A DNA stretch of 64,000 nucleotides from a virus. Within the stretch, counting starts at the first letter, position 1, and every line of letters starts with the position of its first letter. Positions 1-64,000 of the stretch are shown one piece after another. Location: the IMG/VR virus record IMGVR_UViG_3300030049_000007; one strand, written 5' to 3'. The position numbers were made by a program, and so were the translations under genes. The notes under the pieces are model-generated. The model was not told the origin of the DNA and ran no database searches. It was given only the letters and a program-made list of their open reading frames with translations.

Positions 1-1
1 A

Positions 2-1645
2 ATTGATCCATACATTCCTAGTTTGATAGAAGAAAATAAATTTGATGTAGGTTGTGCAGTTGCAGCAATATTAACATCAGATACTAATTGTACTAAAGGT
101 GCAGATAGTGAGCAGACATTAGTTAAACTTTCTTATAATTATATCTATAATGGTAAAAAATATTATAAGAATTTAACTAGTGATACCACTACAACGGGAT
201 CATCTAGTTTACCTACTTATTATAAAAAGTTTTTAGAGACCTATTATTTATCTAATAAATTATATGGTGTATCAACTGCACAGAACGTAAAAGATTTTTT
301 CAATACTGATAGATCATTAAATTTAATTACCGATAATATGGTAAATGATCTTATTGGAGAAAATACTTTTTGGAATATAGCAAATGCAGTAATGCAATAT
401 GGTTTTTATAGTGTTTATGATATTCCTAATCCAACCTATATACAGAAATCTTCTGGCACAACTACCAATACTGAATTAAACTTTTCTAGTGATGGATCTT
501 CAATTCCAGCTAAAATTACACCAACTTCTAAAGTTCAATTTAATGGATTAGCTGAATATATTTTAAAACCAGTTTCGGTTTTAGGTTTACCGTTAAAATG
601 TAATATTATCTGGCCAAATCAAGTTCTTGATGAAACTTTATTTACAGATATGCTTAATGCTCCAACTCGAATATTATTGCAGAAATCAGGATTGCCAGCA
701 GATGATCATTTAAATGTATTATTAACTACTACCAAAATTGCTGGTCCTTATATTCCTAACTGTACAGGATTTTTTAGTTCATTAACCCCTCCTACGCAGC
801 AAGATACTTTAACTAGAGCTTCTACTATGTATTCAGATTATGAAACTGAATATGGAATGAATTATACTGAATTAAGTTTATCATATGCATTTGAAACTTC
901 ATTACTTGAAGATGTAGATAAAGCTAAACAAGCAACGGCAACTAATTTACAGGATGCATCATCACGAATTAATAGTTTTCTTAATTACGAATTTGCTCAG
1001 AGATTCTTTGCATCACGTACTTATTCTATTCAAGTAACTCCAGATGTTGATGTAGTACCAGGACTTCCAGTAATTGTATTAAATCAAAATCAAGAACATA
1101 TTATTTGTTTCTGTACTGGTAAATCTAAACAATGGGATGCTAGAGGAAATAAATCTGTTGGACTTCAAGTAGCTTATCCAAGATATTATTATGAAAATAT
1201 TGATAAATTAGGTAATATAGTTGACCCAACATCTACTAATTTATTAGCTATTCAAGAATTGGAATTATTATTTGGCTCTAAAGCTTTAATTAGAACTGGC
1301 CAATCTGCTAATAGTACTCCAGTCGTTAATATAAATTCAGATACATTAAGAGCAATGATTAATATTTTATATACAGAATATATTTCTGGAAGTATTACAT
1401 ATTCTGATTATATGAGAAATGTTTGTAGTTATGCTAATTGGCTAGAATTATATGGAGCATCTACTTCAGATGAAGTAAATATGCCAGATAGTTATCCAAA
1501 TAAAACAGTATTTGCCTCAACTCCAAATGGAAATGATTTAAGTATTAATACATTTTACGTAAATCAAGTTGAACAGGCTAATTTACCAAATCAAGATATT
1601 ATTCAAAAACATCTAGACTGGATTTCTACAGGACAACGTATATGA
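2..1645 (+). CDS. Virion structural protein, possibly baseplate hub-like; 5' partial
   Basis: Frame is open from the window edge. Thr/Ser/Asn-rich, in structural gene context. C-terminal 'PDVDVVPGLPVIVL' resembles hub-type segments (weak). Confidence 0.45.
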   Translation: MDPYIPSLIEENKFDVGCAVAAILTSDTNCTKGADSEQTLVKLSYNYIYNGKKYYKNLTSDTTTTGSSSLPTYYKKFLETYYLSNKLYGVSTAQNVKDFFNTDRSLNLITDNMVNDLIGENTFWNIANAVMQYGFYSVYDIPNPTYIQKSSGTTTNTELNFSSDGSSIPAKITPTSKVQFNGLAEYILKPVSVLGLPLKCNIIWPNQVLDETLFTDMLNAPTRILLQKSGLPADDHLNVLLTTTKIAGPYIPNCTGFFSSLTPPTQQDTLTRASTMYSDYETEYGMNYTELSLSYAFETSLLEDVDKAKQATATNLQDASSRINSFLNYEFAQRFFASRTYSIQVTPDVDVVPGLPVIVLNQNQEHIICFCTGKSKQWDARGNKSVGLQVAYPRYYYENIDKLGNIVDPTSTNLLAIQELELLFGSKALIRTGQSANSTPVVNINSDTLRAMINILYTEYISGSITYSDYMRNVCSYANWLELYGASTSDEVNMPDSYPNKTVFASTPNGNDLSINTFYVNQVEQANLPNQDIIQKHLDWISTGQRI

Positions 1646-2523
1646 GTCTGATTAAATTAGCAACTAATAAAATGACTGCACTAATGCAAGTTGGAAAATT
1701 AAGTAAAAATGCTATTCATTCTATTAATTGGCGTCCTGCTGAACAAATTGCTGGTGGATTAGAAAGAGGCAATATTAATTTAGCTAAGAGATATGGCACT
1801 ATTATAAATCCAACAAATAGTTATAAATTAGGTAAAACATTTATGCATAGAGTTATAAATAATCAACCTTTAACTTTATTAGAGAAAATTCGATATAAAA
1901 ATCCATTACAATATTTTATTAATGGAATTGAATTAAAATCAAAATATCGTAATAGTCCCGGATCTTCAATGAGAACGGGGTTTATATTTTCCAATCCAAA
2001 AGCCATAAACAAAATTATGACTCATTCAGATGACAGAATTACTAATGCTTTAGTTAATAGACATGAACTACATGAGATGTCTGAAATGAGTCATATAAAG
2101 GATAATTTACCGCGACATGCTTTCTATATAAGTTTAAAAAATAAAGATACAAAAAAAGCTATAGGAATGGGTAGTCATGCAAATCCAACAGTTATAATGA
2201 AAGAAAATAATGATATAGTAAGATTAAAACCATATGAACAAGTAAGACAAAATTTTCTTGGATTAAGACATAGTTCTTTAGAAGATATTGCTTACAATAA
2301 TTTATTTAATCATAATTATGGAGAAACTAAAATATCTTCTAAGAGATTTAAAACTGGAAGAACGGAAGTAGTTAAATATCATCCAGTCGCTACCCCTCCT
2401 AATCCAAAATATGTAAAAGAAATATCTTCTATAGAATGGAATAAATTAATATCAAGACGAAGAGATTATTTAGCATCGGAAGGTGTTAATTTAAATTCCA
2501 ATAAAGTTGTGAGAGAAATATGA
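1642..2523 (+). CDS. Basic protein with MSLIKLA leader; putative internal virion protein with possible metal-binding RHELHE motif
   Basis: ATGA overlap with the upstream gene; leader shared with other ORFs in the window. Confidence 0.55.
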   Translation: MSLIKLATNKMTALMQVGKLSKNAIHSINWRPAEQIAGGLERGNINLAKRYGTIINPTNSYKLGKTFMHRVINNQPLTLLEKIRYKNPLQYFINGIELKSKYRNSPGSSMRTGFIFSNPKAINKIMTHSDDRITNALVNRHELHEMSEMSHIKDNLPRHAFYISLKNKDTKKAIGMGSHANPTVIMKENNDIVRLKPYEQVRQNFLGLRHSSLEDIAYNNLFNHNYGETKISSKRFKTGRTEVVKYHPVATPPNPKYVKEISSIEWNKLISRRRDYLASEGVNLNSNKVVREI

Positions 2524-2870
2524 TAACGTTAACAGCTAATTCTATGGTATATGCAGGTTATGTAGTATCATTATCTTTAGCTGCCGATGCTAGAGTGGAG
2601 TTAACTGATTGGAATAATTATCAATCTGTTTCAAATGTATTGGGTATAGCAACTAATTCAGGTGGTGAAGGTATAGCAATCGTAGTTCAAACAGATGGCA
2701 TATATCAGAACCCCACCTGGAATTTACAACGTGGCTATCCAGTATTTGCATTTTCTATGGGTACAATTACCCAAGATGTATTACCTAAAAATAGCATTCA
2801 AGTTGGAAAAGCTATTTCTTCTAATCAAATTTTAATTAGAATATCTGAATTTATTATGGTGTCTCAATGA
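2520..2870 (+). CDS. Small virion decoration/cement-like protein
   Basis: GIA...G...V...G...GTITQ..P....VGKA pattern shared with neighbouring ORFs; ATGA coupling. Confidence 0.5.
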   Translation: MITLTANSMVYAGYVVSLSLAADARVELTDWNNYQSVSNVLGIATNSGGEGIAIVVQTDGIYQNPTWNLQRGYPVFAFSMGTITQDVLPKNSIQVGKAISSNQILIRISEFIMVSQ

Positions 2871-3736
2871 TTAATAATAGATTCTATGGACGTTTATTTT
2901 ATGATGCGGTAAATGGTAAAATAGATTTATCTAATAATATTAATAATCCTTTATATTATAGTAAAATTCTTGAAGTAAGTTGTTTTACAGCAGTACCAAT
3001 TAATGGATGTATAACAATAGTTAATAATAATGCCAATTTAATTAATTCTAAATATAATAATGATATTACCAATTTAACTATTCCATATATTACAGGTATA
3101 ACATTAACTCCAGGGGATATTGGAGAAATAGTTCCAGTAGCAAATATAATTGGTAATTTATATAAAACAACTCAAATATTACCAGGAAATTATCAAGATC
3201 TATTATATGTTGGTCAAGATGGTATTATTACTAATATTAAACCAACTACAGCTAATGGTGACATTTGGTTAATTGTAGTTGGTATAAAAATAGATGATTA
3301 CTCTTTTGTATTTGAACCATCTATTCCAATTAATTTAGTTAGTAGTTTATTTCCTACTCCAGTTCCTATTGTAATTGGTGATGGTGAGAAAGTTACTTTA
3401 TCTCAAGCTATGCCACAATTAACATGTTTTCGTATAGATGAAACAGGAAGGGCCTTTACAATTACAGCTAATGATGTTAATCTTCCTATAGTTGATGGAA
3501 TCACGTTAGAGTCTGGTGGTATTAATCAATCAATAAATGTAGCCAGATTAAAGAATTATTATTATGATTGTGGTGTTAATTTTACTGAAAGTAATATATA
3601 TTATTTAAATAGTAGTGGAGGTTTAACAACTATTAGACCTACGGATACTAGTTATTTAGTTATTATTGGAAGATCTATACCAAATTCAACTAAATTTATT
3701 TTTGATCCACAAATGCCAATTATGTTATCAAATTAG
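2867..3736 (+). CDS. Virion protein with two copies of the decoration-like domain
   Basis: Internal repeat LYVGQDGIIT..P...FVFEPSIP / YYLNSSGGLTT..P...FIFDPQMP. Confidence 0.5.
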   Translation: MINNRFYGRLFYDAVNGKIDLSNNINNPLYYSKILEVSCFTAVPINGCITIVNNNANLINSKYNNDITNLTIPYITGITLTPGDIGEIVPVANIIGNLYKTTQILPGNYQDLLYVGQDGIITNIKPTTANGDIWLIVVGIKIDDYSFVFEPSIPINLVSSLFPTPVPIVIGDGEKVTLSQAMPQLTCFRIDETGRAFTITANDVNLPIVDGITLESGGINQSINVARLKNYYYDCGVNFTESNIYYLNSSGGLTTIRPTDTSYLVIIGRSIPNSTKFIFDPQMPIMLSN

Positions 3737-3743
3737 AGGATAG

Positions 3744-4283
3744 ATGATGCCAAATAAATTTTTAGCATTAAACACAAATGGTTCTATGCAGGAAGTAGCA
3801 CCAACTACTTTAGGCGGTTCTTCTTATGCTAATCAGATTCCAGTTCTTAACAGTAATGGAAATCTTGATATTTCAATGATGCCAACCGGTATTGGTGCTG
3901 ATACTCAAAGTATAGTAGCAAGTGAATCTATTGCTGCTGGTTCTTTAGTAAATATTTATAATAATGCTGGTACCGTAACTATTAGAAATGCTATAGCTGC
4001 TGATAATACTAAACCCGCTAATGGATTTGTTTTATCTTCTGTAGCTAGTGCGGCTATTGGTTTAGTATATGTACGTGGATTAAATTCGCAAGTTCCATTA
4101 GGAACTTTTGTTGCCGCAAATGTTGGATCTAAAGTTTTTCTATCTCCTACTACTGCTGGTGGAATTACTTTAACTATTCCAACTACCACAGGACAAATTG
4201 TACAGGTTATAGGAACAGTTGATGCTGTAGCAACTTTAGTTACAATTAATTTTACAGAAAATACATTTACGGTCAGAGCATAA
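3744..4283 (+). CDS. Virion decoration/fibre-associated protein
   Basis: GAGGA SD; same domain family as neighbours (VFLSPTTAGGIT..P...IVQVIG). Confidence 0.55.
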   Translation: MMPNKFLALNTNGSMQEVAPTTLGGSSYANQIPVLNSNGNLDISMMPTGIGADTQSIVASESIAAGSLVNIYNNAGTVTIRNAIAADNTKPANGFVLSSVASAAIGLVYVRGLNSQVPLGTFVAANVGSKVFLSPTTAGGITLTIPTTTGQIVQVIGTVDAVATLVTINFTENTFTVRA

Positions 4284-4287
4284 TTGA

Positions 4288-4479
4288 ATGGATAAATTTT
4301 TAGAATTAAATACAGATGGATCCTTTAAAGAGAAAAATCCAGTTGTTATTTCTACTGGATCTGCTAATGCTGGACAAATTCCAGCATTAAATTCTAATGG
4401 ACAATTAGATTCTAGCATTACTGGTTCTAGTAGTTCTAATATATCAAGTATATTAGCTTTTGCAGCAGCACATGGATAA
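4288..4479 (+). CDS. Small paralog of the N-terminus of 3744..4283
   Basis: DKFLELNTDGS...QIPALNSNGQLD versus NKFLALNTNGS...QIPVLNSNGNLD. Confidence 0.6.
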   Translation: MDKFLELNTDGSFKEKNPVVISTGSANAGQIPALNSNGQLDSSITGSSSSNISSILAFAAAHG

Positions 4480-4482
4480 ATT

Positions 4483-5253
4483 ATGATTAGATTAGATAAT
4501 GTAAATAGATCTATCGTTCTATCTTTAGATGGAACAATTACTACTTATCAATTACAAATTATCGTTAATTATTCAGACAATAATGGAACAACTTATACTG
4601 GTGGAACCCAGACTTCTTTATCTAATAATACTACTCAAGTAACTATTTGTAGCGCCCCAACCTCTTCTACTATTAGAGATATTGATAATATTATAATATT
4701 TAATAATGATACAGTAGCTAATTCAATTAATATATTCCTTAATGATAATAGCACACTATATCAACTTGCAGGACCATTGTTACAGACTGGTGAATCTTTT
4801 GTATATACTCATAGTCGTGGTTGGGAAACGGTTGATATTAATGGATGTCTAAAAACTTCGAATGCTCCAATTTCTCAATTACCAAATAACACAACTGGTA
4901 CAACTCAGACTTTAGGAGATTCATCAACTAAATTAGCTACAGATGCTTTTGTGGCAAATGCTATTAGCAATTTTGCTGCAATTACTCAGACAATCCAACA
5001 AGTAACTGTAGATTTAGGTTCTCAACCTAGAACTAGTGGTCATTTTAATATAACTGGTTCAGGATTTTCTCCAATATTAGGACCGGTTATAGTTATGCAG
5101 GCTGCTACAAGACCAAATTCTGTATTATACGATAATATAGAAATGGATGCAATTAATTGTACTGGAATTATAACTTCTTCCACTACTATTCAAGTAAACT
5201 GGAACTCAGATTATACAGTAGCTAATCAATATACTTTTAATTACTTTATTTAA
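4483..5253 (+). CDS. Tail fibre-like structural protein
   Basis: 'TTQTLGDSSTKLATDAFV' fibre repeat motif. Confidence 0.55.
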   Translation: MIRLDNVNRSIVLSLDGTITTYQLQIIVNYSDNNGTTYTGGTQTSLSNNTTQVTICSAPTSSTIRDIDNIIIFNNDTVANSINIFLNDNSTLYQLAGPLLQTGESFVYTHSRGWETVDINGCLKTSNAPISQLPNNTTGTTQTLGDSSTKLATDAFVANAISNFAAITQTIQQVTVDLGSQPRTSGHFNITGSGFSPILGPVIVMQAATRPNSVLYDNIEMDAINCTGIITSSTTIQVNWNSDYTVANQYTFNYFI

Positions 5254-5265
5254 TAAGGATAACAA

Positions 5266-6765
5266 ATGGCAATTATAGAAACTGGTAATAGTACCGCTGG
5301 ATTAGCTAATGTCGATGCAGGCAATAACTTAATGGTAACTACTCCACAAGTTAATTCCACTGTTGGATTGGTTGCTGCAAATCCAGTTCGTGTTGGAGCT
5401 GTTCGTTTCTTTAGCGAAAATGATAGTGGATCATTAACTGGATCTCCATTATTAAATTCTCCTATGACTTCTTTAGAGGATAATTTAGCTGTAGGATTAA
5501 TGACTCCATTATTAGATTATTCCTTTAATGGAACTGCTCAAGATACTAGTATGTGGTATTATGCATTTACCACAATGACAGCAATTCAAGCAGGTGGTTT
5601 TTTAACATTAAATAATGGTAATATTGGAACTGCCGCTACTGGTTGTTATTTATTATCTAAATCTTATTATAATTTAACTGGTAATGCTGGTTTAAGATGT
5701 CAGACTATTGGAACTGTTAATATGGTACCAGTAGCAAATGAAGTTTATTATTGTGGTCTTGGTATTCCAGTTTCTACCACTACTCCACCAACAGATGGAT
5801 GTTGGGTCATGTTAACTTCTGGTGGAGTTTATGGTGTTGTAGCTTATAATGGAACGGTTAATAGTATTGGACCAATGCCTGTTGGTCAGACTAGTGTACT
5901 TCCCGTACCCGGAGTTAATAATATTTGGACTATTCGAATTCATGATAGAATGGTTTATTTCTTTGTTAATGATATATTATTAGGTTCTATTCCAACTCCG
6001 TCAGGTAATGCTTCTCCATTTATGTCTGATGCTTTGCCTGTATTTATTCAACAAATCAATACCGGTACGGTTAGTGGTTCTACATTTTTACAGGTTAAAA
6101 TTGCGGCAATTAATATAGATCAATTAGATAGTAATCAGGGAAGGCCGTTTCCCCATATACAAGCCAAAAAAGGTTTAATGGCTTATCAGGGAACCCAAGG
6201 TGGAACTATGGGTTCTACCGCTTTATATTCTAATAGTTTAGTGGCTGCTGCTGGTGCTGCTATGACCAATACTGCGGTTGGACCAGGAACTGGTTTAGGT
6301 GGACAATTTTCATGGCTTCCGACATTAGCCATTGGAACTGATGGTATTCTTTGCTCTTATCAGGTTCCTACTGGTGGTGTCAACCAAACCCCTCGTACAT
6401 TAATCATAACCGGCGTACGTATTCAATCTATAGTAACTACAGCTCTTACTGGTGGTCCGGTATATGAACTTTATTCGTTAGCTTATGGTCATACAGCGGC
6501 TTCATTGGCTACTGCCGAATCTGCTTCTTTTACTACAGCTAGCACTAAGGCGCCAAGACGTATTGTGCTTGGTTTAGAATCATTTCCAGTTACCTCAGCG
6601 GTTGGTCAGGTTTCTGCCACTAACTGTCCGGTTGTAATGCAATTCATATCTCCAGTAATTGTAAATCCAGGTGAGTTTGTAGCTATTGCTGCTAAGAATA
6701 TTGGAACCGTAACAACTACTGGAGCTATTTTAACGTTAGTAACTTTTGATGCATATTGGGAGTAA
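5266..6765 (+). CDS. Virion structural protein, beta-rich (possible lectin/concanavalin-like domain)
   Basis: AAGGA SD; Gly/Thr-rich, 499 aa, structural cluster. Confidence 0.5.
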   Translation: MAIIETGNSTAGLANVDAGNNLMVTTPQVNSTVGLVAANPVRVGAVRFFSENDSGSLTGSPLLNSPMTSLEDNLAVGLMTPLLDYSFNGTAQDTSMWYYAFTTMTAIQAGGFLTLNNGNIGTAATGCYLLSKSYYNLTGNAGLRCQTIGTVNMVPVANEVYYCGLGIPVSTTTPPTDGCWVMLTSGGVYGVVAYNGTVNSIGPMPVGQTSVLPVPGVNNIWTIRIHDRMVYFFVNDILLGSIPTPSGNASPFMSDALPVFIQQINTGTVSGSTFLQVKIAAINIDQLDSNQGRPFPHIQAKKGLMAYQGTQGGTMGSTALYSNSLVAAAGAAMTNTAVGPGTGLGGQFSWLPTLAIGTDGILCSYQVPTGGVNQTPRTLIITGVRIQSIVTTALTGGPVYELYSLAYGHTAASLATAESASFTTASTKAPRRIVLGLESFPVTSAVGQVSATNCPVVMQFISPVIVNPGEFVAIAAKNIGTVTTTGAILTLVTFDAYWE

Positions 6766-6767
6766 TA

Positions 6768-6920
6768 ATGAAAATTGTTAAGTTAGCAGCTTTTGGTTTT
6801 ACTAAACTCAAAAACGTAGAAGCGGTAAAGGGTGTAATAGGTAAAAAAATAGAACCTTCTAAGATAATTCCCTTAGCAGATAAACTTAAATTTGCTATGA
6901 AAGATATTGGAAAGTGTTAG
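6768..6920 (+). CDS. 50-aa basic protein with MKIVKLAA leader (not in ORF track)
   Basis: Translated by hand: MKIVKLAAFGFTKLKNVEAVKGVIGKKIEPSKIIPLADKLKFAMKDIGKC; GGGAG upstream. Confidence 0.65.
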   Translation: MKIVKLAAFGFTKLKNVEAVKGVIGKKIEPSKIIPLADKLKFAMKDIGKC

Positions 6921-7001
6921 AAGACGACCAATATCCAGTTCATGAATATTATGATTTTGGGGAAGATGAAGAGTTTTTGATTATTTTGAGAATATTAATA
7001 G

Positions 7002-8150
7002 ATGCAAATCAAACCCCTATATCGTGACCCGGCAACCGGCTACCTCGTAGAAGCACAGCCGGGCGACTCATTGAATATAGCTTCCGTGGCCGTATTCAAT
7101 GAATATATAGCCCTATTACAGAACACCACGACGAACACATGCTGCGCAATTGTAGACTATACAGCTATTCCTATCACGTCCAATAATATACCTTCTAATA
7201 TTTTAAGAACATCACCTAGTATTGATTGTGTAATATTAGAATCAGGTAATGAAGGCGATACTGTATTAATTGCCGCAACGCATGGAAAAGTTTATACTAC
7301 ACCAACAAGTTTAACTTATACAACTAGTGATACTTTATATTTAGGAAAAGATGGTTTACTAACCACAATCTCTCCATCATTATCAAATGGAGATCATTGG
7401 TTAGTTAGAATAGGAAGAATAGTAAACCATTTTCAATTTATATTCGATCCTCAACCTCCAGTAGATTTAACTTCGGGTGGTGGATATACTGGAGATATTC
7501 CAACTCTTTCAGCAAATAAATGGTTATGGAATGATGGAAATGCCTTATTTTGGAAATCAATAAAAGCTTCTGATATTGCAGCCAATGCAGCAATTGCATC
7601 ATTTAATATATCTAATTCAAGTTTAGAAGTTGGTCAATCTATAAATACACCATCATTTACTGCTTCTTATAATGAAACGCCTACTTCCTGTACATTAAAA
7701 GATAATATAAATAATATAGTACAGACTCTTACTAATGTAAATTCTTTTAATTCTAATTATAACTTTATTGAAAGTTCGCCAGGATCAGTCTCATTTACCC
7801 TGGATGCTGTAATGTCTAGTGAGTCTACCGCTAGTGTTAATTTAAATTGGTATTACAGATTATATTATGGCACAGCAATTAGTTTGACAACACCGTCTAG
7901 TTTGAGTTATAATAAACTTAGTTCAGGATTTGCAGGAACGTTTAATGTAAATGCTGGAACTGGAGAATATATTTATATAAGTTTCCCTTCAAGTTTTGGA
8001 ACTCCTACGTTTTATGTTGGTGGATTCGAAGGGGGAATAAGTTTTTTGGAAACAGTTAGTTTTATTAACGCTTATGGAATAACAACTAATTATGATATTT
8101 ATAAATCAGATAATGCTTCTCTCGGATCTACGACTGTCGTAGTATCCTAA
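7002..8150 (+). CDS. Virion structural protein with decoration-like N-terminal domain
   Basis: LYLGKDGLLTT..P...FIFDPQPP shared with 2867..3736. Confidence 0.55.
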   Translation: MQIKPLYRDPATGYLVEAQPGDSLNIASVAVFNEYIALLQNTTTNTCCAIVDYTAIPITSNNIPSNILRTSPSIDCVILESGNEGDTVLIAATHGKVYTTPTSLTYTTSDTLYLGKDGLLTTISPSLSNGDHWLVRIGRIVNHFQFIFDPQPPVDLTSGGGYTGDIPTLSANKWLWNDGNALFWKSIKASDIAANAAIASFNISNSSLEVGQSINTPSFTASYNETPTSCTLKDNINNIVQTLTNVNSFNSNYNFIESSPGSVSFTLDAVMSSESTASVNLNWYYRLYYGTAISLTTPSSLSYNKLSSGFAGTFNVNAGTGEYIYISFPSSFGTPTFYVGGFEGGISFLETVSFINAYGITTNYDIYKSDNASLGSTTVVVS

Positions 8151-8168
8151 TTCCTAAAAGGAGATTTT

Positions 8169-8306
8169 ATGTGGTATGTAGTTAGTGCTTTAGCTGGCGT
8201 GGTGGTTGGTGCTGCTGGTTATCACATAGTAGCTAGTAAAATTGGAGCTAAAATTACCGAACTCTCCACCAAGTTTGAAGAAATCATAGCAATTATTAAA
8301 AAATGA
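8169..8306 (+). CDS. 45-aa single-TM membrane protein, holin-like candidate (not in ORF track)
   Basis: Strong AAGGAG SD; MWYVVSALAGVVVGAAGYHIV...; ATGA overlap with next gene; near the endolysin. Confidence 0.6.
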   Translation: MWYVVSALAGVVVGAAGYHIVASKIGAKITELSTKFEEIIAIIKK

Positions 8307-8653
8307 TCTGGCCAAAATCTATTCTTATTCATAAGGATGTATGGCTCCCAACAAATAATATTAATTGGGAAAATAGAAAAGATTCTGACTTTAATCATTG
8401 TAGTTATTGTGGAAGTATCTCTCCAGAAGACTTTTACAATCTTTTAAAAGATGATAGCAATTTAGTAGAGTTAGCAGATCAAAAATATGGTTTTCCACAT
8501 AAATTTTATATTTATTTGTTAAATGGTCAAATGTTTAAATTCTATACTAGACATTTTGTAGATATAGTAGATAAAAAAACTGTTGATACTATATTAGATT
8601 TAATTAAAGAAAAGTTACATATTAACTTAATGTCACATTTGGATGTTATGTAA
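8303..8653 (+). CDS. Hypothetical protein with CxxC/His zinc-binding pattern
   Basis: CSYCGS...PHKFY...FYTRH. Confidence 0.55.
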   Translation: MIWPKSILIHKDVWLPTNNINWENRKDSDFNHCSYCGSISPEDFYNLLKDDSNLVELADQKYGFPHKFYIYLLNGQMFKFYTRHFVDIVDKKTVDTILDLIKEKLHINLMSHLDVM

Positions 8654-8796
8654 TGGATTCTTTTCAAGTAGATATGAGTAAGTTTTATCAGGATCTTTTG
8701 GATTCTCAAAAGCCAGCAGATCCTGAATACATAAAAGCTTTATGGAAAAATATTTGGGATTTGTATTCATATTCGGATGAAAAGAAATGGGTTTAG
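8653..8796 (+). CDS. 47-aa hypothetical protein (not in ORF track)
   Basis: TAATG coupling; MDSFQVDMSKFYQDLL... Confidence 0.4.
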   Translation: MDSFQVDMSKFYQDLLDSQKPADPEYIKALWKNIWDLYSYSDEKKWV

Positions 8797-9164
8797 TTAA
8801 ATTATCAGCATCATGGGAATTAACCCAATCTCAGATTCCAATTTGGAATACTGAAGTAGTTGATTTGGGTCGTGCCGCTGATGCTCCACAAGCTAATATA
8901 GAACGAACTAATGTAGATTTACGTCAAAAGAGTATTTGGCCTAAAAAGGATTTAATAATGAAGAAAGGAATAATTAAATTAGCTGCAAGTTCTTTTGGAG
9001 ATATAAAACCTTCTCATAAAGGAATGTTACATAAAGCTTTAAATATTCCTGAAGATGAAAAGATTCCAGAAGAAAAACTATTAGAAGCTAAAAATTCAAA
9101 AGACGCCCATGTGAGGATTATGGCTAATTACGCTTTAAATGCTAGGTATAGAGGAAAGAAATAA
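8787..9164 (+). CDS. Protein with MGLVKLSA leader and a second internal MKKGIIKLAA start at 8958
   Basis: Leader motif occurs twice; AAGGA SD before 8958. Confidence 0.6.
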   Translation: MGLVKLSASWELTQSQIPIWNTEVVDLGRAADAPQANIERTNVDLRQKSIWPKKDLIMKKGIIKLAASSFGDIKPSHKGMLHKALNIPEDEKIPEEKLLEAKNSKDAHVRIMANYALNARYRGKK

Positions 9165-9610
9165 TGACCACTCAGATCACTCCACATTTTACAAAGGAAT
9201 GTTTAGAGTTTAGCGAAACTGCTAATGAACATCATATTGATAATAGTATTCCAGATAGTCTTTATCCTAAAGCTCAACGTCTTTGCCAGGAAATGGAAGA
9301 TGTGCGAACTCTTTTGAGTGAGTATTATAAAGAAGATACTCCAATTTTTACAAATTCGGGATATCGTTGTCCTGAAGTCAATACTTTAACTCATGGTCAG
9401 CCCACTTCTCAACATATGGCTCTTGAGGCTATGGATTTTCATACATCTCATCCTCCTATTGATGATTGGAATATTATTAAAGCATCTAAACTTCCATATG
9501 ATCAACTTATTTTAGAGCATGATAGTGCTGGTCATATTTGGACTCATTATTCAGTATCTAGACCAAATCAGAATGCTCGTCATATGGCATTCACGTTAGA
9601 AAAGAAATGA
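9164..9610 (+). CDS. Endolysin, peptidase M15A (Zn D-Ala-D-Ala carboxypeptidase-like)
   Basis: ITPHFT, SGYRCPEVN, SQHM..AMDF and WTHYS motifs. Confidence 0.85.
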   Translation: MTTQITPHFTKECLEFSETANEHHIDNSIPDSLYPKAQRLCQEMEDVRTLLSEYYKEDTPIFTNSGYRCPEVNTLTHGQPTSQHMALEAMDFHTSHPPIDDWNIIKASKLPYDQLILEHDSAGHIWTHYSVSRPNQNARHMAFTLEKK

Positions 9611-9780
9611 TTATAATATATATAAGTATATTTTTAATTATTTTATTATTTATCTGTGATAGATATTTCCCAGATAAAAAAGAAGGTAAAGTATTATTTA
9701 AAATAAGTGAACCTTATGATATTAAACCTGCAACTCAAGTAATTTTCAAAATAAGCAATCCAACCTACAAGGAGTCTTAA
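9607..9780 (+). CDS. 57-aa N-terminally membrane-anchored protein (not in ORF track)
   Basis: ATGA overlap; MIIIYISIFLIILLFICDRYFPDKKEGKVLFKISEPYDIKPATQVIFKISNPTYKES; stop abuts the next ATG. Confidence 0.6.
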   Translation: MIIIYISIFLIILLFICDRYFPDKKEGKVLFKISEPYDIKPATQVIFKISNPTYKES

Positions 9781-10119
9781 ATGACCGCTTTTTCCCTTCC
9801 CTTCAATAAACAGGTTTCTGTTACAGCACAGTTTGAAGATGCCGCTGGAAATCTTAGTCCCGTATCGGGAGTTACTGTAGTTAGTAGCGATATCACTGTA
9901 TTAACAGTATCTGCACCTTCTGCTGTAGATTCTGTTTCTGCTGTAACTTTTGTAGTTACTCCAGTTGGTCCTCTTGGTAATGCTACTGTAACAGTAAGTG
10001 GAACTAATACTGCTGGAACTGTAATTACTGGAACTCAGGATTTCACAATTGGTGCTGATGTTGCTACTCAGGTTAAAATTACAGTAGGTGAGCCTACTGC
10101 TATTGTGGCAGCTTCTTAA
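9781..10119 (+). CDS. Single Ig-like domain protein
   Basis: AAGGAG SD; alternating beta pattern, 'SSDITVLTV', 'GNATVTVS'. Confidence 0.65.
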   Translation: MTAFSLPFNKQVSVTAQFEDAAGNLSPVSGVTVVSSDITVLTVSAPSAVDSVSAVTFVVTPVGPLGNATVTVSGTNTAGTVITGTQDFTIGADVATQVKITVGEPTAIVAAS

Positions 10120-10136
10120 ATTAAAGATTTATTAAA

Positions 10137-10286
10137 ATGAGTTTAATTAAGTTAGCAGCTACTATAGCAAATAAAGAAGCTCTTAAGAAGACTAAGAAAT
10201 ACCTTCTTAATGGACTTGCTCTTACTGGTGTAGGAACTGGTTTGTATGGAGATGCTTTATTGCTTAAGAAGATGCTAAAGAAATAA
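10137..10286 (+). CDS. 49-aa basic protein with MSLIKLAA leader and Gly-rich hydrophobic segment (not in ORF track)
   Basis: Translated by hand: MSLIKLAATIANKEALKKTKKYLLNGLALTGVGTGLYGDALLLKKMLKK. Confidence 0.65.
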   Translation: MSLIKLAATIANKEALKKTKKYLLNGLALTGVGTGLYGDALLLKKMLKK

Positions 10287-10290
10287 TATA

Positions 10291-10995
10291 ATGTCAATTG
10301 AAATTATTGCAGAATTAGTTGCAAAAAATGGTGCATCTTTTGCCCTCATGGATGATAACAACATCCGTGGGGGTTTTAGATGTGTAACTAATTTAACTGA
10401 ACGTAATTCGATTTCATCCGATAAATTAAAATACGGAATGAAAGTTTTCGTACAAAGTACAGATTTAGTATATCAATTACAGTCAGATTTAATTACTTGG
10501 ATAGTAGATACAGCACTAAGCCAGTCATTGCAATCTGCCTATAATAATGGGAACACAATCCAATTAGTAAATGGTAGTCCTTTTATTATTACAGATGGTA
10601 CAAATAATATACTAACAGTTTCAAATGATGATATAATAAATTTTAACACTACGTTATGTGGACAAAACTATACATCTAATATTACAATTAACGTTGCAAC
10701 TAATTCTAGTAATATTATTGTTGACACTTCAGATAAAACTACTTATAGAGCTATTCAATATTTTTACACCATTAGTAATTCAGATGCATCAGGATATGAA
10801 ACTGGACAGCTTTTTTTAATTCAAGATGGACTTAATTCAAGTCTATATGCTATACTCGGTAACAGTATAGGACTGGCAACTGGATCACAATTCTCTTCAA
10901 TTATTTCAGGAAATAATCTTAATTTAATGGTAACTACTGATAATTCTGGTGAGTTTTCTCGAATAGTTCATTTATTTAAAGTAGCTTTAATTTAA
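10291..10995 (+). CDS. Virion structural/fibre-associated protein
   Basis: IRGGFR...GMKVFVQ...YQL head motif; C-terminal domain similar to that of 11004..12596. Confidence 0.55.
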   Translation: MSIEIIAELVAKNGASFALMDDNNIRGGFRCVTNLTERNSISSDKLKYGMKVFVQSTDLVYQLQSDLITWIVDTALSQSLQSAYNNGNTIQLVNGSPFIITDGTNNILTVSNDDIINFNTTLCGQNYTSNITINVATNSSNIIVDTSDKTTYRAIQYFYTISNSDASGYETGQLFLIQDGLNSSLYAILGNSIGLATGSQFSSIISGNNLNLMVTTDNSGEFSRIVHLFKVALI

Positions 10996-11003
10996 GGTAG
11001 AAT

Positions 11004-12596
11004 ATGTCCAAAATTATATTACCATTGAATCAAACTCATACCATTACTGTAAATAATGGTACTGTAAGATCATTTTTATTTAATGCTGATGGAACTGCTA
11101 CTATTCCAGGCAATGTTAATCTTGGTAATACTACAAATGGTTATCATGTAATTTTAAATACAGCAAATATAACTACTTCTGATAAAACTTTTACATTTAA
11201 TAATAGAAGTGGAACGTTAGCTTTAGAAGATAATACCTCTTTAATTAATATGTTACCACCATTAACTGGTAATAGTGGTAAATTCTTATCTACTGATGGA
11301 TCTACTGTATTTTGGGGATCTGCCGCTGCTGGTGGATTAACTACTTTAAATGGTATTGGTACTTCTACTTATAGTGCTCAAACATTTGCTATTGGAACTT
11401 CTGGAACTTCGCCAGCTTGGGTAAGTATTTCTAATAATACCAATACTCATACTCTTAATATTCCAATGGCCTCAACCGCTTCTGTTACGGCTGGTTTATT
11501 AAGTAATACAGATTACGGAAATATTCCTTTTGAAAATACTTCCAATACTTTTGCTGGAACTCAGACTTTTACTAATGCTCCAATTATTACTACTCCATCC
11601 ACAGCCTCTAACGCAGTTGCTACTTATGGACAATTACAAACTGCTCAAGCTGGCTTATCTATTCGTCCTCCAGTTGCGGCAATAGATACAGTAGATACCA
11701 CATTACCAACTAGTAACCCAGTAGTAGATACTTATTCGGTGGCTCTTGGTGATCGTATCTTATTTACGGCATTAAGTTCTGGAAACAATGAAGTTTATGT
11801 TGCTGGTGGAACACTTTCATCAATGACATGGACTTTAGCTACTGATGGACAAGCTGGTACCGGTTTACCTAGTAAGGGTGATATTTTATTTATCAAGAAT
11901 GGTACGGTTCATTCTAATCAACAGTATGCATACGAAGGAACTAACTGGGTTCAATACAGTGCCGCCCAACCCTGGACTTTCTCTACTGGCTTAAGTGTAG
12001 TAGGACAAACAGTAACTGTATCTTTCGGAACAACCTCTACTACAGCTTGCGTAGGTAATGATTCCAGATTATCTGATTCTAGAACTCCATTAGCACATAC
12101 TTTAGATGGTGCATTACATACAATTAGTGGTAAAACTGCCGGCCAAGTTATGTTGGCTACTTCGGCAACTACTTTTGGTTTTACTACTATTAGTGGTGAT
12201 TTAGGAATTTCCGCTACTGGCGTAGCAACTATTTCTACTATTAATAGTATAGCTCTTAGCGATGTTGGTTTACAGCAAAATATAGCTACTTTAGCTGATA
12301 ACACCAGTACGGCATCATTAGTAACTGGATGTTCTTGGGCTATCGCAAGTTATAGAACTATTAGAATTTCTTTTAGTATTACTAGAGGTTCTGGAAATTA
12401 TAGTACGGGATATATAGTATTATTACATGATGGAACAACTCCTAGAGTAACTTATATTGAAGATGATTCTATTGGAACTAATGGAATAACTTTTACCACA
12501 GCTATTAATACTGGTAATATTCAATTATTATATACCACTACATCTACTGGTAGTTCGGCTACTATTAGATTCAGAACTGAAACATTTGCAATATAA
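11004..12596 (+). CDS. Tail fibre protein
   Basis: GNSGKFLSTDG..VFW, GNDSRLSDSRTPLAH and GDRIL fibre motifs. Confidence 0.7.
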   Translation: MSKIILPLNQTHTITVNNGTVRSFLFNADGTATIPGNVNLGNTTNGYHVILNTANITTSDKTFTFNNRSGTLALEDNTSLINMLPPLTGNSGKFLSTDGSTVFWGSAAAGGLTTLNGIGTSTYSAQTFAIGTSGTSPAWVSISNNTNTHTLNIPMASTASVTAGLLSNTDYGNIPFENTSNTFAGTQTFTNAPIITTPSTASNAVATYGQLQTAQAGLSIRPPVAAIDTVDTTLPTSNPVVDTYSVALGDRILFTALSSGNNEVYVAGGTLSSMTWTLATDGQAGTGLPSKGDILFIKNGTVHSNQQYAYEGTNWVQYSAAQPWTFSTGLSVVGQTVTVSFGTTSTTACVGNDSRLSDSRTPLAHTLDGALHTISGKTAGQVMLATSATTFGFTTISGDLGISATGVATISTINSIALSDVGLQQNIATLADNTSTASLVTGCSWAIASYRTIRISFSITRGSGNYSTGYIVLLHDGTTPRVTYIEDDSIGTNGITFTTAINTGNIQLLYTTTSTGSSATIRFRTETFAI

Positions 12597-12656
12597 TACA
12601 ATCTAAAATAACCATCGTGAATTATTTTTAATAATTCACGCTTTCATCTGAAAGCG

Positions 12657-15137
12657 ATGGCGATAATGCAAAAGTTTAAACAAGGGCTTGAGCTCTTTGG
12701 TTTACAAATAAGAAATACGGCAGCAGGATTTTTAGGAATATTTACTCATTCTAATACTGCCGATAGAACTTATACTCTTCCAGACAAATCAGGAACTGTA
12801 GCAATGACCTCTGATATTGTTTCTGGAGGAACGGTTAGTTCTCTTAGTGTAACTTCAGCTAATGGTTTCTCTGGAACAGTTGCTAATTCTACTACTACAC
12901 CAGCCATCACTATTGGGACCACGGTTGCGGCGGGGATGGTCAAGAGTACCGGGACAGGGTTGACGGGGGCTACCGCTGGGACAGATTATGTAAACCCAAT
13001 TACTCTCGCTGGTGTGTCTGGAGCTTCCGGGGTCGGTGATTCTATTTATTCTGGGGTGTCCCTTACGCAACATCAAATTAATTCTATGGATATTACATTT
13101 GAATCTTTTGGAGCAGATCCTACCGGAGTAAATGATAGTACCCCTGCATTTAATTCAGCTATAGCCTATGTGGTTACTATAGGGGCTGGGCTTATTGGCT
13201 CAAATAATTCAACAGGGCAAGGTGCAAGAATAAGGGTAGGAACTCCCGGTGCCATATTTAAGATATCAGGCACCGTTATAGTGGTGTCTGGACTCAAGAT
13301 AGACTTATCTGGAGCTAGGCTAAATGGTGGTGGATATTTAACTACAAGTAATACCTGTTTCCAATCAGGTTATGTATTGAACGGAGCAGTTGTTTCAAAT
13401 GATTTAAATTCTGTTTCTTTCACTGCCTCTACTATAAATAATAGTAATATCATCACTGTTGTAGGAACTGTAACTGGACAGGGAATATCAGTAGGTGGTG
13501 TAGTATATGGAACAGGAATCCCCTATCAAGCATCAATTCTAACTTTTGGTACATCAGGAACCACAGGAACTGGAGGAGCAGGAACTTATGCCTTGAGTGC
13601 CAATGCCCAAACAACAGGAAGTGGAACCTGCACCCAGGGTATGCAGTCTTATGTTGTAGGCCTAGAAATTCGTAATGGATTTTTTAGCAATTTCGGCCGG
13701 GCTCTATCTATGGCAGGGTGTATTGATGGTTGTATCTTTGAAGGCTGTATTTCATACAATTGCTTATATCATATTTATGCCTACAATAGCTTCTACAGTT
13801 TGTGGTGCAATCATACTGCTAGAGGTTCTGCTGGGGGAGCAACTAACGGGGTTTTCCATTTTGATAGCTGGGTTAATGTCCAGGAGATTGAAAGTGTATT
13901 CTCTGTGGGACGATATCAGGCTTTTGAGTTCTTTAATTATGTTGATGGATTATCATTGAGAAACTGTGGATGTGAAGGTCCAGGAACTAATGGGATGCTG
14001 TTTGGCGGGGAAGTAGATTTACTAGAAATACGGAACTGTTACTTTGAGAACCTAACTGGCAACGCATTGAATTTCTCGGCAGCCTACCCGCATAAGAACG
14101 TGACCATCGACAACAACTGGTTCAACAACGTGGCGACCCTTTTCAACGGGGTTCAGATGGGTAGTGGAAGCACTTGGGGTCGTGGCAATCAAGTTAACCC
14201 AAGCAACACATGGGTGACTGGAACCATATATAGTGTAAGCCAGATGGTATTTGCCAATGGGTCAAACTGGGTTTGTACTACTATGCATACCGCTGGGACT
14301 TTCGCAACTGACCTAGCAGCAGGTAAATGGACTACAGGTGCCTCAGTCTACCTTGGTGATGACATATATAATTATATGGATGTGACAATCCCAGATGCTA
14401 TAGCCCAGGATGTTAATCACACTATGTTCAGTGGGACTATTTCAGGCAATTTACTTACAGTAGGGACCTTCTTTGTTGGAACCACAATTACTGTTAATGG
14501 CACTTTATCTGGTCCTGGTATTGCTGCTGGAGTAACTATTACTGGGTTTAATAGTGGAACTGGTGGAGTGGGAACAGTAGCTACTCTGTCAGCATCACCT
14601 GGAAACTTGTCTGGTGTTCAGATGGGTTGTGCTCCTTTACCTGTAGCTAATCCAAGTTTCACATTCAGTGCCACAGGTGGGCAATACGCCAAGGTGAACG
14701 TCCATGGGCGCATGGTCATCAACTCAAACAGTAATGGCCTCGCCTTGGTGGTTGCGGAAGGTGCAGCGTTCACCTACAACCCAAAGCCATTCTGCTACTT
14801 CGGTGTGAGCGGCTATATCCCCAACCAAGTGGCGTTCTGCACTGAGTATTACTCTGGAACCGGTACCGCCACTATCCTGGTCATCGATACACGGATTGTC
14901 TATGACCCCTACGTAATGGGGGTTTTCGCTCTCAAGATCATCGCTGTCGGTGTCAACACCTACGCCCTGTGTGGCAAGTTCTACGGGCTTGCGGTGGCCG
15001 TTGATATAAATGGAGGCTCTTTCACTGTTGCTGCTTCGAACAATACTGGATCTATCCGGTTCACAATCTCAGGCGCAACCGGCTTTACCGCAGCAACTAG
15101 CGGGGCTGCGGCTGAAGGCATTATAAGATTGGTATGA
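12657..15137 (+). CDS. Tailspike / receptor-binding protein with pectate-lyase-like beta-helix and CBM5/12-like insert
   Basis: FGADPTGVNDSTPAF cap motif; beta-helix repeats; WVTGTIYSVSQMV..NG..WVC...H segment. Confidence 0.75.
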   Translation: MAIMQKFKQGLELFGLQIRNTAAGFLGIFTHSNTADRTYTLPDKSGTVAMTSDIVSGGTVSSLSVTSANGFSGTVANSTTTPAITIGTTVAAGMVKSTGTGLTGATAGTDYVNPITLAGVSGASGVGDSIYSGVSLTQHQINSMDITFESFGADPTGVNDSTPAFNSAIAYVVTIGAGLIGSNNSTGQGARIRVGTPGAIFKISGTVIVVSGLKIDLSGARLNGGGYLTTSNTCFQSGYVLNGAVVSNDLNSVSFTASTINNSNIITVVGTVTGQGISVGGVVYGTGIPYQASILTFGTSGTTGTGGAGTYALSANAQTTGSGTCTQGMQSYVVGLEIRNGFFSNFGRALSMAGCIDGCIFEGCISYNCLYHIYAYNSFYSLWCNHTARGSAGGATNGVFHFDSWVNVQEIESVFSVGRYQAFEFFNYVDGLSLRNCGCEGPGTNGMLFGGEVDLLEIRNCYFENLTGNALNFSAAYPHKNVTIDNNWFNNVATLFNGVQMGSGSTWGRGNQVNPSNTWVTGTIYSVSQMVFANGSNWVCTTMHTAGTFATDLAAGKWTTGASVYLGDDIYNYMDVTIPDAIAQDVNHTMFSGTISGNLLTVGTFFVGTTITVNGTLSGPGIAAGVTITGFNSGTGGVGTVATLSASPGNLSGVQMGCAPLPVANPSFTFSATGGQYAKVNVHGRMVINSNSNGLALVVAEGAAFTYNPKPFCYFGVSGYIPNQVAFCTEYYSGTGTATILVIDTRIVYDPYVMGVFALKIIAVGVNTYALCGKFYGLAVAVDINGGSFTVAASNNTGSIRFTISGATGFTAATSGAAAEGIIRLV

Positions 15138-15327
15138 TACTTATCTGTGGGTAAAATGGCGCATGGAGGGCCGGATGTCACCTGATTTTGAGGCGTGGTT
15201 GATGCGGAGTGATAAATATAGTAATTTTATTATTAATTAAAATATAATTTACTATAGATAATGAAATCAAAAAATATCTAAATTTTCATGATAATTCTGT
15301 GTTAAAATAATAAAAAGGAGTGACGCT

Positions 15328-16380
15328 ATGCCAACTTTATCCAAAGCCTCTACAGTGGCTTTATATGCTAGTTATTTTACTAGATTAAATAATCTTCCAG
15401 CCACAATTAAGCGAGATACTACAGCCAGTCCATTAGTAAGATCTATTCTTGCTGATGAATTATCTTTACTTCAGGCAATTAGTACTGATAATACTTATAG
15501 TATTAATTTTGTAGAACCTCGTGTAACTATTACTCCATATAGTTCTGGAACTAGACCTTATAAAATTGAAACTGGTACAGCAATTTCATATTCTATTGGA
15601 ACTACTGGTGGTGAGACTAGTTCTACTAACGTGTTTAGCGCAAAGATACTTCCGGCGTGGCTTACTTTAAATAGCTCTACCGGTGCTTTAACTGGAACCG
15701 CACCAGCTATTACAAGTACTCATTATAACGCAAAAACTGGTGGAACTGTTGCTAATTTATCTGATGAATATCCTACATCTTTAGTAAGTGTAAATAATGA
15801 TTTTGGTCAAGCTGTAAATGGTCCTTATCCATTTACGTTTACTGTAGTTTCAGCTAGCACACCTACGGTTACTAGTGCATCTACTATCAATACTACCCCT
15901 GGAAATGCATTCACTTATACAATTACCGCTAATAATACTCCTACTTCATTTGTTGCTTATGATATTACTACTTTAGGAGCATTAACCACTGTAGCTTCAA
16001 CCGGAGTAATATCTGGAACAGTCTCTGCTTCTTTAGCAACTGGAACTTATAATATTTATGTTGCCGGTGTTAATGCAAGTGGAGAAGGTATTGATCAGGC
16101 AGTAGTTGTTACAGTTGGAAATGTTCCTGTAGTTTCTAGTGCTGCTACTTATACTACGGTTCATAATACTGCATTTAGTTATAGTATTACCGCTTCTAAT
16201 ACTCCAACTTCTTACTCTGCAACTGGTTTAGCTGCATTAACTGGAGTTTCACTTAATGCTTCAACTGGTGCTATTACCGGAACCGTTACTGCCGTAGCTG
16301 GAACTTATGTAATTACAGTTACCGCTACTAATGCTTATGGTTCTAGCGTTGCTGAGACCGTTACAGTTACTTTAACCTAA
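15328..16380 (+). CDS. Ig-repeat (putative Ig/He_PIG-like) virion surface protein
   Basis: Three LPxWL/LxGV-xxxxxTGxIxGT repeats; AAGGAG SD; TGTTAAAAT extended -10 upstream. Confidence 0.75.
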   Translation: MPTLSKASTVALYASYFTRLNNLPATIKRDTTASPLVRSILADELSLLQAISTDNTYSINFVEPRVTITPYSSGTRPYKIETGTAISYSIGTTGGETSSTNVFSAKILPAWLTLNSSTGALTGTAPAITSTHYNAKTGGTVANLSDEYPTSLVSVNNDFGQAVNGPYPFTFTVVSASTPTVTSASTINTTPGNAFTYTITANNTPTSFVAYDITTLGALTTVASTGVISGTVSASLATGTYNIYVAGVNASGEGIDQAVVVTVGNVPVVSSAATYTTVHNTAFSYSITASNTPTSYSATGLAALTGVSLNASTGAITGTVTAVAGTYVITVTATNAYGSSVAETVTVTLT

Positions 16381-16402
16381 TAAGTTAAATAGCTAAAAAG
16401 TA

Positions 16403-16427
16403 AAAGGCCCCTTTCGGGGCCTTTTCT
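16403..16427. terminator. Bidirectional intrinsic terminator
   Basis: AAAAGGCCCC-TTTC-GGGGCCTTTT between convergent genes. Confidence 0.85.
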
Positions 16428-16432
16428 TTATC

Positions 16433-16885
16433 TTAACACTGACGTTCGGGTGGCCATATGCCAAAATGCAAATCTCGTTTCAGTTTCGCAACCATTTCGA
16501 TTGTCTTTTTTGGCATATCTGGTTCATTGATATATTCTGGACGAGTCCAAAAATCAGAACCAAATTTTGCATCAAGTTTATTACCAAGACCTTTATTATT
16601 GGGTAAAGTTAAATCTTGAATCAAATAATCTCGATTTGAACTATTAACTCTTGCTCCAATAATTCCATTACTGTCGATGACTACACCCCAATAGCGATTT
16701 TTCCAGATACCGATTGGACATGCGAATAGACGGGTCTTTCCCTGCGTAGATTTAATCGGAATAAAGACAAGATTACCTTTCTCCGTTATTACAGCGCTCA
16801 TTATGTCTCCATCTTTAACATTAAATTCAGACGGAAGTGTAATGCGCCGACTCTTTCCTACGCGAACTTCAACGATTCCAGACAT
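16433..16885 (-). CDS. Protein with N-terminal AbrB/MazE-like DNA-binding domain
   Basis: VRVGKSRRITLP...VKDGD...GNLVFIP. Confidence 0.55.
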   Translation of the reverse strand: MSGIVEVRVGKSRRITLPSEFNVKDGDIMSAVITEKGNLVFIPIKSTQGKTRLFACPIGIWKNRYWGVVIDSNGIIGARVNSSNRDYLIQDLTLPNNKGLGNKLDAKFGSDFWTRPEYINEPDMPKKTIEMVAKLKRDLHFGIWPPERQC

Positions 16886-16960
16886 ATGGCCACCTACAGG
16901 AGAAGCACTTGGAAGTGCTTAGTTAAAAGAAAATACGCCATGTATTTTCTTTGAATAAAC

Positions 16961-17034
16961 TGGATGAGGTCTAGGGACTCGAACCCTAATCTGCTCCGTC
17001 AAAGGGAGCGGTCCTACCGTTGAACGAAACCCCA
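16961..17034 (-). tRNA. tRNA-Gln(TTG)
   Basis: Cloverleaf; gctcc-CT TTG AC-ggagc; encoded CCA. Confidence 0.9.
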
Positions 17035-17094
17035 AATGTTCGGATTTAACCACTAATCTAATACTCTTCCTCTTATCCGAAAGGTAGAAGAGAT

Positions 17095-17172
17095 TGGTCG
17101 GAATGACTGGATTTGAACCAGCGTTATGCTTGCTCCCAAAGCAAGTGGAAAACCAGACTTTCCTACATTCCG
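17095..17172 (-). tRNA. tRNA-Pro(TGG)
   Basis: cttgc-TT TGG GA-gcaag; CCA. Confidence 0.9.
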
Positions 17173-17174
17173 AT

Positions 17175-17249
17175 TGGTAGTCACGAGGAATTTTGAAATC
17201 CTGACCCTCGGTGTGTAAAACCGATGCTCTGCCTCTGAGCTACGCGACT
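17175..17249 (-). tRNA. tRNA-Val(TAC)
   Basis: tcggt-TT TAC AC-accga; CCA. Confidence 0.85.
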
Positions 17250-17508
17250 ATTTATAAGTCTCCAATTATGCCAAATTGGAAAACGATTTTCGCCGCAACG
17301 AATTTTAATCTCAATCATTAAGGTCTTCTAGAATCCCAAAATGATTTTACTGGATTCGCACCAGATTTTTAGATCTCTATTCCAGATCGTCTACTATCAT
17401 CCTGTACATGACGAAGTGCAATCTGTTTGTTGCGGTTTATTATATGCGCCTCGGAGGAGTAACCCAACACTTATACAATTCCCGATATTTTAGAACGGCG
17501 CATTAGAT

Positions 17509-17584
17509 TGGAGCGGATAGCCAGACTTGAACTGGTCTTCTTCAGCTTGGAAGGCTGAGGCACAAACCCTTATACCATACCCGC
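17509..17584 (-). tRNA. tRNA-Gly(TCC)
   Basis: tcagc-CT TCC AA-gctga; U73; CCA. Confidence 0.9.
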
Positions 17585-17670
17585 AAAAACTGTTTCATCT
17601 ACTAGCCATCATCTCCGGACCTTTCGGAACTATTGAGATTTAGGTTACGGTTAATTTGTAGACTTTCGAT

Positions 17671-17763
17671 TGGTACCCCCTACAGGATTCGAACCTGTGC
17701 TACTCGCTAATCTGGCGATCCGGGGTTATAAGGCCCGTGTGCTAACCACTACACCAAAGGGGC
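17671..17763 (-). tRNA. tRNA with TAT anticodon (Ile) and long variable arm
   Basis: Loop CT TAT AA; extra arm containing tcgc/gcga stem; GGTTCGAATCC T-arm; CCA. Confidence 0.8.
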
Positions 17764-17903
17764 ATTTAAAATATGAGAGTTATTCGATACTCACAAACGC
17801 TTTTCTAGTGCATTATCAAGCCCGAAAGTTGAGCAAGATAGGGAACGGTCTTAAAGTCACCGCCAAACTATCGCAGATAAGTCAAGGGACTAAATCTGCA
17901 ATC

Positions 17904-18158
17904 TTATCGATTCCCGCGTTCCTTGCTCCCGCGGGAATTGGCCTTGGGCGGCGTCATATAGCGAGCCGCTTTATTAGCGACCTTCTTGTTGCTCATGGGA
18001 TTGGCCGGAACGTTGTTCTTGTTCCAGGAAGTTCCGATGGCGTTTTTCCATTCGATCTTCTGAACGAAAACGAATCCACCTTTCTTGATAGCTTCTTCGG
18101 CCCGTTCATTGGAGACGCGGGTAACTTCATTGGTCTTGGTATTACAGATGCACTTCAT
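17904..18158 (-). CDS. Small basic hypothetical protein
   Basis: GGAGGAG SD; GC-richer codons than the genome average. Confidence 0.65.
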   Translation of the reverse strand: MKCICNTKTNEVTRVSNERAEEAIKKGGFVFVQKIEWKNAIGTSWNKNNVPANPMSNKKVANKAARYMTPPKANSRGSKERGNR

Positions 18159-18450
18159 GGGATTTCTCCTCCATGCGGTTGGTTGAAAAGAAAGTTAAGG
18201 TTCATGTTACCTTTAGTGGGTGATCAAACCCATTAAGCCAAGTGTGGTGGCCTACCTTAACATAACATCCTATAGGTTTTCTAAGATGTTGCCTAGATTA
18301 TGCTATTATTATTCCGATAGGCAACGAATCGGTAATAGGCATTGGATTTACCTATACTATATTCTCAACTGCAATACATTCCGCTTAGTAACGGTTTCGT
18401 TGAGACTCGCTAAAGTTTGGTTCTCATACTATACCAAGTATGAAAACGAT

Positions 18451-18527
18451 TGGTGGACCCACCCGAACTCGAATCGGGAACAACCACATTAAAAGTGTGG
18501 GGCTCTAACCAGTTGAGCTATAGGTCC
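18451..18527 (-). tRNA. tRNA-Lys(TTT)
   Basis: ccaca-CT TTT AA-tgtgg; CCA. Confidence 0.9.
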
Positions 18528-18535
18528 AATTTTTA

Positions 18536-18931
18536 CTAAGATTTTCGTTGATGTGTTTTTCTGTATTCTTTCACATAATCTGCTTGAGCTTTCCTACATA
18601 ATTCACAGTGACAATACCTATACGACGATAATGTTCCGTGATTTATTTTTGCATCTTTTTGGTTTAGGTCAATTAATGTTTTCTTTTGATGACATTTTTG
18701 GCAAAGTAATTGACATTTATTAATCTCTGTCCAAAATTTTATTTCACTCATAGATGACATTTTTGCAATGGAAGTAATTTTTGTTGATCTGTCAATATGA
18801 TCAAATTGTAAATCTTCAGTTGAATTACATTCTTTGCATTTACCTCCAAGTTTTTCAACAGCAACCAATCTTCGTTTTTGCCATCTATTTTTCATATAAT
18901 TATTCATATATTCGTTACTACTTCCGGTCAT
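18536..18931 (-). CDS. HNH endonuclease
   Basis: CKEC...LQFDHID...CQLLCQKCH; C-terminal HGT..Y..C.C..C. Confidence 0.85.
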   Translation of the reverse strand: MTGSSNEYMNNYMKNRWQKRRLVAVEKLGGKCKECNSTEDLQFDHIDRSTKITSIAKMSSMSEIKFWTEINKCQLLCQKCHQKKTLIDLNQKDAKINHGTLSSYRYCHCELCRKAQADYVKEYRKTHQRKS

Positions 18932-19059
18932 AAAATCCTTTCTTTAAAATTTACCGATATCACTTTTATAATCGGCTGTTACAGAATTAACCGGTAGTGA
19001 TTTCTCGTTGAAATCTACTATCTGCATCTAAAGGTTCATCTCCCCAGATTAACCTTTAT

Positions 19060-19135
19060 TGGTAGAGATAACGGGATTCGAACCCGTGTTAATGCCGTGA
19101 AGGGGCAACGTCCTAAACCACTAGACGATATCTCT
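19060..19135 (-). tRNA. tRNA-Glu(TTC), with C at position 33
   Basis: Loop CC TTC AC; perfect acceptor stem; CCA. Confidence 0.8.
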
Positions 19136-19285
19136 ATTGTAAACGACCAGTTTAGGGGCATGTATTTATTATATCACGCAAGCGTGACAATTAGCCAGCC
19201 AAGATAACTGGAAACTCAGTTTTACATCATGAATATTATCGTTTATTCCTCATGATAACCATTTACTATTAGAAATGGTAAGAAT

Positions 19286-19586
19286 TGGTGCTCCCAGTGG
19301 GTCACGATCCCACAATCCCTTTCGGGCGTCAGATTTTACTTACCACTATAGTTTTCACTACCAGACATTATCTGTTTGTGGTCTGGACTATCCCTTCACC
19401 ATAACATATCTGTTTTAGGTGGGTGATTATAGTCTCTGCACGTTCCGATTTCTCGGCTTCGCTCAGGATTGGCATCGGCATTATCCGTTAAGCGTTCCCT
19501 GAATTTACACCTTACTAACATACCGTTTCCAATATGCCGACCCATTTTATCGAGTCTGATGCGTATACCAATTCCGCCATGGGAGC
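19286..19586 (-). tRNA. tRNA-Leu(TAA) interrupted by a group I intron
   Basis: Exons 19553-19586 and 19286-19338 join to give tcaga-CT TAA AA-tctga; long variable arm; CCA. Confidence 0.85.
19339..19552 (-). ncRNA. Group I self-splicing intron (IC3-like, 214 nt, no ORF)
   Basis: P AAATTCAGGGAA, Q AATCCTGAGC, R GCAGAGACTA, S GATAGTCC; P1 with U.G at the 5' splice site; terminal G. Confidence 0.9.
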
Positions 19587-19732
19587 GACGGTAAATCAAT
19601 TTTAAAAAATTAACTCTCATCCTTTTAGCAACCATATAAGATGAAAGCACTTGTGATTTCGATATTTGAGATTATGACATCCTCATATACTGGTTCCAAG
19701 TTGCCCGGCTTCCAGTAATATCCCCCATCACT

Positions 19733-19806
19733 CCAATTTAGCGCGCTAATAAAAACTATCAGCCCTTGCTTGGCTCCCATTTATTTATAGTAGGGAATCA
19801 CTTTTA
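19733..19806 (-). repeat. Copy 1 of a duplicated structured RNA motif
   Basis: Conserved TAAAAGTGATTCCC..GGGAG, GCAAGG and GCGCTA blocks with covarying stems; second copy about 500 bp away. Confidence 0.7.
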
Positions 19807-20232
19807 AAATACTAGGACTCATTTTGAGGACTAACTTCAGTCAACTCAGCCAAGTCTGATGGCCTATCCCAGCTTAACGTCGGAGCCGATCCCGTTTATT
19901 CTTGGCAATTAAAATACGGTTTCTGGATAACCGAAAACCCAAAGTCCTCATAAGAGGCTATCTGATAAATCCCCAATCTTATCTTTGATTCGATTGGTTC
20001 CCATTACTCCATCTACAGATTGTGACTCTGTTTGATGTTTCTTGGCAATTAGATATGTCTGCGAGACATTATCTAATCGAGCGCTGAATAAGACCGCAAG
20101 GTTGCACCTTGGTATTAGACGGTTTATTCAAATTACGCTGTTATGTATTAACGGGAATTCTAATTACCCGTAGCGTAGAGGTTTGCCTTTGATGCCCTCA
20201 CCGCGCCAACCGCCTAACCGGTTTTAACACTT

Positions 20233-20309
20233 CGGCTAATAGCGCGTCAATTAAATCAATTGACCCTTGCAGCCGCTCCCTCTTATTTGTAAGTGGGGAA
20301 TCACTTTTA
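20233..20309 (-). repeat. Copy 2 of a duplicated structured RNA motif
   Basis: Same conserved blocks and spacing as copy 1. Confidence 0.7.
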
Positions 20310-20459
20310 TTGAGTTGGAGTATTTGCTTTTGCTCCAACCTATCTTCGGGTGATCGTTGCAACGATCAAGCAGTTACCCTATCGGTTTTCTATTATGACC
20401 GAAAACATACCCAATCAATTCTTATCACCGTTCTGATTGGGTAAGAACAGGTGAATGCA

Positions 20460-20597
20460 GGAGACTTCTACATGCTGCCTACGTCAAAGGCAATAAGCCA
20501 ATGATATCAACAGTTTCCGCTGCAAACGGCGAATGATTATAGAACATGTCTTTGCAGGACAAGTCTTTTATCATTCCTTAAACATGTAGAAGTCTCC
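20460..20597 (-). ncRNA. Candidate 138-nt structured RNA closed by a 15-bp stem
   Basis: Perfect inverted repeat GGAGACTTCTACATG / CATGTAGAAGTCTCC; 5' end falls at the predicted TSS of the adjacent promoter. Confidence 0.55.
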
Positions 20598-20612
20598 ATA
20601 TATCTTATAACA
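20594..20612 (-). promoter_or_regulatory. Promoter motif TGTTATAAGATATATGGAG (extended -10)
   Basis: One of three near-identical copies in the window. Confidence 0.7.
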
Positions 20613-20616
20613 GAAT

Positions 20617-21024
20617 TTACTCAGTTTTTGCAGAATCCTTGAGGAAATACTTTTCGGATCGCCTCAAAAACCTTTTAAAGTGCTTCTGAACGGATTCGGG
20701 AATCTTATAAGCTCCTTCATTCATTCTGTCAATGGCCCTAGACTCAGCTTCCTTCTTTGTATATCGATCACGCTTATTGCAGAGAGAGAAGCCAACAACT
20801 ACCTGACCATTAACCTTATCAGAAATAAGAACTCCAATAGGATTGCGATTGTAAAGACAATTCAGAATATCTTTGAGATCAGCCTGAATCTCATTAATTT
20901 GTGCAGCATTATCAACATTAAGTACTGGCAGATCATCGATCAATGCCATAATATCGACGACCTTTCTTTCAATCACTTCAGGATTGAAGTTCTTCTTGTT
21001 ATGACGGACGTATTCCTTGAGCAT
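20617..21024 (-). CDS. Conserved-looking phage hypothetical protein (start revised to MLKEYVRH)
   Basis: GGAGAG SD before the ATG at 21024; the longer start would overlap tRNA-Arg; 'VGFSLCNKRDRY' motif. Confidence 0.65.
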   Translation of the reverse strand: MLKEYVRHNKKNFNPEVIERKVVDIMALIDDLPVLNVDNAAQINEIQADLKDILNCLYNRNPIGVLISDKVNGQVVVGFSLCNKRDRYTKKEAESRAIDRMNEGAYKIPESVQKHFKRFLRRSEKYFLKDSAKTE

Positions 21025-21049
21025 TATCTCTCCTATGAGATTGGTTGAT

Positions 21050-21125
21050 TGGTCTTCCCACCGTGGCTCGAACACGGGTCTAGAACTTAGAAGGTTCTTG
21101 CTAAATCCAACTCAGCTATGGGAAG
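21050..21125 (-). tRNA. tRNA-Arg(TCT)
   Basis: agaac-CT TCT AA-gttct; CCA. Confidence 0.9.
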
Positions 21126-21133
21126 AAAGTGAA

Positions 21134-21340
21134 TTATCGTTTTAAATTATTCCAAGCAGTTACAGTATCTTCCCATTCTTTATCAAAAGGTCCTAAATAG
21201 TGACAATCTGTACATTCAACATATCTTAATTTAAGTTTACCATTATAAACAACATTGAGTGATTTTTGTAAATCTCCATTTGGATCTATAAATGCTTCAT
21301 TACCTGTATTTTTACATCTAGGACATGGTTTGAAATTCAT
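21134..21340 (-). CDS. Small zinc-finger protein (Lar/restriction-alleviation-like pattern)
   Basis: KPCPRC...YVECTDC...AWN. Confidence 0.55.
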   Translation of the reverse strand: MNFKPCPRCKNTGNEAFIDPNGDLQKSLNVVYNGKLKLRYVECTDCHYLGPFDKEWEDTVTAWNNLKR

Positions 21341-21565
21341 TCATCCTCTCCAATCAATTATCTTATGAGAAAAGTCAGTGTCATAATGATCAAAATCTTC
21401 AATAGTATTTACCAATTTAATATCAGGAAATTTATCCTTTAAATCATTAACTCCATTTGGAGATTTAGAAACCAAAGTATAGTTTGTATCAGTAGGAATA
21501 TAACGAATATATCCACCATATTCCTGATCTGCCATAATTTGAGAATAATATAAATAAGATTTCAT
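21341..21565 (-). CDS. Hypothetical protein
   Basis: GGAG SD; coupled to the downstream ORF. Confidence 0.55.
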   Translation of the reverse strand: MKSYLYYSQIMADQEYGGYIRYIPTDTNYTLVSKSPNGVNDLKDKFPDIKLVNTIEDFDHYDTDFSHKIIDWRG

Positions 21566-21584
21566 ATTATCTCCAAAATTAAAT

Positions 21585-21658
21585 TGGTGGAGTTTACGAG
21601 ACTCGAACTCGTGTTTGAAACTTGCAAAGCTACCGTTCTCCCACTGAACTAAAACCCC
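21585..21658 (-). tRNA. tRNA-Ala(TGC)
   Basis: G3.U70 pair; loop TT TGC AA; CCA. Confidence 0.85.
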
Positions 21659-21661
21659 AAT

Positions 21662-21736
21662 TGGCGTCCTCTGTTAGATTCGAACTAACGACCATCCGGT
21701 TAACAGCCGGAAGCTCTGCCATTGAGCTAAGAGGAC
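21662..21736 (-). tRNA. tRNA-Asn(GTT)
   Basis: Loop CT GTT AA; G73; CCA. Confidence 0.9.
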
Positions 21737-21747
21737 ATTTTATGAAA

Positions 21748-21837
21748 TGGCGGTAGATGAAAGATTCGAACTTTCGGACCCTTTTAAAGGTCGCCGCATT
21801 AGTAGGGCGGTGCTATAGACCACTCAGCCAATCTACC
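21748..21837 (-). tRNA. tRNA-Ser with ACT anticodon (A34)
   Basis: Class II cloverleaf, long variable arm, G73; loop CT ACT AA. Confidence 0.8.
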
Positions 21838-22120
21838 GATTATTGGGAGAATAAATATTCTCCCTAGCAAACTGTCATTATGGCCATCCGGTCATGGTAT
21901 AGTTTGCTAATTTCCATCTTACATAACGAGGCCACATTCAATTCTGTGTGGATTAGTTATGCTATGATGGTGTTTATTTGGCATTCACATTTGATGCCTA
22001 CTCCATAGTATTGTGACGTAGCCCTCGATCGACACCAATTACATTGTGAGGACTTCAACGGGACGTAACTATGCAAGCTGAACTATTCAGAATTGATTGT
22101 CACGCTGAATAGTTCTTTGT

Positions 22121-22210
22121 TGGCGGAAAGCGAGAGATTCGAACTCCCGGTGAGCGTAAACCCACGATAGTTTTCAAGACTATTGCCTTAAACCACTCAG
22201 CCAGCTTTCC
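22121..22210 (-). tRNA. tRNA-Ser(TGA)
   Basis: atagt-CT TGA AA-actat; long variable arm; G73; CCA. Confidence 0.9.
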
Positions 22211-22215
22211 AGTTA

Positions 22216-22650
22216 TTAATCTAATCCAAAATTTTCACGGTAATTTGCTTCTTCTTCAGTTGGAGGATCAAGAATTTCCGGTTGATAATATTCTGAATAA
22301 ATAATTTCCATAGCTTTATCGCCATCTGCATAAAATAAATTTGGATTCGTTATGTTAAATCTATTACAAAAAGATTGACCAATTCTTATATCTTTATAGA
22401 TTTGAACTTCTTTATTATATTCTTTTAAAAAATCGGTAATCTGTTCATGATTTAAATGACAGTATGTAGCTTGTTTTGAAGGGAATTTTTCACCAAACGC
22501 AATCCTTAATTGATAAATCCTTAAAGCACCTTTATTTTTACAAGTTCCCATATAATTAGGAATTTCTTCTTTAGGTTGTGCATTAAAAAATTCCTGCATT
22601 TCCCACAATGCTTTTTCTACATTCTCAATTAGAGTATTAAGATCTTGCAT
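22216..22650 (-). CDS. Hypothetical protein
   Basis: GGAG SD; 'RIGQSFCN...LFY' small phage domain. Confidence 0.6.
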   Translation of the reverse strand: MQDLNTLIENVEKALWEMQEFFNAQPKEEIPNYMGTCKNKGALRIYQLRIAFGEKFPSKQATYCHLNHEQITDFLKEYNKEVQIYKDIRIGQSFCNRFNITNPNLFYADGDKAMEIIYSEYYQPEILDPPTEEEANYRENFGLD

Positions 22651-23164
22651 TGTAATCTCCTTTCTGTTTTTCCAATCTATAAAAAACTTCTTCGAGTAAA
22701 ATAGGTTTAAAATCAGTCCATTCTACACAAACATTTAAATATCTATTATCCATGATTTTATTACTATGCAAGTGACCATGAATATTTCCACCACACCATC
22801 TAGCTAAACTATCAGGATGAATGGGGATATGGGATAATAAATATTTATCAAGTTTATGTGATCCACGAATATCTTTAAAATATTTAGCATATTCTTTTAA
22901 ATCAAAGATATCATGATTACCACGAATTAAAACTTTTCTACCATTTAATTTTTCAAAAATAACTAGATCTCTTTTATGAAAAACAACATCACCTAAATGA
23001 TAGATTTTATCTTCAGGTTTCACTATATCATTCCAATTTTGAACTAAAGCTTCATCCATATCTTTTACATTATTCCAGGGGCGAACTTTAATTCCATCTT
23101 CTTTTAAAAAATTACAAATATTCTCTTGACCAAAATGAGTATCGCTTATTAAATAGACTTTCAT
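22637..23164 (-). CDS. Calcineurin-like metallophosphoesterase
   Basis: SDTHFG, HLGD, GNHD, HGHLH. Confidence 0.9.
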   Translation of the reverse strand: MKVYLISDTHFGQENICNFLKEDGIKVRPWNNVKDMDEALVQNWNDIVKPEDKIYHLGDVVFHKRDLVIFEKLNGRKVLIRGNHDIFDLKEYAKYFKDIRGSHKLDKYLLSHIPIHPDSLARWCGGNIHGHLHSNKIMDNRYLNVCVEWTDFKPILLEEVFYRLEKQKGDYNARS

Positions 23165-23694
23165 AAATACCTATTTTTCTGTTTAGCCCAATATCCTCGT
23201 GGTGGTTTTTCTATTCCATATTTTTTACACCACTTACCAATCATCCTACCACTTACATTATAAAATTTACCTATTTCTTCAGAAGGAATTTTCCAAATGA
23301 TTTTTTCTAAATCTTCTTTAGATGCAATGTCTTTTTCTTGATCTATTCTATAACATTCCACAGAACAATATTGCTTTTCAATAGAATCAGGTTGGAATTC
23401 TTTTTTACAATATCTACAAATTTTTAATTCTAAATAAACTGGATGATGAAGTTTACAATGTTCAGATGATGTTAATATTTCTAAATTTTCTGGATCATTA
23501 TTTAATCTATTTTCGTCTATATGATGTACATGTTCAAAGTCTTCTAAATATCTATTTAATTTATTTTCCATAACTAATCTATGAAAATAAACAGATTTTG
23601 AATTTTTCCATGCATTTGGATGTGTTGGATAATATACCGTTATGTAACCTAAAGGATGAAGTGTTTGTGTAAATGATTTTAAATCATGTAACAT
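23161..23694 (-). CDS. HNH homing endonuclease
   Basis: HRLVME...VHHIDENRLNN..NL; zinc finger and C-terminal HTH (PPRGYW). Confidence 0.9.
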   Translation of the reverse strand: MLHDLKSFTQTLHPLGYITVYYPTHPNAWKNSKSVYFHRLVMENKLNRYLEDFEHVHHIDENRLNNDPENLEILTSSEHCKLHHPVYLELKICRYCKKEFQPDSIEKQYCSVECYRIDQEKDIASKEDLEKIIWKIPSEEIGKFYNVSGRMIGKWCKKYGIEKPPRGYWAKQKNRYL

Positions 23695-23710
23695 ATTTTC
23701 CTTTATAAAT

Positions 23711-23798
23711 TGGAGCCAAGAACAGGATTCGAACCTGCGATGGATTATTAGTCGGCAGCTTACAAGGCTGTTCCCTTCGACCGCTTGGGCATCTTGGC
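23711..23798 (-). tRNA. tRNA with TGT anticodon (Thr), class II-like D-arm and enlarged variable region
   Basis: cagc-CT TGT AA-gctg; GCC..GGC-U-CCA acceptor; 16-nt variable region. Confidence 0.75.
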
Positions 23799-24162
23799 AA
23801 ATGGCAGTTTATGGATATCTGCCAACCAACTACTTTCATTTTTGTATAGCAAACAGGAGTTTTACCACTCACCATATATAGTAAGTCTTATCGGAGGAAC
23901 TGGAAATATCTTTGCGATATCGATGGCTTACAATCGATAACGTTTAAGTTTATCTCATCGTTATAGTCATAACGCTCATCCCCCGTTAACGCGACGGTTA
24001 GTAATATGAGTCGTATAGGGTTGGATACCTATTTTCCCGCATTCCGCTAAGACAGTCCTAAAACTGTCCTAGTCAGACGATTAATTATTTCATTATAAAA
24101 CCAAGTAGCATCACTACTCAGATTATCAATTAGAAGTTTTCAGCCTCGCAAGGCATGTTGTA

Positions 24163-24190
24163 ATTGTAACACACGGTCGAAACCTGTCAA
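24163..24190 (-). promoter_or_regulatory. Sigma70-type promoter at the head of the tRNA array
   Basis: TTGACA-N16-TACAAT with extended TG. Confidence 0.75.
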
Positions 24191-24281
24191 CAAGATATTT
24201 AAAGAATATGTCGTGGCTCGCTCCAAATCACGATTATTAAAAGTTTTATCTTTTAATAAAGGTGATTTGATATAATAATCT

Positions 24282-24300
24282 CTCCATATATATTATAACA
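24282..24300 (-). promoter_or_regulatory. Promoter motif TGTTATAATATATATGGAG
   Basis: Identical to the copy at 41821-41839. Confidence 0.7.
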
Positions 24301-24342
24301 AAAAAATGGTGTTTTTTGCGAACATGTGTTATCATAGAACTT

Positions 24343-25014
24343 ATGTCGAACGAACTGATTCTACAATACCAGAAAGATCCAACGAATAAAGAAATCGAAC
24401 AGAAATTACTCGATATGCATGGATCTTATATTAAAGCCAACATTAATAAATGGGCCGGGATAGTCCCTGATATAATCATTCATTCATATGGTAAGAAATA
24501 TGCGTTAGATGCTTTCAAGACTTATAATCCAATTAAAGGATCCATTAACACCCATCTATATAACAATATCTCCCAACTCTCCAGACTAATCTATCAACAC
24601 CAAAATGCAATTCGCTTACCAGAGCAACAGATACAGTTAATCGGAAAAGTTAATGCATCTAGAGATATTCTAACTGATGAATTGGGCCGTGAGCCAACCA
24701 CAGAAGAAATAGCTGATAATTTATCTTTACCAAAAGCACATATAGCTAAAGTAATTAGAAATCAAAGAGCAGATTTTCTAAATGATTCTGATACAGATAT
24801 GCAACATGCTTATGGTGATCATGATAATGAGATAGGAAATAAGATATTTCAATTTAGACAGACTCTGAATGATACAAGAAAAGATCAATTTGATAGTTTT
24901 ACAGGATATAACAACGTAACTCCATTAAGTCCTCAACAATTTGGTTTAAAATTTAAACTTAAACCTTACGAAGTATCAAGACTTAAAACATTATTTGCTA
25001 AAGGGTTAAAATAA
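24343..25014 (+). CDS. Sigma70-family (FliA/SigB-like) phage sigma factor
   Basis: Region 2-like AFKTYNP..G; IRLP; region 3 ELGREPTTEEIADNL; region 4-like C-terminus; probable leaderless ATG at 24343. Confidence 0.8.
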   Translation: MSNELILQYQKDPTNKEIEQKLLDMHGSYIKANINKWAGIVPDIIIHSYGKKYALDAFKTYNPIKGSINTHLYNNISQLSRLIYQHQNAIRLPEQQIQLIGKVNASRDILTDELGREPTTEEIADNLSLPKAHIAKVIRNQRADFLNDSDTDMQHAYGDHDNEIGNKIFQFRQTLNDTRKDQFDSFTGYNNVTPLSPQQFGLKFKLKPYEVSRLKTLFAKGLK

Positions 25015-25394
25015 TGGCAACTCAAATTACTCGTACCCAGATATTAACTGATAGAGTTATTACTGTTACTATTAGCTTAACAGCTAAAGATGCTACAGAT
25101 GATGCGTTGGTTAAAAAGTTTGGTGATATTCAAATTATGCCTAGTGGATATTTTAATGATCCAGCAGATTCTACCTATCCTCAGTTTATGGTAAACGCGG
25201 GAACAGAACCTATCGATTTTTTTACAGCAGGATCTATCGTTGCTACATTCGCTAATGATACATTAGCTCTTGCAGATCTTCAGAGACGTGCTTTATTATG
25301 GGGTAACGCTATCCAGTTAACTATACAGAATGCCATGATAGCTTTACGTGCTTTAGTTGATTCTACTACCTCTACTAGTGTGGTGACAATATGA
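25014..25394 (+). CDS. Hypothetical virion protein
   Basis: TAATG coupling to the sigma gene; structural-type composition. Confidence 0.5.
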   Translation: MATQITRTQILTDRVITVTISLTAKDATDDALVKKFGDIQIMPSGYFNDPADSTYPQFMVNAGTEPIDFFTAGSIVATFANDTLALADLQRRALLWGNAIQLTIQNAMIALRALVDSTTSTSVVTI

Positions 25395-25732
25395 GTTTGG
25401 TTAAATTAGCTTGGGATTCTAAAATGGATGAATTTGAAAATATTTTTAAATCAAAAACTCTAAAACAAATGCAACCATATAAATATTTTGAAGATAAACA
25501 TAAACAAAAAGCTAAAGAATGGATTAAATACTATCAGTTAGAACCTAATGATCCATTAACACATACCGTAGGAAAAGAACAAAGAAAATGGACTAATGCA
25601 GTCTATGATAGATATAATAAATATAAATCTCATATTAGAAATAGAAATATGAAACGTGGATTAGCTGGACTTGCTGCCGTTACTGTTTTGGGCGGAATTG
25701 TAAAAAACAGTTTAAATAAAGATAAAAAATAA
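25391..25732 (+). CDS. Basic protein with MSLVKLA leader and C-terminal TM segment
   Basis: Leader motif; GLAGLAAVTVLGGIV. Confidence 0.65.
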   Translation: MSLVKLAWDSKMDEFENIFKSKTLKQMQPYKYFEDKHKQKAKEWIKYYQLEPNDPLTHTVGKEQRKWTNAVYDRYNKYKSHIRNRNMKRGLAGLAAVTVLGGIVKNSLNKDKK

Positions 25733-25736
25733 CAAT

Positions 25737-26156
25737 ATGGCCTATTTAAATTATTTAGCTCAGATTAAAACATTCCTAACTAACTGGTCATCTTGTATGG
25801 CTGGTAATGGAAGTACTAATACTTTTGATTATAAAATTAGTACGGCAAAAGAATTAAATAATTTGAAGAATGCAGTTACTGTAAATGATATGGTTCAGAT
25901 GGGTAATGCCTATTATGATCAGGTTGGAATAGGTAGAGCAATGACTGAATTATATAAAAAACCTAAAGATTATTTTGCTGATTTTGTAGCATTTAATACT
26001 ACTCAATTAGCTGATTTAACTAATTTAGGTAACGAAGTAACAAATTCATATACTAATATTTCAGATACTAGTTTAAGTAATAAGTCAATTAAATCTATTT
26101 CAGCTAAATTACAATTAAAACTTTCCTTAATAAGTTCACCATATGACAACAATTAA
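25737..26156 (+). CDS. Hypothetical virion/baseplate protein
   Basis: Context upstream of the baseplate genes. Confidence 0.45.
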   Translation: MAYLNYLAQIKTFLTNWSSCMAGNGSTNTFDYKISTAKELNNLKNAVTVNDMVQMGNAYYDQVGIGRAMTELYKKPKDYFADFVAFNTTQLADLTNLGNEVTNSYTNISDTSLSNKSIKSISAKLQLKLSLISSPYDNN

Positions 26157-26568
26157 TTTAGATATTACAAATAGAGATTTATACGGAAATGTGACTTTTT
26201 TATTAAAGTCTGCTAGAGTTTATGGTATCGAAAATGTAATTCAGAAAGTAACTACTTGTTTGTTATCATCCAAGAAAACTACTTATTTTGGTAATATATA
26301 TGGCAGCGATGCATTACAGGCTGGTAAATATAATTTTAATGCAGATGGAGTTACAGATTTTAAATTACAAATTACAGATGATTTAGTAAATATTAAAAGT
26401 TCTATTCAAACTGATGAAACTACATATAACATTCCCGTAGCAGATAGATTAAAAGATATAGCTATTCAAGACGTAGTATTTGATAATACAACTTTAACAG
26501 TAAGTTTATCATTGTTAATTTCTACTAATTCTGCTTCCACTATTATTCAATTGCCGGTGAAATCGTGA
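26143..26568 (+). CDS. Baseplate wedge, gp25-like
   Basis: Size 141 aa; GIE.VIQKV...LL pattern; directly before the J-like gene. Confidence 0.55.
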   Translation: MTTINLDITNRDLYGNVTFLLKSARVYGIENVIQKVTTCLLSSKKTTYFGNIYGSDALQAGKYNFNADGVTDFKLQITDDLVNIKSSIQTDETTYNIPVADRLKDIAIQDVVFDNTTLTVSLSLLISTNSASTIIQLPVKS

Positions 26569-28250
26569 ATTCAACAGATCTGATTAAATTTTCAACTGAT
26601 GTATTACAAGCAGATTCTAATTATGCTAATGTAGATTTATCTACATCAGGTGCATTTTACAATTTAACCATTCTACCATTTTCGGTTTTAACAAAGCCAT
26701 TAAGAGATTTGATTAATTCAAATATGAACGCATTAGCATTAGGAACTATGACTAGTGCTCAATTAGATAGTTGGGCTACTAATTTATTTCTTACACGTAG
26801 AACTAATAATTTAATGACCGTAGCTATTACAATTTATTTAACAAATAGTACAGAAACGATAGAACCTTTAATGGTCTATACTACTGATACTTTTACTACA
26901 AATCAGAATAAGATTTTTTATCCAATTCAAGATTATATTTTTATATTTAGTTCATTACCGGTAGATTCAACAGGTAATTATAGATATGCTACCATTATTG
27001 CATCTTCAACTCAGGATTATACAGTTACAGCAGCTAATACAATTAAATCAACTTCTTTAACTCATCCATCACTTTCTTATGTTACAAATGCGGCAGCCTC
27101 TTCAACTCCAATTGAGGCTCAAACAGATACAGACTTTATAACAAGTATTCAGTCTGCAATATCCGCACGAAATAATACTACCGCAAATGCAATTTACACT
27201 AATTTAGAAGCTGCATATACTTCAATAACAGATATTTTAGCTATTGGATATAATGATCCTGAAATGCAGAGAGATATCGCTGTTGCAGCGCGTGATTGGT
27301 CGGGTCACTTTGGTGGAATGACAGATATTTACGTTCGCACTCCACTGACTGCTGTGACGGCTACGGTTACGGGCACTAGAAATTCTACCAACAATGGCTA
27401 CACTTTTATTCTTCGTAAATACGCAGGTTATGATTGGGATTCTATTGATGACTCATCACCCACCCCTCTCTCATTAACCCCCTGGATTGCTGTAACTTCT
27501 ACTAATCCATTACCTTCAATGCCTATAGTATTATTTGACTGGGCAGATACAACAATAACTAACACAACTATAACTACAGCGACCAATGGATTACCAAATG
27601 TATTAGTTGAAGTAATGCCAGATCCAGAATTAAATGCATATGGTAAAAATTATCGTTATTCAATATATGAAAATCTTAGAATAACGGTTTATACAAACAC
27701 AGCAGTAAATTCTTCTGAAACAATTGTATTAGCCTATTCTACTTTATCAAATATTGAAGATATGCAAACATATATGAACTCTTCAGTTGCTAGAGTTTTA
27801 ACTTCTAATAATTTAGTAAAATCTTTCCTTCCAGTTGAGATAAAGGATTTGACTATTGTTTATGATTCTAGTTATACTGTAGATACGACAACGTGGGCAA
27901 CTACTCTTGCTGATTTAATTAATAGCTGGTCATCAACTCAACCAATTAGATTATCTACATTATTAACCGATTTCGTAGCTCCAGTTCGTTTGGATGAAGT
28001 GTGGAGTGATACAACTTCTTCATTACCATATACTTTTGATAGTAATGGCAATATTACTGGAACTAATGTTTCAACATCTTTTCCTTCTTACATAACTATG
28101 TCATTAAATAATATAGATGGTTCTTTTCAATATTATATTTCTACTAGACAGATTTATCCAATGGTCAAAACTGGATTATCTTCAACTTATAGAACTTGTC
28201 GTTATTTTGTAGATTCTTCAAATATTCATTTTGTAGCGGGGACATGGTAA
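26565..28250 (+). CDS. Baseplate J-like wedge protein
   Basis: LD.WATN..LTR, E.QTD..F, IGYNDPEMQRD, GG..DIYV motifs. Confidence 0.7.
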   Translation: MNSTDLIKFSTDVLQADSNYANVDLSTSGAFYNLTILPFSVLTKPLRDLINSNMNALALGTMTSAQLDSWATNLFLTRRTNNLMTVAITIYLTNSTETIEPLMVYTTDTFTTNQNKIFYPIQDYIFIFSSLPVDSTGNYRYATIIASSTQDYTVTAANTIKSTSLTHPSLSYVTNAAASSTPIEAQTDTDFITSIQSAISARNNTTANAIYTNLEAAYTSITDILAIGYNDPEMQRDIAVAARDWSGHFGGMTDIYVRTPLTAVTATVTGTRNSTNNGYTFILRKYAGYDWDSIDDSSPTPLSLTPWIAVTSTNPLPSMPIVLFDWADTTITNTTITTATNGLPNVLVEVMPDPELNAYGKNYRYSIYENLRITVYTNTAVNSSETIVLAYSTLSNIEDMQTYMNSSVARVLTSNNLVKSFLPVEIKDLTIVYDSSYTVDTTTWATTLADLINSWSSTQPIRLSTLLTDFVAPVRLDEVWSDTTSSLPYTFDSNGNITGTNVSTSFPSYITMSLNNIDGSFQYYISTRQIYPMVKTGLSSTYRTCRYFVDSSNIHFVAGTW

Positions 28251-28251
28251 T

Positions 28252-28899
28252 ATGAAAGCTTCTGAATTTTTAATGGCAAAAGCATTAGAACATGATGATT
28301 TTCAATTAACTAAAATTGCTCAGGATTTATATGGTACTGAGGAAGATATTGATTATATCGATAAAGAAGCTGGAATTGCATCAGGTTTATTAGCTGCTGG
28401 TTCGCAATTACTTAAAAGTAACGTAATTAGAAATGCTGCTATTGGTGCAGGGGTAGGTAGTTTAACTGGCGCTGCTTCTGCACAGTCAGGTAATAGATTG
28501 GCCGGAGCATTTAAAGGTGGATTAATTGGTGCTGTTACTGGTGGTATTGGAAGTGCTAGTACTAATATTTTAAAGACTATGAAAACTCCAGGAGTTACGT
28601 TCAATAGGGCTTTAGCTCAAGAAGGTAATAATATTACCGCAGTAGGAACTAAGGCTAGTAGAGCATTCGATATTGGTCGTTCAAATAGAACTTTCTTAAA
28701 TAGACCTACTCCAATGGGAACTTCAATTCCAGAATCTGCTCCAAAAGTTATATTACCAACTCCAACTAAAGATGAGGCAATAAAGGCTGGATTTGGTAGT
28801 CCTATCGAACCTCCATTACCCGCTGCTGGAGCAACTACTTTACAACAGCCAGCTACTAAAAATTCTATCTTTAAACCAAAACCATTACTGAGAAGTTAA
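28252..28899 (+). CDS. Glycine-zipper membrane-active protein, putative ejected virion protein
   Basis: Acidic N-terminus ending DKEAG; AAIGAGVGSLTGAA and GGLIGAVTGGIG segments. Confidence 0.55.
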   Translation: MKASEFLMAKALEHDDFQLTKIAQDLYGTEEDIDYIDKEAGIASGLLAAGSQLLKSNVIRNAAIGAGVGSLTGAASAQSGNRLAGAFKGGLIGAVTGGIGSASTNILKTMKTPGVTFNRALAQEGNNITAVGTKASRAFDIGRSNRTFLNRPTPMGTSIPESAPKVILPTPTKDEAIKAGFGSPIEPPLPAAGATTLQQPATKNSIFKPKPLLRS

Positions 28900-28901
28900 A
28901 T

Positions 28902-29201
28902 ATGTCATTAGTTAAGTTAGCAGCAATGCCGCTTTTAGTAATAAATAATTCGGATCCTAATGCTGGATCTTCTAAAACGTTTAATGGCAAAAATGTTGCT
29001 GCTGCTGCGGTTGGTGGAACAACAGGTTTTGCATTAAGCGATGCCATTGAACATACTAAAGGTTTTGATGAAACTAAATTATTACATAGATATGGTAAAA
29101 GAATGGGTTCTATTGTTGGTGGTTTTGCTGGTGCTGCTGGAACTTATACTCTTTTACATAAAAAGCAGAAAGAACAAGAACCTAAATTCTATATGCTTTA
29201 A
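28902..29201 (+). CDS. Glycine-zipper protein with MSLVKLAA leader
   Basis: Leader motif; two Gly/Ala hydrophobic segments. Confidence 0.65.
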   Translation: MSLVKLAAMPLLVINNSDPNAGSSKTFNGKNVAAAAVGGTTGFALSDAIEHTKGFDETKLLHRYGKRMGSIVGGFAGAAGTYTLLHKKQKEQEPKFYML

Positions 29202-29210
29202 TTAAGGGTC

Positions 29211-32200
29211 GTGATGAATCATCAGATAACTAAAGAAAATACTCAACCAATTATTGATGTTATTCATAATAACATTAAAGAGATTTTTCCTTTAACTGTA
29301 GGTAATAAAACTATAGAAGTAAAGAATATAGAGACAGTTGGTTGGGATAAGGCTGATCCAACCAACTATTATGATATTGCTAATGCAAAAGCACACGATA
29401 AGACTTACGGGGTAAATCTAGTCGCAGATGTAGAGTTATCCCAAGATGGTAAAGTAATAGATAAAAAGAAAATGAAATTAGCTACAGCACCGGTAATGGC
29501 TGGTGATGGAACTTTCATTGTTGGTGGATCACAGTATCAAGTTGATCATCAGTTAAGATTGCGGCCCGGTATTTATTCTCGTATTAAACAGAATGGCGAA
29601 ATTGAAGCACATGTAAATCCAAATGGTTTTAAAAATTTACGTTTAGCCGTAGACCCCGCTACAAAGAAATTAACTGTAAATGTAAATCAGGCAAATATTA
29701 ATGCTATTCCAGTATTAAGAATTCTTGGTATTTCTGATACTGAAATTAAAAAATCATTTGGTGATGATGTATATGATGCTAATATTAAAATTCTTGGCAA
29801 GAAGGGTGATGAAGAAATTAAACGTTTCTTTAAATCCGTTCATCCTTATGATGAATTACCGGAGACTAATAAGTTAATAGCAGAACATTTATCTCTCTCA
29901 CTAAGAGAAGCTAAACTAGATCCTAAAGTAACTAAAATTACATTAGGTCAAGAATATGATCACGTTAATGGAAATGCTTTATTAAGAGGATTTCAGAAAG
30001 TAATTAATGTTTCTCGTGGAACTGAACAACCTGATGATCGTGATGCATTAGCATTTAAAACTATTCATTCAGTTGAAGATTTTGTTAATGAACGATTAAA
30101 GAAAAATAAGAAATCAATTCAATTTGCTATTCAGAATAGAATGCGTAAAAATGATAAACTTGATCAGATTATGAATTCTGGTCATATTAATCAGCATGTA
30201 TTCTCATTTTTTAATTCTGCTGCACTTTCAGAAATTCCTTCACAGATTAATCCATTATCAGTAATTAATAGTTCATTTAAAACTACTATTACTGGTGAAG
30301 GTGGTATTGAAAATGCAGAATCAATTATGCCAGAATCTCAAGCCTTACATCCTAGTCATTTAGGATATCTTGATCCAATCAATACTCCTGAGTCAAAAAA
30401 GATTGGTGTTACTTTAAATTTAGCTATTGGAACTACTAAAAAAGGAAATGAACTTCTCAGTAAATTTAGAAACATAAAAACTGGTAAAGAAGAAGATATT
30501 TCAACTATCGATGCTTATCATAAAGTTATTGCTTTACCCGGTCAAGAATTAAAAGGTCAAGTAACTGCTATTAAACATGGCAAACAAGTAGAAGTTGATG
30601 CTAGTGAAGTTACTCATGAGCTTCCTAATGCCTATTCGGCCTTTACTATGGCTTCTCAGGCATTACCTGCAATGAATCATAATCAGGGTAATAGAGCTGG
30701 AATGGCCTCTAGACATATTAATCAGGCTATCTCACTTAAACATCGTGAAGCACCTTTAGTTCAAGTTCAATCACCACTTTCCAAAGACATGAGTACTGAA
30801 GAATTTTTTGGTAAAAAATTCCAAATTGCGCTTCATGCTAGAAATGAAGATGGAATTATTCAAGATATTACTAAATCACATATTATCTTTAAAGGTGATA
30901 GTGGTAAGGTATATGAATATCCTATTTTTAATAATTTTGATCTACAAAATAAATCTTATTTACATCATGAAATTGAAAATCTTAAAATAGGCGATAGATT
31001 TAAAAAGGGTGATCTTATTGCCGATTCTAATTTTAGTAAAGGTGGCGTATTGTCACTCGGAACTAATCTTCGAACTGCTTATATGCCATGGAAAGGTTTA
31101 AATTTTGAAGATGGCATTGTAGTATCCGAATCAGCAGCTAAAAAATTAACTTCAAATCATTTATTTCAAGATAATATCGATAAAGATAATGATTCGGTAT
31201 TAGTTAATAAAAGAAAATTTGTAACCTTATATCCATCTAAATATACAAAAGCTCAATTAGATAAAATTAGTGATAATGGAATAGTAAAGGAAGAAGTTAC
31301 TTTACAACCAGGGGATCCTTATGCTTTAGTATTACATAAGGCTCAGGGGACTCAAGAAGATCTTATGTTAAATAGATTACATAAATCTCTTGTACAACCT
31401 TATAAAGATATGTCTAAAACTTGGGAACAGTTAACTCCCGGAAAAATTACTAGATCAGTAGAAAATACCAGAAATGTAAAGATTCATGCTAAATATGAAG
31501 CACCTGCAATTATAGGTGATAAACTTGCATTAAGACATGGTAATAAGGGAGTCATTACCTCAATAGTTGCAGATAAAGAAATGCCTACTACTAAAGAGGG
31601 TAGATCTACCGAGGTATTAATTAGTCCCTTAAGTATTGTTACTCGTATGAGTCTTGGTCAAATGTTGGAAAATTCTGCAAGTAAAATTGCAGAAAAAACT
31701 GGTAAACCTTATATTATTGAAAATTTTTCAAAAGATAATCAATTAGAAAAAATTAAAAATGATTTAAAGAAACATAATATATCGGATACGGAAGAATTAT
31801 TTGATGAACATGGAAATTCTTTTGGACAAGTGTTAGTAGGAAGTCCATTAATTGAAAAATTATTTAAGACTGCAAAAGCTAACGTTTCCGCTAGAGACAG
31901 TGGTGCCTATGATATAGATAATAAGCCAATTAAGGGTGGTGAGGATGGTTCGAAGGCTATCGACCAATTGACTCTTTATGGCTTATTATCGCACGGTGCG
32001 CGAGGCATTATTAATGAGGTTAGCACGGTCAAGGGTGATGGAAACGCCCAGTTTTGGCAGAATCTCCAAAATGGCTTACCCATACCTAAACCTCAAGTTC
32101 CATTTGTATATAAGAAATTTGAAGCAATGCTTCATGCTGCTGGTATTAATGTTAGACATGATGGTTCTAGAAAAATATTATTACCTCTAATTGATTCTCA

Positions 32201-35198
32201 AATAGATGAATTAGCTGGAGATAACGAAATTGAATCTTTTGGTATGTTAGATCATAATTTTGAACCAATCAAAGATGGGTTGTTTGATCGTCATACAACT
32301 GGTGGTTCAAATGGTGATAAATGGGCAAAAATTACATTAGCTCATCCATTAGTTAATCCAATGTATGAAAATGCTGTCAAAACCATCTTAGGTCTTAAGG
32401 ACTCTGAATTTAAAACAATTATAAAATTGGAAGGTGGTCATGATAAAATTAAAGGAATGTTGGCTAATCTCAATGTTCATGAGCAGATTGATAATCTTAC
32501 GGCAGGTATCAAGACTGCGCCGAAAACTAAAAAAGATAAGCTGGTTAAACAACTTAAAATTTTCAAGTCACTTGATTCACTCAAGCTCTCTCCCGTTAAC
32601 GCTTATATTACTTCCGTGGTTCCGGTTGTCCCTCCTACTTTCAGACCTATCTTTGAAATTCCCGGTGGGCATGTACAAACACATAGTTTAAATAATTTAT
32701 ATAGAGATTTGGGTTTAATTAATAATACTATCAAAGAGCTTGGACGTACTCCTGAATTGACAGATGCACTTTATAATTCTCTGGGTGCAATTCAGGGTGT
32801 AAATAATCCAATTACTAAACAAAATGAAATTAAAGGTGTTAAGGGTGCCATTCAAATTATCACAGGATCTGGTTCACCTAAATATGGGTTCTTTCAAAAT
32901 AAAACATTACGTAAACAACAGGATTTATCAGGAAGAGCAACTGCTGTATTAAATAATAATCTTAATATGGATCAAATTGCTATTCCTGAAAAAATTGCTA
33001 AAGTAATTTACAAGCCATTTGCTATTAAAGAATTAATTAAAAATGGTTATAGTTATCAAGAATCTGTAGATCATATAGATCATTTAGATAATATTGGAAA
33101 AAAGGCTGTTCAAGCTGCGATGTCAGATCGTCCAGTGTTAATGAATCGCGCTCCATCATTACATAAATTTTCAATTATGGCATTTCAGCCAACATTAACT
33201 AAAAATCTTTCTATTGAAGTTCCAGGGCTTATCGTTAAACCTTTTTCATTAGATTTTGATGGAGATACATTAGTTCTGCATGTGCCAGCTACCGAAAAAG
33301 CACGTAAAGAATCTTTTGGATTAATGCCAAGTAAGAATTTATATAATCCTAGAATGCGTACTTTAAATTATGCTCCAGATCAGGGAGCTATTCTAGGATT
33401 GCATTTACTTTCTCAAACTGAAGAAGGTTTAGTTAAGATAAATGATTTATTTCCAAAAGATATTTTGCCTATTGGTTCAAAAATTACTAAAAAGATGGTG
33501 GATAAAATACTTGCAAATTTAGCAGAAAAGTATCCAGAAAAATATAATGAAATTACTACCAAATTAAAACAAATGGGCGATACTTATGCTACTAAAGCAG
33601 GATTTTCTTTATCCTTAGCAGATCTTCCTAATAATTCTAAAGAAGTTAATAAAGAATATAAATCTGCTGTAGGTTTATTAAAATCAAAATCATTAAGCGA
33701 TGAAATTAAACTAAACGCTTTACTTAAAGCTGATAAATTTATTAAAGATAATGCATTAAATGACAAAACTAATAATTTTGTGACTATTGTAGCTTCTGGT
33801 TCTAGAGGATCGTCTGAACAGATAAAACAGATGTTATTTGCCCCTGGAGTTATGAGTGATCATAATGGAGATCCATTACTTCATCCAGTTTTAACTAATT
33901 ATTCACAAGGTATGCCCTTTAACGATTATTGGACTACTTTATATTCTGCACGTAAAGCTGCTTTAGATAAACAGTTAATGACTGCTAAACCTGGCGCTTT
34001 AAATAAAGAGGTAGTAAATACTACAATGAGTATTGTAATATCGGAAAATGATTGTGGAACTAAATTAGGTATTCCTATGAATACCGATGATAATAATCTT
34101 GTAGGAAGATATTTAACGAATGGCACATTAGTGAATAAAAGTAATATAGAATCTATACGTGATAAACATAAAGAAGTAATAGTTAGATCACCTACCACCT
34201 GTAGGGCATCACATGGGATTTGTCAGAAATGCTTTGGTATTGATGAATATGGTAAACTTCCAGATATTGGTCATAATGTTGGAATTAAATCAGCTCAAGC
34301 AGCAACAGAACCTTTAACTCAGGCAGCTATGAAAACTTTCCATATGGGTGGAACGGTTTCTGGTGGTGGTGGTGTATTTGGTGGTTTTGAACATGTCAAT
34401 AATTTTCTCGTTTCTCCAGAAACTTTTAAAGATCGAGCTACGTTATCAAAATTAGATGGAAAGATTACAAGTATAACTCCAGGGTCTGCCGGTGGTTTCC
34501 ATGTTAATGTAAATGAACAAGATCATTTTATAACTCCTGGCTCTGGTAGTCTTAAAGTTAAAGAAGGTGATAAAGTAAAGAAAGGCGATTTATTAAATAA
34601 TGGTATTCCTCATCCTAAAGAAGCTATACATCTTTTAGGTGAATTAGGTGGGCTTCATAAAATTACAGAGACTCTTCATAATATTTATAAAAATTCTGGC
34701 ATTTCTATTGATAGAAGAAATTTAGAGACAATTGTTAGAGGTATGACAGGATTTGGAATAGTAGAAGATGAAGGAACTCATAAACATTTCGTAAAGGGAG
34801 ATGTAGTACCTTTAAGTCAAATTTATGAATTTAATACAACAACTAATAAATCCTATAAATTACCTTTAAATGATGCTTTTGGAAAAAGTTTAGATGAAAA
34901 TATCGGATCTTTTAAAATTGGAAATATAGTTAATTCTAATATGATTAAATCTTTACAAAAAACACATAAAGAAATTACTGTAAAGGAAAATCCTGTAACT
35001 TATGAACGTACCTTACTGGGAGTACAGCAAGCACCACTTAAGTCTCACGACTGGGCTAATCAGCTTGCTTTCCGATATCTCAAACGTGGTTTGCAGGAAG
35101 GATCAACTTATGGTTATTCTTCAGATGTTCATGGATATTCTCCTATAGCTCCATTTGTTACTGGTCAAATGGAAGATGGACCAGAAGGAAGATATTAA
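29211..35198 (+). CDS. Single-chain fused beta-beta' DNA-directed RNA polymerase
   Basis: Beta motifs GTFIVGG, TPES..IG, GLNFEDG, GDKLALRHGNKG; beta' motifs DLSGR, NRAPSLH, DFDGD, SGSRG, CGT..C..C..C, EPLTQ..MKTFHMGG. Confidence 0.95.
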   Translation: MMNHQITKENTQPIIDVIHNNIKEIFPLTVGNKTIEVKNIETVGWDKADPTNYYDIANAKAHDKTYGVNLVADVELSQDGKVIDKKKMKLATAPVMAGDGTFIVGGSQYQVDHQLRLRPGIYSRIKQNGEIEAHVNPNGFKNLRLAVDPATKKLTVNVNQANINAIPVLRILGISDTEIKKSFGDDVYDANIKILGKKGDEEIKRFFKSVHPYDELPETNKLIAEHLSLSLREAKLDPKVTKITLGQEYDHVNGNALLRGFQKVINVSRGTEQPDDRDALAFKTIHSVEDFVNERLKKNKKSIQFAIQNRMRKNDKLDQIMNSGHINQHVFSFFNSAALSEIPSQINPLSVINSSFKTTITGEGGIENAESIMPESQALHPSHLGYLDPINTPESKKIGVTLNLAIGTTKKGNELLSKFRNIKTGKEEDISTIDAYHKVIALPGQELKGQVTAIKHGKQVEVDASEVTHELPNAYSAFTMASQALPAMNHNQGNRAGMASRHINQAISLKHREAPLVQVQSPLSKDMSTEEFFGKKFQIALHARNEDGIIQDITKSHIIFKGDSGKVYEYPIFNNFDLQNKSYLHHEIENLKIGDRFKKGDLIADSNFSKGGVLSLGTNLRTAYMPWKGLNFEDGIVVSESAAKKLTSNHLFQDNIDKDNDSVLVNKRKFVTLYPSKYTKAQLDKISDNGIVKEEVTLQPGDPYALVLHKAQGTQEDLMLNRLHKSLVQPYKDMSKTWEQLTPGKITRSVENTRNVKIHAKYEAPAIIGDKLALRHGNKGVITSIVADKEMPTTKEGRSTEVLISPLSIVTRMSLGQMLENSASKIAEKTGKPYIIENFSKDNQLEKIKNDLKKHNISDTEELFDEHGNSFGQVLVGSPLIEKLFKTAKANVSARDSGAYDIDNKPIKGGEDGSKAIDQLTLYGLLSHGARGIINEVSTVKGDGNAQFWQNLQNGLPIPKPQVPFVYKKFEAMLHAAGINVRHDGSRKILLPLIDSQIDELAGDNEIESFGMLDHNFEPIKDGLFDRHTTGGSNGDKWAKITLAHPLVNPMYENAVKTILGLKDSEFKTIIKLEGGHDKIKGMLANLNVHEQIDNLTAGIKTAPKTKKDKLVKQLKIFKSLDSLKLSPVNAYITSVVPVVPPTFRPIFEIPGGHVQTHSLNNLYRDLGLINNTIKELGRTPELTDALYNSLGAIQGVNNPITKQNEIKGVKGAIQIITGSGSPKYGFFQNKTLRKQQDLSGRATAVLNNNLNMDQIAIPEKIAKVIYKPFAIKELIKNGYSYQESVDHIDHLDNIGKKAVQAAMSDRPVLMNRAPSLHKFSIMAFQPTLTKNLSIEVPGLIVKPFSLDFDGDTLVLHVPATEKARKESFGLMPSKNLYNPRMRTLNYAPDQGAILGLHLLSQTEEGLVKINDLFPKDILPIGSKITKKMVDKILANLAEKYPEKYNEITTKLKQMGDTYATKAGFSLSLADLPNNSKEVNKEYKSAVGLLKSKSLSDEIKLNALLKADKFIKDNALNDKTNNFVTIVASGSRGSSEQIKQMLFAPGVMSDHNGDPLLHPVLTNYSQGMPFNDYWTTLYSARKAALDKQLMTAKPGALNKEVVNTTMSIVISENDCGTKLGIPMNTDDNNLVGRYLTNGTLVNKSNIESIRDKHKEVIVRSPTTCRASHGICQKCFGIDEYGKLPDIGHNVGIKSAQAATEPLTQAAMKTFHMGGTVSGGGGVFGGFEHVNNFLVSPETFKDRATLSKLDGKITSITPGSAGGFHVNVNEQDHFITPGSGSLKVKEGDKVKKGDLLNNGIPHPKEAIHLLGELGGLHKITETLHNIYKNSGISIDRRNLETIVRGMTGFGIVEDEGTHKHFVKGDVVPLSQIYEFNTTTNKSYKLPLNDAFGKSLDENIGSFKIGNIVNSNMIKSLQKTHKEITVKENPVTYERTLLGVQQAPLKSHDWANQLAFRYLKRGLQEGSTYGYSSDVHGYSPIAPFVTGQMEDGPEGRY

Positions 35199-35259
35199 AA
35201 TTTGGAATTCGTCATATTTTATGCGATAATGACTATACACGTAATTCTCAAATAGTTAA

Positions 35260-35290
35260 AGAAAAGCGTGTATAGTTCACACGCTTTTCT
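35260..35290. terminator. Bidirectional terminator-like hairpin
   Basis: 12-bp perfect stem AGAAAAGCGTGT/ACACGCTTTTCT. Confidence 0.7.
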
Positions 35291-35295
35291 ATTCA

Positions 35296-35415
35296 CTAAT
35301 CAAACATTCGATCTAAAATATAGACAACAATCTTACAACTTAAATCTTCTTCAACGTCCAATATTTTATTCAACTCTAATTCTCTATATAATCCTAATAT
35401 TAAATTCTTTAACAT
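35296..35415 (-). CDS. Possible 39-aa protein (not in ORF track)
   Basis: MLKNLILGLYRELELNKILDVEEDLSCKIVVYILDRMFD; ends at the terminator and explains the local strand skew. Confidence 0.35.
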   Translation of the reverse strand: MLKNLILGLYRELELNKILDVEEDLSCKIVVYILDRMFD

Positions 35416-35467
35416 TTAATTCTCGTGTAGCCAATTTCTCTAAGACATTAAATCGGAGTAGAAAGCA

Positions 35468-37207
35468 ATGTCCTTAAACGAATTATTCGTCTTAAATTCA
35501 TCCATTCGTTTATCGGCTGATATGAATAGTTGGGGCGATCAAGTTATAAGCCAACTTATTAAATCATATCCGTCGCTCTCAAGTTTGGTGGGAGAAGTTG
35601 TTTTCGCCAAGACCGATACCGTAAAAGGTAATGCATTGGGATACATTACTTTAATCGGTAAAGTTCAGAGGATTCCATTTATTGTCGATGAATATGATCT
35701 AAATCCATTAGACATATATATAGACAATGGTAAATATCTACCTCTTTCAGAAAGAGCAGTTAATAGTTTAAATTCTAGAACTTGGCCCTTTCGTCTTATA
35801 TCCCAAACAGAAAGAAATGGAATTCTTAAGACTGCTTCGTTATTCGAGAATAATGGCATTTTGAAGGCAGAGTTTGTAAAAAAGAATAAAGAAACTTTTG
35901 AAAAAATTGCTGCTGAGTTTCCAGAAATTTTAGATAACTTTACTATCCGCAATACTCAGAAGGCCAATTCTGAATTTGCAGTACGTTGTTTTATTAAAGA
36001 AGCCGCAGATGCAAAACCAATTGTGGTCCGCGATCTTATTGCTGAAGATAAAGATTATAAAATTTCAGAATTTGCTGATAAATTCGGAAAAGATTTTCTT
36101 TCTGAATTAATGAGTAAGGGTGAAGCTATTGTTTCAAATATGCCTCCTAAAGTTAGATTAGCAATTGATAGTATGGAAATTAAGGGACTTTATAAAACTT
36201 CTGAAAATAGAGAAGGTTATCTTTGGCATAATGGAACTCCAATCGTAGCCAAGAGATTTGATCATTATCGTATGTCTGATTTAAAACGATCATCTATAGC
36301 TCCCTCTATTATTATAACAGAATGTGGCAAGTATTTTCAAAATGGAACATTAACAACTAAAGATGCCGGCAACGTTCCTAAGCATAAAGATAAGGTAGCT
36401 CCACAAAATGGTGATTATGCAGTAATTACCATTGGAGATAGTTGCTTTGGTCCATTTTTTATTAATAGTATTACAAAAATGGGTGCTGATAAAATTTACA
36501 ATATTACTACTGATGAATTAAAAGTAGTAAATCTTAAGACTAGTGAAGATATTAAAACTATAGTACAGTTAGATGAGAATAATTATTTATTCTCACAGAA
36601 TGCTCAGATTTTTAAAATTCATGTATCTGATATTGAGAATCCAAAAGATTTTGTTAAATCTGCTGGTTTGAAAGTTTCAGTATCAAAGCAGTTAGATGGT
36701 AACTTCTTAATTAGTGATTCTGGAATTTCTGGAATAGATTCTAATAAACTGAAAAATTTAAAGAAGGGTGATGCTACGGTAGTTTTAATGCATTGTGGCT
36801 TATCTGAGACAGATGCTAAATATGCCCTGATGCGGGCATTAACTAATAATACTTATTCTTTTGATGCACCAGAAAAACAGAAAGTTTCCTCAGATAAAGA
36901 TGTAACCTTAGAAAAGAAGGCTGAGGAAATTGTAAGTTACTGTAATGAAAATGAAGTATTAAAAATGGCCGCTGTGAGTGGCGATAAATCTAACGTGGAT
37001 TTAGCCTTGGGACTTAATTTAATTAATTATAGTAATATTAAACGATTTAAATTAATAGTTCCAGAAATTTATACTATGTTAGATAAATTATGTAAATTAC
37101 TAATTATTAAGCGCATTAATCGTAATTTATTTAACTTAGATGATACTCAACTTTCTCAAGCCATTCGCGCTTTGGACGAGATTTCGTTTGCCCTTAATTC
37201 CTTGTGA
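35468..37207 (+). CDS. Putative head/inner virion protein with multiple K-x-A sites
   Basis: LKTAS, EKIAA, IKEAA, VKSAG, EKKAE, LKMAA; GGAG SD. Confidence 0.55.
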   Translation: MSLNELFVLNSSIRLSADMNSWGDQVISQLIKSYPSLSSLVGEVVFAKTDTVKGNALGYITLIGKVQRIPFIVDEYDLNPLDIYIDNGKYLPLSERAVNSLNSRTWPFRLISQTERNGILKTASLFENNGILKAEFVKKNKETFEKIAAEFPEILDNFTIRNTQKANSEFAVRCFIKEAADAKPIVVRDLIAEDKDYKISEFADKFGKDFLSELMSKGEAIVSNMPPKVRLAIDSMEIKGLYKTSENREGYLWHNGTPIVAKRFDHYRMSDLKRSSIAPSIIITECGKYFQNGTLTTKDAGNVPKHKDKVAPQNGDYAVITIGDSCFGPFFINSITKMGADKIYNITTDELKVVNLKTSEDIKTIVQLDENNYLFSQNAQIFKIHVSDIENPKDFVKSAGLKVSVSKQLDGNFLISDSGISGIDSNKLKNLKKGDATVVLMHCGLSETDAKYALMRALTNNTYSFDAPEKQKVSSDKDVTLEKKAEEIVSYCNENEVLKMAAVSGDKSNVDLALGLNLINYSNIKRFKLIVPEIYTMLDKLCKLLIIKRINRNLFNLDDTQLSQAIRALDEISFALNSL

Positions 37208-38031
37208 TAAATTATCCTTTCCATAAACTGCTTTTCTATCTTCTGGTAATTGCAAAATTCCGTAGGGTAGAGTATGCCAGTTTATTGAATACATACTTAC
37301 CATCTATTAAATTTGATTTCGAAGATCCTTTTGAATATATTCAGAAAATAGTCAAGGAAATTCCCTTACCTGCTGGAGTATATTCAAACAAAGAAGATCC
37401 TTCTAGTTTAATTATTTACTTAAGTAGATTTAAACTAAGAGAATTACATACAGTCTTCAATCAGGAACAATTCGAAGATATAATTTTCGATACAGATCTG
37501 AGACGTAAAATAGATGCAATGGCACTGTCTCCATCTTTTCGAAAAATTGATATTATAAGAGAATTCCCTTCTATCAATCATGAATATATTGAAATTTATT
37601 TAGATTGTTTTGCTAATTTCGACCAGATAGATAGTCGAAATATATATGTATCTAAATATATTGGTGATCCATCAGAAAGATCTTTATTAATTAAAGTATT
37701 GACTACCACATCACGAATTCACTTAAAAACCATTTTAGGTATTAGAACTAATTTAGATCCAAAGACAATTATTGAGAAATCATTAAGCGTTATGGATATG
37801 AAATCTGATTTAGCTTTAATTAATGAAGATGATGACAAATTAGAAAGATGGACTAAATTAAGAATATCTATTGCAGAGAAATTAATTAAAATGGGCGCTG
37901 GTAGTAAGACAGACCTCGATAATCTCATGGAAGCTTTAAAGGCCGAACCTGATTTTAAAGATCCAGTAATCTATACTAAAGAAGATTTAGAAAATGAATT
38001 TAGTCAAGCTAAAGATGAGTTACCTTCATAG
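37204..38031 (+). CDS. Hypothetical helical protein
   Basis: GTGA overlap with the upstream gene. Confidence 0.55.
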   Translation: MINYPFHKLLFYLLVIAKFRRVEYASLLNTYLPSIKFDFEDPFEYIQKIVKEIPLPAGVYSNKEDPSSLIIYLSRFKLRELHTVFNQEQFEDIIFDTDLRRKIDAMALSPSFRKIDIIREFPSINHEYIEIYLDCFANFDQIDSRNIYVSKYIGDPSERSLLIKVLTTTSRIHLKTILGIRTNLDPKTIIEKSLSVMDMKSDLALINEDDDKLERWTKLRISIAEKLIKMGAGSKTDLDNLMEALKAEPDFKDPVIYTKEDLENEFSQAKDELPS

Positions 38032-38034
38032 TGC

Positions 38035-38063
38035 TTGACATTCGGTTGCACGTCTGCTAGACT
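38035..38063 (+). promoter_or_regulatory. Sigma70-type promoter of the RNR genes, followed by a 12-bp leader hairpin at about 38073-38107
   Basis: TTGACA-N17-TAGACT with extended TG. Confidence 0.75.
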
Positions 38064-38136
38064 TAAAAACATCAGCCCCATCGAGTTTGAATAAACGATG
38101 GGGCTGAAATAACTATACTCAAAAATAAGTTGGAGG

Positions 38137-39183
38137 ATGTTAATGTCTGAATTTTTCGTAAGAGATTTAGATCCAGAAATGGGTACCGCAGTAGCAAATC
38201 GCACCTATTTACGCCGAGGGGAAAACTGGGGAGATTTGGCTAAGCGAGTTGCATTAGGTAACTCTTTACTAGACCCATCAGGAGAAAATGATAGATTGGA
38301 TTTAGAAAAAGCTATTTGCAATGCATCATTTCTTACTGCGGGTCGGCATCTTCAACATGGGGATGCAGACCAACCTAATCGAAACATAGAAGTTTTCACA
38401 AATTGTTCAACAGCTTGCACTTCTTTTATGGAATTTTTGTTACTTTTAAATGGTTCAGGTGTTGGACGTAATTATAGTGATGAATTTATGGTAACTGACT
38501 GGCGGAACATGCCGCATCTTTATTGCGTATTAAGTGCGGATCATCCTGATTTTGAAAGACAATATTTTAAAGATTATACTCCTAAAGTTAATGTAATTGC
38601 TTTAGAAGATGTTGAAGCTTATCCACAGAATCCAGATCTATTTCATGAAGTAGAAGATAGCCGTGAAGGATGGGCTAAAGCTTTAGAAATTTTAGAAGTT
38701 GCTGCATTTGAAAAACATCCTCATGATCATTATGTTTTTGATTTTAGTAAAATTCGTAAATACGGATCACCTATTAAAGGTATGCAGAATAGACCTGCTT
38801 CAGGACCATTACCTTTAATTTACGCTTTTAAACAAGTTGCTAAAGTTAAATATAATCAAGGAATGATGCCATGGATGCAGACAATAGTTATAGATCATTA
38901 TTTCTCAGAGGCAGTAGCGAACGGCGGAGCAAGAAGGTCTGCACGAATCGCAGTTAAATACTGGAGAGATAAAGAAATAATGAAATTTATTCATCTTAAG
39001 AGAGATAGACCAGAACTTTGGTCATCGAACGATTCTGTAGGAGTAGAAAATTTATTCTGGAAAGAAGCAAAAATTCTAGGATCAACTGCTAATAATCTTT
39101 ACTTAGAAATTACCAAAAGTGTATTTCAAGATCTTACTGGTGAACCAGGTCTTATCGCGCTTGATCAATTGACCATCAAATAA
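38137..39183 (+). CDS. nrdJ: Class II ribonucleotide reductase, N-terminal half
   Basis: RTYLR, AGRHL, TNC, GSGVG, DSREGW, SGP.PL, RRSA, GEPG. Confidence 0.85.
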   Translation: MLMSEFFVRDLDPEMGTAVANRTYLRRGENWGDLAKRVALGNSLLDPSGENDRLDLEKAICNASFLTAGRHLQHGDADQPNRNIEVFTNCSTACTSFMEFLLLLNGSGVGRNYSDEFMVTDWRNMPHLYCVLSADHPDFERQYFKDYTPKVNVIALEDVEAYPQNPDLFHEVEDSREGWAKALEILEVAAFEKHPHDHYVFDFSKIRKYGSPIKGMQNRPASGPLPLIYAFKQVAKVKYNQGMMPWMQTIVIDHYFSEAVANGGARRSARIAVKYWRDKEIMKFIHLKRDRPELWSSNDSVGVENLFWKEAKILGSTANNLYLEITKSVFQDLTGEPGLIALDQLTIK

Positions 39184-39197
39184 AAGGAATAATCAAT

Positions 39198-40643
39198 ATG
39201 ATTGGATCTACTAAATATCAATTATCAGAAGGTGCAAAAAAGCTTCATGAATATACATCTAATATAATTAATAAATCCAAATATCCTCATATTACTAATC
39301 CATGCGTAACTAAAGATACTCAGATTACAACTACTGATGGAATTAAATTAGTTTCTGAATTAATTGGAATCCCATTTTCCGTGAAATTTAATGGTAAAAT
39401 TTATCAATCATTAAAAGGATTCTGGTCAACAGGTAAAAGAGATATTTATAATATAACTACGAAAAATAAATCAATTAAAGCTACACCTAATCATAAATTT
39501 GGAACACATGGATATACTGGATTAGTTTGGAAAAGATTAGATGCATTTAAGGTTGGTGACTTCATTGCAACTGATGGATTAGATGAAAAAATAGTTTCAA
39601 TTACTAAATGTGATAGTGAGGAAGCTTTTGACTGTACCATTGAAGATATTCATTGCTATGTTTCTAATGGATTCTTGAGCCATAATTGTGGTGAGATCAC
39701 ATTGAAATCTGATGGCGGCTATTGTGTCATAGGGGATATCGTACCTTTTTTCTGTTCTACTTTAGATGAAGTTAAATCAACGGCAGAATTAGCTACTCGA
39801 TTTTTAATTAGAACAAATCTTATGAGTGCAATTTATTCTGATGAAGTAAAACGGACTAATCGTATCGGAATTGGAATGACATCAATTCACGAGTTTGCCT
39901 GGAAATTCTTTGGCTATGGTTTTCGTGATTTAATTGATGAGAATCTATCTCAACCATTCTGGAATTTTATTGACGAGCTACGGCAGACGGCAGAAAATGA
40001 AGCGGCCAGATACTCGCTGTCACTTAGTTTAAATATCCCACATACCGTAACCACCTTGAAGCCGAGCGGATCTATAAGTAAGCTATATAATTTAACTGAG
40101 GCAGCTCACCTTCCCTATAAACGTTATTATTTACGATGGGTTCAATTCCAAAAAGATGATCCTCTTTTAGAACAATATAAAAAAGATGGATATCCAGTAA
40201 GAGAATTAACTAGTATAGCTTCTACTAGTATTGTTGGATTTCCAACTCGTCCTCTTATTACTACTTTAGGAATGGGAGATAAATTAGTTACCGCTGCTGA
40301 AGCTACTCCAGAAGAACAGTATAAGTGGTTGATGTTATTAGAGAAATATTGGTTAGGAGAAGGAAAAAACAATCAGGTGAGCTATACTCTTTCCATACCT
40401 ACTGATAAATTCACATTAGAAGACTTTAGGGAAACGTATATTAAATATCAATCTCAAATTCGTTGTTGTACAGTATTACCAATTATTAGTGATGATACTC
40501 TTAAAACGTTATATGAATATCTTCCTAATGAGGATATATCTGAAGAAGAATTTATTGCTATTCAAAATCATATTCAGAAGAAACGGGATGTGGAATTTAG
40601 TATGGATGAGTTACAGTGTAGTTCTGGTGCATGTCCTCTCTGA
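39198..40643 (+). CDS. nrdJ: Class II ribonucleotide reductase, C-terminal half, intein-containing
   Basis: TNP[intein]CGEI, RIGIG, TLKPSGS; C-terminal CSSGACPL; own AAGGA SD. Confidence 0.85.
   Translation: MIGSTKYQLSEGAKKLHEYTSNIINKSKYPHITNPCVTKDTQITTTDGIKLVSELIGIPFSVKFNGKIYQSLKGFWSTGKRDIYNITTKNKSIKATPNHKFGTHGYTGLVWKRLDAFKVGDFIATDGLDEKIVSITKCDSEEAFDCTIEDIHCYVSNGFLSHNCGEITLKSDGGYCVIGDIVPFFCSTLDEVKSTAELATRFLIRTNLMSAIYSDEVKRTNRIGIGMTSIHEFAWKFFGYGFRDLIDENLSQPFWNFIDELRQTAENEAARYSLSLSLNIPHTVTTLKPSGSISKLYNLTEAAHLPYKRYYLRWVQFQKDDPLLEQYKKDGYPVRELTSIASTSIVGFPTRPLITTLGMGDKLVTAAEATPEEQYKWLMLLEKYWLGEGKNNQVSYTLSIPTDKFTLEDFRETYIKYQSQIRCCTVLPIISDDTLKTLYEYLPNEDISEEEFIAIQNHIQKKRDVEFSMDELQCSSGACPL
39303..39686 (+). 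mobile_element. Mini-intein (128 aa, no homing endonuclease)
   Basis: Starts CVTKDT; block B ATPNHKF; ends SHN before the catalytic Cys. Confidence 0.9.
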
Positions 40644-40660
40644 ATAAGATAATAGATAAA

Positions 40661-40690
40661 AGAAAAGCCCCATTACTGGGGCTTTATTTA
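40661..40690. terminator. Bidirectional terminator
   Basis: AAAGCCCCA-TTAC-TGGGGCTTT between convergent genes. Confidence 0.8.
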
Positions 40691-40912
40691 TTTCTGGACT
40701 TTTACGAGATGATGGTCTGGATAATCAGGATCATATCCGATTCCATCATAGTATTTAAATACAGCTTCTGCTTCTTGTTCGTATTCTTGTTGTACTTCTC
40801 CTTCATACTTTAACTGATCGGAGTCTAAGCATCCTGTTCTTTTATCCCGCTCCCAATTCTCCTTTGCTAAAAGAGCGATAGCTTCCTTTAATGGAAGAAT
40901 AATCTCTTTCAT
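40688..40912 (-). CDS. Hypothetical protein
   Basis: AGGAG SD. Confidence 0.6.
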   Translation of the reverse strand: MKEIILPLKEAIALLAKENWERDKRTGCLDSDQLKYEGEVQQEYEQEAEAVFKYYDGIGYDPDYPDHHLVKVQK

Positions 40913-40931
40913 TTTCTTCTCCTATGAGAAA

Positions 40932-41471
40932 TTAATCCCACAAACTCTGCCAATGACGAGCCAAAAGAATTTTAGCTCGAAATGCCTTCTTGTTTAGTGG
41001 AGCAGCCCATGCATCATAAAGTTCTTTATTGAATCTAGGAGTTTCAGTTTCTTTCATTTGAAAACAACCTTCATGATCAGGAGAAGGAATCCATTCAATA
41101 GGTTCTTTACTGAAGGTACCTTCAGGAACAGTGTCTTTGTCCCGCAGTTCTTGTGAAGCTTCCAATCCATCAATAATTTCTTGAAGGATAGAATCCCATT
41201 TTTCCATACTTAAACCATTAGGATATCCATTCGTGTATTTCTTAAGATTTCGAATCATTCCCAATATTACAGATTCGAGATAAGAATCCATATCCCAACG
41301 ATCACAAGAGGCGTATCCTCTATAACCTCTTTGACAAAAATACTTAATAGTTCTCCAGTAAGTATTGGGGTTAATCCAATGCCACCAGAAACGCCAAACT
41401 GGATGATGCCAATTAATGAAAGCCCTATAACCACTAGAGCGAAGTGGGTAAAAACCTAGAGAGTAGTGCAT
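40932..41471 (-). CDS. Hypothetical phage protein
   Basis: QRG.RG....D.W.MD and GYP..L..E.W..IL patterns, W-D terminus. Confidence 0.6.
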   Translation of the reverse strand: MHYSLGFYPLRSSGYRAFINWHHPVWRFWWHWINPNTYWRTIKYFCQRGYRGYASCDRWDMDSYLESVILGMIRNLKKYTNGYPNGLSMEKWDSILQEIIDGLEASQELRDKDTVPEGTFSKEPIEWIPSPDHEGCFQMKETETPRFNKELYDAWAAPLNKKAFRAKILLARHWQSLWD

Positions 41472-41621
41472 TTAAAATTCCTTATGAAGATGAATTCTTG
41501 TTTTGAGAAGATTTTTCAAACCAATTTTAAAAGAATTATATTTGAAATGACAAATCCAATCCTGCCAATTATAGTTATATTGGCCACAACCACACTTGAA
41601 ACGAATAAACATTTCATCTCC

Positions 41622-41813
41622 TCAAATTGTAGCATGTTTGAAAAGAAACTTTCTATCCGCATCGGTCATCCGAAAATGAATTTTCTTTGTCATTTCGAAT
41701 GCATGATCCAAAATGATCTTTCTATCCAAAGAACCGTAATGCTTTTTGCAAAAATTCATTGCACCGATAAAGTCAGGTAGATATACCTGTCCGCGATAAA
41801 TGTCATTTGACAT
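41622..41813 (-). CDS. Hypothetical early protein
   Basis: GGAGG SD directly after the promoter motif. Confidence 0.6.
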   Translation of the reverse strand: MSNDIYRGQVYLPDFIGAMNFCKKHYGSLDRKIILDHAFEMTKKIHFRMTDADRKFLFKHATI

Positions 41814-41820
41814 ATATTAC

Positions 41821-41839
41821 CTCCATATATATTATAACA
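41821..41839 (-). promoter_or_regulatory. Promoter motif TGTTATAATATATATGGAG
   Basis: Third copy; divergent from the TGCTACAAT promoter of the phosphoesterase gene. Confidence 0.7.
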
Positions 41840-41950
41840 AAATAACATCAATTATTGCATATTCAAAAAATGTGTCACACGTAACTTTCCTGTTACCACT
41901 ATCTTGACGTAAACATTCGTGCTACAATACTTATGATCGTAGGAGAACCA

Positions 41951-43045
41951 ATGGTAATTAAGAGTAAAATTAAAGATCCAGAATTAGCTAATCGTGATGA
42001 GAAAATACGTCTACTTAATCTTGATCTTAAGAAGCTACAGCGCGAAGCAGTAAATGATAGAACTATAAGATCTGAAATATTTAAATTATCTAATGTAAAA
42101 TATAAAACTCCAAAATGGCTCAATGATAAAAAGGAAATTAATAGGAACTCATCACCAGGGGTTCCTATTTTAATATTATCTGATTGGCATGGTGGTGAGG
42201 TTGTCAATCCTAAAGAAATCTATAATGTCAATAAATATAATTTAGAAATAATGGAAAAACGTGCTAAGACCTTAATTGAAACTACAGTTAACCTTTTAAA
42301 ATATAGTAACTCACTAGCACCAATCTACCCTGGAATAGTAGTTCCAATTTTAGGTGATATGATTAGTGGAGATATTCACGAAGAACTTCGAGAAAGTAAT
42401 GAACTTCCCAGTATTCCAACCGTAGTATACATGTCAAATATTTTAATAAAATGTTTAGATATTTTAATCAAAGAGTTTAATTATGTATTCGTGCCATGCG
42501 TTACGGGAAACCATGGACGTAATACATTGAAAATGCGTGCCAAACAACGTGCATATACTAGTTACGATTGGCTTCTTTATCAAATGTTAGAAAGTCATTA
42601 TTCTCTAAAATATAAAGATACAGAATCTCCAATTCAGTTTATGATTCCTCTTTCTCCAGATCAATCATTTAAAGTATATAATACAAAATTTCTTATTACT
42701 CATGGGGATACATTAGGTAAGGGTGGTGATGGGATCATCGGTGCTATGGGACCTATTATAAGGGGAGACCAAAAAACTAGAGCCCGCAATTTACAAATTG
42801 GTATACCTTATGATATTATGTTATTGGGGCATTATCATCAATTAGTTTGGCATTCTAGATTTATTTCAAATGGATCACTTGTAGGATATAATTGTTATGC
42901 TTCAAATGTTTTACGTGCTCCATTTGAACCTCCTAAGCAGGCATTATTTATTGTCCATCCGGATCATAATGTCACAATGAAAATGGATGTATTAGTAGAA
43001 CATGAAATAAAAAAGAAGACAGAATGGGTTTCCATAGCTAAATAA
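41951..43045 (+). CDS. Calcineurin-like metallophosphoesterase/nuclease
   Basis: SDWH, GDMISG, GNHG, HGD, GHYH; AGGAG SD favours the ATG at 41951. Confidence 0.85.
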   Translation: MVIKSKIKDPELANRDEKIRLLNLDLKKLQREAVNDRTIRSEIFKLSNVKYKTPKWLNDKKEINRNSSPGVPILILSDWHGGEVVNPKEIYNVNKYNLEIMEKRAKTLIETTVNLLKYSNSLAPIYPGIVVPILGDMISGDIHEELRESNELPSIPTVVYMSNILIKCLDILIKEFNYVFVPCVTGNHGRNTLKMRAKQRAYTSYDWLLYQMLESHYSLKYKDTESPIQFMIPLSPDQSFKVYNTKFLITHGDTLGKGGDGIIGAMGPIIRGDQKTRARNLQIGIPYDIMLLGHYHQLVWHSRFISNGSLVGYNCYASNVLRAPFEPPKQALFIVHPDHNVTMKMDVLVEHEIKKKTEWVSIAK

Positions 43046-43072
43046 AAATTGCCCCTTAATGGGGCATTTTTA
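43044..43072. terminator. Bidirectional terminator
   Basis: TGCCCC-TTAAT-GGGGCA flanked by A and T runs. Confidence 0.75.
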
Positions 43073-43339
43073 TTATTCCTGAGTAAAGATAACTTTATAG
43101 TTCTTAGGAAGAATTTCCCAGTATTCACTATCAGTTACATTTATCCAATCAGTACTAAATTTACCAACTTCCCAAGTCTCATCTTCATCAGACAAAACAA
43201 GACCAGCATTCATATTTGTAAACAATACAATATTTCCATGCTTCTTAAGACGAGCTAAAAGAGGAAACTTAATAGGTTCAACTTGAATATCATTATTTTT
43301 AAATTCAATCTTCATTTTTAGGCTTCTCCTCAGATTCAA
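43073..43339 (-). CDS. Hypothetical protein (likely start MKIEFK)
   Basis: GAGGAG SD upstream of the internal ATG. Confidence 0.55.
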   Translation of the reverse strand: MNLRRSLKMKIEFKNNDIQVEPIKFPLLARLKKHGNIVLFTNMNAGLVLSDEDETWEVGKFSTDWINVTDSEYWEILPKNYKVIFTQE

Positions 43340-43413
43340 GAATATGTTCAGCGGTTTTTACGATAATTTCAGCCCATCTTTTAATTTCAGTTACTATTTC
43401 AGGAAAGTCCATA

Positions 43414-43761
43414 TTACCATCCTTGAACATAAATCATGGTAAGTTCGTCTTTATCTTCCATAAATTCTTCTAGAAGATTAAGTAAACTTTTTTCGAAATT
43501 ACGTTCTTCATCAAGTTCTGATCTACTTTTAAGGCATTGTATAATATTCTTTAAATAAATAAGACTATATTCCATACCTGCTGTACAATTATCTAAATCA
43601 TCGCATATAATTTCATCACATAAATATTTAAAATATTCATCTCCTATTTCGTAAGATGAAGCAAGTTCTCCACATAAATCTTCTAAACTATAAACTTCAA
43701 AATTAACTGGTTGTAACATCTGCGCATTTCTCCGAACAACAGTTCTCATCATTCTTACCAT
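43414..43761 (-). CDS. Acidic hypothetical protein
   Basis: ORF within a dense minus-strand operon. Confidence 0.5.
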   Translation of the reverse strand: MVRMMRTVVRRNAQMLQPVNFEVYSLEDLCGELASSYEIGDEYFKYLCDEIICDDLDNCTAGMEYSLIYLKNIIQCLKSRSELDEERNFEKSLLNLLEEFMEDKDELTMIYVQGW

Positions 43762-44449
43762 AAACTACTTCATTTTCATTTACCTTTTTTCCACAAATTT
43801 CACAATCAACTCCAGCCTCTTTATAACAAGATGGGCAAAGCCATTGATTTTCAAATTCTTGTAATTCTGTATTTCTATAGTCTTCTTCACAACTTTCGCA
43901 ATGGCTAATTATATTATTCATACAAGTTTCACAAAATACTTTATCCATATTTTGAATATAGAAAGTTTCATCTTCATGAAATAATCCACCGCATTCATCA
44001 CATTCTTGATATTTATTAAAACAAGTTTGACACATTAACTTTCCATCAATTCTGGCCCAATCAGATTCTAATTTTATATAAGATTCAATATCTGAAGATT
44101 CATTTAAACAATAAAATCCTAAATCACCATAGATAATCTTTTCTTTTCCAGAATAATAAATTTTATTTACATCAATGGAATATTTTTCACCGCATTCTTC
44201 ACAATGACAAATTTCTACATAATCTGTTTCTGGGCCGTAAGATTTATTTGATTCAATAATAATATTACCTTCTAAGGAAGTTTCATTGTCCATATGTTCC
44301 ATAATGGACAATTCATTTTTCTTCTCGCCTAAGCAAGCAGGGCAACCGATTCCCTGCTTGATTGAGTCGGCTTCCCAAGCTGCTACGTCGCCATGGTTTA
44401 ATCCATATACATCCCATGGTTCACCACACTTGATACATTTAATATCCAT
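43703..44449 (-). CDS. Multi-CxxC zinc-finger protein
   Basis: About ten CxxC pairs. Confidence 0.7.
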   Translation of the reverse strand: MDIKCIKCGEPWDVYGLNHGDVAAWEADSIKQGIGCPACLGEKKNELSIMEHMDNETSLEGNIIIESNKSYGPETDYVEICHCEECGEKYSIDVNKIYYSGKEKIIYGDLGFYCLNESSDIESYIKLESDWARIDGKLMCQTCFNKYQECDECGGLFHEDETFYIQNMDKVFCETCMNNIISHCESCEEDYRNTELQEFENQWLCPSCYKEAGVDCEICGKKVNENEVVYGKNDENCCSEKCADVTTS

Positions 44450-44919
44450 TAGTCATATTCCATAAAAAGATCAGAAACAACAATCTTCATATTTTTAGTT
44501 TGCATGAAACAATGAGGACCAAAATCAAGTTTAAATCTAATCTTACTAAAATAATCAAATGTTAAAATTTCTTGTACAATTCTATCTTTAATCCAAACTT
44601 TTTCATTGATAGCATTTTTAATAATTTCCAATCGCGTAATCTTTTTAACATCAACTATAGGATACAATTCTTCACGTCTAATAATATAAATTTTATTAAT
44701 CACATCTTCTACGAGATCATAAATCTTTGGAATATGTTGATATTTACCATTTTCTAACGCATGTTTATAATATAAATATTTAGGATATTCTTTAGTTACT
44801 ACAATTACCTTATTGTTATTACAATCATATATTCGTGTCTTAGGACTTTCGTAGATACATCCATAATCGCAATCAAGACTGTTTGTTAGATTCTGTAAAA
44901 TACCGTTCTTGAGCTTCAT
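44449..44919 (-). CDS. Possible degenerate protein-kinase-like protein
   Basis: HIPKIY..., REEL, LDFGPHCFM......VVSD spacing like a kinase catalytic loop. Confidence 0.35.
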   Translation of the reverse strand: MKLKNGILQNLTNSLDCDYGCIYESPKTRIYDCNNNKVIVVTKEYPKYLYYKHALENGKYQHIPKIYDLVEDVINKIYIIRREELYPIVDVKKITRLEIIKNAINEKVWIKDRIVQEILTFDYFSKIRFKLDFGPHCFMQTKNMKIVVSDLFMEYD

Positions 44920-45490
44920 GAATTTCTTCCTTAATAGTTTCTACTAGTTGATCATATTCCCAAAAATAATCTGTAGATGCATCAAGTCTAACTTTAGGTT
45001 TAGATTCACAAGCCTCATAATAATGAAGAAGTTCTCGTAATGCCAAATATCCATCTTCGACAAAACTTTGCTGATCTTCAGGTGAATGTAATTTCCAATC
45101 CCATTCACCATAACCATCCATTCCTGCACCGATTTGAGATTTAAGATTATCAGATTCAAGTGTGAATTCTACATTATAATAATTATGATTAGTAATTTTT
45201 AAAGTAATTGAATCATCAAATAATCTACTTACTTCATTATAAAAAAATGATTCAATTTCATCTAAAATATATTCGTAAACATCTTTTCCAGATTTAATAT
45301 GTTTTTCAATAATGTCTCTAGCTATATCTTGACATTCGTAACTATCATCACTTAATTCATCTTTAAAATAAAGCCATTCAGTTTGACCTTCATCATCCAT
45401 TATAGCTTCATCTATTCGTTCAATTATATCTTTATCAATATTAAATAATTGAATAAAATTTTCAAAGGATTCCTTGTAATTATAGATCAT
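44873..45490 (-). CDS. Highly acidic hypothetical protein
   Basis: Asp/Glu-rich, 205 aa. Confidence 0.6.
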   Translation of the reverse strand: MIYNYKESFENFIQLFNIDKDIIERIDEAIMDDEGQTEWLYFKDELSDDSYECQDIARDIIEKHIKSGKDVYEYILDEIESFFYNEVSRLFDDSITLKITNHNYYNVEFTLESDNLKSQIGAGMDGYGEWDWKLHSPEDQQSFVEDGYLALRELLHYYEACESKPKVRLDASTDYFWEYDQLVETIKEEIHEAQERYFTESNKQS

Positions 45491-45492
45491 TA

Positions 45493-46236
45493 TTAATAAC
45501 CCGCTTCTTCTGCACGATAATCTCTTTTACAACTACGTTTATTAGTATTGATAGACCATGGAGAACTATATTTTAAATCTTGTTCGTAGTATTCATCAGA
45601 ATAACTTTGAGTGTAATTTACTTTGCAAACTTCTTTATCTGCATAATCACCATAACTCATATAGAAATTATGATATTCAATTGGTCCATCACAATCACTT
45701 CCACCAGTTTCATTGGTAATTTCCCAATAAGGAAATCCTTGTTCATCTAATACTAATTCAATATATAAATGTCCATAATCATGACCTTCATCAGTACGTT
45801 CATAGTAATTAATTTGCGCACTACCATGAACAAGTTCAAGAATAAAATATTGTCTATAAGCTGGAATTTTAAGAACTTCACCAGTATTCTGGTCAAAAAG
45901 AAAACGACCTTCATTATCTTGAATTGATTCATTTTCAAGATTAGTATTAAAGAAAACTTTACCATAACCATCAATGATATTAAAATGTCTATTTTCTACT
46001 GGTTCACGAATATAGAAAGATTTTGGAAATTTAAATTCAACAATTTCATATTTATCTTTTTCATTAGGAAATTCTTTTTCAAGTATCTTTTCTGTATATT
46101 CTTTATTATTGGCAAAATAATAATATCCAGCAAGACTCTCGTATAAATTATTACCAGTAGTGAATGGAAATTCTTTTTCTCCAGAATATTCGGTTGGAAA
46201 TAATTTTGTTTCTTTATTGCGAATGATGTACATCAT
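45493..46236 (-). CDS. Hypothetical protein
   Basis: DCDG and C-terminal RDYRAEEAGY motifs. Confidence 0.6.
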   Translation of the reverse strand: MMYIIRNKETKLFPTEYSGEKEFPFTTGNNLYESLAGYYYFANNKEYTEKILEKEFPNEKDKYEIVEFKFPKSFYIREPVENRHFNIIDGYGKVFFNTNLENESIQDNEGRFLFDQNTGEVLKIPAYRQYFILELVHGSAQINYYERTDEGHDYGHLYIELVLDEQGFPYWEITNETGGSDCDGPIEYHNFYMSYGDYADKEVCKVNYTQSYSDEYYEQDLKYSSPWSINTNKRSCKRDYRAEEAGY

Positions 46237-46622
46237 GGAATATATTCAAATTTAAGTTTACCTTCTTCGGCTAGAATATTATAAATCTCTTCATTATTTT
46301 CTACATTATCAATTTCTTCACTATACATTTCCTTAAAAGTTTCACATTTTGGATAACTTTCTGGATCTAATTCAAATTCTTTAACTAGCATTACTTTGAT
46401 TTTTGGCATATCTATTTATTCCTTTTATGACGATTAATAGAAGCTAACTTACGACGTTCATGTCGATTATAACTATTAAATTCAGATTGAGTCATTTCTT
46501 TACGACGAATAACCACTTCACCCTCACGCAATTCAGAGATCATTTTATTTCGAATCTCATCTTCATCTTTACCAGTATAAACTTTTTGAACAATTTCATC
46601 TTTATAGCGAGTTTCTTGCATA

Positions 46623-47906
46623 TTAGTTTCCTCGAATTTTAATTGCGCCAGCATGACGCGGGATCCCATACTTACTTAATATCTGATAAGTAAATTCTAG
46701 ACTTAATCCAATATAATCTTGCTTATTATTCCAAATTTCTTGACGCTTTTCATGAGAAAGTTTTCCGGGTGCAATTTCAAAAGTTTTATCAAGCCATTTA
46801 ACCATGAACTTTCCAACCATACCTTGATGACTAGCTTCCCCCTCTAAAATATCTACAATCTTACCTTCTGTTGATTCTTGAGGTTTAATCTTAATCCAAT
46901 CATCACTTCTCTTAGTCCCAACAGAAGGACTATAGATATGATCAATTGTTTTCAATACCGCACCCTCATACTTTTGTTCTAGAAATTGTTGATAATAACC
47001 ATCAATTAAAGTATAGAATTGATCTTCGTTAGAAGGAGTAATTTTAAAAGATGGAATAACTCTAAAATTAATTAATGAAGGTGTATTATTAATTAACATA
47101 CAAGTTCTTTCATAAACACTTTCGTACGTTTCGGTATGATTTTTACTTAACCATTGAGTTAATTTATAACTTCCAAAGAGAGTTAAGATAGAATCTTCAA
47201 CTTGTTCAGTTTTACGTCGAATAGCTCCAACCTCTTCTAAACAAGCTCCAGATTCTACTTCACCATCCATAACAAAACAACTATCCCAAAATGCATCATT
47301 AACTTGTTTTTCAAGAATTTGCAAGGATGTAATATCTTTTCCAGTACGTGTATAAAATTTAATTCCTTGATTTGGATATTTAATTCCAATACATCTCATA
47401 CCATCAATTTTTGGCTGAATAACATATGAGTTATTAAATTTAATATTCTTTACTTTATCTAATCTTTTAGCAAACATTACTTCAAATTGTTTAATATTTA
47501 ACTTCTTACAATACTTATTCACATCTGTAGCATTAATACCAAGACGTAACTTATTGTCGAGAATATTAAGAAACATCTCAACTTCATCAGAACCATTTAA
47601 TTGATTAGCAAAATCAATACATTTCTGATTAGCTGCATTACCTCTAAGCTCTTCTGAAGATAGGATATTTAATAGGCTAAAAAGTTCTTCGTCTAACTCT
47701 TGGTTAGATTTAAATGACAATAGACCAATATCAGAAAGTCCAGAATTAATTTTATCTACAACAGCAAAAAACCTCACATCTTTATCAAAAATAATATTAA
47801 GTAATTTTGGATAAAAATCTCCTTGATTGGCAATTTCATCTAATAAATAAGCTTTATCAATCTTCTTCCCAACTTGACCGATCTGTACTAATTGTTTCAA
47901 GATCAT
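46623..47906 (-). CDS. ATP-dependent DNA ligase
   Basis: QPKIDGMR, MDGE, EGAVLK, WIKIKP, PRH. Confidence 0.92.
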   Translation of the reverse strand: MILKQLVQIGQVGKKIDKAYLLDEIANQGDFYPKLLNIIFDKDVRFFAVVDKINSGLSDIGLLSFKSNQELDEELFSLLNILSSEELRGNAANQKCIDFANQLNGSDEVEMFLNILDNKLRLGINATDVNKYCKKLNIKQFEVMFAKRLDKVKNIKFNNSYVIQPKIDGMRCIGIKYPNQGIKFYTRTGKDITSLQILEKQVNDAFWDSCFVMDGEVESGACLEEVGAIRRKTEQVEDSILTLFGSYKLTQWLSKNHTETYESVYERTCMLINNTPSLINFRVIPSFKITPSNEDQFYTLIDGYYQQFLEQKYEGAVLKTIDHIYSPSVGTKRSDDWIKIKPQESTEGKIVDILEGEASHQGMVGKFMVKWLDKTFEIAPGKLSHEKRQEIWNNKQDYIGLSLEFTYQILSKYGIPRHAGAIKIRGN

Positions 47907-48035
47907 CTATGTAAACTCCACAGATAGAACATCTCTCATTGAGGAAGTTCTTATCATTATTCATTATAGGAAGGTGATTACTACGCGCATGTTTAGCGCA
48001 ATAGCAGTCACCGTATTCAGGATCGTAATATCCAA

Positions 48036-48662
48036 TTACTTTAAGTGCAATGTTTTGAGGCATTTCTCAAACTCGTTATACGATTCAAACTTGAGGATTT
48101 CTGGACGATCAGGGCATTCAAAGAAAGTCTTCACGACTGTCCACTGTCCATCCGTTTCTTTGGAGATAGTAACTTTATTACTAAGATATCGTTTATTCTT
48201 TCCAATAATAATATTTTTACCCTTAACGTTTGCGATCTTAATCTCTACATCGATAATTCCAGTATTAATATGATCATAAAGATCCTTTTTGTATAACTGA
48301 TTTTCTACTTTCTGCCTATATTCAAAAGTATGAACTTCCTTAAGTTTATGCTCCGAAGATAGAATCCTCTCAATTTTTTCTTTAGTAGTACATCCACTAA
48401 TATCAATAACACCTTCAAGTAGATTTTCTTCGGATAACTTTTTAACCCCAGTAGGATGATTTGGAATTTCAATATTAATCAAATAATATTTAACCCCACG
48501 ACCCTTACCACCCTTCTTAACTTCCTGAAGATCTAATGCTGCATTAACTAACCTCTTAATATCATTAAGATTATCATCTCCAAATTCATTTCTCAGATCA
48601 TCTACACTGGCTCCAGATGTTCCATGTTTACCAAGACTTTTCAAAAGATCAGCTAACCGCAT
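48036..48662 (-). CDS. Winged-helix DNA-binding protein (paralog 3)
   Basis: GAS..DL...GKGRGVKYY. Confidence 0.6.
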   Translation of the reverse strand: MRLADLLKSLGKHGTSGASVDDLRNEFGDDNLNDIKRLVNAALDLQEVKKGGKGRGVKYYLINIEIPNHPTGVKKLSEENLLEGVIDISGCTTKEKIERILSSEHKLKEVHTFEYRQKVENQLYKKDLYDHINTGIIDVEIKIANVKGKNIIIGKNKRYLSNKVTISKETDGQWTVVKTFFECPDRPEILKFESYNEFEKCLKTLHLK

Positions 48663-49267
48663 TAAATTTCTCCAGAAAAAAGAATTCTTAGATATTCCCT
48701 CATATCTTCATAATCATTAAAAGTCTCTACTTCAAATGATTCAGTATGAGTATTATATTTATTAATAATAAACTTTCTTCCAATTTGTTTAATTCCCATC
48801 TTATTATAAACTGTGCGAGAGATCTTTTGACCAATTACATTCTTCTTTTTTACCTTATCATATCTTACAAAATTCTGTTCTATAACAGATCCAGATTTGA
48901 AGAATGAAACTAAATCTTTATCATCTTTTCCAAACTTCATAATATTACAAAATACACCTTCTCCAGAAACTGGTTTATCTGATTTCAAAATAGATTCCAA
49001 TTCTGAATGATCTAATGAATCTGCAAATTCTTCAACTTCCGATTCTTTCTTTGGTTCTGGTTTTACGGGCTCTATACCTTTAGCATAATATCTAGTTCCG
49101 CGCTTTTTACCTTCTGTAAAAATTTCATCATTATTAAGTCCAGATTTAATATATTGTTTCAATAAAGATTCATCTTCGAATAATTCTTTTAACTCTCCCA
49201 TTGAAGCGCCAGTTGGTTGAGTTTTCAAATATGTTACTAACTCTCTAAGACTATCCATTTTTGACAT
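48662..49267 (-). CDS. Winged-helix DNA-binding protein (paralog 2)
   Basis: GAS..EL...GKKRGTRYY. Confidence 0.6.
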   Translation of the reverse strand: MSKMDSLRELVTYLKTQPTGASMGELKELFEDESLLKQYIKSGLNNDEIFTEGKKRGTRYYAKGIEPVKPEPKKESEVEEFADSLDHSELESILKSDKPVSGEGVFCNIMKFGKDDKDLVSFFKSGSVIEQNFVRYDKVKKKNVIGQKISRTVYNKMGIKQIGRKFIINKYNTHTESFEVETFNDYEDMREYLRILFSGEI

Positions 49268-50180
49268 TTGTTAGCCCATATATGAAACTAATACCATCTT
49301 TTATATTTTCAAATTTCTTAAGTTGATTTATAGTTCCATTTTTCATAAATTTAATTTGAAAAATATCATTTCTATCTAAACCAACACTAATTGCAGTTGC
49401 TTCATCGGAAATAAGAAAATTACTTAATTCATCGATACGTTCTTCTACTCTTCGTTCTTTACTTAACTCTTCCATAATACTTTCAACTTCACTACAAGAT
49501 ACTGTTTTATAAATATATTTAGAAGACTTTCTAACGCCTTCGTGATAAATCTCTTCTTCATTACAAAGTTTATTTAATACATCAATAATATCACTTCTAC
49601 TTAATTCTAATTCTTCAATTATCATTGGAATTGTTACTACTTTACGCTTTTTAATAAAATCTAAAATATCACTATAATTATTACTTGGTGTATCATTCTT
49701 ATTTTCTTTAACTTCTTCAGATTCAGAATCACCTTTACCAACTAATCTATATTTGGTCCAACGTAAAGATCCTTGTGATTCCACTTTCTTTTCTTCAATC
49801 AATTCCTTAACTGATGACAAGATGTTAGGAACTGAAACATCATCAATTCCCAACTCAGTTCTAGCCCACCACCCTGGAAACTTTTCTGACAGGTCTAGGA
49901 TGCGTTGCTTTAAATCAGAATTAGAGGTATTGAAAGTTTCAGATACTTCTACTTCTTCTTTTAAATTCATATTAGATGTATAATAGGCTCCTTTTTTATT
50001 ACCGATCATTTGAATTCTATTTTCGATACGCAAATTATTTAAGGCATAGCGCAAAACAAATTCAGGGTTATTTGGATACTTCTCAAACAAATCTTTTGTT
50101 GTAAAAGTTTCTTTTGTAGAAGCAAATTTTAATATCTTTTCTTCTAACTCAATTGGAATGTCTTTCTTTTCGATTCCCAA
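49251..50180 (-). CDS. Triple winged-helix DNA-binding protein (paralog 1)
   Basis: GNKKGAYY, GSLRWTKY and GVRKSSKY repeats. Confidence 0.6.
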   Translation of the reverse strand: MGIEKKDIPIELEEKILKFASTKETFTTKDLFEKYPNNPEFVLRYALNNLRIENRIQMIGNKKGAYYTSNMNLKEEVEVSETFNTSNSDLKQRILDLSEKFPGWWARTELGIDDVSVPNILSSVKELIEEKKVESQGSLRWTKYRLVGKGDSESEEVKENKNDTPSNNYSDILDFIKKRKVVTIPMIIEELELSRSDIIDVLNKLCNEEEIYHEGVRKSSKYIYKTVSCSEVESIMEELSKERRVEERIDELSNFLISDEATAISVGLDRNDIFQIKFMKNGTINQLKKFENIKDGISFIYGLTNVKNG

Positions 50181-50409
50181 CTTTACAATTCCTCAGGAAT
50201 TAATTCCTCTTCAGTATAATATTTACCATCAACTTCATAATTAATGCTTAATACTTCGCCACAGACTTCTTCTGTTTTAGCATCTTGTTTACTAATTAAA
50301 TTCCATAATTTTTCATTATCTTCATTTAATTCTTTCAAATGATCTAAATTTTCTATTTCAAATTCAATATTTTCCGTAACATTATGCTCAAGAATCATTG
50401 TTACTTTCA

Positions 50410-51042
50410 TTATACTTCTCCAAGAATTAATTCCTTAAAATAAGGAAGTTGTTCGATTGCAGGGCAGATAACTTCACGCCATTCTGGCATTCTGTGATTA
50501 AGTCTGTCTCTATGTATGGACGCAAGACATTCATAACTAAATGATCTATTACGAGCCTGTAACCAACCTTCCGGTAAACATGACTTCAGAATTTCAATTG
50601 GAATTTCTTGTCGAGAACCATATTGAAGAACTAATGAATCAATATTCCATTTAAATTGATTAATTACATATTCGGGAGTATAATCTACAAACATATCTTT
50701 AGTAATTTCTTTAACTTCTTTTAAAAGTGTATACATGGTACTTTCAGAAGAGATATTACCCACACCAACACTATAAGTATCCAGTTCAGCCCATATAGAA
50801 CGTGGCATATTAATGTGGAACCAAGCCGTAATACCTCTACGAAATTTACTATGCACAGGACCTTGTTTAATTAATTTAGATGCAAGAGCGGCATCTTTAG
50901 GACCAAGAATTAAGTTAGTGTCATAAGGAAATTTTGCTTTTAATTCAATTCGAGAATCACCTTTTGATTTAGTTGGAAATCTCATTCCAGCGGTAGATGC
51001 TATAAAACCAGCAACTTCAATTAATTTAAATTCTACATTCAT
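50410..51042 (-). CDS. ThyX-like (FAD-dependent thymidylate synthase fold) protein
   Basis: HSKF.R, W.ELDTY, S.STM, LP.G..Q.R, R..HR.PEW motifs. Confidence 0.6.
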   Translation of the reverse strand: MNVEFKLIEVAGFIASTAGMRFPTKSKGDSRIELKAKFPYDTNLILGPKDAALASKLIKQGPVHSKFRRGITAWFHINMPRSIWAELDTYSVGVGNISSESTMYTLLKEVKEITKDMFVDYTPEYVINQFKWNIDSLVLQYGSRQEIPIEILKSCLPEGWLQARNRSFSYECLASIHRDRLNHRMPEWREVICPAIEQLPYFKELILGEV

Positions 51043-51247
51043 ATCATATCCTTATGACAGACCAATTAAGTTATCAACTAAAATTTCTTCAAGTTCAATA
51101 TTATATAAATAATGTTCAATACAATTAATATTTTCTGTTAATAAAATTTCAGTAGGAATATTAAAATGTAATTGTAGATTACACTTAATAGATCTATTAA
51201 TATTTATAGTTTCAAGTTTATCAATTTCATATTTGATAGAATGCATA

Positions 51248-51655
51248 TTAAAGATTTGGATTAAGTGAAATCTTATAATTCATAGCTTTATCAAATGCTG
51301 TGAAGATAGGTTCCATACAAGCACTCCAGTCAAATTCTTCAGATTGGTCTGTGTATGTATTCCCACTATCTTCATCCATATATTCATAATTAGAACATTC
51401 AATTTGCTCCGCGACAACCCCATCTAACAAAATTAATTTTTCCAAATCATTATTACCTAAAGATCCAACCACGGGAAATCGAAAACTACAATATCGATTC
51501 TTGCCATATTCATCAGGATTATTGAATCTGATATAGCAAAAATCATGATCAATTCTACTAGTCCATTTCCAGGTGTGGCCGTAGAGATTGGCACACAATA
51601 CCTGAAGTGAACCTAATGAAATAATTCTAACTTTATTTACTAACCAAGTGATCAT
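51248..51655 (-). CDS. Hypothetical protein
   Basis: Translationally coupled ORF in the operon. Confidence 0.5.
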   Translation of the reverse strand: MITWLVNKVRIISLGSLQVLCANLYGHTWKWTSRIDHDFCYIRFNNPDEYGKNRYCSFRFPVVGSLGNNDLEKLILLDGVVAEQIECSNYEYMDEDSGNTYTDQSEEFDWSACMEPIFTAFDKAMNYKISLNPNL

Positions 51656-51829
51656 TCTACTTTCCTTCCATCAATTTCAATCACTTTACTTATACCAGTT
51701 TTTTCATCTAATTCAAGTGTTAATTCGAATTCATCACAAGTATGACTAAACATTTTAGTAGCTTCATAAGATAAACCTATTTCAACTCCTTTATCCCATA
51801 AAGAATCATCATTACCATGAACGTAAACC

Positions 51830-52144
51830 TTAACTATCTTCATTATCCTCTCCATAAGTTTCATCTAAATATTCTTTAGTTTCTTCTTCAGTTTTAAATG
51901 GACCTGACCAATCTGTACTATCAAGATAACCGGGCATTGTCAAACGACCAAACCATCCCTGTTTTGATTGATAAAGACCTAATTCTTTTGCATATTCTAT
52001 AGTAAATGGATGATAAGGATCATTATCTTCTGGACAAATCTCTTCTACAATATCCTCAAAAGACAATATACCTTGAGGTACACAAGTAATACCATTTTTA
52101 CTTTCAATAATATCAAACCAATCAAATACAATTTCTGGTATCAT
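51830..52144 (-). CDS. Hypothetical phage protein
   Basis: GWFGRL..PGYLD.TDW.GPF motif. Confidence 0.6.
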   Translation of the reverse strand: MIPEIVFDWFDIIESKNGITCVPQGILSFEDIVEEICPEDNDPYHPFTIEYAKELGLYQSKQGWFGRLTMPGYLDSTDWSGPFKTEEETKEYLDETYGEDNEDS

Positions 52145-52599
52145 TTACCTCTCCATGTCCCCGCAGCCTTCTGAGCCAATTCGTCAACAATTTCATTTAG
52201 AGTATTTCCATTATGTCCACGAACCCAAGTAGCTTTAACACTTTTATGTCGCTTAATTGCAGCATGTAACAATACCATTAAATCATGATTTAAACGCTTA
52301 GGATCTTTAATAAAAGAATTAATCCAGATATTAACCGAGTTGACGAGATAGGTAGCATCGGAAATAATCTCCACATGACATGGATGTTTTAGATAATTCA
52401 AACCATCGATAGCACCTTGTAGCTCCATTCGATTATTAGTTGTATTAATTATCTGTTTTGAAAAACTACTTTCTTTTTTTAATTCATAAAGTTCATATTC
52501 TGTATTATAAACTAAGTATTGAACTAAAAATGCATATCCACCTACATTACGTTTTCTAGAATATGCTCCATCTGTTATTAGTAATACTTTACTATTCAT
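52141..52599 (-). CDS. rnhA: Ribonuclease HI
   Basis: TDGA, TTNNRMEL, SD..Y, WVRGH.G...NE.VD.LA. Confidence 0.93.
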   Translation of the reverse strand: MNSKVLLITDGAYSRKRNVGGYAFLVQYLVYNTEYELYELKKESSFSKQIINTTNNRMELQGAIDGLNYLKHPCHVEIISDATYLVNSVNIWINSFIKDPKRLNHDLMVLLHAAIKRHKSVKATWVRGHNGNTLNEIVDELAQKAAGTWRGK

Positions 52600-52649
52600 A
52601 TTATTCCTAAATAGGTGTGTGACTTTTTAGATCACACACCTTTAGTTAT

Positions 52650-53162
52650 TTATACTTCCTTCAGACAATTATCGTAGCGTTCGAGAATTTCCTTAAGAAG
52701 TCCTTCAGTATCTTCTAAAGCAACATTCTCATAATGCCAATCGAGAATATCCTTCTGCTTAGCAATAAGATAAAACAGGATATTTTCATGATCACATTCA
52801 TAATTATGAAGAACATTAATAAATGCTTCAAGTCCAACGCGAATGCGATAATTATCTAATTCGAAATCTGCAATTACACTATTCTCACGAATATTTACTT
52901 TATAATTTTCAGTTACAAAAATATACTTATAAAGAAAACTATTACCAAAACTCTTATTAATAGCAAGAATTCGAGTAGCTTCAGGAATTTTCTTAAGACG
53001 ATCTAACTGTTCAATGCAAGTGAGAATTTCATCAGTAGAACCAATATGTTTACCTTTAAGTTCAAGAGCAAGAAAAATATTATCTTCATTAATAAAACCA
53101 GTAGTAGCAAAACTTTCATTCTTCTTAATGCGCTGTTCTAACTTGCGGTAATCGAAAGACAT
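52650..53162 (-). CDS. Hypothetical protein (start MSFDYRK)
   Basis: GAGG SD; follows the stop of the Tad2-like 3' fragment. Confidence 0.55.
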   Translation of the reverse strand: MSFDYRKLEQRIKKNESFATTGFINEDNIFLALELKGKHIGSTDEILTCIEQLDRLKKIPEATRILAINKSFGNSFLYKYIFVTENYKVNIRENSVIADFELDNYRIRVGLEAFINVLHNYECDHENILFYLIAKQKDILDWHYENVALEDTEGLLKEILERYDNCLKEV

Positions 53163-53164
53163 TA

Positions 53165-53246
53165 TTATACCTCGAACCAATCATCAGCAAGGATATCAGA
53201 AATAGAAGGAACCCAAGGAACACAAGATTCATCAACGGACTTAAGC
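53165..53246 (-). pseudogene. 3' fragment of a Tad2/DUF2829-like gene
   Basis: LKSVDESCVPWVPSISDILADDWFEV* immediately outside the IS right end. Confidence 0.8.
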
Positions 53247-54475
53247 TTGACATCCTCCCCACGGCTAAAGCCGGGGGATTCCCTTAATTAGAGTCTTATG
53301 TCCAAGACCGACATTGAGAATATTAATAGCTGCATTCACGTCACGATCATGAAGTGTATGACAACTTTCACATTCCCATTGCCTTACGGATAAGCCGCTT
53401 AGACCTTGATGTTCGCCGATTTCTCCACAAACATTACAAGTGCGACTTGTCCAACTCTCGTTAACCTCTTTAAACTCAATACCAAGCTTAATAGCTTTAT
53501 ATGCAAGCATTGAGCGTAGCTGGGACCATCCAGCATCGAGGACAGATTTAGCCATTTTAGTTTTCGTTAACTTAGATGAAGATACATCTCCAACTATTAC
53601 CAATTTAGAATCTTTTAATATATTGTTGGCAGTTTTATGATTCCAATCTTTTCTAATATTTTTGATTTTAGCATATATTTTAGTTACTTGATGCTTCTTG
53701 TTAGCTCGTTGAGCCATTGCTAATTGTTTTTCATAATATTTAGTAATATTTTCTCTATTATATTTACGACCATCTGAAAGAGTGGCATTTGTAGATAATC
53801 CTAAATCTATACCAATTTCAGAATTACCAGTTTGTTTTTTAAAATCTACTTCAACCGCAAAGTTAATATACCAATGTCCACGAGAATCTTCATTTAAGGA
53901 TATTGTGCGAATATCTTTAGGAATCTCTCTTGTTTTCCAAAATTTAAATGTCTTACCACTAAATGTAAAAAATGCATCTTTATTAAGTTTAATGTTTTGA
54001 TTTGTACATGGAATCCATCCAAGAGATCTCCTTGATCCTTTTGAAGTTCTCCAATTAAGTTTTTGTTTTTTAAATTGATAACGTTTTGTGGTATATTCTT
54101 TACAAATCTGTTGTATAGTGGCTGAGTTTAGATTTAATTCTTTACTAGATCCTTTAGTTAAATTATTTAAATCATAATAATTTAACCATTTAGAATATTT
54201 CTTTAATTGATTGTACGAGGCTTCATTACAGTAATTCCAAACTGTATTTACTGTATTAGCCCATCTTTTTAGATGGTGACTCTTAGAGCCACCATCTTTA
54301 ATTCTGAACTTATAAGTGAGTAACAATATATCCTCTCTTGGCACCGTCCAAATAGGACATTAATGGTAGTGCCTTACCATGATTTATTTTAACACCCTTA
54401 TGAGAGAAAATGATAGTGGGCAATTTATGCCTTGTATCCCCATAGCTAAAGCTAGGGGTTTTACGGCACTATTTG
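53247..54475 (-). mobile_element. IS200/IS605-family element, TnpB only (no TnpA)
   Basis: Subterminal hairpins CCCC..GCTTTAGC..GGGG at both ends; right end GAAT guide and TCAA; left end after TTAT (alternative junction at 54470). Confidence 0.85.
53265..54344 (-). CDS. tnpB: RNA-guided endonuclease TnpB
   Basis: GIDLG (RuvC-I), VGD (RuvC-II), TSRTC..C...C..C zinc finger, DRDVNAA.NI. Confidence 0.92.
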   Translation of the reverse strand: MPREDILLLTYKFRIKDGGSKSHHLKRWANTVNTVWNYCNEASYNQLKKYSKWLNYYDLNNLTKGSSKELNLNSATIQQICKEYTTKRYQFKKQKLNWRTSKGSRRSLGWIPCTNQNIKLNKDAFFTFSGKTFKFWKTREIPKDIRTISLNEDSRGHWYINFAVEVDFKKQTGNSEIGIDLGLSTNATLSDGRKYNRENITKYYEKQLAMAQRANKKHQVTKIYAKIKNIRKDWNHKTANNILKDSKLVIVGDVSSSKLTKTKMAKSVLDAGWSQLRSMLAYKAIKLGIEFKEVNESWTSRTCNVCGEIGEHQGLSGLSVRQWECESCHTLHDRDVNAAINILNVGLGHKTLIKGIPRL

Positions 54476-54667
54476 ATAAGGACGGAATTTTACAATAGTT
54501 CCAGCAGGCATATTTAATGCCTTCTGAGTATTTTCATTAATAGAAATACCATCTGGATATCCTAGTTGATAAAAAGCAAATTGACCAGAACCATTCCAAC
54601 CAGAACGAGACATTCGTTTACCTTCTTTTAATAAACAAAGAGCCGTACTAAACGTCAAACAATCCAT
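54461..54667 (-). pseudogene. 5' fragment of a Tad2/DUF2829-like gene, truncated by the IS
   Basis: TFS.AL..LK.GKR..R.GWNG motif; stops inside the IS left end. Confidence 0.8.
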
Positions 54668-55242
54668 TATTCATATTCTCCGAGTAAAAGCTTCGAGTAG
54701 ACGAAGGCCATAGTCTCAGTGTCACTCAATGCTCTATGGGCATTAGTATTAATGAAATTAAAATATTCAGCTAATACCTTAAGTGAATCTCCCTTAGTAG
54801 GAAGATTACTACGTCGAGATAATTGCATAGAACATTCAAATGGTGGAAGAATCATTCCATGTCCAGTTCGGATTAGGTTGAACTCCAACATCCGCTTATC
54901 GAATGCGGAGTTATGTGCCACGCATTTAATTGGTTTTACTTCTTCAACCCAATTACAGAAATCATTATATACTTCATCTCCACGGGCATTTGCCAGTTCA
55001 GAATTAGTAATACTCGTAATTTCAGTAATCTTTTCGCTAACTGGAAAACCCGGATTAATTAATTCTTCAAAAGTTTTAAACTCAATATTAAATCCATCAT
55101 AGATTGTGGCAATGGCTCCAATCTCAATGATATGTTCTTGTTTACCAAGCCCGGTCGTTTCAGTATCAATAAATAGAAGATTTCCTGTATATGGATATTT
55201 TTCATATAGCTTTTCAATAATTCCTTCGATACGTAATTCCAT
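54667..55242 (-). CDS. DEDDh 3'-5' exonuclease (DnaQ/Pol III epsilon-like)
   Basis: DTETTG, AHN..FD, HRALSD. Confidence 0.92.
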   Translation of the reverse strand: MELRIEGIIEKLYEKYPYTGNLLFIDTETTGLGKQEHIIEIGAIATIYDGFNIEFKTFEELINPGFPVSEKITEITSITNSELANARGDEVYNDFCNWVEEVKPIKCVAHNSAFDKRMLEFNLIRTGHGMILPPFECSMQLSRRSNLPTKGDSLKVLAEYFNFINTNAHRALSDTETMAFVYSKLLLGEYE

Positions 55243-55265
55243 TCTCTTAACCCTTTATAAGCAGC

Positions 55266-55300
55266 TAAAAAAAAGGGGAAATTACTTTCCCCTTTTTTCT
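55266..55300. terminator. Intrinsic terminator
   Basis: AAAAGGGGAAA-TTAC-TTTCCCCTTTT. Confidence 0.8.
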
Positions 55301-55315
55301 TAGATATTTAAATAA

Positions 55316-55807
55316 TTAAGCGTCTTCCGCAACCGCTTCATCCTCGGGTTCGGCAGTATCAGTGGCGCTATCGAAATCACGAACGTATTCCAGCTTGTAA
55401 TACGCATCGCCATTAGGACCATCCTTGAGGGGAACAGCCTCGCCACTCTTCAGCTTAACGAGCCAGTTGGTTCCGGGCTCACGACCAGTATTCGAAATAG
55501 CCTCATACTGGAAATCCTTACGCAACTTATCAGCCTTAGCGGTCAGAGTATCGTCAAGCTTAACAACTCCACCAAGAATAGCCTCGATGAGCTGCTTGGA
55601 ACGAATACTAACCACACCAGAACTCTGGCCGGCCTTACGCACTACAGAACTAATAGAACTCTGCACCTTTTCGCTGTCAGACTCATTAATGGCCTGTCCA
55701 ACGATAATAGCAAGCTTGGCTGGGTTAACGGAACCGACGAATCCACGGAAGGACTGGCCAAACTCAGTAGCGGGCTTGCGGGGGGCGCGGGTCTTAGCTT
55801 CAGACAT
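55316..55807 (-). CDS. Hypothetical protein, probably highly expressed and monocistronic
   Basis: AGGAG SD; GC-rich codons; own TTGAAG-N17-GATACT promoter and terminator. Confidence 0.7.
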   Translation of the reverse strand: MSEAKTRAPRKPATEFGQSFRGFVGSVNPAKLAIIVGQAINESDSEKVQSSISSVVRKAGQSSGVVSIRSKQLIEAILGGVVKLDDTLTAKADKLRKDFQYEAISNTGREPGTNWLVKLKSGEAVPLKDGPNGDAYYKLEYVRDFDSATDTAEPEDEAVAEDA

Positions 55808-55935
55808 TTTTCTCTCCTAGAGACGGTCAACAACGGTGCTGCCGTATGGTGTATTAGAAGTATCACACGTTTCGGATGTGACTTCAAGAAATTTCGAAAA
55901 AAAACGTATGGTGAAAATTTTTTCTGAAAAAGCGA

Positions 55936-56358
55936 CTAATCACTTGTTAATAGAAAGTTTTGAAAATCTTCTTTTGATGATGGTATTAAGTTAACCGTTA
56001 TTTCTTTATATGAAGTTTTCAACCAGTCATTATTTTTATCCTTTTCGAAATAGTTAAGAAATGATTTAATTTTATCCCGTGAAGTAGCTGACGAACTGCT
56101 AATTAACTTCACATATGTATTATAACAAAAACTAGGCTCTTTTTGCAACTTGATAATTTTATACTTAATATTAGTAATAGCTTTTAATTTATCAATTAGA
56201 TTTTCTTCAAATATAGTAGAACTATAATTATGAACTAAAATTTGCTTTGGTTTATATCTATAAATAATAATAATGTGTCCGTCTCTAAAAACTTTAATAG
56301 ATTTTTGATTTAAGGAAAGTTGAAGCAATTTCTTAAACTGGTCAATCTTTTCTTTCAC
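55936..56358 (-). CDS. Hypothetical protein
   Basis: Translationally coupled ORF. Confidence 0.5.
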   Translation of the reverse strand: MKEKIDQFKKLLQLSLNQKSIKVFRDGHIIIIYRYKPKQILVHNYSSTIFEENLIDKLKAITNIKYKIIKLQKEPSFCYNTYVKLISSSSATSRDKIKSFLNYFEKDKNNDWLKTSYKEITVNLIPSSKEDFQNFLLTSD

Positions 56359-57401
56359 TTAGAAAGTCCTCCAACAAAAGTTAATTGAGGACTTTTCCTC
56401 GCTACAAACATCTGATTATTTTTAGCTAACAAAATTTCAATGTAAGGAGTATTTTTAGTAAACTCTGTAGATGTAATTACACCTAGATGATCAAAAGGAA
56501 TTTTAATAGAAATACTATCTTCATTATTAAATTTAACATCTCCAACTAAGAATTCTGCACTTTGTAAATATATAAGTTTTAATGTATTTTTATCAAAAAT
56601 CATTTCTACAGATCTTACATCAACATCACTCTTTTTATGTAAACTTTGAATAATATTAAAAATAGAATTTAATTCACTAGTATTAATCTCTGCTATAATT
56701 TTATGAAATTCATTTACTTTATCTGAAATTGGTTTAATAATTGCAGACTTAGAGTTTGTTTGTGGAATATATATTTCACAATTATCATTTGAGAAAAAGA
56801 TGTGATTTTCGTTCGCATCCATTTTATCAAATGTATCAACAAATATTTTTGGAGCTACTTTAAGATTGATTTTGAAATTTGGAAGATTAGAATTTAATGG
56901 AACATAAACTACTTCATGAGGACTTGCATAGTAGATTAAATTTCCATCAAATACAATTGGATAGTTTTCAACTAAACATAATGGAACTACTGACTTTAAT
57001 CTATCAAAGAAAACTTGTTCTACATTATTCCAATTATTATGATCTTTCATTTGATAAACTTTGTCAGGAGAATCTGCTACAATTGTAAATTTATGTAAAT
57101 CAGTTTTTACATTTAATCTATAATTATCAGTATTTAGATTAAATTTAATATCTACATCTTTTGGCATACTACTGATGATAGTATAGAATTTAAATACATC
57201 TACACAAAATTCTCCTAACAATGGTGATCCGTGGTTATTTAAACTAATTTGTTTAATACCAGAATCACCATCGCAGCACCAATAAGTTATTTGCTTTTCA
57301 GTTCCCTTTATTTTTACATTTTTACATAATTCATAAGATGATTTCTCATTTGCAAATTCTTTTACTTTTTTTAAATATTTAGTTAATACACTAGCGATCA
57401 T
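56355..57401 (-). CDS. Putative sliding clamp (DnaN-like), diverged
   Basis: 348 aa; N-terminal pattern ..V.I.G...I...D....I......GEF.V....F..IIS.MP resembles the beta clamp; replication context. Confidence 0.5.
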   Translation of the reverse strand: MIASVLTKYLKKVKEFANEKSSYELCKNVKIKGTEKQITYWCCDGDSGIKQISLNNHGSPLLGEFCVDVFKFYTIISSMPKDVDIKFNLNTDNYRLNVKTDLHKFTIVADSPDKVYQMKDHNNWNNVEQVFFDRLKSVVPLCLVENYPIVFDGNLIYYASPHEVVYVPLNSNLPNFKINLKVAPKIFVDTFDKMDANENHIFFSNDNCEIYIPQTNSKSAIIKPISDKVNEFHKIIAEINTSELNSIFNIIQSLHKKSDVDVRSVEMIFDKNTLKLIYLQSAEFLVGDVKFNNEDSISIKIPFDHLGVITSTEFTKNTPYIEILLAKNNQMFVARKSPQLTFVGGLSK

Positions 57402-58618
57402 AAATATTGATCCACTAACTGATCTTGAATTTCTTCTTCTAATTCTTCTACATCTTCTTCAGTTAACTTAATTGAATTAAATTTAGTATATTGAGAATTG
57501 GTTGCAATTTTAGCAATCTTCTTTTGAACATCTTCAGATAAGTTAAATTTCTTCACAATCTTCTTAACTTTAGTATTTGACATATTTAATTGTTCAAAGA
57601 TTGCACCTTCAGGAACTTCAGCTTCTTTTAAAATATCAATTAATTTTAATGTATCTTCAAATTCGATTTTATCATAACTTTGGGGACCATATTGCTCATC
57701 CTTAAATTTAATTGGACTATTATTATCAATCCAAAGTTTTAAAATCTCTTCCATATTTTTAATGCGAATAGAAGCTAGTTTATAAGCTCCAAATAATTTA
57801 ACTGCATCTTCTTCAGTATTAATTTGTTCAATCTTAGCAAAAGCATTTTTATATGCAGGACAAGTAGCTCGACTTTCGCAAAGAATACAATGTCCCCCAG
57901 CACTAGGTTCTGGAGGATTTTCTTGACTAAGAAGATTATTAAGAGCTTCAATCTCTTCAACAATCATTGGAGCGAGAGTATCTAATTCTTCTCGATAAAT
58001 ATCAAAATAATCTGAAATGAATCCATAACGAATAAAGTTAAATCTAAACTTAATTACATTCAATTCAGGATATTTCATCAAAAGAAGCAATGAGTAAATC
58101 TTACGCTGCAAAGATTTACTCATATAATCTTTAGTATAAATAGTTCTTACACTTTTATAATCATCAACATAACCAATATCACCGTCAGCATAAAAAAGAT
58201 CCACACCACCAGAAAGATATGGATTAGGATCTTCGGTAATATTTAAATCTTTATCAATTGCATATCGTGCTTCAATATCAATAAGTTCAAATTCTTTCAG
58301 AGCAGACCAGTTAAAATTAGTCTTAATATTATCTAAAATTAAAAGAGCTTCTGCAATTTGATCTTCTTGAAGTACATTAAGATATTTATATTTAATTTTA
58401 TCAAATTCAGTATAATCAGTATCAACTTTATTCTTAATACAATATTTTCCATATTCTTCTAATACATCATGAAGAACGGTTCCTAACTTTGCAAATTTAT
58501 TTTTATAACCGGGAAGCTTGAGACGATAAGTATTATAGCACCACAAGCGACATTGATGCATTGCATTAATAGCCGAATACCTAGCTCCGATTACTGCCAG
58601 ATTCGAGTTGTTTGCCAT
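57398..58618 (-). CDS. PD-(D/E)XK (RecB/Cas4-like) nuclease
   Basis: C...GT.LH..LE, E, G.VD, DYKS, C..C.....C. Confidence 0.85.
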   Translation of the reverse strand: MANNSNLAVIGARYSAINAMHQCRLWCYNTYRLKLPGYKNKFAKLGTVLHDVLEEYGKYCIKNKVDTDYTEFDKIKYKYLNVLQEDQIAEALLILDNIKTNFNWSALKEFELIDIEARYAIDKDLNITEDPNPYLSGGVDLFYADGDIGYVDDYKSVRTIYTKDYMSKSLQRKIYSLLLLMKYPELNVIKFRFNFIRYGFISDYFDIYREELDTLAPMIVEEIEALNNLLSQENPPEPSAGGHCILCESRATCPAYKNAFAKIEQINTEEDAVKLFGAYKLASIRIKNMEEILKLWIDNNSPIKFKDEQYGPQSYDKIEFEDTLKLIDILKEAEVPEGAIFEQLNMSNTKVKKIVKKFNLSEDVQKKIAKIATNSQYTKFNSIKLTEEDVEELEEEIQDQLVDQYL

Positions 58619-59324
58619 TTAAATATTGCTCCACGACAGACTTCAGACCAATGATATCAAATTTATTCAGATAAAAGAATATCACAATAGCTTCTTCAAA
58701 ATTATAATCTACATGGTTATGGCACTCTAAACGAGCTATTCTCGTATAGGTGCCATATTTAGATCTTAATTTATTAACCTGTACAGTTAATCTTTTTTCT
58801 AAAGCTAATAGCTCATTAGATGGATAATGAGATTTATAACAAGTGGTAGTCTCATCTACCATAAAGAATCCGGGATATTCCTGAGACATTCTTTCTAAGC
58901 AATACTCTTCATCACAATCATAATCCGCATTTACAGCATCGATAAGATGCTGGTTTTTACTAAATCTATGAATCCAATCTAATTTTTCTTTTTTATAGAT
59001 TAATTCTATATCTTCTTCAAGATCCATTTTTTCAATTATATTATATTGAGGAAATGGATCTTCTAATTCTATATCTTCTTGATATTCTTCTAATACTACT
59101 TTTTCTTTTTTAACTTTAGGTTTAACTTCTACATAAATTAAAGTATCACAATAACATATAACTTTACCTTTATGTATACTATAAGATGGATTTACTAAAT
59201 TTGAAATAAGTATTCTTTCAGGTACCTTTAATGGAGTAATTTTTCGAAATACAATACTACATTCTTTAAAGGCTATATTATTGCATTTTATTTTTAGATT
59301 ATTGAAGGCAATGAATTTAGCCAT
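58581..59324 (-). CDS. Hypothetical protein
   Basis: ORF in the operon. Confidence 0.55.
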   Translation of the reverse strand: MAKFIAFNNLKIKCNNIAFKECSIVFRKITPLKVPERILISNLVNPSYSIHKGKVICYCDTLIYVEVKPKVKKEKVVLEEYQEDIELEDPFPQYNIIEKMDLEEDIELIYKKEKLDWIHRFSKNQHLIDAVNADYDCDEEYCLERMSQEYPGFFMVDETTTCYKSHYPSNELLALEKRLTVQVNKLRSKYGTYTRIARLECHNHVDYNFEEAIVIFFYLNKFDIIGLKSVVEQYLNGKQLESGSNRS

Positions 59325-59340
59325 AATAATTTATCTTTCT

Positions 59341-60240
59341 CTAAAAAGAAAATTCATCAGAATCTTCAGTAATTGCTTCTTTAGGTTCATCTACAATTTC
59401 AACATCGATTGGCTTTTCACTCTTTGTAGTAGGTGGAATTTCATCATTAGAACCATCATAAGCTTCCTTTTCAGCAGCCGTAGAAAGTTCTTTCATAACC
59501 TCCTTATTTGGAAGCGCACCCATAGAAAGATGCTTTGCTTGAGCCTCCATTAAAGTTCCGATTGTGGTTCCAGCACCTTCTGCAATCTCATTATAACTAA
59601 ATGGAATCTCAAGTTCTACAGTAGGAACATTTGTGTTCTTACCACCTACACTTACCTGAACCATTACAACATGCAATCTTACTTTAAGACCAAAGAGAGT
59701 TTTACGAATTGCATAGATGTTTTGTAATGCATCGTTGATTTTGCCTATAGTCATGATGGAATGAGTGGTAAATTTAATAATTCCACCAGAGATTTTCATT
59801 TCTGGGATTATTACACTTAGCACTCCAGTTGGTTTGCAAGTATTAATGATTCCTTTATTTGTTTTAGTTAATCGAAACTCACAAGTTTTATAATTACATT
59901 CAATTTCTTTCTTATTTCCATCAGAATCAGTCCTAATTGCAGTTTCGCCATTACCACGACAATTGCATGTTGTCCCAGGATAGTTGAAAAAATCCGTGTA
60001 GAAAACTTCTTCAGGATGATGATCAATCAATACGACATCGACTAGCTTAGGCTCAATTGTACCATATTTCGCTTTGAAATATTCTTCTAATTTCTTAAAT
60101 CTTGGAGCAGTTTTAGTTTTTGGATCAAATGGATGCGTAATAATAAAATGATCTAATTTGATTGGGTAGTTTTTCTCTGCATGTCTCTCGCCTATAGCCA
60201 AACGAGCTTGGATGGTATGTTGATATATGTTAAGAGTCAA
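59341..60240 (-). CDS. Recombination-directionality-factor-like (Gp3-like) protein, putative annealing/SSB function
   Basis: P.KLD.F, C.G.GE.A, C...C...CKP.G.L, TT.S motifs; acidic tail ending in F. Confidence 0.6.
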   Translation of the reverse strand: MTLNIYQHTIQARLAIGERHAEKNYPIKLDHFIITHPFDPKTKTAPRFKKLEEYFKAKYGTIEPKLVDVVLIDHHPEEVFYTDFFNYPGTTCNCRGNGETAIRTDSDGNKKEIECNYKTCEFRLTKTNKGIINTCKPTGVLSVIIPEMKISGGIIKFTTHSIMTIGKINDALQNIYAIRKTLFGLKVRLHVVMVQVSVGGKNTNVPTVELEIPFSYNEIAEGAGTTIGTLMEAQAKHLSMGALPNKEVMKELSTAAEKEAYDGSNDEIPPTTKSEKPIDVEIVDEPKEAITEDSDEFSF

Positions 60241-60241
60241 T

Positions 60242-60673
60242 CTATTCTCCTTCTATGATTAGTTGATTTATATAACTTTCTAGATTTTTATATTCAGTAT
60301 AAGGAATTATTAACAATCTAATATCTCTTTCAGCACAATATTGTTCCTTAAGATCATCGCGTTTTAACTGAGCATTAAAGGCTTCTATAGTTTTATAAAA
60401 AGTATTAGGATAAATATAATGATAATTTTGACATATTTCAATATTAGTTCTCTTGCTTAATCCAAGTTTCGTATGAGCGCATTTATCACACCAGCTATGC
60501 ATATTTCTAATAGAATGTAAATTAGCTTGCCATTTATGACCTTCTTTACATCTCCAAGACATTTTACTAATAGCATCTTTATATTCTGTAGAATCACAAA
60601 ATCCATTATTTGCTTTTGCGGCTTTTTGACAATCCAATAAAGTTAATTTTTTACTCATTTCTCTAATAACCAC
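60242..60673 (-). CDS. Internally deleted zinc-ribbon/very-short-patch-type homing endonuclease remnant
   Basis: W.C..GH.W......WC..C joined directly to RD..K..YC....I.L..IPY; the catalytic core appears to be missing. Confidence 0.5.
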   Translation of the reverse strand: MVIREMSKKLTLLDCQKAAKANNGFCDSTEYKDAISKMSWRCKEGHKWQANLHSIRNMHSWCDKCAHTKLGLSKRTNIEICQNYHYIYPNTFYKTIEAFNAQLKRDDLKEQYCAERDIRLLIIPYTEYKNLESYINQLIIEGE

Positions 60674-62262
60674 CTTAAAGAAGTCTGTCTGGATTTCTGT
60701 TTATTTTGTATCGCTTCTTGTAGGACATTTTCTGATGGAGCTATAATAAGAATTTTATTTTTAGCTCTTGTAATAGCTGTATAAATTAAATTTCTATTCA
60801 AAATACTGCTCTCATTCACAAATAGAACAACTTTATTATACTCTGAGCCCTGTGATTTGTGAACCGTAATCGCATAAGATAATTCAAGCTGCCATAATAA
60901 AGAATGTGAATATTCAATAATTTTATCTTTATATTCAACTCTAATTATACTTAAATTACTATTAATAATTACACCACATTCTCCATTAGATATACCCAAA
61001 TCTTTATTATTTTTTACATGAATAACATGATCTCCGGTATGAAATCCATCAATCTTACTAGGATTTAAAATGTTCTGAGCTATCTTATTTATGATAGTCG
61101 AACCTTTTTCCTTAAGCACAGAAAGATACTGGGCATCACGCCATTCTGGGTGTTGGCAAATTTTAGATGCTATTCTTTCTAGATCCCATCTTTTAGGAAA
61201 ATAAGATAATACCTGATGGTCACTTCCGTAGACGAGATTATTACCAGCGTGAATATTATGTGCTGACTTAATGATCGATCCAGGTGATTGCCTCATGATT
61301 ATATCTAAATGGTAACTCAATCCGATCCTTGAGTCAAGAACACACTTAAGAACCTCACCTGGACCAATTGAAGGCAACTGATTTGGATCTCCGACAAGCA
61401 AAAGACAACATCCTTCACCTATTCCATTAGAAACCCATCCTGCAATCTCAGCATCAAGCATCGATGTTTCATCAATAATAACAATCTTATTTTCAATAAT
61501 ATTAACATAACCATTAGGATTAAAGAAAAAACTATGTAGAGTAGATGCGGGTATTCCACATAGTTCAGACATTCGAGAGGCCGCCTTACCAGTAGGAGCT
61601 AGTAAAACTACATTGTCAGAGCCGAAAGATTCGACTATTGCTCTAACCGTTGTAGTTTTACCAGTTCCCGGTAAGCCAGTTAAAATTACAAGTTTATTAT
61701 ACTCAAGTGCATCAACGACGTTCTTTTGGTCATTATTTAATTCTTCATATAAAAATGAATAGTCTTTCCTAAATCCTGTAAAATAACCATTTTGTTTTGC
61801 CAAGTTCTTTAACAACTCTGCAAAACTTCTCTCAGAATTATAATATTTCGAAAGAAAGTAATTGCCTTTATCGCTTACAAAAAGCAGTCCCTCATTTTGT
61901 AATGAATTGATTGCTTTTTGTTTTACATAGTCTGTGAAGTTGCAGCTTTTAATAAATGAATTTATTTGCCATTCTTTTCCATAAGTATGTCCCTGACTAG
62001 CAATACGATCGAGAGCAGCTTGTAAATAAGTTTTACCTTTTTCTACTTCATCATCTATATGAAATTTTTCTGCAAGTTGTTCACATAGCTTTAAACTAAA
62101 TCCATTTTCAATATTATAGAGACACCATGGATTCATTTTAACTAATATTAACATTCTTTCTAATTGAAGTTCGTCATAATTATCTAAAACATATAGTGGA
62201 ATTCCTAATTCTCGAAGTTGTAATTGATAATTAAATAACTTAGTCTTTAATGCTGCAATCAT
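60655..62262 (-). CDS. RecD2-like SF1B helicase
   Basis: GLPGTGKTT, APTGKAA, IDE.SM, GD..QL, YAITVHKSQGSEY, YTAITRAK. Confidence 0.92.
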   Translation of the reverse strand: MIAALKTKLFNYQLQLRELGIPLYVLDNYDELQLERMLILVKMNPWCLYNIENGFSLKLCEQLAEKFHIDDEVEKGKTYLQAALDRIASQGHTYGKEWQINSFIKSCNFTDYVKQKAINSLQNEGLLFVSDKGNYFLSKYYNSERSFAELLKNLAKQNGYFTGFRKDYSFLYEELNNDQKNVVDALEYNKLVILTGLPGTGKTTTVRAIVESFGSDNVVLLAPTGKAASRMSELCGIPASTLHSFFFNPNGYVNIIENKIVIIDETSMLDAEIAGWVSNGIGEGCCLLLVGDPNQLPSIGPGEVLKCVLDSRIGLSYHLDIIMRQSPGSIIKSAHNIHAGNNLVYGSDHQVLSYFPKRWDLERIASKICQHPEWRDAQYLSVLKEKGSTIINKIAQNILNPSKIDGFHTGDHVIHVKNNKDLGISNGECGVIINSNLSIIRVEYKDKIIEYSHSLLWQLELSYAITVHKSQGSEYNKVVLFVNESSILNRNLIYTAITRAKNKILIIAPSENVLQEAIQNKQKSRQTSLRWLLEK

Positions 62263-62417
62263 TAGTCTTTCTTAGTTCTATTTGATCCTTGATTAGATTG
62301 TAGAGGATTTTCCAAGATTCTTTATCTAGATCAGCGTTTGATATAAGTTTTTCACATTTTTTACAACCTTCTATATTGATAGCAAGTCTTCCTATTTCTT
62401 TCCAATCATACATTTTA

Positions 62418-63101
62418 CTAAAGTCCTAAATCCTTATACTTCTTAGCTGCTTCCATAACTCTCATAGGATAAGCAAGATTAGGAACTCCAACTCGCTTAT
62501 CCTTTTTACCGTAAAGTTCATCCGTGTTCTCCTTTCCCCAGAAGTAAGAATGTAAAGTCATAGTCCAATCATCAATCTTTTCCATACCCGCTTCTATATG
62601 TCCAGCATGAAGATCTGTAAGAATAGAAATACCAATAATCGAATTCACAATAGGATCATATAGAATATTGGGATTATATTCAATACGTTCATTTCGTAAA
62701 TAAGGACGAGCATATTGAGGGAGAATTTGCATTAATCCCTTAGCATTACAACTAGAAGTAATAGAAGTGGTCCATTGACTTTCCACTTCAATCAATCCAC
62801 AAATCATAGATAATTGAATATTCCTAAGATAACATAAATCATAAATAGTATCTCGCAGTTTTACTTTCTGCTCTACAGGAATATTCATATTAGAATCAAT
62901 AACTTTCAATAATACATTCTTGCGATTACTTTCAGTATAATTAGCAAGAACCAATTGATTATTCTTATCGATCCTTTCCATTTTATTATATAGTTTCAGG
63001 CCGCCAAATACCGCTGTCCCAGCAATGGCCAGTACGATTATCGTATTAGAAATATATGGAATAAGATGATTACCAATATTAATTATTTTCTGATCAGTCA
63101 T
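62418..63101 (-). CDS. Membrane-anchored lytic transglycosylase (SLT domain)
   Basis: N-terminal TM; IEVES, GLMQI, N...G motifs. Confidence 0.8.
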   Translation of the reverse strand: MTDQKIINIGNHLIPYISNTIIVLAIAGTAVFGGLKLYNKMERIDKNNQLVLANYTESNRKNVLLKVIDSNMNIPVEQKVKLRDTIYDLCYLRNIQLSMICGLIEVESQWTTSITSSCNAKGLMQILPQYARPYLRNERIEYNPNILYDPIVNSIIGISILTDLHAGHIEAGMEKIDDWTMTLHSYFWGKENTDELYGKKDKRVGVPNLAYPMRVMEAAKKYKDLGL

Positions 63102-63127
63102 TCACTATCCTCCTTAACCTTAATAAA

Positions 63128-63159
63128 TGACTGCCCTTCAGAAAGTAAAGGGCAGTCAC
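63128..63159 (-). terminator. Terminator-like hairpin
   Basis: TGACTGCCCTT...AAGGGCAGTCA. Confidence 0.55.
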
Positions 63160-63245
63160 TAAAACGGTTATCATAAATAATTACGGATCCGCCGGGAGAG
63201 CGCATCCAAACTTTTCCTTCTTTTTTGAATACTACGTATTCAAAA

Positions 63246-63998
63246 CTACCTGTCTTCTCCATTACAACTCTCCAATTTAAATTTGTTCATATTAAAAATA
63301 TTTAAGTTAGGAATTTTTAATTGACCAAGATCACCAACATAAGAACCGAAATACTGTATTACATTACTTTCGGCTGCATAGAAAGTAATATACTTCTCCA
63401 ATTCATTCTTATCAATAATCTCCATGCGATCTAATGTGAATAGATTGCAATTTGTAAACATATCTTTAAGAATAGCGGTGCAGATTCGGAGCTTCATACT
63501 GTCTGCTAATCTACGAATCGGCAAACCCTGAAAGAATAGGCCATCCTTAGATAATGATATTCCCTTTAATCCTATTGTCAACCTTCCAGGGATTACCTCT
63601 TTCAATAACTTATTCAGTTTCTCAAGAGAAAGATTTAATTCCTCTTGACGCTTTCTAGCTTCATCAACTCCTGTGATAGTTCCAATATCTTTAGCTAACC
63701 TAGCCTTATATAATTCATCTTTCATCTGAACTAACTTGGCTTCAGTTTCAGTAATATCAATTGGATCTGCTTCGAAAATCTCAAGTTCCTTCAAAATACT
63801 TTCAGCTCTATCAAGTTCAAGTTGTTTTCGCTTTAAGTCTTTGGCAGTTTCAATATCTTGCTTAAGCTTTTCAGATTTAGTTTTTAATTCAGTAACATTA
63901 GTAAATTTAATTTTACCATTATCAGTTAAAGTCTTTTCGGACTTTTCAAGCTTTTGTTTATAAGGTTTCATATCTGTAGTGCATTTAATCAATCCACT
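63246..63998 (-). CDS. C-terminal part of an SMC/SbcC-like coiled-coil ATPase; 5' partial
   Basis: Coiled coil followed by degenerate signature (LADSMKL) and Walker B-like (FTLDRME); frame open to the window end. Confidence 0.55.
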   Translation of the reverse strand, partial: SGLIKCTTDMKPYKQKLEKSEKTLTDNGKIKFTNVTELKTKSEKLKQDIETAKDLKRKQLELDRAESILKELEIFEADPIDITETEAKLVQMKDELYKARLAKDIGTITGVDEARKRQEELNLSLEKLNKLLKEVIPGRLTIGLKGISLSKDGLFFQGLPIRRLADSMKLRICTAILKDMFTNCNLFTLDRMEIIDKNELEKYITFYAAESNVIQYFGSYVGDLGQLKIPNLNIFNMNKFKLESCNGEDR

Positions 63999-64000
63999 GA

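What the first reader, a model, noticed from the sequence alone, without database searches (positions are those of the whole stretch)
1642..29201. Shared N-terminal 'MSL[IV]KLA' leader on unrelated late proteins: candidate capsid-targeting/maturation signal system
Seen: six ORFs with no other similarity start with the same 7-8 residues: 1642 MSLIKLAT, 6768 MKIVKLAA, 8787 MGLVKLSA, 10137 MSLIKLAA, 25391 MSLVKLAW, 28902 MSLVKLAA. A seventh copy is internal (8958, MKKGIIKLAA). Two of these ORFs are below the ORF-track cutoff. All sit singly between structural genes on the late strand. Most are basic and three have Gly/Ala hydrophobic segments. I saw no such leader on any early-strand gene. Synonymous codons vary (AAA/AAG, AGT/TCA, CTG/TTA/TTG), which favours selection at protein level. 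Established: T4 internal proteins share a short N-terminal capsid-targeting sequence removed by the prohead protease. Inference: this is an independent address tag that loads a variable cargo of effectors or membrane-active peptides into the head, with cleavage after K-x-A.
Basis: partly seen in the sequence, partly recalled or inferred. Interest (0 to 1): 0.85.

Follow-up and report, generated by a model that had tools for sequence, protein, structure and literature searches.

The report
Clip-off head-loading tag on phage proteins
An uncultured large phage and its relatives start 6-10% of their genes, almost all encoding small basic proteins, with the same 6-7-residue peptide, which matches the motif its capsid protease probably cuts; the peptide is most likely a tag that loads varied cargo, including an anti-defence protein, into the virus head, but nobody has measured loading or cutting.

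Summary
Six + strand ORFs start M-x-[LI]-[IV]-K-L-[AS], and a seventh copy is internal. About 0.08 such starts are expected by chance, and none occur on the other strand.

Relatives carry the same tag on 12 (G001) and 17 (G003) genes. It is MSLIKLA in close relatives and MIIKLA in a distant one. Conservation follows codon positions, so selection acts on the peptide.

Of 45 tagged proteins, 44 have pI above 9 and 21 have glycine-zipper segments. One is a Tad3 anti-Thoeris inhibitor and one an SNF2 helicase; in both the tag is an N-terminal add-on.

The motif phi-x-K-phi-A also occurs inside head proteins, 69 times against 11.9 expected:
- It flanks the folded domain of a T4 gp21/herpesvirus-fold prohead protease. 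The downstream site is kept in about 150 of 156 family members.
- It lies about 20 residues into the capsid protein.
- It recurs 4-6 times in a scaffold-like protein.

Tagged genes lie directly beside the protease gene in all seven head modules from low-GC relatives.

My reading is a T4-like capsid-targeting tag with a different sequence and a cut after alanine (confidence 0.62). Loading and cutting are inferred, not shown. The scan has noted analogous tags in other phages.

The parts
1642..2523 (+). Tagged cargo gene, 293 aa, MSLIKLAT..., pI 10.1, an orphan protein lying between baseplate-region genes
   Evidence: No Pfam, PHROG or Atlas relative.
6768..6920 (+). Tagged cargo gene, 50 aa, MKIVKLAA..., pI 10.0. 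The ATG at 6768 follows a GGGAG ribosome-binding site.
8787..9164 (+). Tagged cargo gene, 125 aa, MGLVKLSA..., holding a second tag module in frame
   Evidence: Its second half is homologous to a stand-alone 64-aa tagged gene of G001 (43% identity, 1e-5).
8958..9164 (+). Internal tag module MKKGIIKLAA... (68 aa). It is either an internal cut site of a fused two-cargo protein or a separate start behind an AAGGA site.
10137..10286 (+). Tagged cargo gene, 49 aa, MSLIKLAA..., with one hydrophobic Gly-rich segment and a Lys-rich tail, pI 10.1
25391..25732 (+). Tagged cargo gene, 113 aa, MSLVKLAW..., with a C-terminal Gly/Ala hydrophobic segment, pI 9.9. It lies in the sigma-to-RNA-polymerase gene block.
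28902..29201 (+). Tagged cargo gene, 99 aa, MSLVKLAA..., with two glycine-zipper-like segments, directly upstream of the RNA polymerase gene. Orthologues in L001 and G001 keep the tag, one of them with a GTG start.

Best explanation
The peptide M-(S)-[LI]-[IV]-K-[LI]-A is a clip-off capsid-targeting tag. Late in infection, tagged proteins are drawn into the assembling prohead because the tag imitates the phi-x-K-phi-A motif that the head proteins of this phage lineage present to the prohead serine protease. That protease is made with a roughly 290-residue helical C-terminal part attached to it. After the shell closes, the protease would cut after the alanine, as it would at its own domain borders, at the capsid protein's N-terminus and at the 4-6 sites of the scaffold-like protein. 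This would free the mature cargo inside the head, and the cargo would then leave with the DNA at the next infection.

Shown here:
- The tag is shared, conserved, under protein-level selection and restricted to one strand.
- The tag and the head-protein motif are the same.
- The protease has the capsid-protease fold.
- The cargo has a distinct composition (basic, often glycine-zipper).

Inferred: binding, cutting, packaging and ejection.
For: 1. Conservation. G001 has 12 tagged genes and G003 has 17, against 0.13-0.15 expected. In G003 all 17 lie among the 97 - strand genes and none among the 169 + strand genes.
2. Protein-level selection. Information content is high at codon positions 1-2 and near zero at the third positions of Leu1 and Ala. 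Both Ser codon families are used. The flanks are not conserved.
3. Same motif in head proteins. There are 69 internal phi-x-K-phi-[AS] sites in head-module proteins against 11.9 expected from per-protein shuffles (P about 1e-29). The rest of the genomes have 67 against 48.
4. Site positions. In the protease, K26-x-A28 lies in the disordered N-terminus and L231-x-K233-[VI]-A235-S lies exactly where the folded domain ends (pLDDT falls from 89 to 56). K233 is kept in 151 and A235 in 149 of 156 family members. In the capsid protein, K17 and A19 are invariant. The scaffold-like protein has 4-6 sites aligned in columns.
5. Protease fold. The best structural matches are T4 gp21 (Z 9.9, rmsd 3.0 A, 126 residues), VZV protease (Z 8.9) and HCMV protease (Z 6.7), ahead of unrelated rows at 5.1. 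There are 177 BFVD matches, many of them named prohead protease.
6. Gene position. In each of the seven head modules from low-GC relatives (G003, L026-L030, L039), 1-3 tagged genes lie directly upstream of the protease gene, after the portal and scaffold-like genes. The higher-GC G002 and the cultured phages D69 and Arash have none there.
7. Cargo. 44 of 45 tagged proteins have pI above 9, against 25% of other proteins (P = 4e-23). 21 of 45 are glycine-zipper-like, against 9% (P = 7e-10). This matches the small basic internal proteins of T4 (PMC9026906).
8. The tag is an add-on to known domains. In the Tad3 protein the Pfam profile starts at residue 10 (E = 1.2e-35). The SNF2 helicase aligns to Arash gp217 from residue 22 (E = 1e-85), and gp217 is abundant in purified Arash virions (PMC10585845).
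Against: There are no proteomic, N-terminal or packaging data for any tagged protein. The window holds no head module and no whole genome is held for it, so the protease evidence comes from relatives with 49-80% RNA polymerase identity and from small contigs. The cultured relatives Arash and D69, and the higher-GC relative G002, have the internal sites but no MSLIKLA-type cargo, so the tag is not needed for this head type. Arash appears to carry the helicase in its virions without any tag, although that preparation listed 116 proteins and its authors warn of carry-over. In T4, targeting and cutting map to different residues of a 10-residue tag, so a 6-7-residue peptide doing both jobs is an assumption. 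Orthologous sites are not independent, so the pooled P value is overstated; single genomes still show the effect (G003 15 against 2.3, G002 8 against 1.2).
Confidence: 0.62

Rival explanations
1. The tag is only a protease-removable cap and not an address. The proteins enter the head for other reasons, for example because basic proteins ride in with the DNA or bind the scaffold. Removing the 6-7 residues merely activates them or unmasks their N-terminus.
For: Nearly all cargo is strongly basic, which alone could favour association with DNA. Tad3 uses its N-terminal helices to bind ThsB (PMC13728456), so a free N-terminus may matter. Arash virions hold the untagged helicase orthologue.
Against: Internal proteins of known phages enter the prohead before the DNA does. 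A cap of 6 residues is unlikely to inactivate glycine-zipper proteins. If no sorting were involved, the motif would not need to sit at the extreme N-terminus of so many unrelated proteins.
Confidence: 0.14
2. phi-x-K-phi-A is a docking motif that is never cut. It binds the inner capsid surface, the portal or the scaffold. The tag tethers the cargo permanently and the repeats in the scaffold-like protein are binding sites.
For: The motif is repeated 4-6 times at regular spacing in the scaffold-like protein and 2-6 times in the portal N-terminal part. This also fits a multivalent binding motif. Arash proteomics reports 85-100% coverage of gp220-gp224.
Against: Two nearly invariant copies lie in flexible segments exactly at the two ends of the protease's folded domain. 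That is where T4 gp21 and herpesvirus proteases cut themselves. Alanine at P1, often followed by serine, matches assemblin-type sites.
Confidence: 0.12
3. The tag is an N-terminal degradation or expression signal, such as a ClpX-type N-degron (polar-phi-phi-basic-phi, recalled from memory) or an AT-rich start region that boosts translation. It would tune the level of toxic membrane-active proteins.
For: S-L-I-K-L fits the recalled ClpX N-motif pattern. The codons are AT-rich. Many cargo proteins look membrane-active.
Against: MIIKLA in G003 lacks the polar residue. Conservation follows codon positions and uses both Ser codon families, so it is not a nucleotide signal. This reading does not explain why the motif is enriched inside head proteins, flanks the protease domain, or why tagged genes abut the protease gene.
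Confidence: 0.06
4. The tag is a membrane-targeting or lysis-related signal. The tagged proteins would be holin-like, spanin-like or exclusion proteins sent to the envelope.
For: Two window copies flank the endolysin gene at 9164-9610. Several cargo proteins have a single hydrophobic segment and a charged tail.
Against: The tag is too short for a signal peptide, has no long hydrophobic core and no lipobox cysteine. Soluble cytoplasmic proteins (Tad3, SNF2 helicase) carry it. Twelve to seventeen lysis proteins per genome is implausible.
Confidence: 0.04

Closest known systems
Phage T4 capsid targeting sequence (CTS) of internal proteins IPI, IPII, IPIII and Alt, removed by prohead protease gp21
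   Same: Both are short N-terminal peptides shared by otherwise unrelated, mostly small basic proteins, and both end in the motif the head protease cuts. The cargo includes anti-defence proteins. The protease has the same fold (Z 9.9 to gp21). In T4, 10 residues suffice to package foreign proteins (PMC9026906).
   Different: The tag sequences are unrelated (MSLIKLA against MKTYQEFIAE). The tag here is 6-7 residues rather than 10. The inferred cut is after Ala in phi-x-K-phi-A rather than after Glu in L/I-x-E. Far more genes are tagged (6-10% of genes). Half the cargo is glycine-zipper-like. The phage lineage is not T4-like: the capsid protein is about 305 aa and the phage encodes its own fused beta-beta' RNA polymerase and sigma factor.
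Herpesvirus assemblin precursor (protease-linker-scaffold) with release (R) and maturation (M) sites
   Same: Both have an N-terminal protease domain followed by a long C-terminal part. Both have a conserved site ending in Ala, often followed by Ser, right at the end of the catalytic domain: here L-x-K-V-A-S at 231-236, in PrV YLQA-T at the R-site and VQA-S at the M-site (PMC4498786). The folds match (VZV Z 8.9, HCMV Z 6.7).
   Different: This is a bacterial virus. Lys is at P3. No cleavage has been demonstrated. Herpesviruses are not known to use the site as an N-terminal address on accessory cargo.
phiKZ/SPN3US-type giant phages: N-terminal propeptides on ejection proteins removed by gp175/gp245
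   Same: Many head-internal proteins, including enzymes, carry N-terminal propeptides with repeated protease motifs, and the cargo is ejected into the cell (PMC10052503).
   Different: Those propeptides are long and varied and are cut at [S/A/G]-x-E (motif recalled from memory). Here one near-identical 6-7-residue tag is used.
Phage P1 DarB N-terminal packaging signal
   Same: It is an N-terminal signal that sends an anti-restriction helicase-type protein into the capsid, and it is sufficient to package a reporter (PMC9024508).
   Different: The P1 signal needs more than 9 and at most 30 residues, and the paper describes it only for DarB.
Salmonella phage Arash (gp220 scaffold-like, gp222 protease, gp226 capsid protein) and Vibrio phage D69
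   Same: These are the closest cultured members of the protease family, and their head modules show the same K-phi-A-rich pattern. Arash virions contain many enzymes, including RNA polymerase, sigma and the helicase gp217.
   Different: I found no MSLIKLA-type tag in the 100 kb of Arash or the 19 kb of D69 that I read. D69 has only one 59-aa MDKVAKLK... glycine-zipper protein.

Membership tests
T4-type capsid targeting sequence system (functional class) | A short N-terminal peptide shared by otherwise unrelated proteins | tested here: met
   Six genes in the window and 45 across relatives carry it. No similarity was found downstream of the tag.
T4-type capsid targeting sequence system (functional class) | The tag ends in the motif used at the prohead protease's processing sites | tested here: met
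   K-phi-A flanks the protease domain, marks the capsid protein N-terminus and repeats in the scaffold-like protein. It is enriched 5.8-fold in head modules. Only identity of motif is shown; cleavage is not.
T4-type capsid targeting sequence system (functional class) | The phage encodes an assemblin-fold prohead serine protease | tested here: met
   This was tested in relatives, not in the window. PHROG 18299 matches at 1.8e-6. The AF2 model has pLDDT 83.7. Structural match to T4 gp21 is Z 9.9. H110 and S163 are invariant.
T4-type capsid targeting sequence system (functional class) | The tag is removed and is sufficient to package a foreign protein | not testable with these tools
   This needs virion mass spectrometry and reporter fusions.
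T4 CTS sequence family (MKTYQEFIAE, L/I-x-E) | Sequence similarity to the T4 tag, with Glu at P1 | tested here: not met
   The tag is M-S-L-I-K-L-A with Ala at P1. It therefore works like the T4 tag but is not a member of the T4 tag family.
Herpesvirus-type protease-scaffold precursor | An N-terminal protease domain, a C-terminal extension and an Ala-P1 release site at the end of the domain | tested here: inconclusive
   The architecture and a conserved L-x-K-V-A-S at the fold boundary are present. The scaffold role of the C-terminal part and autocleavage are untested.
Tad3 anti-Thoeris inhibitor (PF25185), for the G003 cargo at 52496-52960 | Pfam match above the gathering score | tested here: met
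   122.3 bits against a cutoff of 27, E = 1.2e-35. Residues 10-135 match profile positions 4-118.
Glycine-zipper domains (PF13441, PF13436, PF05433) | Pfam match above the gathering score | tested here: inconclusive
   The best score is 28.8 bits against a cutoff of 28.9. Several cargo proteins score 22-25 bits. By a composition test, 21 of 45 are glycine-zipper-like.
Sec or lipoprotein signal peptide | A hydrophobic core of about 10 or more residues with an A-x-A or lipobox cleavage site | tested here: not met
   The tag is 6-7 residues, many cargo proteins continue with polar or charged sequence, and there is no Cys.
ClpX N-terminal recognition motif (recalled from memory) | polar-phi-phi-basic-phi at the N-terminus | tested here: inconclusive
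   MSLIKL fits the pattern but MIIKLA of G003 does not.

The most novel reading that the evidence does not exclude
A portable tag of only six or seven residues is enough to load any protein into this phage's head. The lineage would use it to deliver a changeable, ready-made first-strike kit with the DNA. The kit would include an inhibitor of the Thoeris sensor (Tad3), an SNF2 helicase and a dozen basic glycine-zipper proteins that act on the host membrane. Anti-defence would then act before any phage gene is expressed.
Probability: 0.35. Interest if true: 0.8.

Novelty: new variant of a known kind. Interest (0 to 1): 0.62.

Why it matters
If the reading is right, the T4 trick of tagging a protein, loading it into the head and clipping the tag has arisen again with a different tag and a herpesvirus-like cut after alanine. 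It would have done so in a very large, unstudied phage family: 3,411 protease clusters at 50% identity with no Pfam model.

The reading would explain what many of the small orphan genes of these phages are. It would predict that an anti-Thoeris inhibitor is delivered pre-made. It would also offer a very short tag for packaging proteins into phage heads.

The inferred protease specificity can be tested now in two cultured phages, Arash and D69.

Tried and rejected
- Megablast of window 1-25000 against cultured phages found no match.
- tblastn of the conserved 561-aa and 579-aa proteins found no match.
- Pfam and PHROGs gave nothing for the window's tagged proteins or most of their neighbours.
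- The ESM Atlas gave no usable relative for the 293-aa cargo.
- No whole genome is held for the window.
- The search for related loci with the two-sequence protease alignment found nothing, and the 93-sequence alignment had no stretch conserved enough to search with. A DNA pattern for HFFHHHKNK worked instead.
- The first AF2 model, from a 6-sequence alignment, was unusable (pLDDT 43).
- A PDB sequence search with the protease profile gave no real hit.
- Foldseek against the PDB gave nothing at E <= 0.001. VIA-align and BFVD gave the fold.
- I looked for a variant tag in G002 (46% GC) and found none.
- I looked for the tag in Arash and D69 and found none.
- A paralogue-family origin is rejected because there is no similarity beyond the tag.
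- A nucleotide-level signal is rejected because of the codon-periodic pattern.
Full report
**Observation.** Translating the stated coordinates gives six + strand ORFs that begin M-[SKG]-[LI]-[IV]-K-L-[AS] (1642, 6768, 8787, 10137, 25391, 28902). There is also an in-frame internal copy at 8958. In all six frames of the 64 kb, the core [LIV][IV]KL[AS] occurs 11 times, and seven of these are the copies above. Using the internal rate of the motif as background, 0.08 N-terminal copies are expected in 96 called genes. My gene caller scored five (P = 3e-8); the sixth, 10137, was displaced by an overlapping ORF. None of the 49 - strand genes has the motif. The six proteins share nothing else at BLASTP E <= 1e-4, and all have pI 9.6-10.1.

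**What the window is.** It is part of a divergent, AT-rich (about 32% GC) tailed phage.
- It has 13 tRNA genes at 16.9-23.8 kb.
- It has tail-fibre-like genes at 11-16.4 kb and an endolysin at 9164-9610.
- It has a sigma-like gene at 24316-25014.
- It has a 1995-aa fused beta-beta' RNA polymerase at 29211-35198.
- It has an intein-bearing ribonucleotide reductase at 38-40.6 kb.

No cultured phage matches at the DNA level. Earlier notes of this scan call the genome a 157-kb phage and name Salmonella phage Arash and Vibrio phage D69 as the nearest cultured RNA-polymerase relatives. I used that as a lead and checked it below.

**The tag is conserved in relatives.** Four IMG/VR contigs share the RNA polymerase at 80, 70, 57 and 49% identity. 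I read three of them whole.

| Contig | Size | Tagged genes | Expected | Tag form |
|---|---|---|---|---|
| G001 | 113 kb | 12 | 0.15 | MSLIKLA, one with a GTG start |
| G003 | 169 kb, complete | 17 | 0.13 | MIIKLA, plus MIVKLA, MLVKIA, MIAKLA, MLGKLA |
| G002 | 96 kb, 46% GC | 0 | 0.09 | none |

In G003 all 17 tagged genes are among the 97 - strand genes and none among the 169 + strand genes. An unbiased count of N-terminal 4-mers puts IKLA/LIKL/IIKL far above every other word in G001 and G003. An exact-pattern scan of IMG/VR for the commonest nucleotide form found only 11 stretches, one with five tagged genes in tandem. The tagged clade is therefore small in that collection.

**Selection acts on the peptide.** I aligned 45 tag regions on the Lys codon. 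Information content is high at first and second codon positions and close to zero at the third positions of the first Leu and of Ala. Upstream there is only a weak purine-rich ribosome-binding signal, and nothing is conserved downstream. Ser is encoded by AGT, AGC, TCA and TCT; Leu by TTA, TTG and CTN; Ala by all four codons.

**The cargo.**
- Of 45 tagged proteins, 44 have pI above 9, against 25% of the other proteins (Fisher P = 4e-23).
- The median length is 102 aa.
- 21 have glycine-rich zipper-like segments, against 9% of other proteins (P = 7e-10). Pfam glycine-zipper models score just below threshold.
- The G003 gene at 52496-52960 is a Tad3 anti-Thoeris inhibitor (PF25185, E = 1.2e-35). 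The profile begins at residue 10, so the tag is an addition. Tad3 binds the ThsB sensor through its N-terminal helices (PMC13728456).
- The G001 gene at 95246-96730 is an SNF2 helicase. It aligns with Arash gp217 from its residue 22 onward (34% identity, E = 1e-85). The tag plus a Lys/Glu-rich linker is again an addition.
- gp217 is abundant in purified Arash virions. So are the RNA polymerase subunits and sigma, although the authors caution that abundant proteins may carry over (PMC10585845).

**The link to the head protease.** G003's head module reads, in order:
- terminase;
- a 517-aa portal-position protein;
- a 177-aa acidic protein;
- two tagged genes;
- a 522-aa protein with a head-maturation-protease match (phrog_18299);
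- four small genes;
- a 303-aa major head protein.

A DNA pattern for the protease's HFFHHHKNK stretch and a profile scan recovered six more head modules (L026-L030, L039). Together with G003, each of these seven low-GC modules has one to three tagged genes directly upstream of the protease gene.

The motif phi-x-K-phi-[AS] is not confined to N-termini. Inside head-module proteins it occurs 69 times against 11.9 expected from shuffling each protein. In all other proteins it occurs 67 times against 48. Orthologous sites are not independent, but single genomes show the same effect (G003 15 against 2.3; G002 8 against 1.2).

| Protein | Sites |
|---|---|
| Acidic scaffold-like protein | 4-6 copies, aligned in columns while the flanks vary |
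| Portal-position protein | 2-6 copies in its N-terminal part |
| Capsid protein | Invariant K17 and A19 (MEK[VT]A), about 20 residues in |
| Protease | K26-x-A28, L231-x-K233-[VI]-A235 and a third site near 263 |

A search of 1.84 billion representatives found 3,411 clusters of this protease family. Among the 150 best representatives plus the six query sequences, K233 is kept in 151 of 156, A235 in 149, and Ser follows in 81. With a 93-sequence alignment, AlphaFold2 gives a confident model (pLDDT 83.7). Residues 1-29 are disordered, and confidence collapses right after residue 233, so the two best-conserved sites flank the folded domain. The fold's best solved matches are T4 gp21 (Z 9.9, rmsd 3.0 A, 126 residues), VZV protease (Z 8.9) and HCMV protease (Z 6.7), above unrelated rows at 5.1. 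BFVD gives 177 matches, many named prohead protease.

T4 gp21 is thought to trim both of its own ends at sites matching its logo (PMC9026906). Herpesvirus proteases release themselves from a C-terminal scaffold part at a site ending in Ala (PMC4498786). The arrangement here is the same in outline.

**Cultured relatives.** tblastn finds the protease family in Vibrio phage D69 (32.6% identity over 99% of the query), in one Salmonella phage record and, in part, in other large phages. I located the Arash copy, gp222, by reading that genome directly. D69 and Arash show the same pattern of K-phi-A sites in the scaffold-like protein (six each), the protease and nearby head proteins. Neither has MSLIKLA-type cargo in the parts I read. 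The motif is therefore old in this protease family, and placing it at the very N-terminus of accessory proteins is a development of the low-GC clade.

**Mechanism.** The best-supported reading has two steps.
- The tag presents the protease's, or the head core's, recognition motif at a free N-terminus. This draws the protein into the prohead.
- The tag is then cut off after Ala. This leaves small basic proteins, membrane-type glycine-zipper proteins and a few enzymes or inhibitors inside the head for delivery with the DNA.

What is shown: motif identity, gene position, protease fold and cargo composition. What is inferred: binding, cutting, packaging and ejection.

The rivals keep some weight: a cap without address function, a docking motif that is never cut, a degradation or expression signal, and membrane or lysis targeting. 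The last two do not explain the head-protein enrichment or the sites flanking the protease domain.

**Comparison and novelty.** The system works like the T4 capsid targeting sequence and uses a protease of the same fold. It is not a member of the T4 tag family:
- the tag sequence is unrelated and shorter;
- the inferred P1 residue is Ala, as in herpesviruses, rather than Glu;
- many more genes are tagged.

In five paper searches, none aimed at this motif, I met no description of this tag, this protease family's specificity or a tagged Tad3. The scan itself has noted analogous shared leaders in at least eight other phage genomes, mostly T4-like with Glu-ending tags. One AT-rich phage has MKF(I/T)KLIK(A/S), which may be the same kind. 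I did not test those. I rate this a new variant of a known kind.

Noticed in passing
window:38137-40643: A ribonucleotide reductase gene is split over two ORFs. The second ORF carries an intein splicing domain (Pfam PF14890, 1.5e-12). The orthologue in L001 is one much longer ORF (L001 20002-23463).
   Followed up: no
window:16900-23800: A block of 13 tRNA genes lies on the - strand in a region of higher GC (38-42%) with few credible ORFs.
   Followed up: no
L024:14081-15649 (G003 154081-155649) and 3,411 related clusters: This is a very large prohead protease family with no Pfam model. Its members are annotated as hypothetical or structural proteins in the cultured phages D69 and Arash (gp222). 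Residues H110 and S163, a Cys-x2-Cys and an FFDIS stretch are invariant or nearly so. The N-terminus M-x-K-L is also nearly invariant.
   Followed up: partly
L046:1471-2648: Five consecutive small MSLIKLA-tagged genes (61-96 aa) lie in tandem on a 6.4-kb viral contig. Three of them have glycine-zipper segments.
   Followed up: no
L010:15246-16730 (G001 95246-96730): The tagged SNF2 helicase has a (KE)n-rich linker, KKEKEKEKEKLKEQ, between the tag and the helicase core. The G003 orthologue (130975-132414) starts MMIKKFGL and lacks a clean tag.
   Followed up: partly
L033:2503-2682 (Vibrio phage D69): A 59-aa protein starts MDKVAKLK and continues with a glycine zipper. It may be a minimal form of the tag in a cultured phage.
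   Followed up: no
window:9164-10286: The endolysin is followed by a 57-aa ORF with an N-terminal hydrophobic segment and a 112-aa ORF. This group is bracketed by two tagged genes (8787 and 10137), so a lysis role for those two cannot be excluded.
   Followed up: no
G003 147307-148896 (L024:7307-8896): A 529-aa HNH/homing-endonuclease-like gene (phrog_559, 5.5e-64) sits at the edge of the head module. L030 has a small ORF with a transposase-like look between the terminase and portal genes.
   Followed up: no

Follow-up and report, generated by a model that had tools for sequence, protein, structure and literature searches.

A duplicated phage RNA module with a twister-sister-like internal loop, a candidate self-cleaving ribozyme

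The window, a 64,000-nt stretch of phage DNA (IMGVR_UViG_3300030049_000007), contains two copies of a compact RNA module of approximately 75 nt per copy, named M1 here, whose internal loop matches the catalytic loop of twister-sister and lantern ribozymes. M1 belongs to a family that is conserved in several unrelated environmental phages; at least 12 distinct copies were found in all (2 in the window and at least 10 from metagenomic phage contigs), stemming from at least four kinds of phage contig. The likeliest reading, to which we give about an even chance, is that M1 is a variant self-cleaving ribozyme of the twister-sister-like type with a new architecture. The window is low in GC (about 31%) and comes from a phage with tail, ligase, helicase and ribonucleotide-reductase genes and a 13-tRNA array on the minus strand. 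Comparison with deposited phages (INPHARED) gave no near match, and the distant matches were confined to an intron and tRNA.

Structure of the module

The two minus-strand copies that the first-pass annotation had placed about 500 nt apart were located at 20308-20233 (copy A) and 19805-19733 (copy B), with a spacing of 503 nt. Both have the same order of parts from 5' to 3': an A-rich lead, GUGA, a hairpin (H1), the first strand of P1, the 5' strand of an L1-like loop, the P2 hairpin, the 3' strand of the loop and P1'. In copy A, GUGA lies at 20304-20301 and is followed by H1, with UUCCC at 20300-20296, a 15-nt loop and GGGAG at 20280-20276, so that H1 and GUGA together span 20276..20304. P1 is formed by CGGCU (20275-20271) and AGCCG (20237-20233), and encloses the L1-like loop at 20238..20270, made of GCAAGG (20270-20265) and GCGCUAUU (20245-20238). 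The P2 hairpin of copy A (20264-20246) has 7 bp, GUCAAUU/AAUUGAC, and a 5-nt loop. In copy B, GUGA is found at 19801-19798, the H1 strands UUCCC and GGGAG at 19797-19793 and 19778-19774, and P1/P1' at 19773-19770 (CCAA) and 19736-19733 (UUGG). Its L1-like loop (19737..19769) consists of GCAAGG at 19769-19764 and GCGCUAAA at 19744-19737, and its P2 hairpin (19763-19745) has 7 bp, GCUGAUA/UAUUAGC, with one G.U pair and a 5-nt loop. The H1 loop is 14-15 nt long in the two window copies, and the 3' side of L1 in both is GCGCUA plus two bases.

The first-pass annotation had also noted that the stems differ with pairing kept and that the linkers are invariant. P1 and P2 are indeed wholly different in sequence between copies A and B and paired in both. 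The window has two occurrences of the linker pattern GCAAGG-N15-25-GCGCTA, where shuffles predict 0.01. The 13-mer AAAAGTGATTCCC has exact matches in the window only at copies A and B. Small open reading frames over the copies have no conserved frame common to A and B, and the conservation between the blocks does not come from coding because the indel in P1 shifts the reading frame. Minimum free energy folds of the copies reproduce the proposed stems; the folding z-score is weak for copy B alone, and the support for the structure therefore comes from comparison between sequences and not from folding energy.

Homologues and covariation

Building a covariance model and searching phage metagenomes, one of the checks proposed with the first annotation, was productive. 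A sigma-like protein encoded at 24316-25014, 4 kb from the module, led to related contigs (L-numbers label the related, metagenomic or IMG/VR phage contigs carrying or compared for M1). The syntenic gap between tRNA-Arg(UCU) and tRNA-Leu(UAA) holds M1 in L118, L120, L127 and L129, and the copies in L134 and L135 are identical to that in L118. L262, also found via related contigs, carries M1 12 nt 3' of an untyped tRNA. A DNA-pattern search of metagenomes added L149 and L139 among the matches listed, and a DNA-pattern search of IMG/VR added L273, L274 and L278. The module was absent from the related contigs L130, L131, L263-L265, L267 and L271, and one relative in which the whole 112-kb contig was searched has a single copy. 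Two narrower patterns were uninformative. The pattern GGGAG..GCAAGG..GCGCTA gave 117 matches, none of which has the fold, and these were set aside as chance; a collection pattern requiring GCAAGG returned no relatives because these carry GCUAGG or GCCAGG.

Covariance model R1, built from copy A and L127, scored copy A at 110.9 bits, copy B, on which it was not trained, at 55.8 bits and the other copies at 18-62 bits. Model R2 was built from nine copies and gave 91.1 bits for copy A and 78.9 bits for copy B. L273, L274 and L278, which were not in its training set, scored 55-61 bits. These three were picked on the 5' part of the module only, yet in each of them a P2 hairpin, GCGCUCAA and a P1' complementary to P1 are also present.

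Across the 12 distinct copies, 98.9% of cells form standard pairs, and changes on both sides are seen in all four modelled P1 pairs and in six of the seven pairs of the P2 hairpin. The covariation score is 0.684 compared with 0.175 in shuffles, with 0.684 reached in 0 of 500 shuffles, and sliding the partners by 1-3 columns brings pairing down to 42-59%. The G.U pair that had been read as support for the minus strand is present in the copy B hairpin and agrees with a U.G pair in H1 of all 12 copies. These H1 and P2 wobble pairs (G.U or U.G in P2) would be A.C mismatches on the opposite strand, and the minus strand is thus the functional one. The earlier proposal of a functional module acting as a structured minus-strand RNA is in this way backed by covariation in 12 homologues.

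The invariant bases of M1 are GUGAUUCCC, GGGAG, GC-N-AGGG and GCGCU, and the base immediately 5' of GCGCU is C in 11 of the 12 copies. In H1, GUGAUUCCC and GGGAG are identical throughout (12/12) and the five pairs never vary, an invariance across the family that goes beyond what the first annotation described; the H1 loop is loosely conserved (YAC...A-rich). P2 hairpins range from 17 to 34 nt across copies and their loops vary, with a GAAA tetraloop at the tip in L278 and GCUAAUAUAG common to L149, L262 and L274. Given this variation in length and tip, P2 behaves like a peripheral stem.

Searches for contacts between the hairpins were unproductive. A pseudoknot pairing the H1 loop with the 3' tail was rejected, since most shuffles reach its best helices (4-6 bp); inspection found no consistent register for kissing of the H1 and P2 loops, and a k-turn reading of GUGA/GGGAG was rejected since its register has no tandem G.A pairs.

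The internal loop compared with twister-sister and lantern ribozymes

Twister-sister ribozymes were reportedly found bioinformatically in microbial sequence by Weinberg et al. in 2015. Their three- or four-way junction and conserved SL4 loop are needed for fast cleavage. Minimal twister-sister-like cores have, to our knowledge, so far come only from selection on human DNA. The twister-sister L1 loop consists of G5 C6 A7 A8 G9 opposite G59 C60 U61 C62^A63 U64, with A8-U61 and G9-C60 pairs, G59 in a base triple, A7 extruded and cleavage between C62 and A63 (PMC5660989). The twister-sister structures 5Y87 and 5T5A are cited in PMC11620745. Deep mutation of the human LINE-1 and OR4K15 ribozymes reduced the active element to two stems around an L1-like loop, GCUAG/GCUC^AA in LINE-1-rbz and GCCAG/GCUC^AA in OR4K15-rbz, and such minimal lantern cores cleave in vitro (PMC11620745). 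In LINE-1-core, C10A is inactive and A11U has partial activity only (PMC11620745); minimal cores are fragile, and many natural lantern look-alikes do not cleave. In twister-sister itself, A63U abolishes activity, A7U is like wild type, and cleavage is retained with any substitution at C62 (C62A, C62U or C62G).

The likeness to loop L1 noted in the first-pass annotation holds against both published loops. GCNAG stands opposite GCU in all 12 copies, and the conserved twister-sister L1 residues are present between P1 and P2, with the position of A63 (+1) varying. Leaving variants at +1 and +2 aside, the loop across copies is GC(A/U/C)AG opposite GCU(C/A)AA. The 5' strand is GCAAG in both window copies, GCUAG in L118, L120, L129, L139, L273, L274 and L278, and GCCAG in L127, L149 and L262. 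The 3' strand is GCU-CAA in L139, L273, L274 and L278, GCU-AAA in copy B, L149, L262 and L129, GCU-AUU in copy A, GCU-AUA in L127 and GCU-ACU in L118 and L120. The LINE-1-rbz loop is thus matched exactly, with no mismatch, in L139, L273, L274 and L278. The loops of the sister pair L149 and L274 differ only at -1 (A versus C), which fixes the register of the loop. In this register, the variable third base of M1 corresponds to the extruded A7 and its -1 base (C in 4/12, A in 8/12, both window copies included) to C62, and on alignment of the loops the natural variation of M1 falls where twister-sister tolerates change. At +1, eight of the 12 copies, copy B among them, have A. Copy A and L127 have U in this place and L118 and L120 have C, and the copies with U or C keep all other invariant bases.

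A generic lantern descriptor (P1 of 4 bp, GCNAG, hairpin, GCUNAW, P1') has one match in the window, at copy B, compared with 0.04 expected per shuffled window. The same descriptor also matches about 8 unrelated chance sites in the 2.2 Mb of fetched loci and is therefore weak evidence by itself; what carries weight is that the same 11 loop bases recur in 12 copies, set between stems that covary.

M1 shares with twister-sister the order P1 - L1 - P2, the 5' strand GCAAG (window copies), the 3' strand GCU-N-A-N, a freely variable third base in the extruded position, tolerated variation at -1 and a P1 of 4-5 bp. It differs in that neither SL4 nor a three- or four-way junction is present beyond P2; as the first annotation had remarked of the multi-way junction, P2 is a simple capped hairpin in every copy, here of variable length. 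No SL4-type loop docking into L1 (contacts T1 and T2) was seen in the 12 copies. M1 instead has GUGA and the invariant H1 on the P1 side, where H1 abuts P1 without a spacer, and its loop is flanked by an extra invariant G in the 5' strand and GC in the 3' strand. Searches of the whole window and of 8-kb, 2-kb and 95-104-nt slices with Rfam, also among the checks first proposed, gave no match to the module at the gathering score or at E up to 10; the unmatched models include twister-sister, twister, pistol, hatchet, hammerhead, HDV-like, GOLLD, ROOL, tRNA and RNase P, and for twister-sister (RF02681) this holds at E up to 10 on the 8-kb, 2-kb and 95-104-nt slices. With junction and SL4 missing, H1 and extra bases present and A at +1 not universal, M1 falls outside the definition of the twister-sister family.

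The lantern ribozymes are closer in form, having two stems and a loop of 5 nt and 6 nt with no junction. OR4K15-rbz has the same topology as M1, with P1 open, P2 capped and the 5-nt strand first, and shares the 5' strand GCCAG with L127, L149 and L262. The loops of copy B (GCAAG/GCUAAA) and copy A (GCAAG/GCUAUU) compare with GC(U/C)AG/GCUCAA in lanterns, from which M1 also differs in often having A in place of C at -1. The human elements, discovered by selection, lack evolutionary conservation and a known function, whereas M1 is conserved with covariation across phages and carries the invariant H1.

Genomic context

Beyond the first annotation, copy A was found to be the 5' domain of a conserved non-coding RNA of approximately 400 nt at 19915..20308 on the minus strand, defined by alignment with L127:4597-5019 (-), L149:1993-2420 (+) and L129:7091-7536 (-). 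Its conserved blocks are a hairpin plus UAAUACAUAACAGC; ACAACAGCC; a hairpin with the loop CUCGCA (the CUCGCAAA loop) followed by UUGCCA; GGGAAC-stem-AAUCAAAGAUAA-stem-GGGGA; and GGACUUUGGGUU with a terminal hairpin at 19933-19917. Further covarying stems lie inside this RNA in the window, L127, L129 and L149, and it has no Rfam match. A prophage search by its 3' blocks gave five bacterial sites, all of them unrelated coding-like sequence with no Rfam family, and these were rejected. The RNA stops four bases 5' of tRNA-Leu in L127 and has no tRNA nearby in L149; the module order within it differs in L118 and L120. A possible closing helix P0 pairs NNNGU, before GA, with ACNNN (AAAGU with ACUUU in GGACUUUGGG); its strands adjoin each other in L118 and L120 (CUUGU/ACAAG) and are separated by about 400 nt in the long RNAs, with one compensatory change only and two mismatches. 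Like GOLLD and ROOL, as described in bioRxiv 10.1101/2024.12.08.627333, the RNA is long, multi-stemmed, phage-borne and located beside tRNA genes, but it is shorter, and the Rfam GOLLD and ROOL models do not match at E up to 10.

Copy B stands alone between this RNA and an intron-bearing tRNA-Leu(UAA), 150 nt 5' of that gene. The tRNA-Leu(UAA), the next gene 3' of copy B (19286..19586, minus strand), contains a group I intron recognized by Rfam Intron_gpI at 19562-19361 (47.2 bits, E 2e-10, just below the gathering score of 50), and the flanks of the intron have BLAST matches to phage tRNA-Leu and tRNA-Arg. The same tRNA-Leu is intronless in L118, L120, L127 and L129. Upstream of the ncRNA lies an extended -10-like promoter, TTCTGTTATAAGATATATGGAGA (20593..20615, minus strand; repeat family D17), with a near-identical twin that heads the tRNA array (24303-24281, minus strand), the motif being TGTTATAAG/T..ATATATGGAGA. 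A simple sigma-70 scan did not call the promoter at 20615-20593, and the same motif is found upstream of M1 or the ncRNA in L127, L118 and L129; phages of this clade may use this repeated motif as their promoter type. The window also encodes a fused RNA polymerase of 1995 aa with beta and beta-prime domains (Rpb2 and Rpb1 Pfam in homologues) at 29211-35198 (+), and the sigma-like protein upstream of it, at 24316-25014 (+), has sigma-70 region 3; both are conserved in all related contigs.

M1 heads an ncRNA or tRNA transcript in the window, L127, L118, L120 and L129. In L278, it lies four bases 3' of the stop codon of an open reading frame and about 200 nt 5' of tRNA-Gly, and in L273 between two open reading frames, after the stop codon of one and directly before the ribosome binding site of the other. 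In L139:956-3459 (-), an unrelated phage-like contig, it lies three bases 5' of the ribosome binding site of a gene for a MoxR-type AAA ATPase, which is followed by a vWA-domain gene. Among the contigs examined (GC 38-57%), M1 is thus found at unit boundaries with no constant neighbouring gene, a position more in keeping with a self-contained processing element than with regulation of a single gene. HDV-like theta ribozymes adjoin phage tRNAs. M1 is likewise small and structured, lies in a phage tRNA array and would process an untranslated transcript of several genes. Its fold is unrelated: a nested double pseudoknot is absent, and the HDV-like Rfam models do not match.

Several other repeats and RNA genes were observed in these regions. 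A third exact TAAAAGTGAT is located at 18959-18968 (-), 28 nt before the open reading frame 18931-18536, which has an HNH-like motif pattern and no Pfam match, and a one-mismatch copy, TAAAATTGAT, lies at 19604-19595 just before tRNA-Leu. Promoter, processing signal and chance are all conceivable explanations for the TAAAAGTGAT repeats. Two spacer repeats recur on the minus strand, UAGGCCAYCASACUUGGCU at 19848-19881 and 18236-18269 and UAGAAAACCKAUAGG at 20378-20392 and 18269-18283, and suggest that pieces of ncRNA have been shuffled at about 18180-18300. In L120, ARAGORN places a tmRNA gene inside the tRNA array (2894-3301, minus strand). Unusual tRNAs are present on the minus strand of the window at 17671-17763 (Ile(UAU) with a long extra arm), 21748-21837 (Ser with anticodon ACU) and 23711-23798 (Thr(UGU) with a long-arm body and a Tyr-type D-arm).

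Proposed ribozyme and competing explanations

We infer catalysis, a cut site and a role for H1. The 3' two-thirds of M1 (P1, loop and P2) would carry the catalytic core of twister-sister and lantern ribozymes, and the 5' third, with the invariant H1 abutting P1, would fill the role of junction and SL4. The loop would fold with the A-U and G-C pairs and the G base triple, the variable third nucleotide being extruded, and the N(-1)-A(+1) step in GCU-N^A-A would be splayed, allowing the 2'-OH of N(-1) to attack with Mg2+. The products would be a 5' piece of approximately 70 nt with a 2',3'-cyclic phosphate and a downstream RNA with a 5'-OH. M1 could in this manner act as a built-in processing site that frees a downstream ncRNA, tRNA precursor or mRNA from upstream RNA. 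More tentatively, M1 can be viewed as a natural lantern-topology ribozyme in which H1 would supply the stabilising contact, and which might serve as a widespread punctuating element in environmental-phage transcripts, set between open reading frames, tRNAs and the ~400-nt ncRNA.

The two window copies differ in how well they fit this ribozyme reading. Copy B appears to fit the active pattern, with a predicted cut between A19739 (-1) and A19738 (+1) based on loop comparison. In copy A, the equivalent of the scissile bond lies between 20240 and 20239. Its +1 base is U, the change that abolishes twister-sister activity as A63U, and for this reason copy A probably cuts slowly or not at all, being retained as a core for the folding of the ~400-nt RNA. 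The fact that +1 varies while the other bases are invariant suggests that the selected function does not in every case depend on chemistry of the twister-sister type.

This variation also supports the main competing explanation, in which M1 is a non-catalytic structured module whose L1-like fold and H1 bind a protein or another part of the ncRNA. The +1 base is A, U or C while about 26 other bases are invariant even in predicted-dead copies, and an H1 that is invariant in sequence without covarying is what a base-specific contact would be expected to produce. No ribozyme model matches M1, and in copy A, L127, L149 and L129 it is the 5' domain of a larger conserved RNA. The distribution of M1 points the other way, as contigs that are unrelated (GC 38-57%) and have no common neighbour make a phage-specific partner protein unlikely, a host partner would need to be widespread, and M1 is also found alone outside the large ncRNA (copy B, L139 and L273). 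The 11-base identity to a catalytic loop, together with the natural variants, would be hard to explain without common function. On balance we consider a non-catalytic role possible but less likely than a ribozyme.

The position of M1 bears on a second explanation, that it is a cis-acting transcription element promoting read-through of the hairpins in the tRNA/ncRNA array. The put RNAs of phage HK022 are nascent two-hairpin RNAs that modify polymerase. M1 likewise has two abutting hairpins with conserved unpaired bases, and in the RNA polymerase-encoding clade it lies in the tRNA-Arg/tRNA-Leu gap, heading an untranslated transcript and shortly 3' of the extended -10-like promoter; these phages also encode their own fused polymerase and sigma-like protein. 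A put-like function is nevertheless improbable, given that M1 lies after open reading frames or in short mRNA leaders of unrelated phages (L139, L273 and L278), that the promoter lies anywhere between about 45 and about 290 nt away, that it has no link to terminators (the only terminator-like hairpins of the region are weak) and that the loop identity to twister-sister would be left unexplained.

A further reading, which is very improbable, sees M1 as a degenerate element derived from a tRNA or mimicking one, in which H1 would stand for a class II D-arm and P1 for an anticodon stem and which would act as a decoy or processing signal. In its favour, GUGA-UU-CCC-loop-GGG-A looks like the acceptor/D-arm region of Tyr-type tRNAs, a published pre-tRNA substrate contains the 9-mer GUGAUUCCC, the window tRNA-Thr has a CCC...GGG-A D-arm and M1 lies within tRNA arrays. 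Against it, the H1 loop has no D-loop GG, M1 has no T arm, the Rfam tRNA model (E up to 10) and ARAGORN find nothing, M1 also occurs away from tRNAs (L139 and L149), and the D-arm reading from the 9-mer match was rejected as a coincidence of form.

Significance

If the ribozyme reading is correct, M1 would be the first evolutionarily conserved lantern-type ribozyme; it would link the human twister-sister-like elements to microbial twister-sister and establish that the lantern form is used in nature. H1 would then represent a new solution for stabilising an active site of the twister-sister type. The natural +1 variants (A, U and C) within an otherwise invariant module provide a ready-made contrast for asking whether catalysis or fold is under selection. 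M1 also marks the 5' end of an undescribed phage ncRNA of approximately 400 nt beside tRNA-Leu. For the phages themselves, a self-cleaving M1 would add a processing element to tRNA/ncRNA operons, whose maturation is poorly understood.

Follow-up and report, generated by a model that had tools for sequence, protein, structure and literature searches.

A predicted single-chain beta-beta' RNA polymerase with a sigma-70-family partner in a family of phages

The DNA of an uncultured large tailed phage analysed here (IMG/VR record IMGVR_UViG_3300030049_000007, 64,000 nucleotides in full length, termed the window in the following) carries at 29214-35198 on the plus strand one intact open reading frame (ORF) of 1994 aa, in which RNA polymerase beta is followed in the same frame by beta', and a sigma factor gene is located about 4 kb upstream of it. 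The two probably constitute a two-gene holoenzyme, i.e., an active beta-beta' single-chain core with its own sigma, that is independent of the host polymerase, and they look like the transcription machine of a very large phage family; we infer both the catalytic activity of the polymerase and its use of the sigma factor. Cellular-type RNA polymerases are thought to need an alpha dimer for their assembly, and bacterial RNA polymerases carry a zinc ribbon in beta' and an invariant NADFDGD loop. The fused family has dispensed with all three (alpha, the zinc ribbon and the invariant NADFDGD), yet it is under strong purifying selection and has kept a sigma-type partner.

The polymerase gene can be read from GTG 29211 (1995 aa) or from ATG 29214 (1994 aa); the ATG, which lies 5 nt after AAGGG and is also used in the public gene call P0002 (1994 aa), is the likelier start. 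An earlier note on this DNA had described one frame of 1995 aa with beta before beta', which is borne out by the ORF and by the order of the Pfam domains (beta domains Rpb2_3 and Rpb2_6 at aa 344-909, beta' domains Rpb1_1, 2, 4 and 5 at aa 1100-1717; five of these six cellular domains were matched above the cut-off). In public assemblies, 61 indexed blocks contain the identical gene (24 contigs with the gene were read), and a search of the 64-kb window for a second, paralogous copy found none. The elements recognised in the gene are as follows:

29214-32168 (+), beta module, aa 1-986, without the inserts bi4, bi9 and bi11 (alignment)
30213-30305 (+), counterpart of rifampicin cluster I, with Q513E, D516S, H526S, R529K and S531T (E. 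coli numbering; alignment)
31353-31391 (+), flap-tip helix, aa 715-727, predicted dock of sigma domain 4
31512-31550 (+), GDK...RHGNKG with the two beta active-site lysines, aa 768-780 (alignment; Rpb2_6 E 3.5e-39)
32142-32189 (+), fusion junction, beta C-end GINVRHDGS passing into beta' N-end RKILLPL with no linker
32169-35198 (+), beta' module, aa 987-1995, without SI3, jaw and C-terminal tail shortened (alignment)
32286-32321 (+), Cys-free short loop DRHTTGGSNGDK, replacing the beta' zinc ribbon (E. coli residues 68-99), a confident loop in the model
32661-32798 (+), lid and clamp helices, aa 1151-1196, tip 7 residues shorter than in Salmonella, predicted dock of sigma domain 2
33243-33266 (+), catalytic loop FSLDFDGD, Asn458 to Ser and Ala459 to Leu, three Asp kept
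33924-34025 (+), bridge helix, aa 1572-1605 (alignment)
34053-34232 (+), second zinc site, Cys1615, Cys1664, Cys1671 and Cys1674
34290-34409 (+), trigger loop without the SI3 insert, aa 1694-1733, TFH kept (alignment)

The phage protein (1995 aa) compares with 2749 aa for the Salmonella beta and beta' pair, and most of this gap corresponds to the lineage-specific inserts bi4, bi9 and bi11 and to SI3 of beta', which are absent in the phage. The smallest bacterial pairs sampled (Saccharibacteria) measure about 2290 aa from stop to stop, only about 13% more than the phage protein, and the statement that it is far shorter than a cellular pair is thus true, albeit mostly trivial.

The magnesium triad DFDGD (aa 1348-1352) occupies positions 33252-33266, exactly as the earlier note had it, and the complete NADFDGD signature is not present in the polymerase, the alignment showing SLDFDGD instead. 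The alteration is, however, not special to this gene: among the 121 family members compared the Asp triad is invariant (121/121), and the Asn position is occupied by Asn in about half, by Gly in about a third and by Ser in about 14, with Thr, Cys and Arg occurring as well. In cellular enzymes this Asn contacts the ribose of the incoming NTP. Because both this residue and beta His1237 are Ser in the phage polymerase (alignment), its kinetics or substrate choice may differ. DGLFD (aa 1022-1026) and TTGG (aa 1029-1032) are followed by WAKITLAHP (aa 1038-1046) with the four-Cys domain missing, a reading that agrees with the alignment to Salmonella beta', whose zinc ribbon (residues 68-99) has no counterpart here, and with the cysteine count. 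The only cysteines of the whole polymerase are the four of the second zinc site (none precedes aa 1615), which align with E. coli Cys 814, 888, 895 and 898 of beta'; the alignment likewise confirms that this site, the bridge helix and the trigger loop were kept. The substitutions in the counterpart of rifampicin cluster I fall at known resistance positions, from which the polymerase is predicted to be insensitive to rifampicin.

Structure prediction had been named in the earlier note as a check: in an AlphaFold2 model of aa 600-1440 (pLDDT 87, pTM 0.78) a confident beta-hairpin spans the junction between beta and beta', and the model resembles bacterial, cyanobacterial and plastid beta'/beta structures. 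The linker-free junction and the deletion of the zinc ribbon are common to all 13 family members aligned.

No alpha-like family was found among the 30 window ORFs scanned with Pfam (20 of alpha size and 10 neighbours of the polymerase gene, a set that covers small ORFs of omega size in part), and PF01000, PF01193 and PF01192 had no match in a 168.6-kb relative (100% complete by CheckV) or in Salmonella phage Arash, the controls matching in 14 of 14 genomes. The absence of alpha and omega genes, as the earlier note had claimed it for the window, is therefore also seen in these two genomes, and we infer that the polymerase is independent of alpha. Both the complete relative and Arash possess one polymerase gene, which is compatible with a packaged as well as with an unpackaged enzyme.

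The earlier interpretation was supported as to the single-chain phage enzyme, and missed the sigma gene, the relatives in culture (Arash, D69) and the particle proteome of Arash. The sigma gene is:

24316-25014 (+), sigma-70-family factor, 232 aa (223 aa in the public call), homologue of Arash Gp10

Its Sigma70_r3 match exceeds the cut-off of Pfam; among the relatives of the protein, region 3 was matched in 46 of 47 and region 4 in 11 of 47, and region 2 is not recognisable by sequence and is seen by fold only. The model (pLDDT 90) consists of three helical domains and a disordered linker, and Foldseek returned a probability of 1.0 against SigA, SigB and SigS chains over 225-280 columns. As modelled, the product of 24316-25014 is a factor with sigma2 (by fold only), sigma3 and sigma4 domains and a flexible 3.2 linker. 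The position of the sigma gene 5' of the polymerase gene is conserved in relatives whose polymerases are 80%, 70% and 49% identical (sigma identity 62-41%). Because of the sigma-70-family gene 4 kb upstream, promoter specificity most likely resides in the sigma factor.

The predicted complex of sigma and core scored 0.67 (best of three controls, 0.00); 58 of 80 solved complexes and 2 of 110 mismatched pairs attain the mark applied to such scores. At least 85% of the contacts were common to the prediction runs, with a partner pLDDT of at least 77, and the predicted contacts involve the lid and clamp helices (aa 1146-1190) and the flap tip (aa 714-727). The pass speaks for likeness to a holoenzyme, not for binding, and may reflect memory, since sigma-core complexes are a textbook pair already solved.

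A family search with the polymerase returned 894 proteins, the weaker matches including bacterial beta' chains, and among the best 120 of the 894 almost every one is a fused chain with a length of about 2000 aa; the family occurs in contigs of very different samples and MAG labels. Two proteins of the close clade that consist of beta' only and are nearly full-length (985 and 1026 aa) may be real splits, artefacts of gene calling or cuts at contig ends, and the other matches for split beta'-only forms are mostly short fragments on small contigs. In the literature we found no description of this phage family.

The earlier note had referred to a reported metagenomic lineage of tailed phages with fused polymerases, which we take to be the mReC (multisubunit-RNAP-encoding Caudovirales from metagenomes; Weinheimer & Aylward 2020, PMC7481178). 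In the mReC rows consulted, this does not hold: beta (about 1000-1365 aa, one of 1563 aa) and beta' (about 900-1040 aa) are separate ORFs, in contrast to the one ORF of the window, and the word "fused" in the text of that paper refers only to crAssphage (PMC7481178). The mReC, too, are metagenomic tailed phages; their bacterial-like, deep-branching beta and beta' resemble the window protein in compactness (e.g., 1009 + 915 aa). Their capsids are T4 gp23-like and four IMG/VR relatives of the window do not occur in the mReC tables (PMC7481178); a capsid search of the relatives with PF07068 gave no match, the control search also matching nowhere.

Cobetia phage Carin-5 and the Yersinia phages YerA41 and vB_Yru_GN1 also encode bacterial-type beta (about 1083 aa) and beta' (about 927 aa), and in Carin-5 an annotated sigma factor gene is located directly upstream of the beta and beta' operon (vB_Yru_GN1 has an unannotated 200-aa ORF at this position); they differ from the window in their unfused genes, an identity of about 24-25% and a separate long branch in the tree. 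The phiKZ/AR9-type enzymes are likewise two-barrel, cellular-type phage polymerases that work without alpha and omega, one of the two phiKZ/AR9 sets being packaged in the virion (review PMC7598289). They are split into four to five polypeptides in two paralogous sets and have no sigma, promoters being recognised by a phage-specific subunit, whereas the window has one chain, one copy and a sigma; the distinction from split phiKZ-type enzymes drawn in the earlier note thus stands (one ORF, one copy per complete genome, sigma present). The crAss-like gp66-type enzymes, YonO and the P23-45 enzyme fused to the tape measure protein have both barrels in one polypeptide, and some are virion-borne, but by published accounts their homology to cellular beta and beta' is hard to see, unlike in the window protein with its six matched cellular Pfam domains and sigma-type partner. 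The bacterial core with a group-3-like sigma corresponds to the phage pair in domain order, active-site elements, second zinc site, flap tip, clamp helices and predicted sigma docking; the phage enzyme differs from it in lacking alpha, omega, the zinc ribbon and the lineage-specific inserts, in the variable Asn458 and in its low identity (23-29%).

Arash (OQ632216.1; PMC10585845) and the Vibrio phages D69, D181 and D148 fall in the same clade as the window polymerase (support 100), with about 30% identity over the full length. Their genomes measure 181-187 kb and, as in the window, beta is joined to the N-terminal half of beta'; the window polymerase has the traits of this group, namely the linker-free join, the missing zinc ribbon and a Gp10-type sigma (Arash Gp10, E 7e-16). 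Its ORF is uninterrupted, whereas in the Arash/D69 group a break after about aa 1400 divides the polymerase into two pieces (about 1525 and 606 aa), between which lie nine genes in Arash (pieces Gp206 and Gp216) and a 640-nt gap with two small ORFs in D69; in D181 and D148 a homing endonuclease lies under the polymerase match. In the Arash paper the annotation reads "subunit beta", and there is no discussion of a fusion (PMC10585845). Arash also has a homologous Gp13-like neighbour, which in the window is:

26565-28250 (+), homologue of Arash Gp13 ("structural protein"), 561 aa

This 561-aa ORF was first expected to be the portal because the portal gene precedes the polymerase gene in Arash; profile comparison gave the portal a probability of 0.2%, the match being to Gp13 instead. 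The window polymerase gene does not come after a portal gene as that of Arash does, and in the complete relative the portal homologue is located about 100 kb away from the polymerase, which does not adjoin it.

In the Arash particle preparation, Gp206 was represented by 3516 spectra, the most of all proteins (PMC10585845). Unique peptides per 100 aa, computed from the data of that paper (PMC10585845), amount to 8.4 for Gp206, 6.6 for Gp216 and 10.3 for the sigma Gp10, compared to 5.5 for the portal and 1.4 for ribonucleotide reductase alpha; Gp13, Gp217 and Gp218 were likewise well detected, and homologues of both the window sigma and the 561-aa protein (Gp10 and Gp13) are thus found in Arash particles. 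The preparation comprised 116 of 272 proteins, including metabolic enzymes, reductases and ligases, its authors allow for carry-over of abundant proteins, and no CsCl step for the particles was found in the text of the paper (PMC10585845). As the Arash polymerase and sigma are among the best-detected particle proteins, virion carriage of polymerase and sigma is plausible, if unproven.

In the reading that we prefer, the single beta-beta' polypeptide would act as a DNA-dependent RNA polymerase core, and the covalent join would likely replace the alpha-dimer platform and omega in holding the two halves together, because it is placed where the termini already meet in cellular enzymes. The phage sigma (24316-25014) would supply promoter recognition, with domain 2 on the clamp helices, domain 4 on the flap tip and the linker running past the rudder much as in a bacterial holoenzyme, and a phage of about 160-170 kb would thereby transcribe its own genome without the host enzyme. 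The step of which we are least certain, with even chances, is virion packaging of the enzyme and its sigma, followed by their injection to initiate early transcription. A self-sufficient pair (a core without alpha, omega and zinc ribbon plus a minimal sigma) that is carried in the capsid, injected and serves the whole infection is doubtful; if this reading were true, no sigma-dependent RNA polymerase of the cellular type smaller than this pair would be known, and the relaxed ribose-sensing Asn would suggest that substrate selection is altered. Should the pair be active as an enzyme of two proteins, it would offer a compact and probably rifampicin-insensitive model for the co-folding of large subunits, the roles of the zinc ribbon and Asn458 and the workings of a minimal sigma, and would represent a second route to independence from host transcription for phages of 160-190 kb. 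The fused, sigma-partnered family naturally complements the split phiKZ enzymes, which have no sigma, and with Arash and D69 as cultured relatives these questions are directly testable.

Bacterial fusions of rpoBC exist and are joined at the same termini as the phage protein (Helicobacter-type model NF007172; a 2284-aa fused gene in the Paceibacterota MAG L020), and a recent capture of such a gene, or of an rpoBC operon, might be considered; its probability is nevertheless negligible. Out of at least 597 bacterial loci, the best 80 share only 23-29% identity with the phage polymerase and spread over many phyla, the NCBIfam equivalog scores are far under their cut-offs (e.g., 390 vs 963 for rpoC), and in the tree one side (support 100) comprises all 34 bacterial pairs, among them L020, and the other (support 100) the fused phage family, so that the nesting within a bacterial rpoBC clade against which the earlier note had cautioned is not seen; the zinc-ribbon deletion and linker-free junction of the aligned family members argue in the same direction. 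The tree results from a quick LG+G4 search with SH-aLRT support and no archaeal outgroup and is silent on branch depth. The replacement of the universally conserved Asn of NADFDGD and of beta His1237 could also indicate a polymerase-derived structural protein without catalytic activity, which is highly improbable given that the three Asp, both beta lysines, R425, the bridge helix and the trigger-loop His are all kept, the Asp triad in all 121 relatives and the others (R425 within NRAPSLH) in 13 of 13 aligned members, and that dN/dS is 0.13 and 0.20 over the whole length of the gene (against the 80%- and 70%-identical relatives).

Alpha is still present alongside the natural rpoBC fusions of bacteria (Helicobacter) as well as alongside fusions engineered in E. 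coli, and recruitment of host alpha by the phage protein could still occur; a hybrid enzyme that needs host alpha, perhaps also omega, is nonetheless unlikely. Omega docks at the C-terminal tail of beta' in cellular enzymes, and this tail (Salmonella residues 1347-1400) largely has no counterpart in the alignment of the phage polymerase; the diversity of samples and MAG labels would argue against dependence on the alpha of one host, and enzymes of the phiKZ/AR9 type are active without alpha and omega (PMC7598289). A model in which the same enzyme and sigma are not packaged, host polymerase transcribing the early genes, the block with the polymerase gene among them, and the phage holoenzyme the middle and late genes in a T7-like manner, has a chance somewhat short of even. 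It accords with the fact that the polymerase gene and a class II ribonucleotide reductase gene share one co-oriented block, with no strong internal terminator, ribonucleotide reductase being typically an early or middle phage gene. The missing linkage of polymerase and portal in the clade of the window, the breadth of the Arash particle proteome and a sigma-70-like promoter match at 24267-24296, just 5' of the sigma gene (such matches occurring at chance frequency), also agree with the unpackaged model. The detection of both Arash polymerase pieces and of sigma at a density like that of the portal and several-fold over the reductase speaks against it, as does that of the neighbours Gp13, Gp217 and Gp218, and favours packaging of polymerase and sigma in the virion.

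Sigma-70-type promoter matches in general were not above chance (83 found vs 93.5 expected), and no 9- or 10-mer that might represent a phage promoter motif was common to at least four of 27 upstream regions. Two further features are located downstream of the polymerase gene:

35468-37207 (+), 579-aa protein, next gene after the polymerase
40664-40685 (no strand), bidirectional terminator-like hairpin, closing the plus-strand block that begins with the sigma gene (consensus match only)

The 579-aa protein is also the next gene after the polymerase in three relatives (L003, L004 and L006), and in a further one (L005) its homologue is found some 3.9 kb further on. A weak relationship links the protein to Gp218 of Arash and to the corresponding D69 protein (hhalign 61%, E 8e-5), both of which come after the polymerase in those genomes.

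The frame at 29211-35198 (+ strand) is open over 1995 codons, with the likelier start at ATG 29214, which is preceded five bases upstream by AAGGG and used by the public gene call (P0002, 1994 aa). Pfam places the domains in the following order:

aa 344-909, Rpb2_3 and Rpb2_6 (beta domains)
aa 1100-1717, Rpb1_1, 2, 4 and 5 (beta' domains)

A beta then beta' chain in one frame was what the earlier note had described; its motif coordinates were all exact on re-check, and its observation is confirmed, its interpretation only in part. The closest solved structures are bacterial beta' chains (E ~1e-80). Values of dN/dS (0.13 against an 80%-identical relative, 0.20 against a 70%-identical one) indicate that the gene is not dead.

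The window polymerase and 12 family members were aligned with Salmonella beta plus beta'. At the junction, the beta end GINVRHDGS (aa 978-986) passes into the beta' start RKILLPL with the linker absent; in an AlphaFold2 model of aa 600-1440 (mean pLDDT 87, pTM 0.78) the junction is predicted with confidence as a two-stranded hairpin, and the model, a structure prediction proposed in the earlier note, superposes on beta'/beta of bacteria, cyanobacteria and plastids. Relative to Salmonella the chain lacks the lineage-specific inserts bi4, bi9, bi11 and beta' SI3, part of the jaw and the beta' C-terminal tail (1347-1400). The beta' Cys4 zinc ribbon (Salmonella beta' 68-99) has no counterpart either, as had been noticed before, and a 12-residue Cys-free loop stands in its place in all members examined. 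The polymerase has four cysteines in total, which make up the second zinc site (exactly four were counted in 73 of the 99 intein-free relatives). This site, the bridge helix and the trigger loop (with TFH) had been listed as kept and were all found, together with R425 (NRAPSLH), the Asp triad, GDK/RHGNKG, the lid, the rudder, the flap-tip helix and slightly shortened clamp helices. Substitutions include Asn458 to Ser, Ala459 to Leu and beta His1237 to Ser; those in the rifampicin pocket (Q513E, D516S, H526S, S531T) suggest that the enzyme would be rifampicin-resistant.

A protein search with the polymerase returned 894 proteins, the best 120 of which are nearly all fused chains of ~2000 aa, encoded on contigs of phage size that reach 186 kb; the window's own polymerase occurs in 61 indexed blocks of public assemblies, where contigs reach 160 kb. 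Across 121 family members the three catalytic Asp are invariant, and the Asn position of the loop varies (N in ~60, G in ~40, S in ~14). The altered catalytic motif reported earlier is therefore real as a Ser-Leu change, but it is one state of a relaxed site rather than a unique substitution. This large family, which includes cultured members, is so far uncharacterised. Inteins (PF14528, PF14890) or homing endonucleases occur within or next to the polymerase gene of many members (e.g., the protein calls P0037, P0046, P0055 and P0065, and Vibrio phages D181 and D148); this gene is a frequent target of selfish elements.

A genome scan of 185,579 species found at least 597 bacterial loci matching the polymerase; the best 80 of these, from many phyla, share 23-29% identity with it, and its NCBIfam equivalog scores lie far under the cut-offs. 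A tree of 71 rows and 1876 columns, built by a quick IQ-TREE search under LG+G4, put 34 bacterial pairs, Patescibacteria and a fused Paceibacterota gene among them, on one side of a branch (support 100) and the fused phage family with Arash and D69 in another clade (support 100), with the unfused enzymes of phages Carin-5 and GN1 on a separate long branch. The phylogeny, which the earlier note had named as a check, thus places the family outside the bacterial side, and nesting in bacteria was not seen; the tree carries no archaeal outgroup, so branch depth is not readable from it and we make no claim on the depth of the phage branch. Identity, NCBIfam scores and tree together argue that the gene was not borrowed from bacteria. 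A Candidatus Paceibacterota MAG (L020:163-7014) also has beta and beta' in one 2284-aa frame; it sits among other Patescibacteria in the tree and is therefore an independent bacterial fusion.

Five lines of evidence assign the product of 24316-25014 (+ strand) to the sigma-70 family. Its region 3 scores above the Pfam cut-off, 1099 representative clusters are related to it, and of 47 relatives 46 matched region 3 and 11 matched region 4. The predicted model (pLDDT 90) folds into three helical domains plus a disordered linker, and Foldseek matched it to SigA, SigB and SigS chains with probability 1.0. The protein is homologous to Arash Gp10, and three relatives likewise have the sigma gene upstream of their polymerase gene. 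Modelled against polymerase residues 640-1400, the pair scored 0.67, while none of three controls exceeded 0.00; 58 of 80 solved complexes reach this mark, as do 2 of 110 mismatched pairs. At least 85% of contacts were shared between runs (partner pLDDT at least 77), with sigma residues 47-61 predicted on the lid and clamp helices (aa 1146-1190), domain 4 on the flap tip (aa 714-727) and other contacts along the rudder. Sigma-core complexes have already been solved, and the pass may reflect them; the prediction shows that the canonical sigma-core geometry is compatible with this pair, which is compatibility and not binding.

One polymerase gene each was present in a CheckV-complete 168.6-kb relative and in Arash, and a search of these two genomes found no alpha or omega (control genomes matched 14/14); the 30 window ORFs scanned with Pfam held no alpha-like domain, in agreement with the first reading of the window. 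A published fused metagenomic lineage, also proposed there, does not fit the rows examined for multisubunit-RNAP-encoding Caudovirales (mReC) in Weinheimer & Aylward 2020 (PMC7481178), which give beta and beta' as separate ORFs; that paper applies "fused" to crAssphage only. Jumbo-phage polymerases are split and sigma-less according to reviews (including PMC7598289), whereas the window enzyme is one chain with a sigma. Literature text searches found no description of a fused, sigma-partnered polymerase family. The window enzyme is of a known kind, a phage polymerase of cellular type that lacks alpha and omega, present here as one chain with a sigma.

Only four cultured relatives were found (~30% identity), Salmonella phage Arash and Vibrio phages D69, D181 and D148; their gene is interrupted after ~aa 1400, giving pieces of ~1525 and 606 aa, whereas the window gene is uncut. 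In Arash and D69 the cut lies between two stretches, one ending at aa 1403 that matches the cyanobacterial rpoC1 model and one starting at aa 1429 that matches rpoC2, and selfish elements may be the source of this split. Arash Gp7 ("structural protein", 226 aa; L105:7446-7880) resembles the bridge-helix to trigger-loop part (27% identity to window polymerase aa 1566-1722, E 6e-7), a part already present in Arash Gp216; no such paralogue was found in the window.

Whether the polymerase is packaged in the virion we judge to be nearly evenly balanced. In the Arash particle proteome, Gp206 tops all proteins in spectra. Per 100 aa, Gp206 gave 8.4 unique peptides, Gp216 6.6 and the sigma 10.3, where the portal gave 5.5 and reductase alpha 1.4; the preparation yielded 116 of 272 proteins, and its authors allow for carry-over (PMC10585845). 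The window gene is not adjacent to the portal and lies in one block with reductase genes; its neighbours match the Arash particle proteins Gp13 (clearly) and Gp218 (weakly).

The window is phage DNA, with tail proteins, ribonucleotide reductase, ligase, exonucleases, helicase and 13 tRNAs. Further features are:

16961-23798, - strand, 13 tRNA genes (Gln, Pro, Val, Gly, Ile, Lys, Glu, Arg, Ala, Asn, 2 Ser, Thr)
22637-23164, - strand, metallophosphoesterase-like gene
23161-23694, - strand, HNH endonuclease (PF13392 in the same contig's public annotation)
38137-39183 and 39198-40643, + strand, ribonucleotide reductase (phrog_367), two adjacent ORFs
53265-54344, - strand, transposase-family gene, 359 aa (phrog_506, E 4e-73)

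The tRNA cluster coincides with a rise in G+C to 0.38-0.42 (window average 0.31). The reductase gene may be split or intein-containing, since its second ORF has a weak intein-splicing match in the public annotation. The transposase gene adjoins a short stretch of raised G+C (0.38 at 54-56 kb) and may therefore mark a mobile element inside the phage genome. The HNH and phosphoesterase genes stand just before the divergent region preceding the sigma gene, and the Arash homologue of the latter is Gp58.
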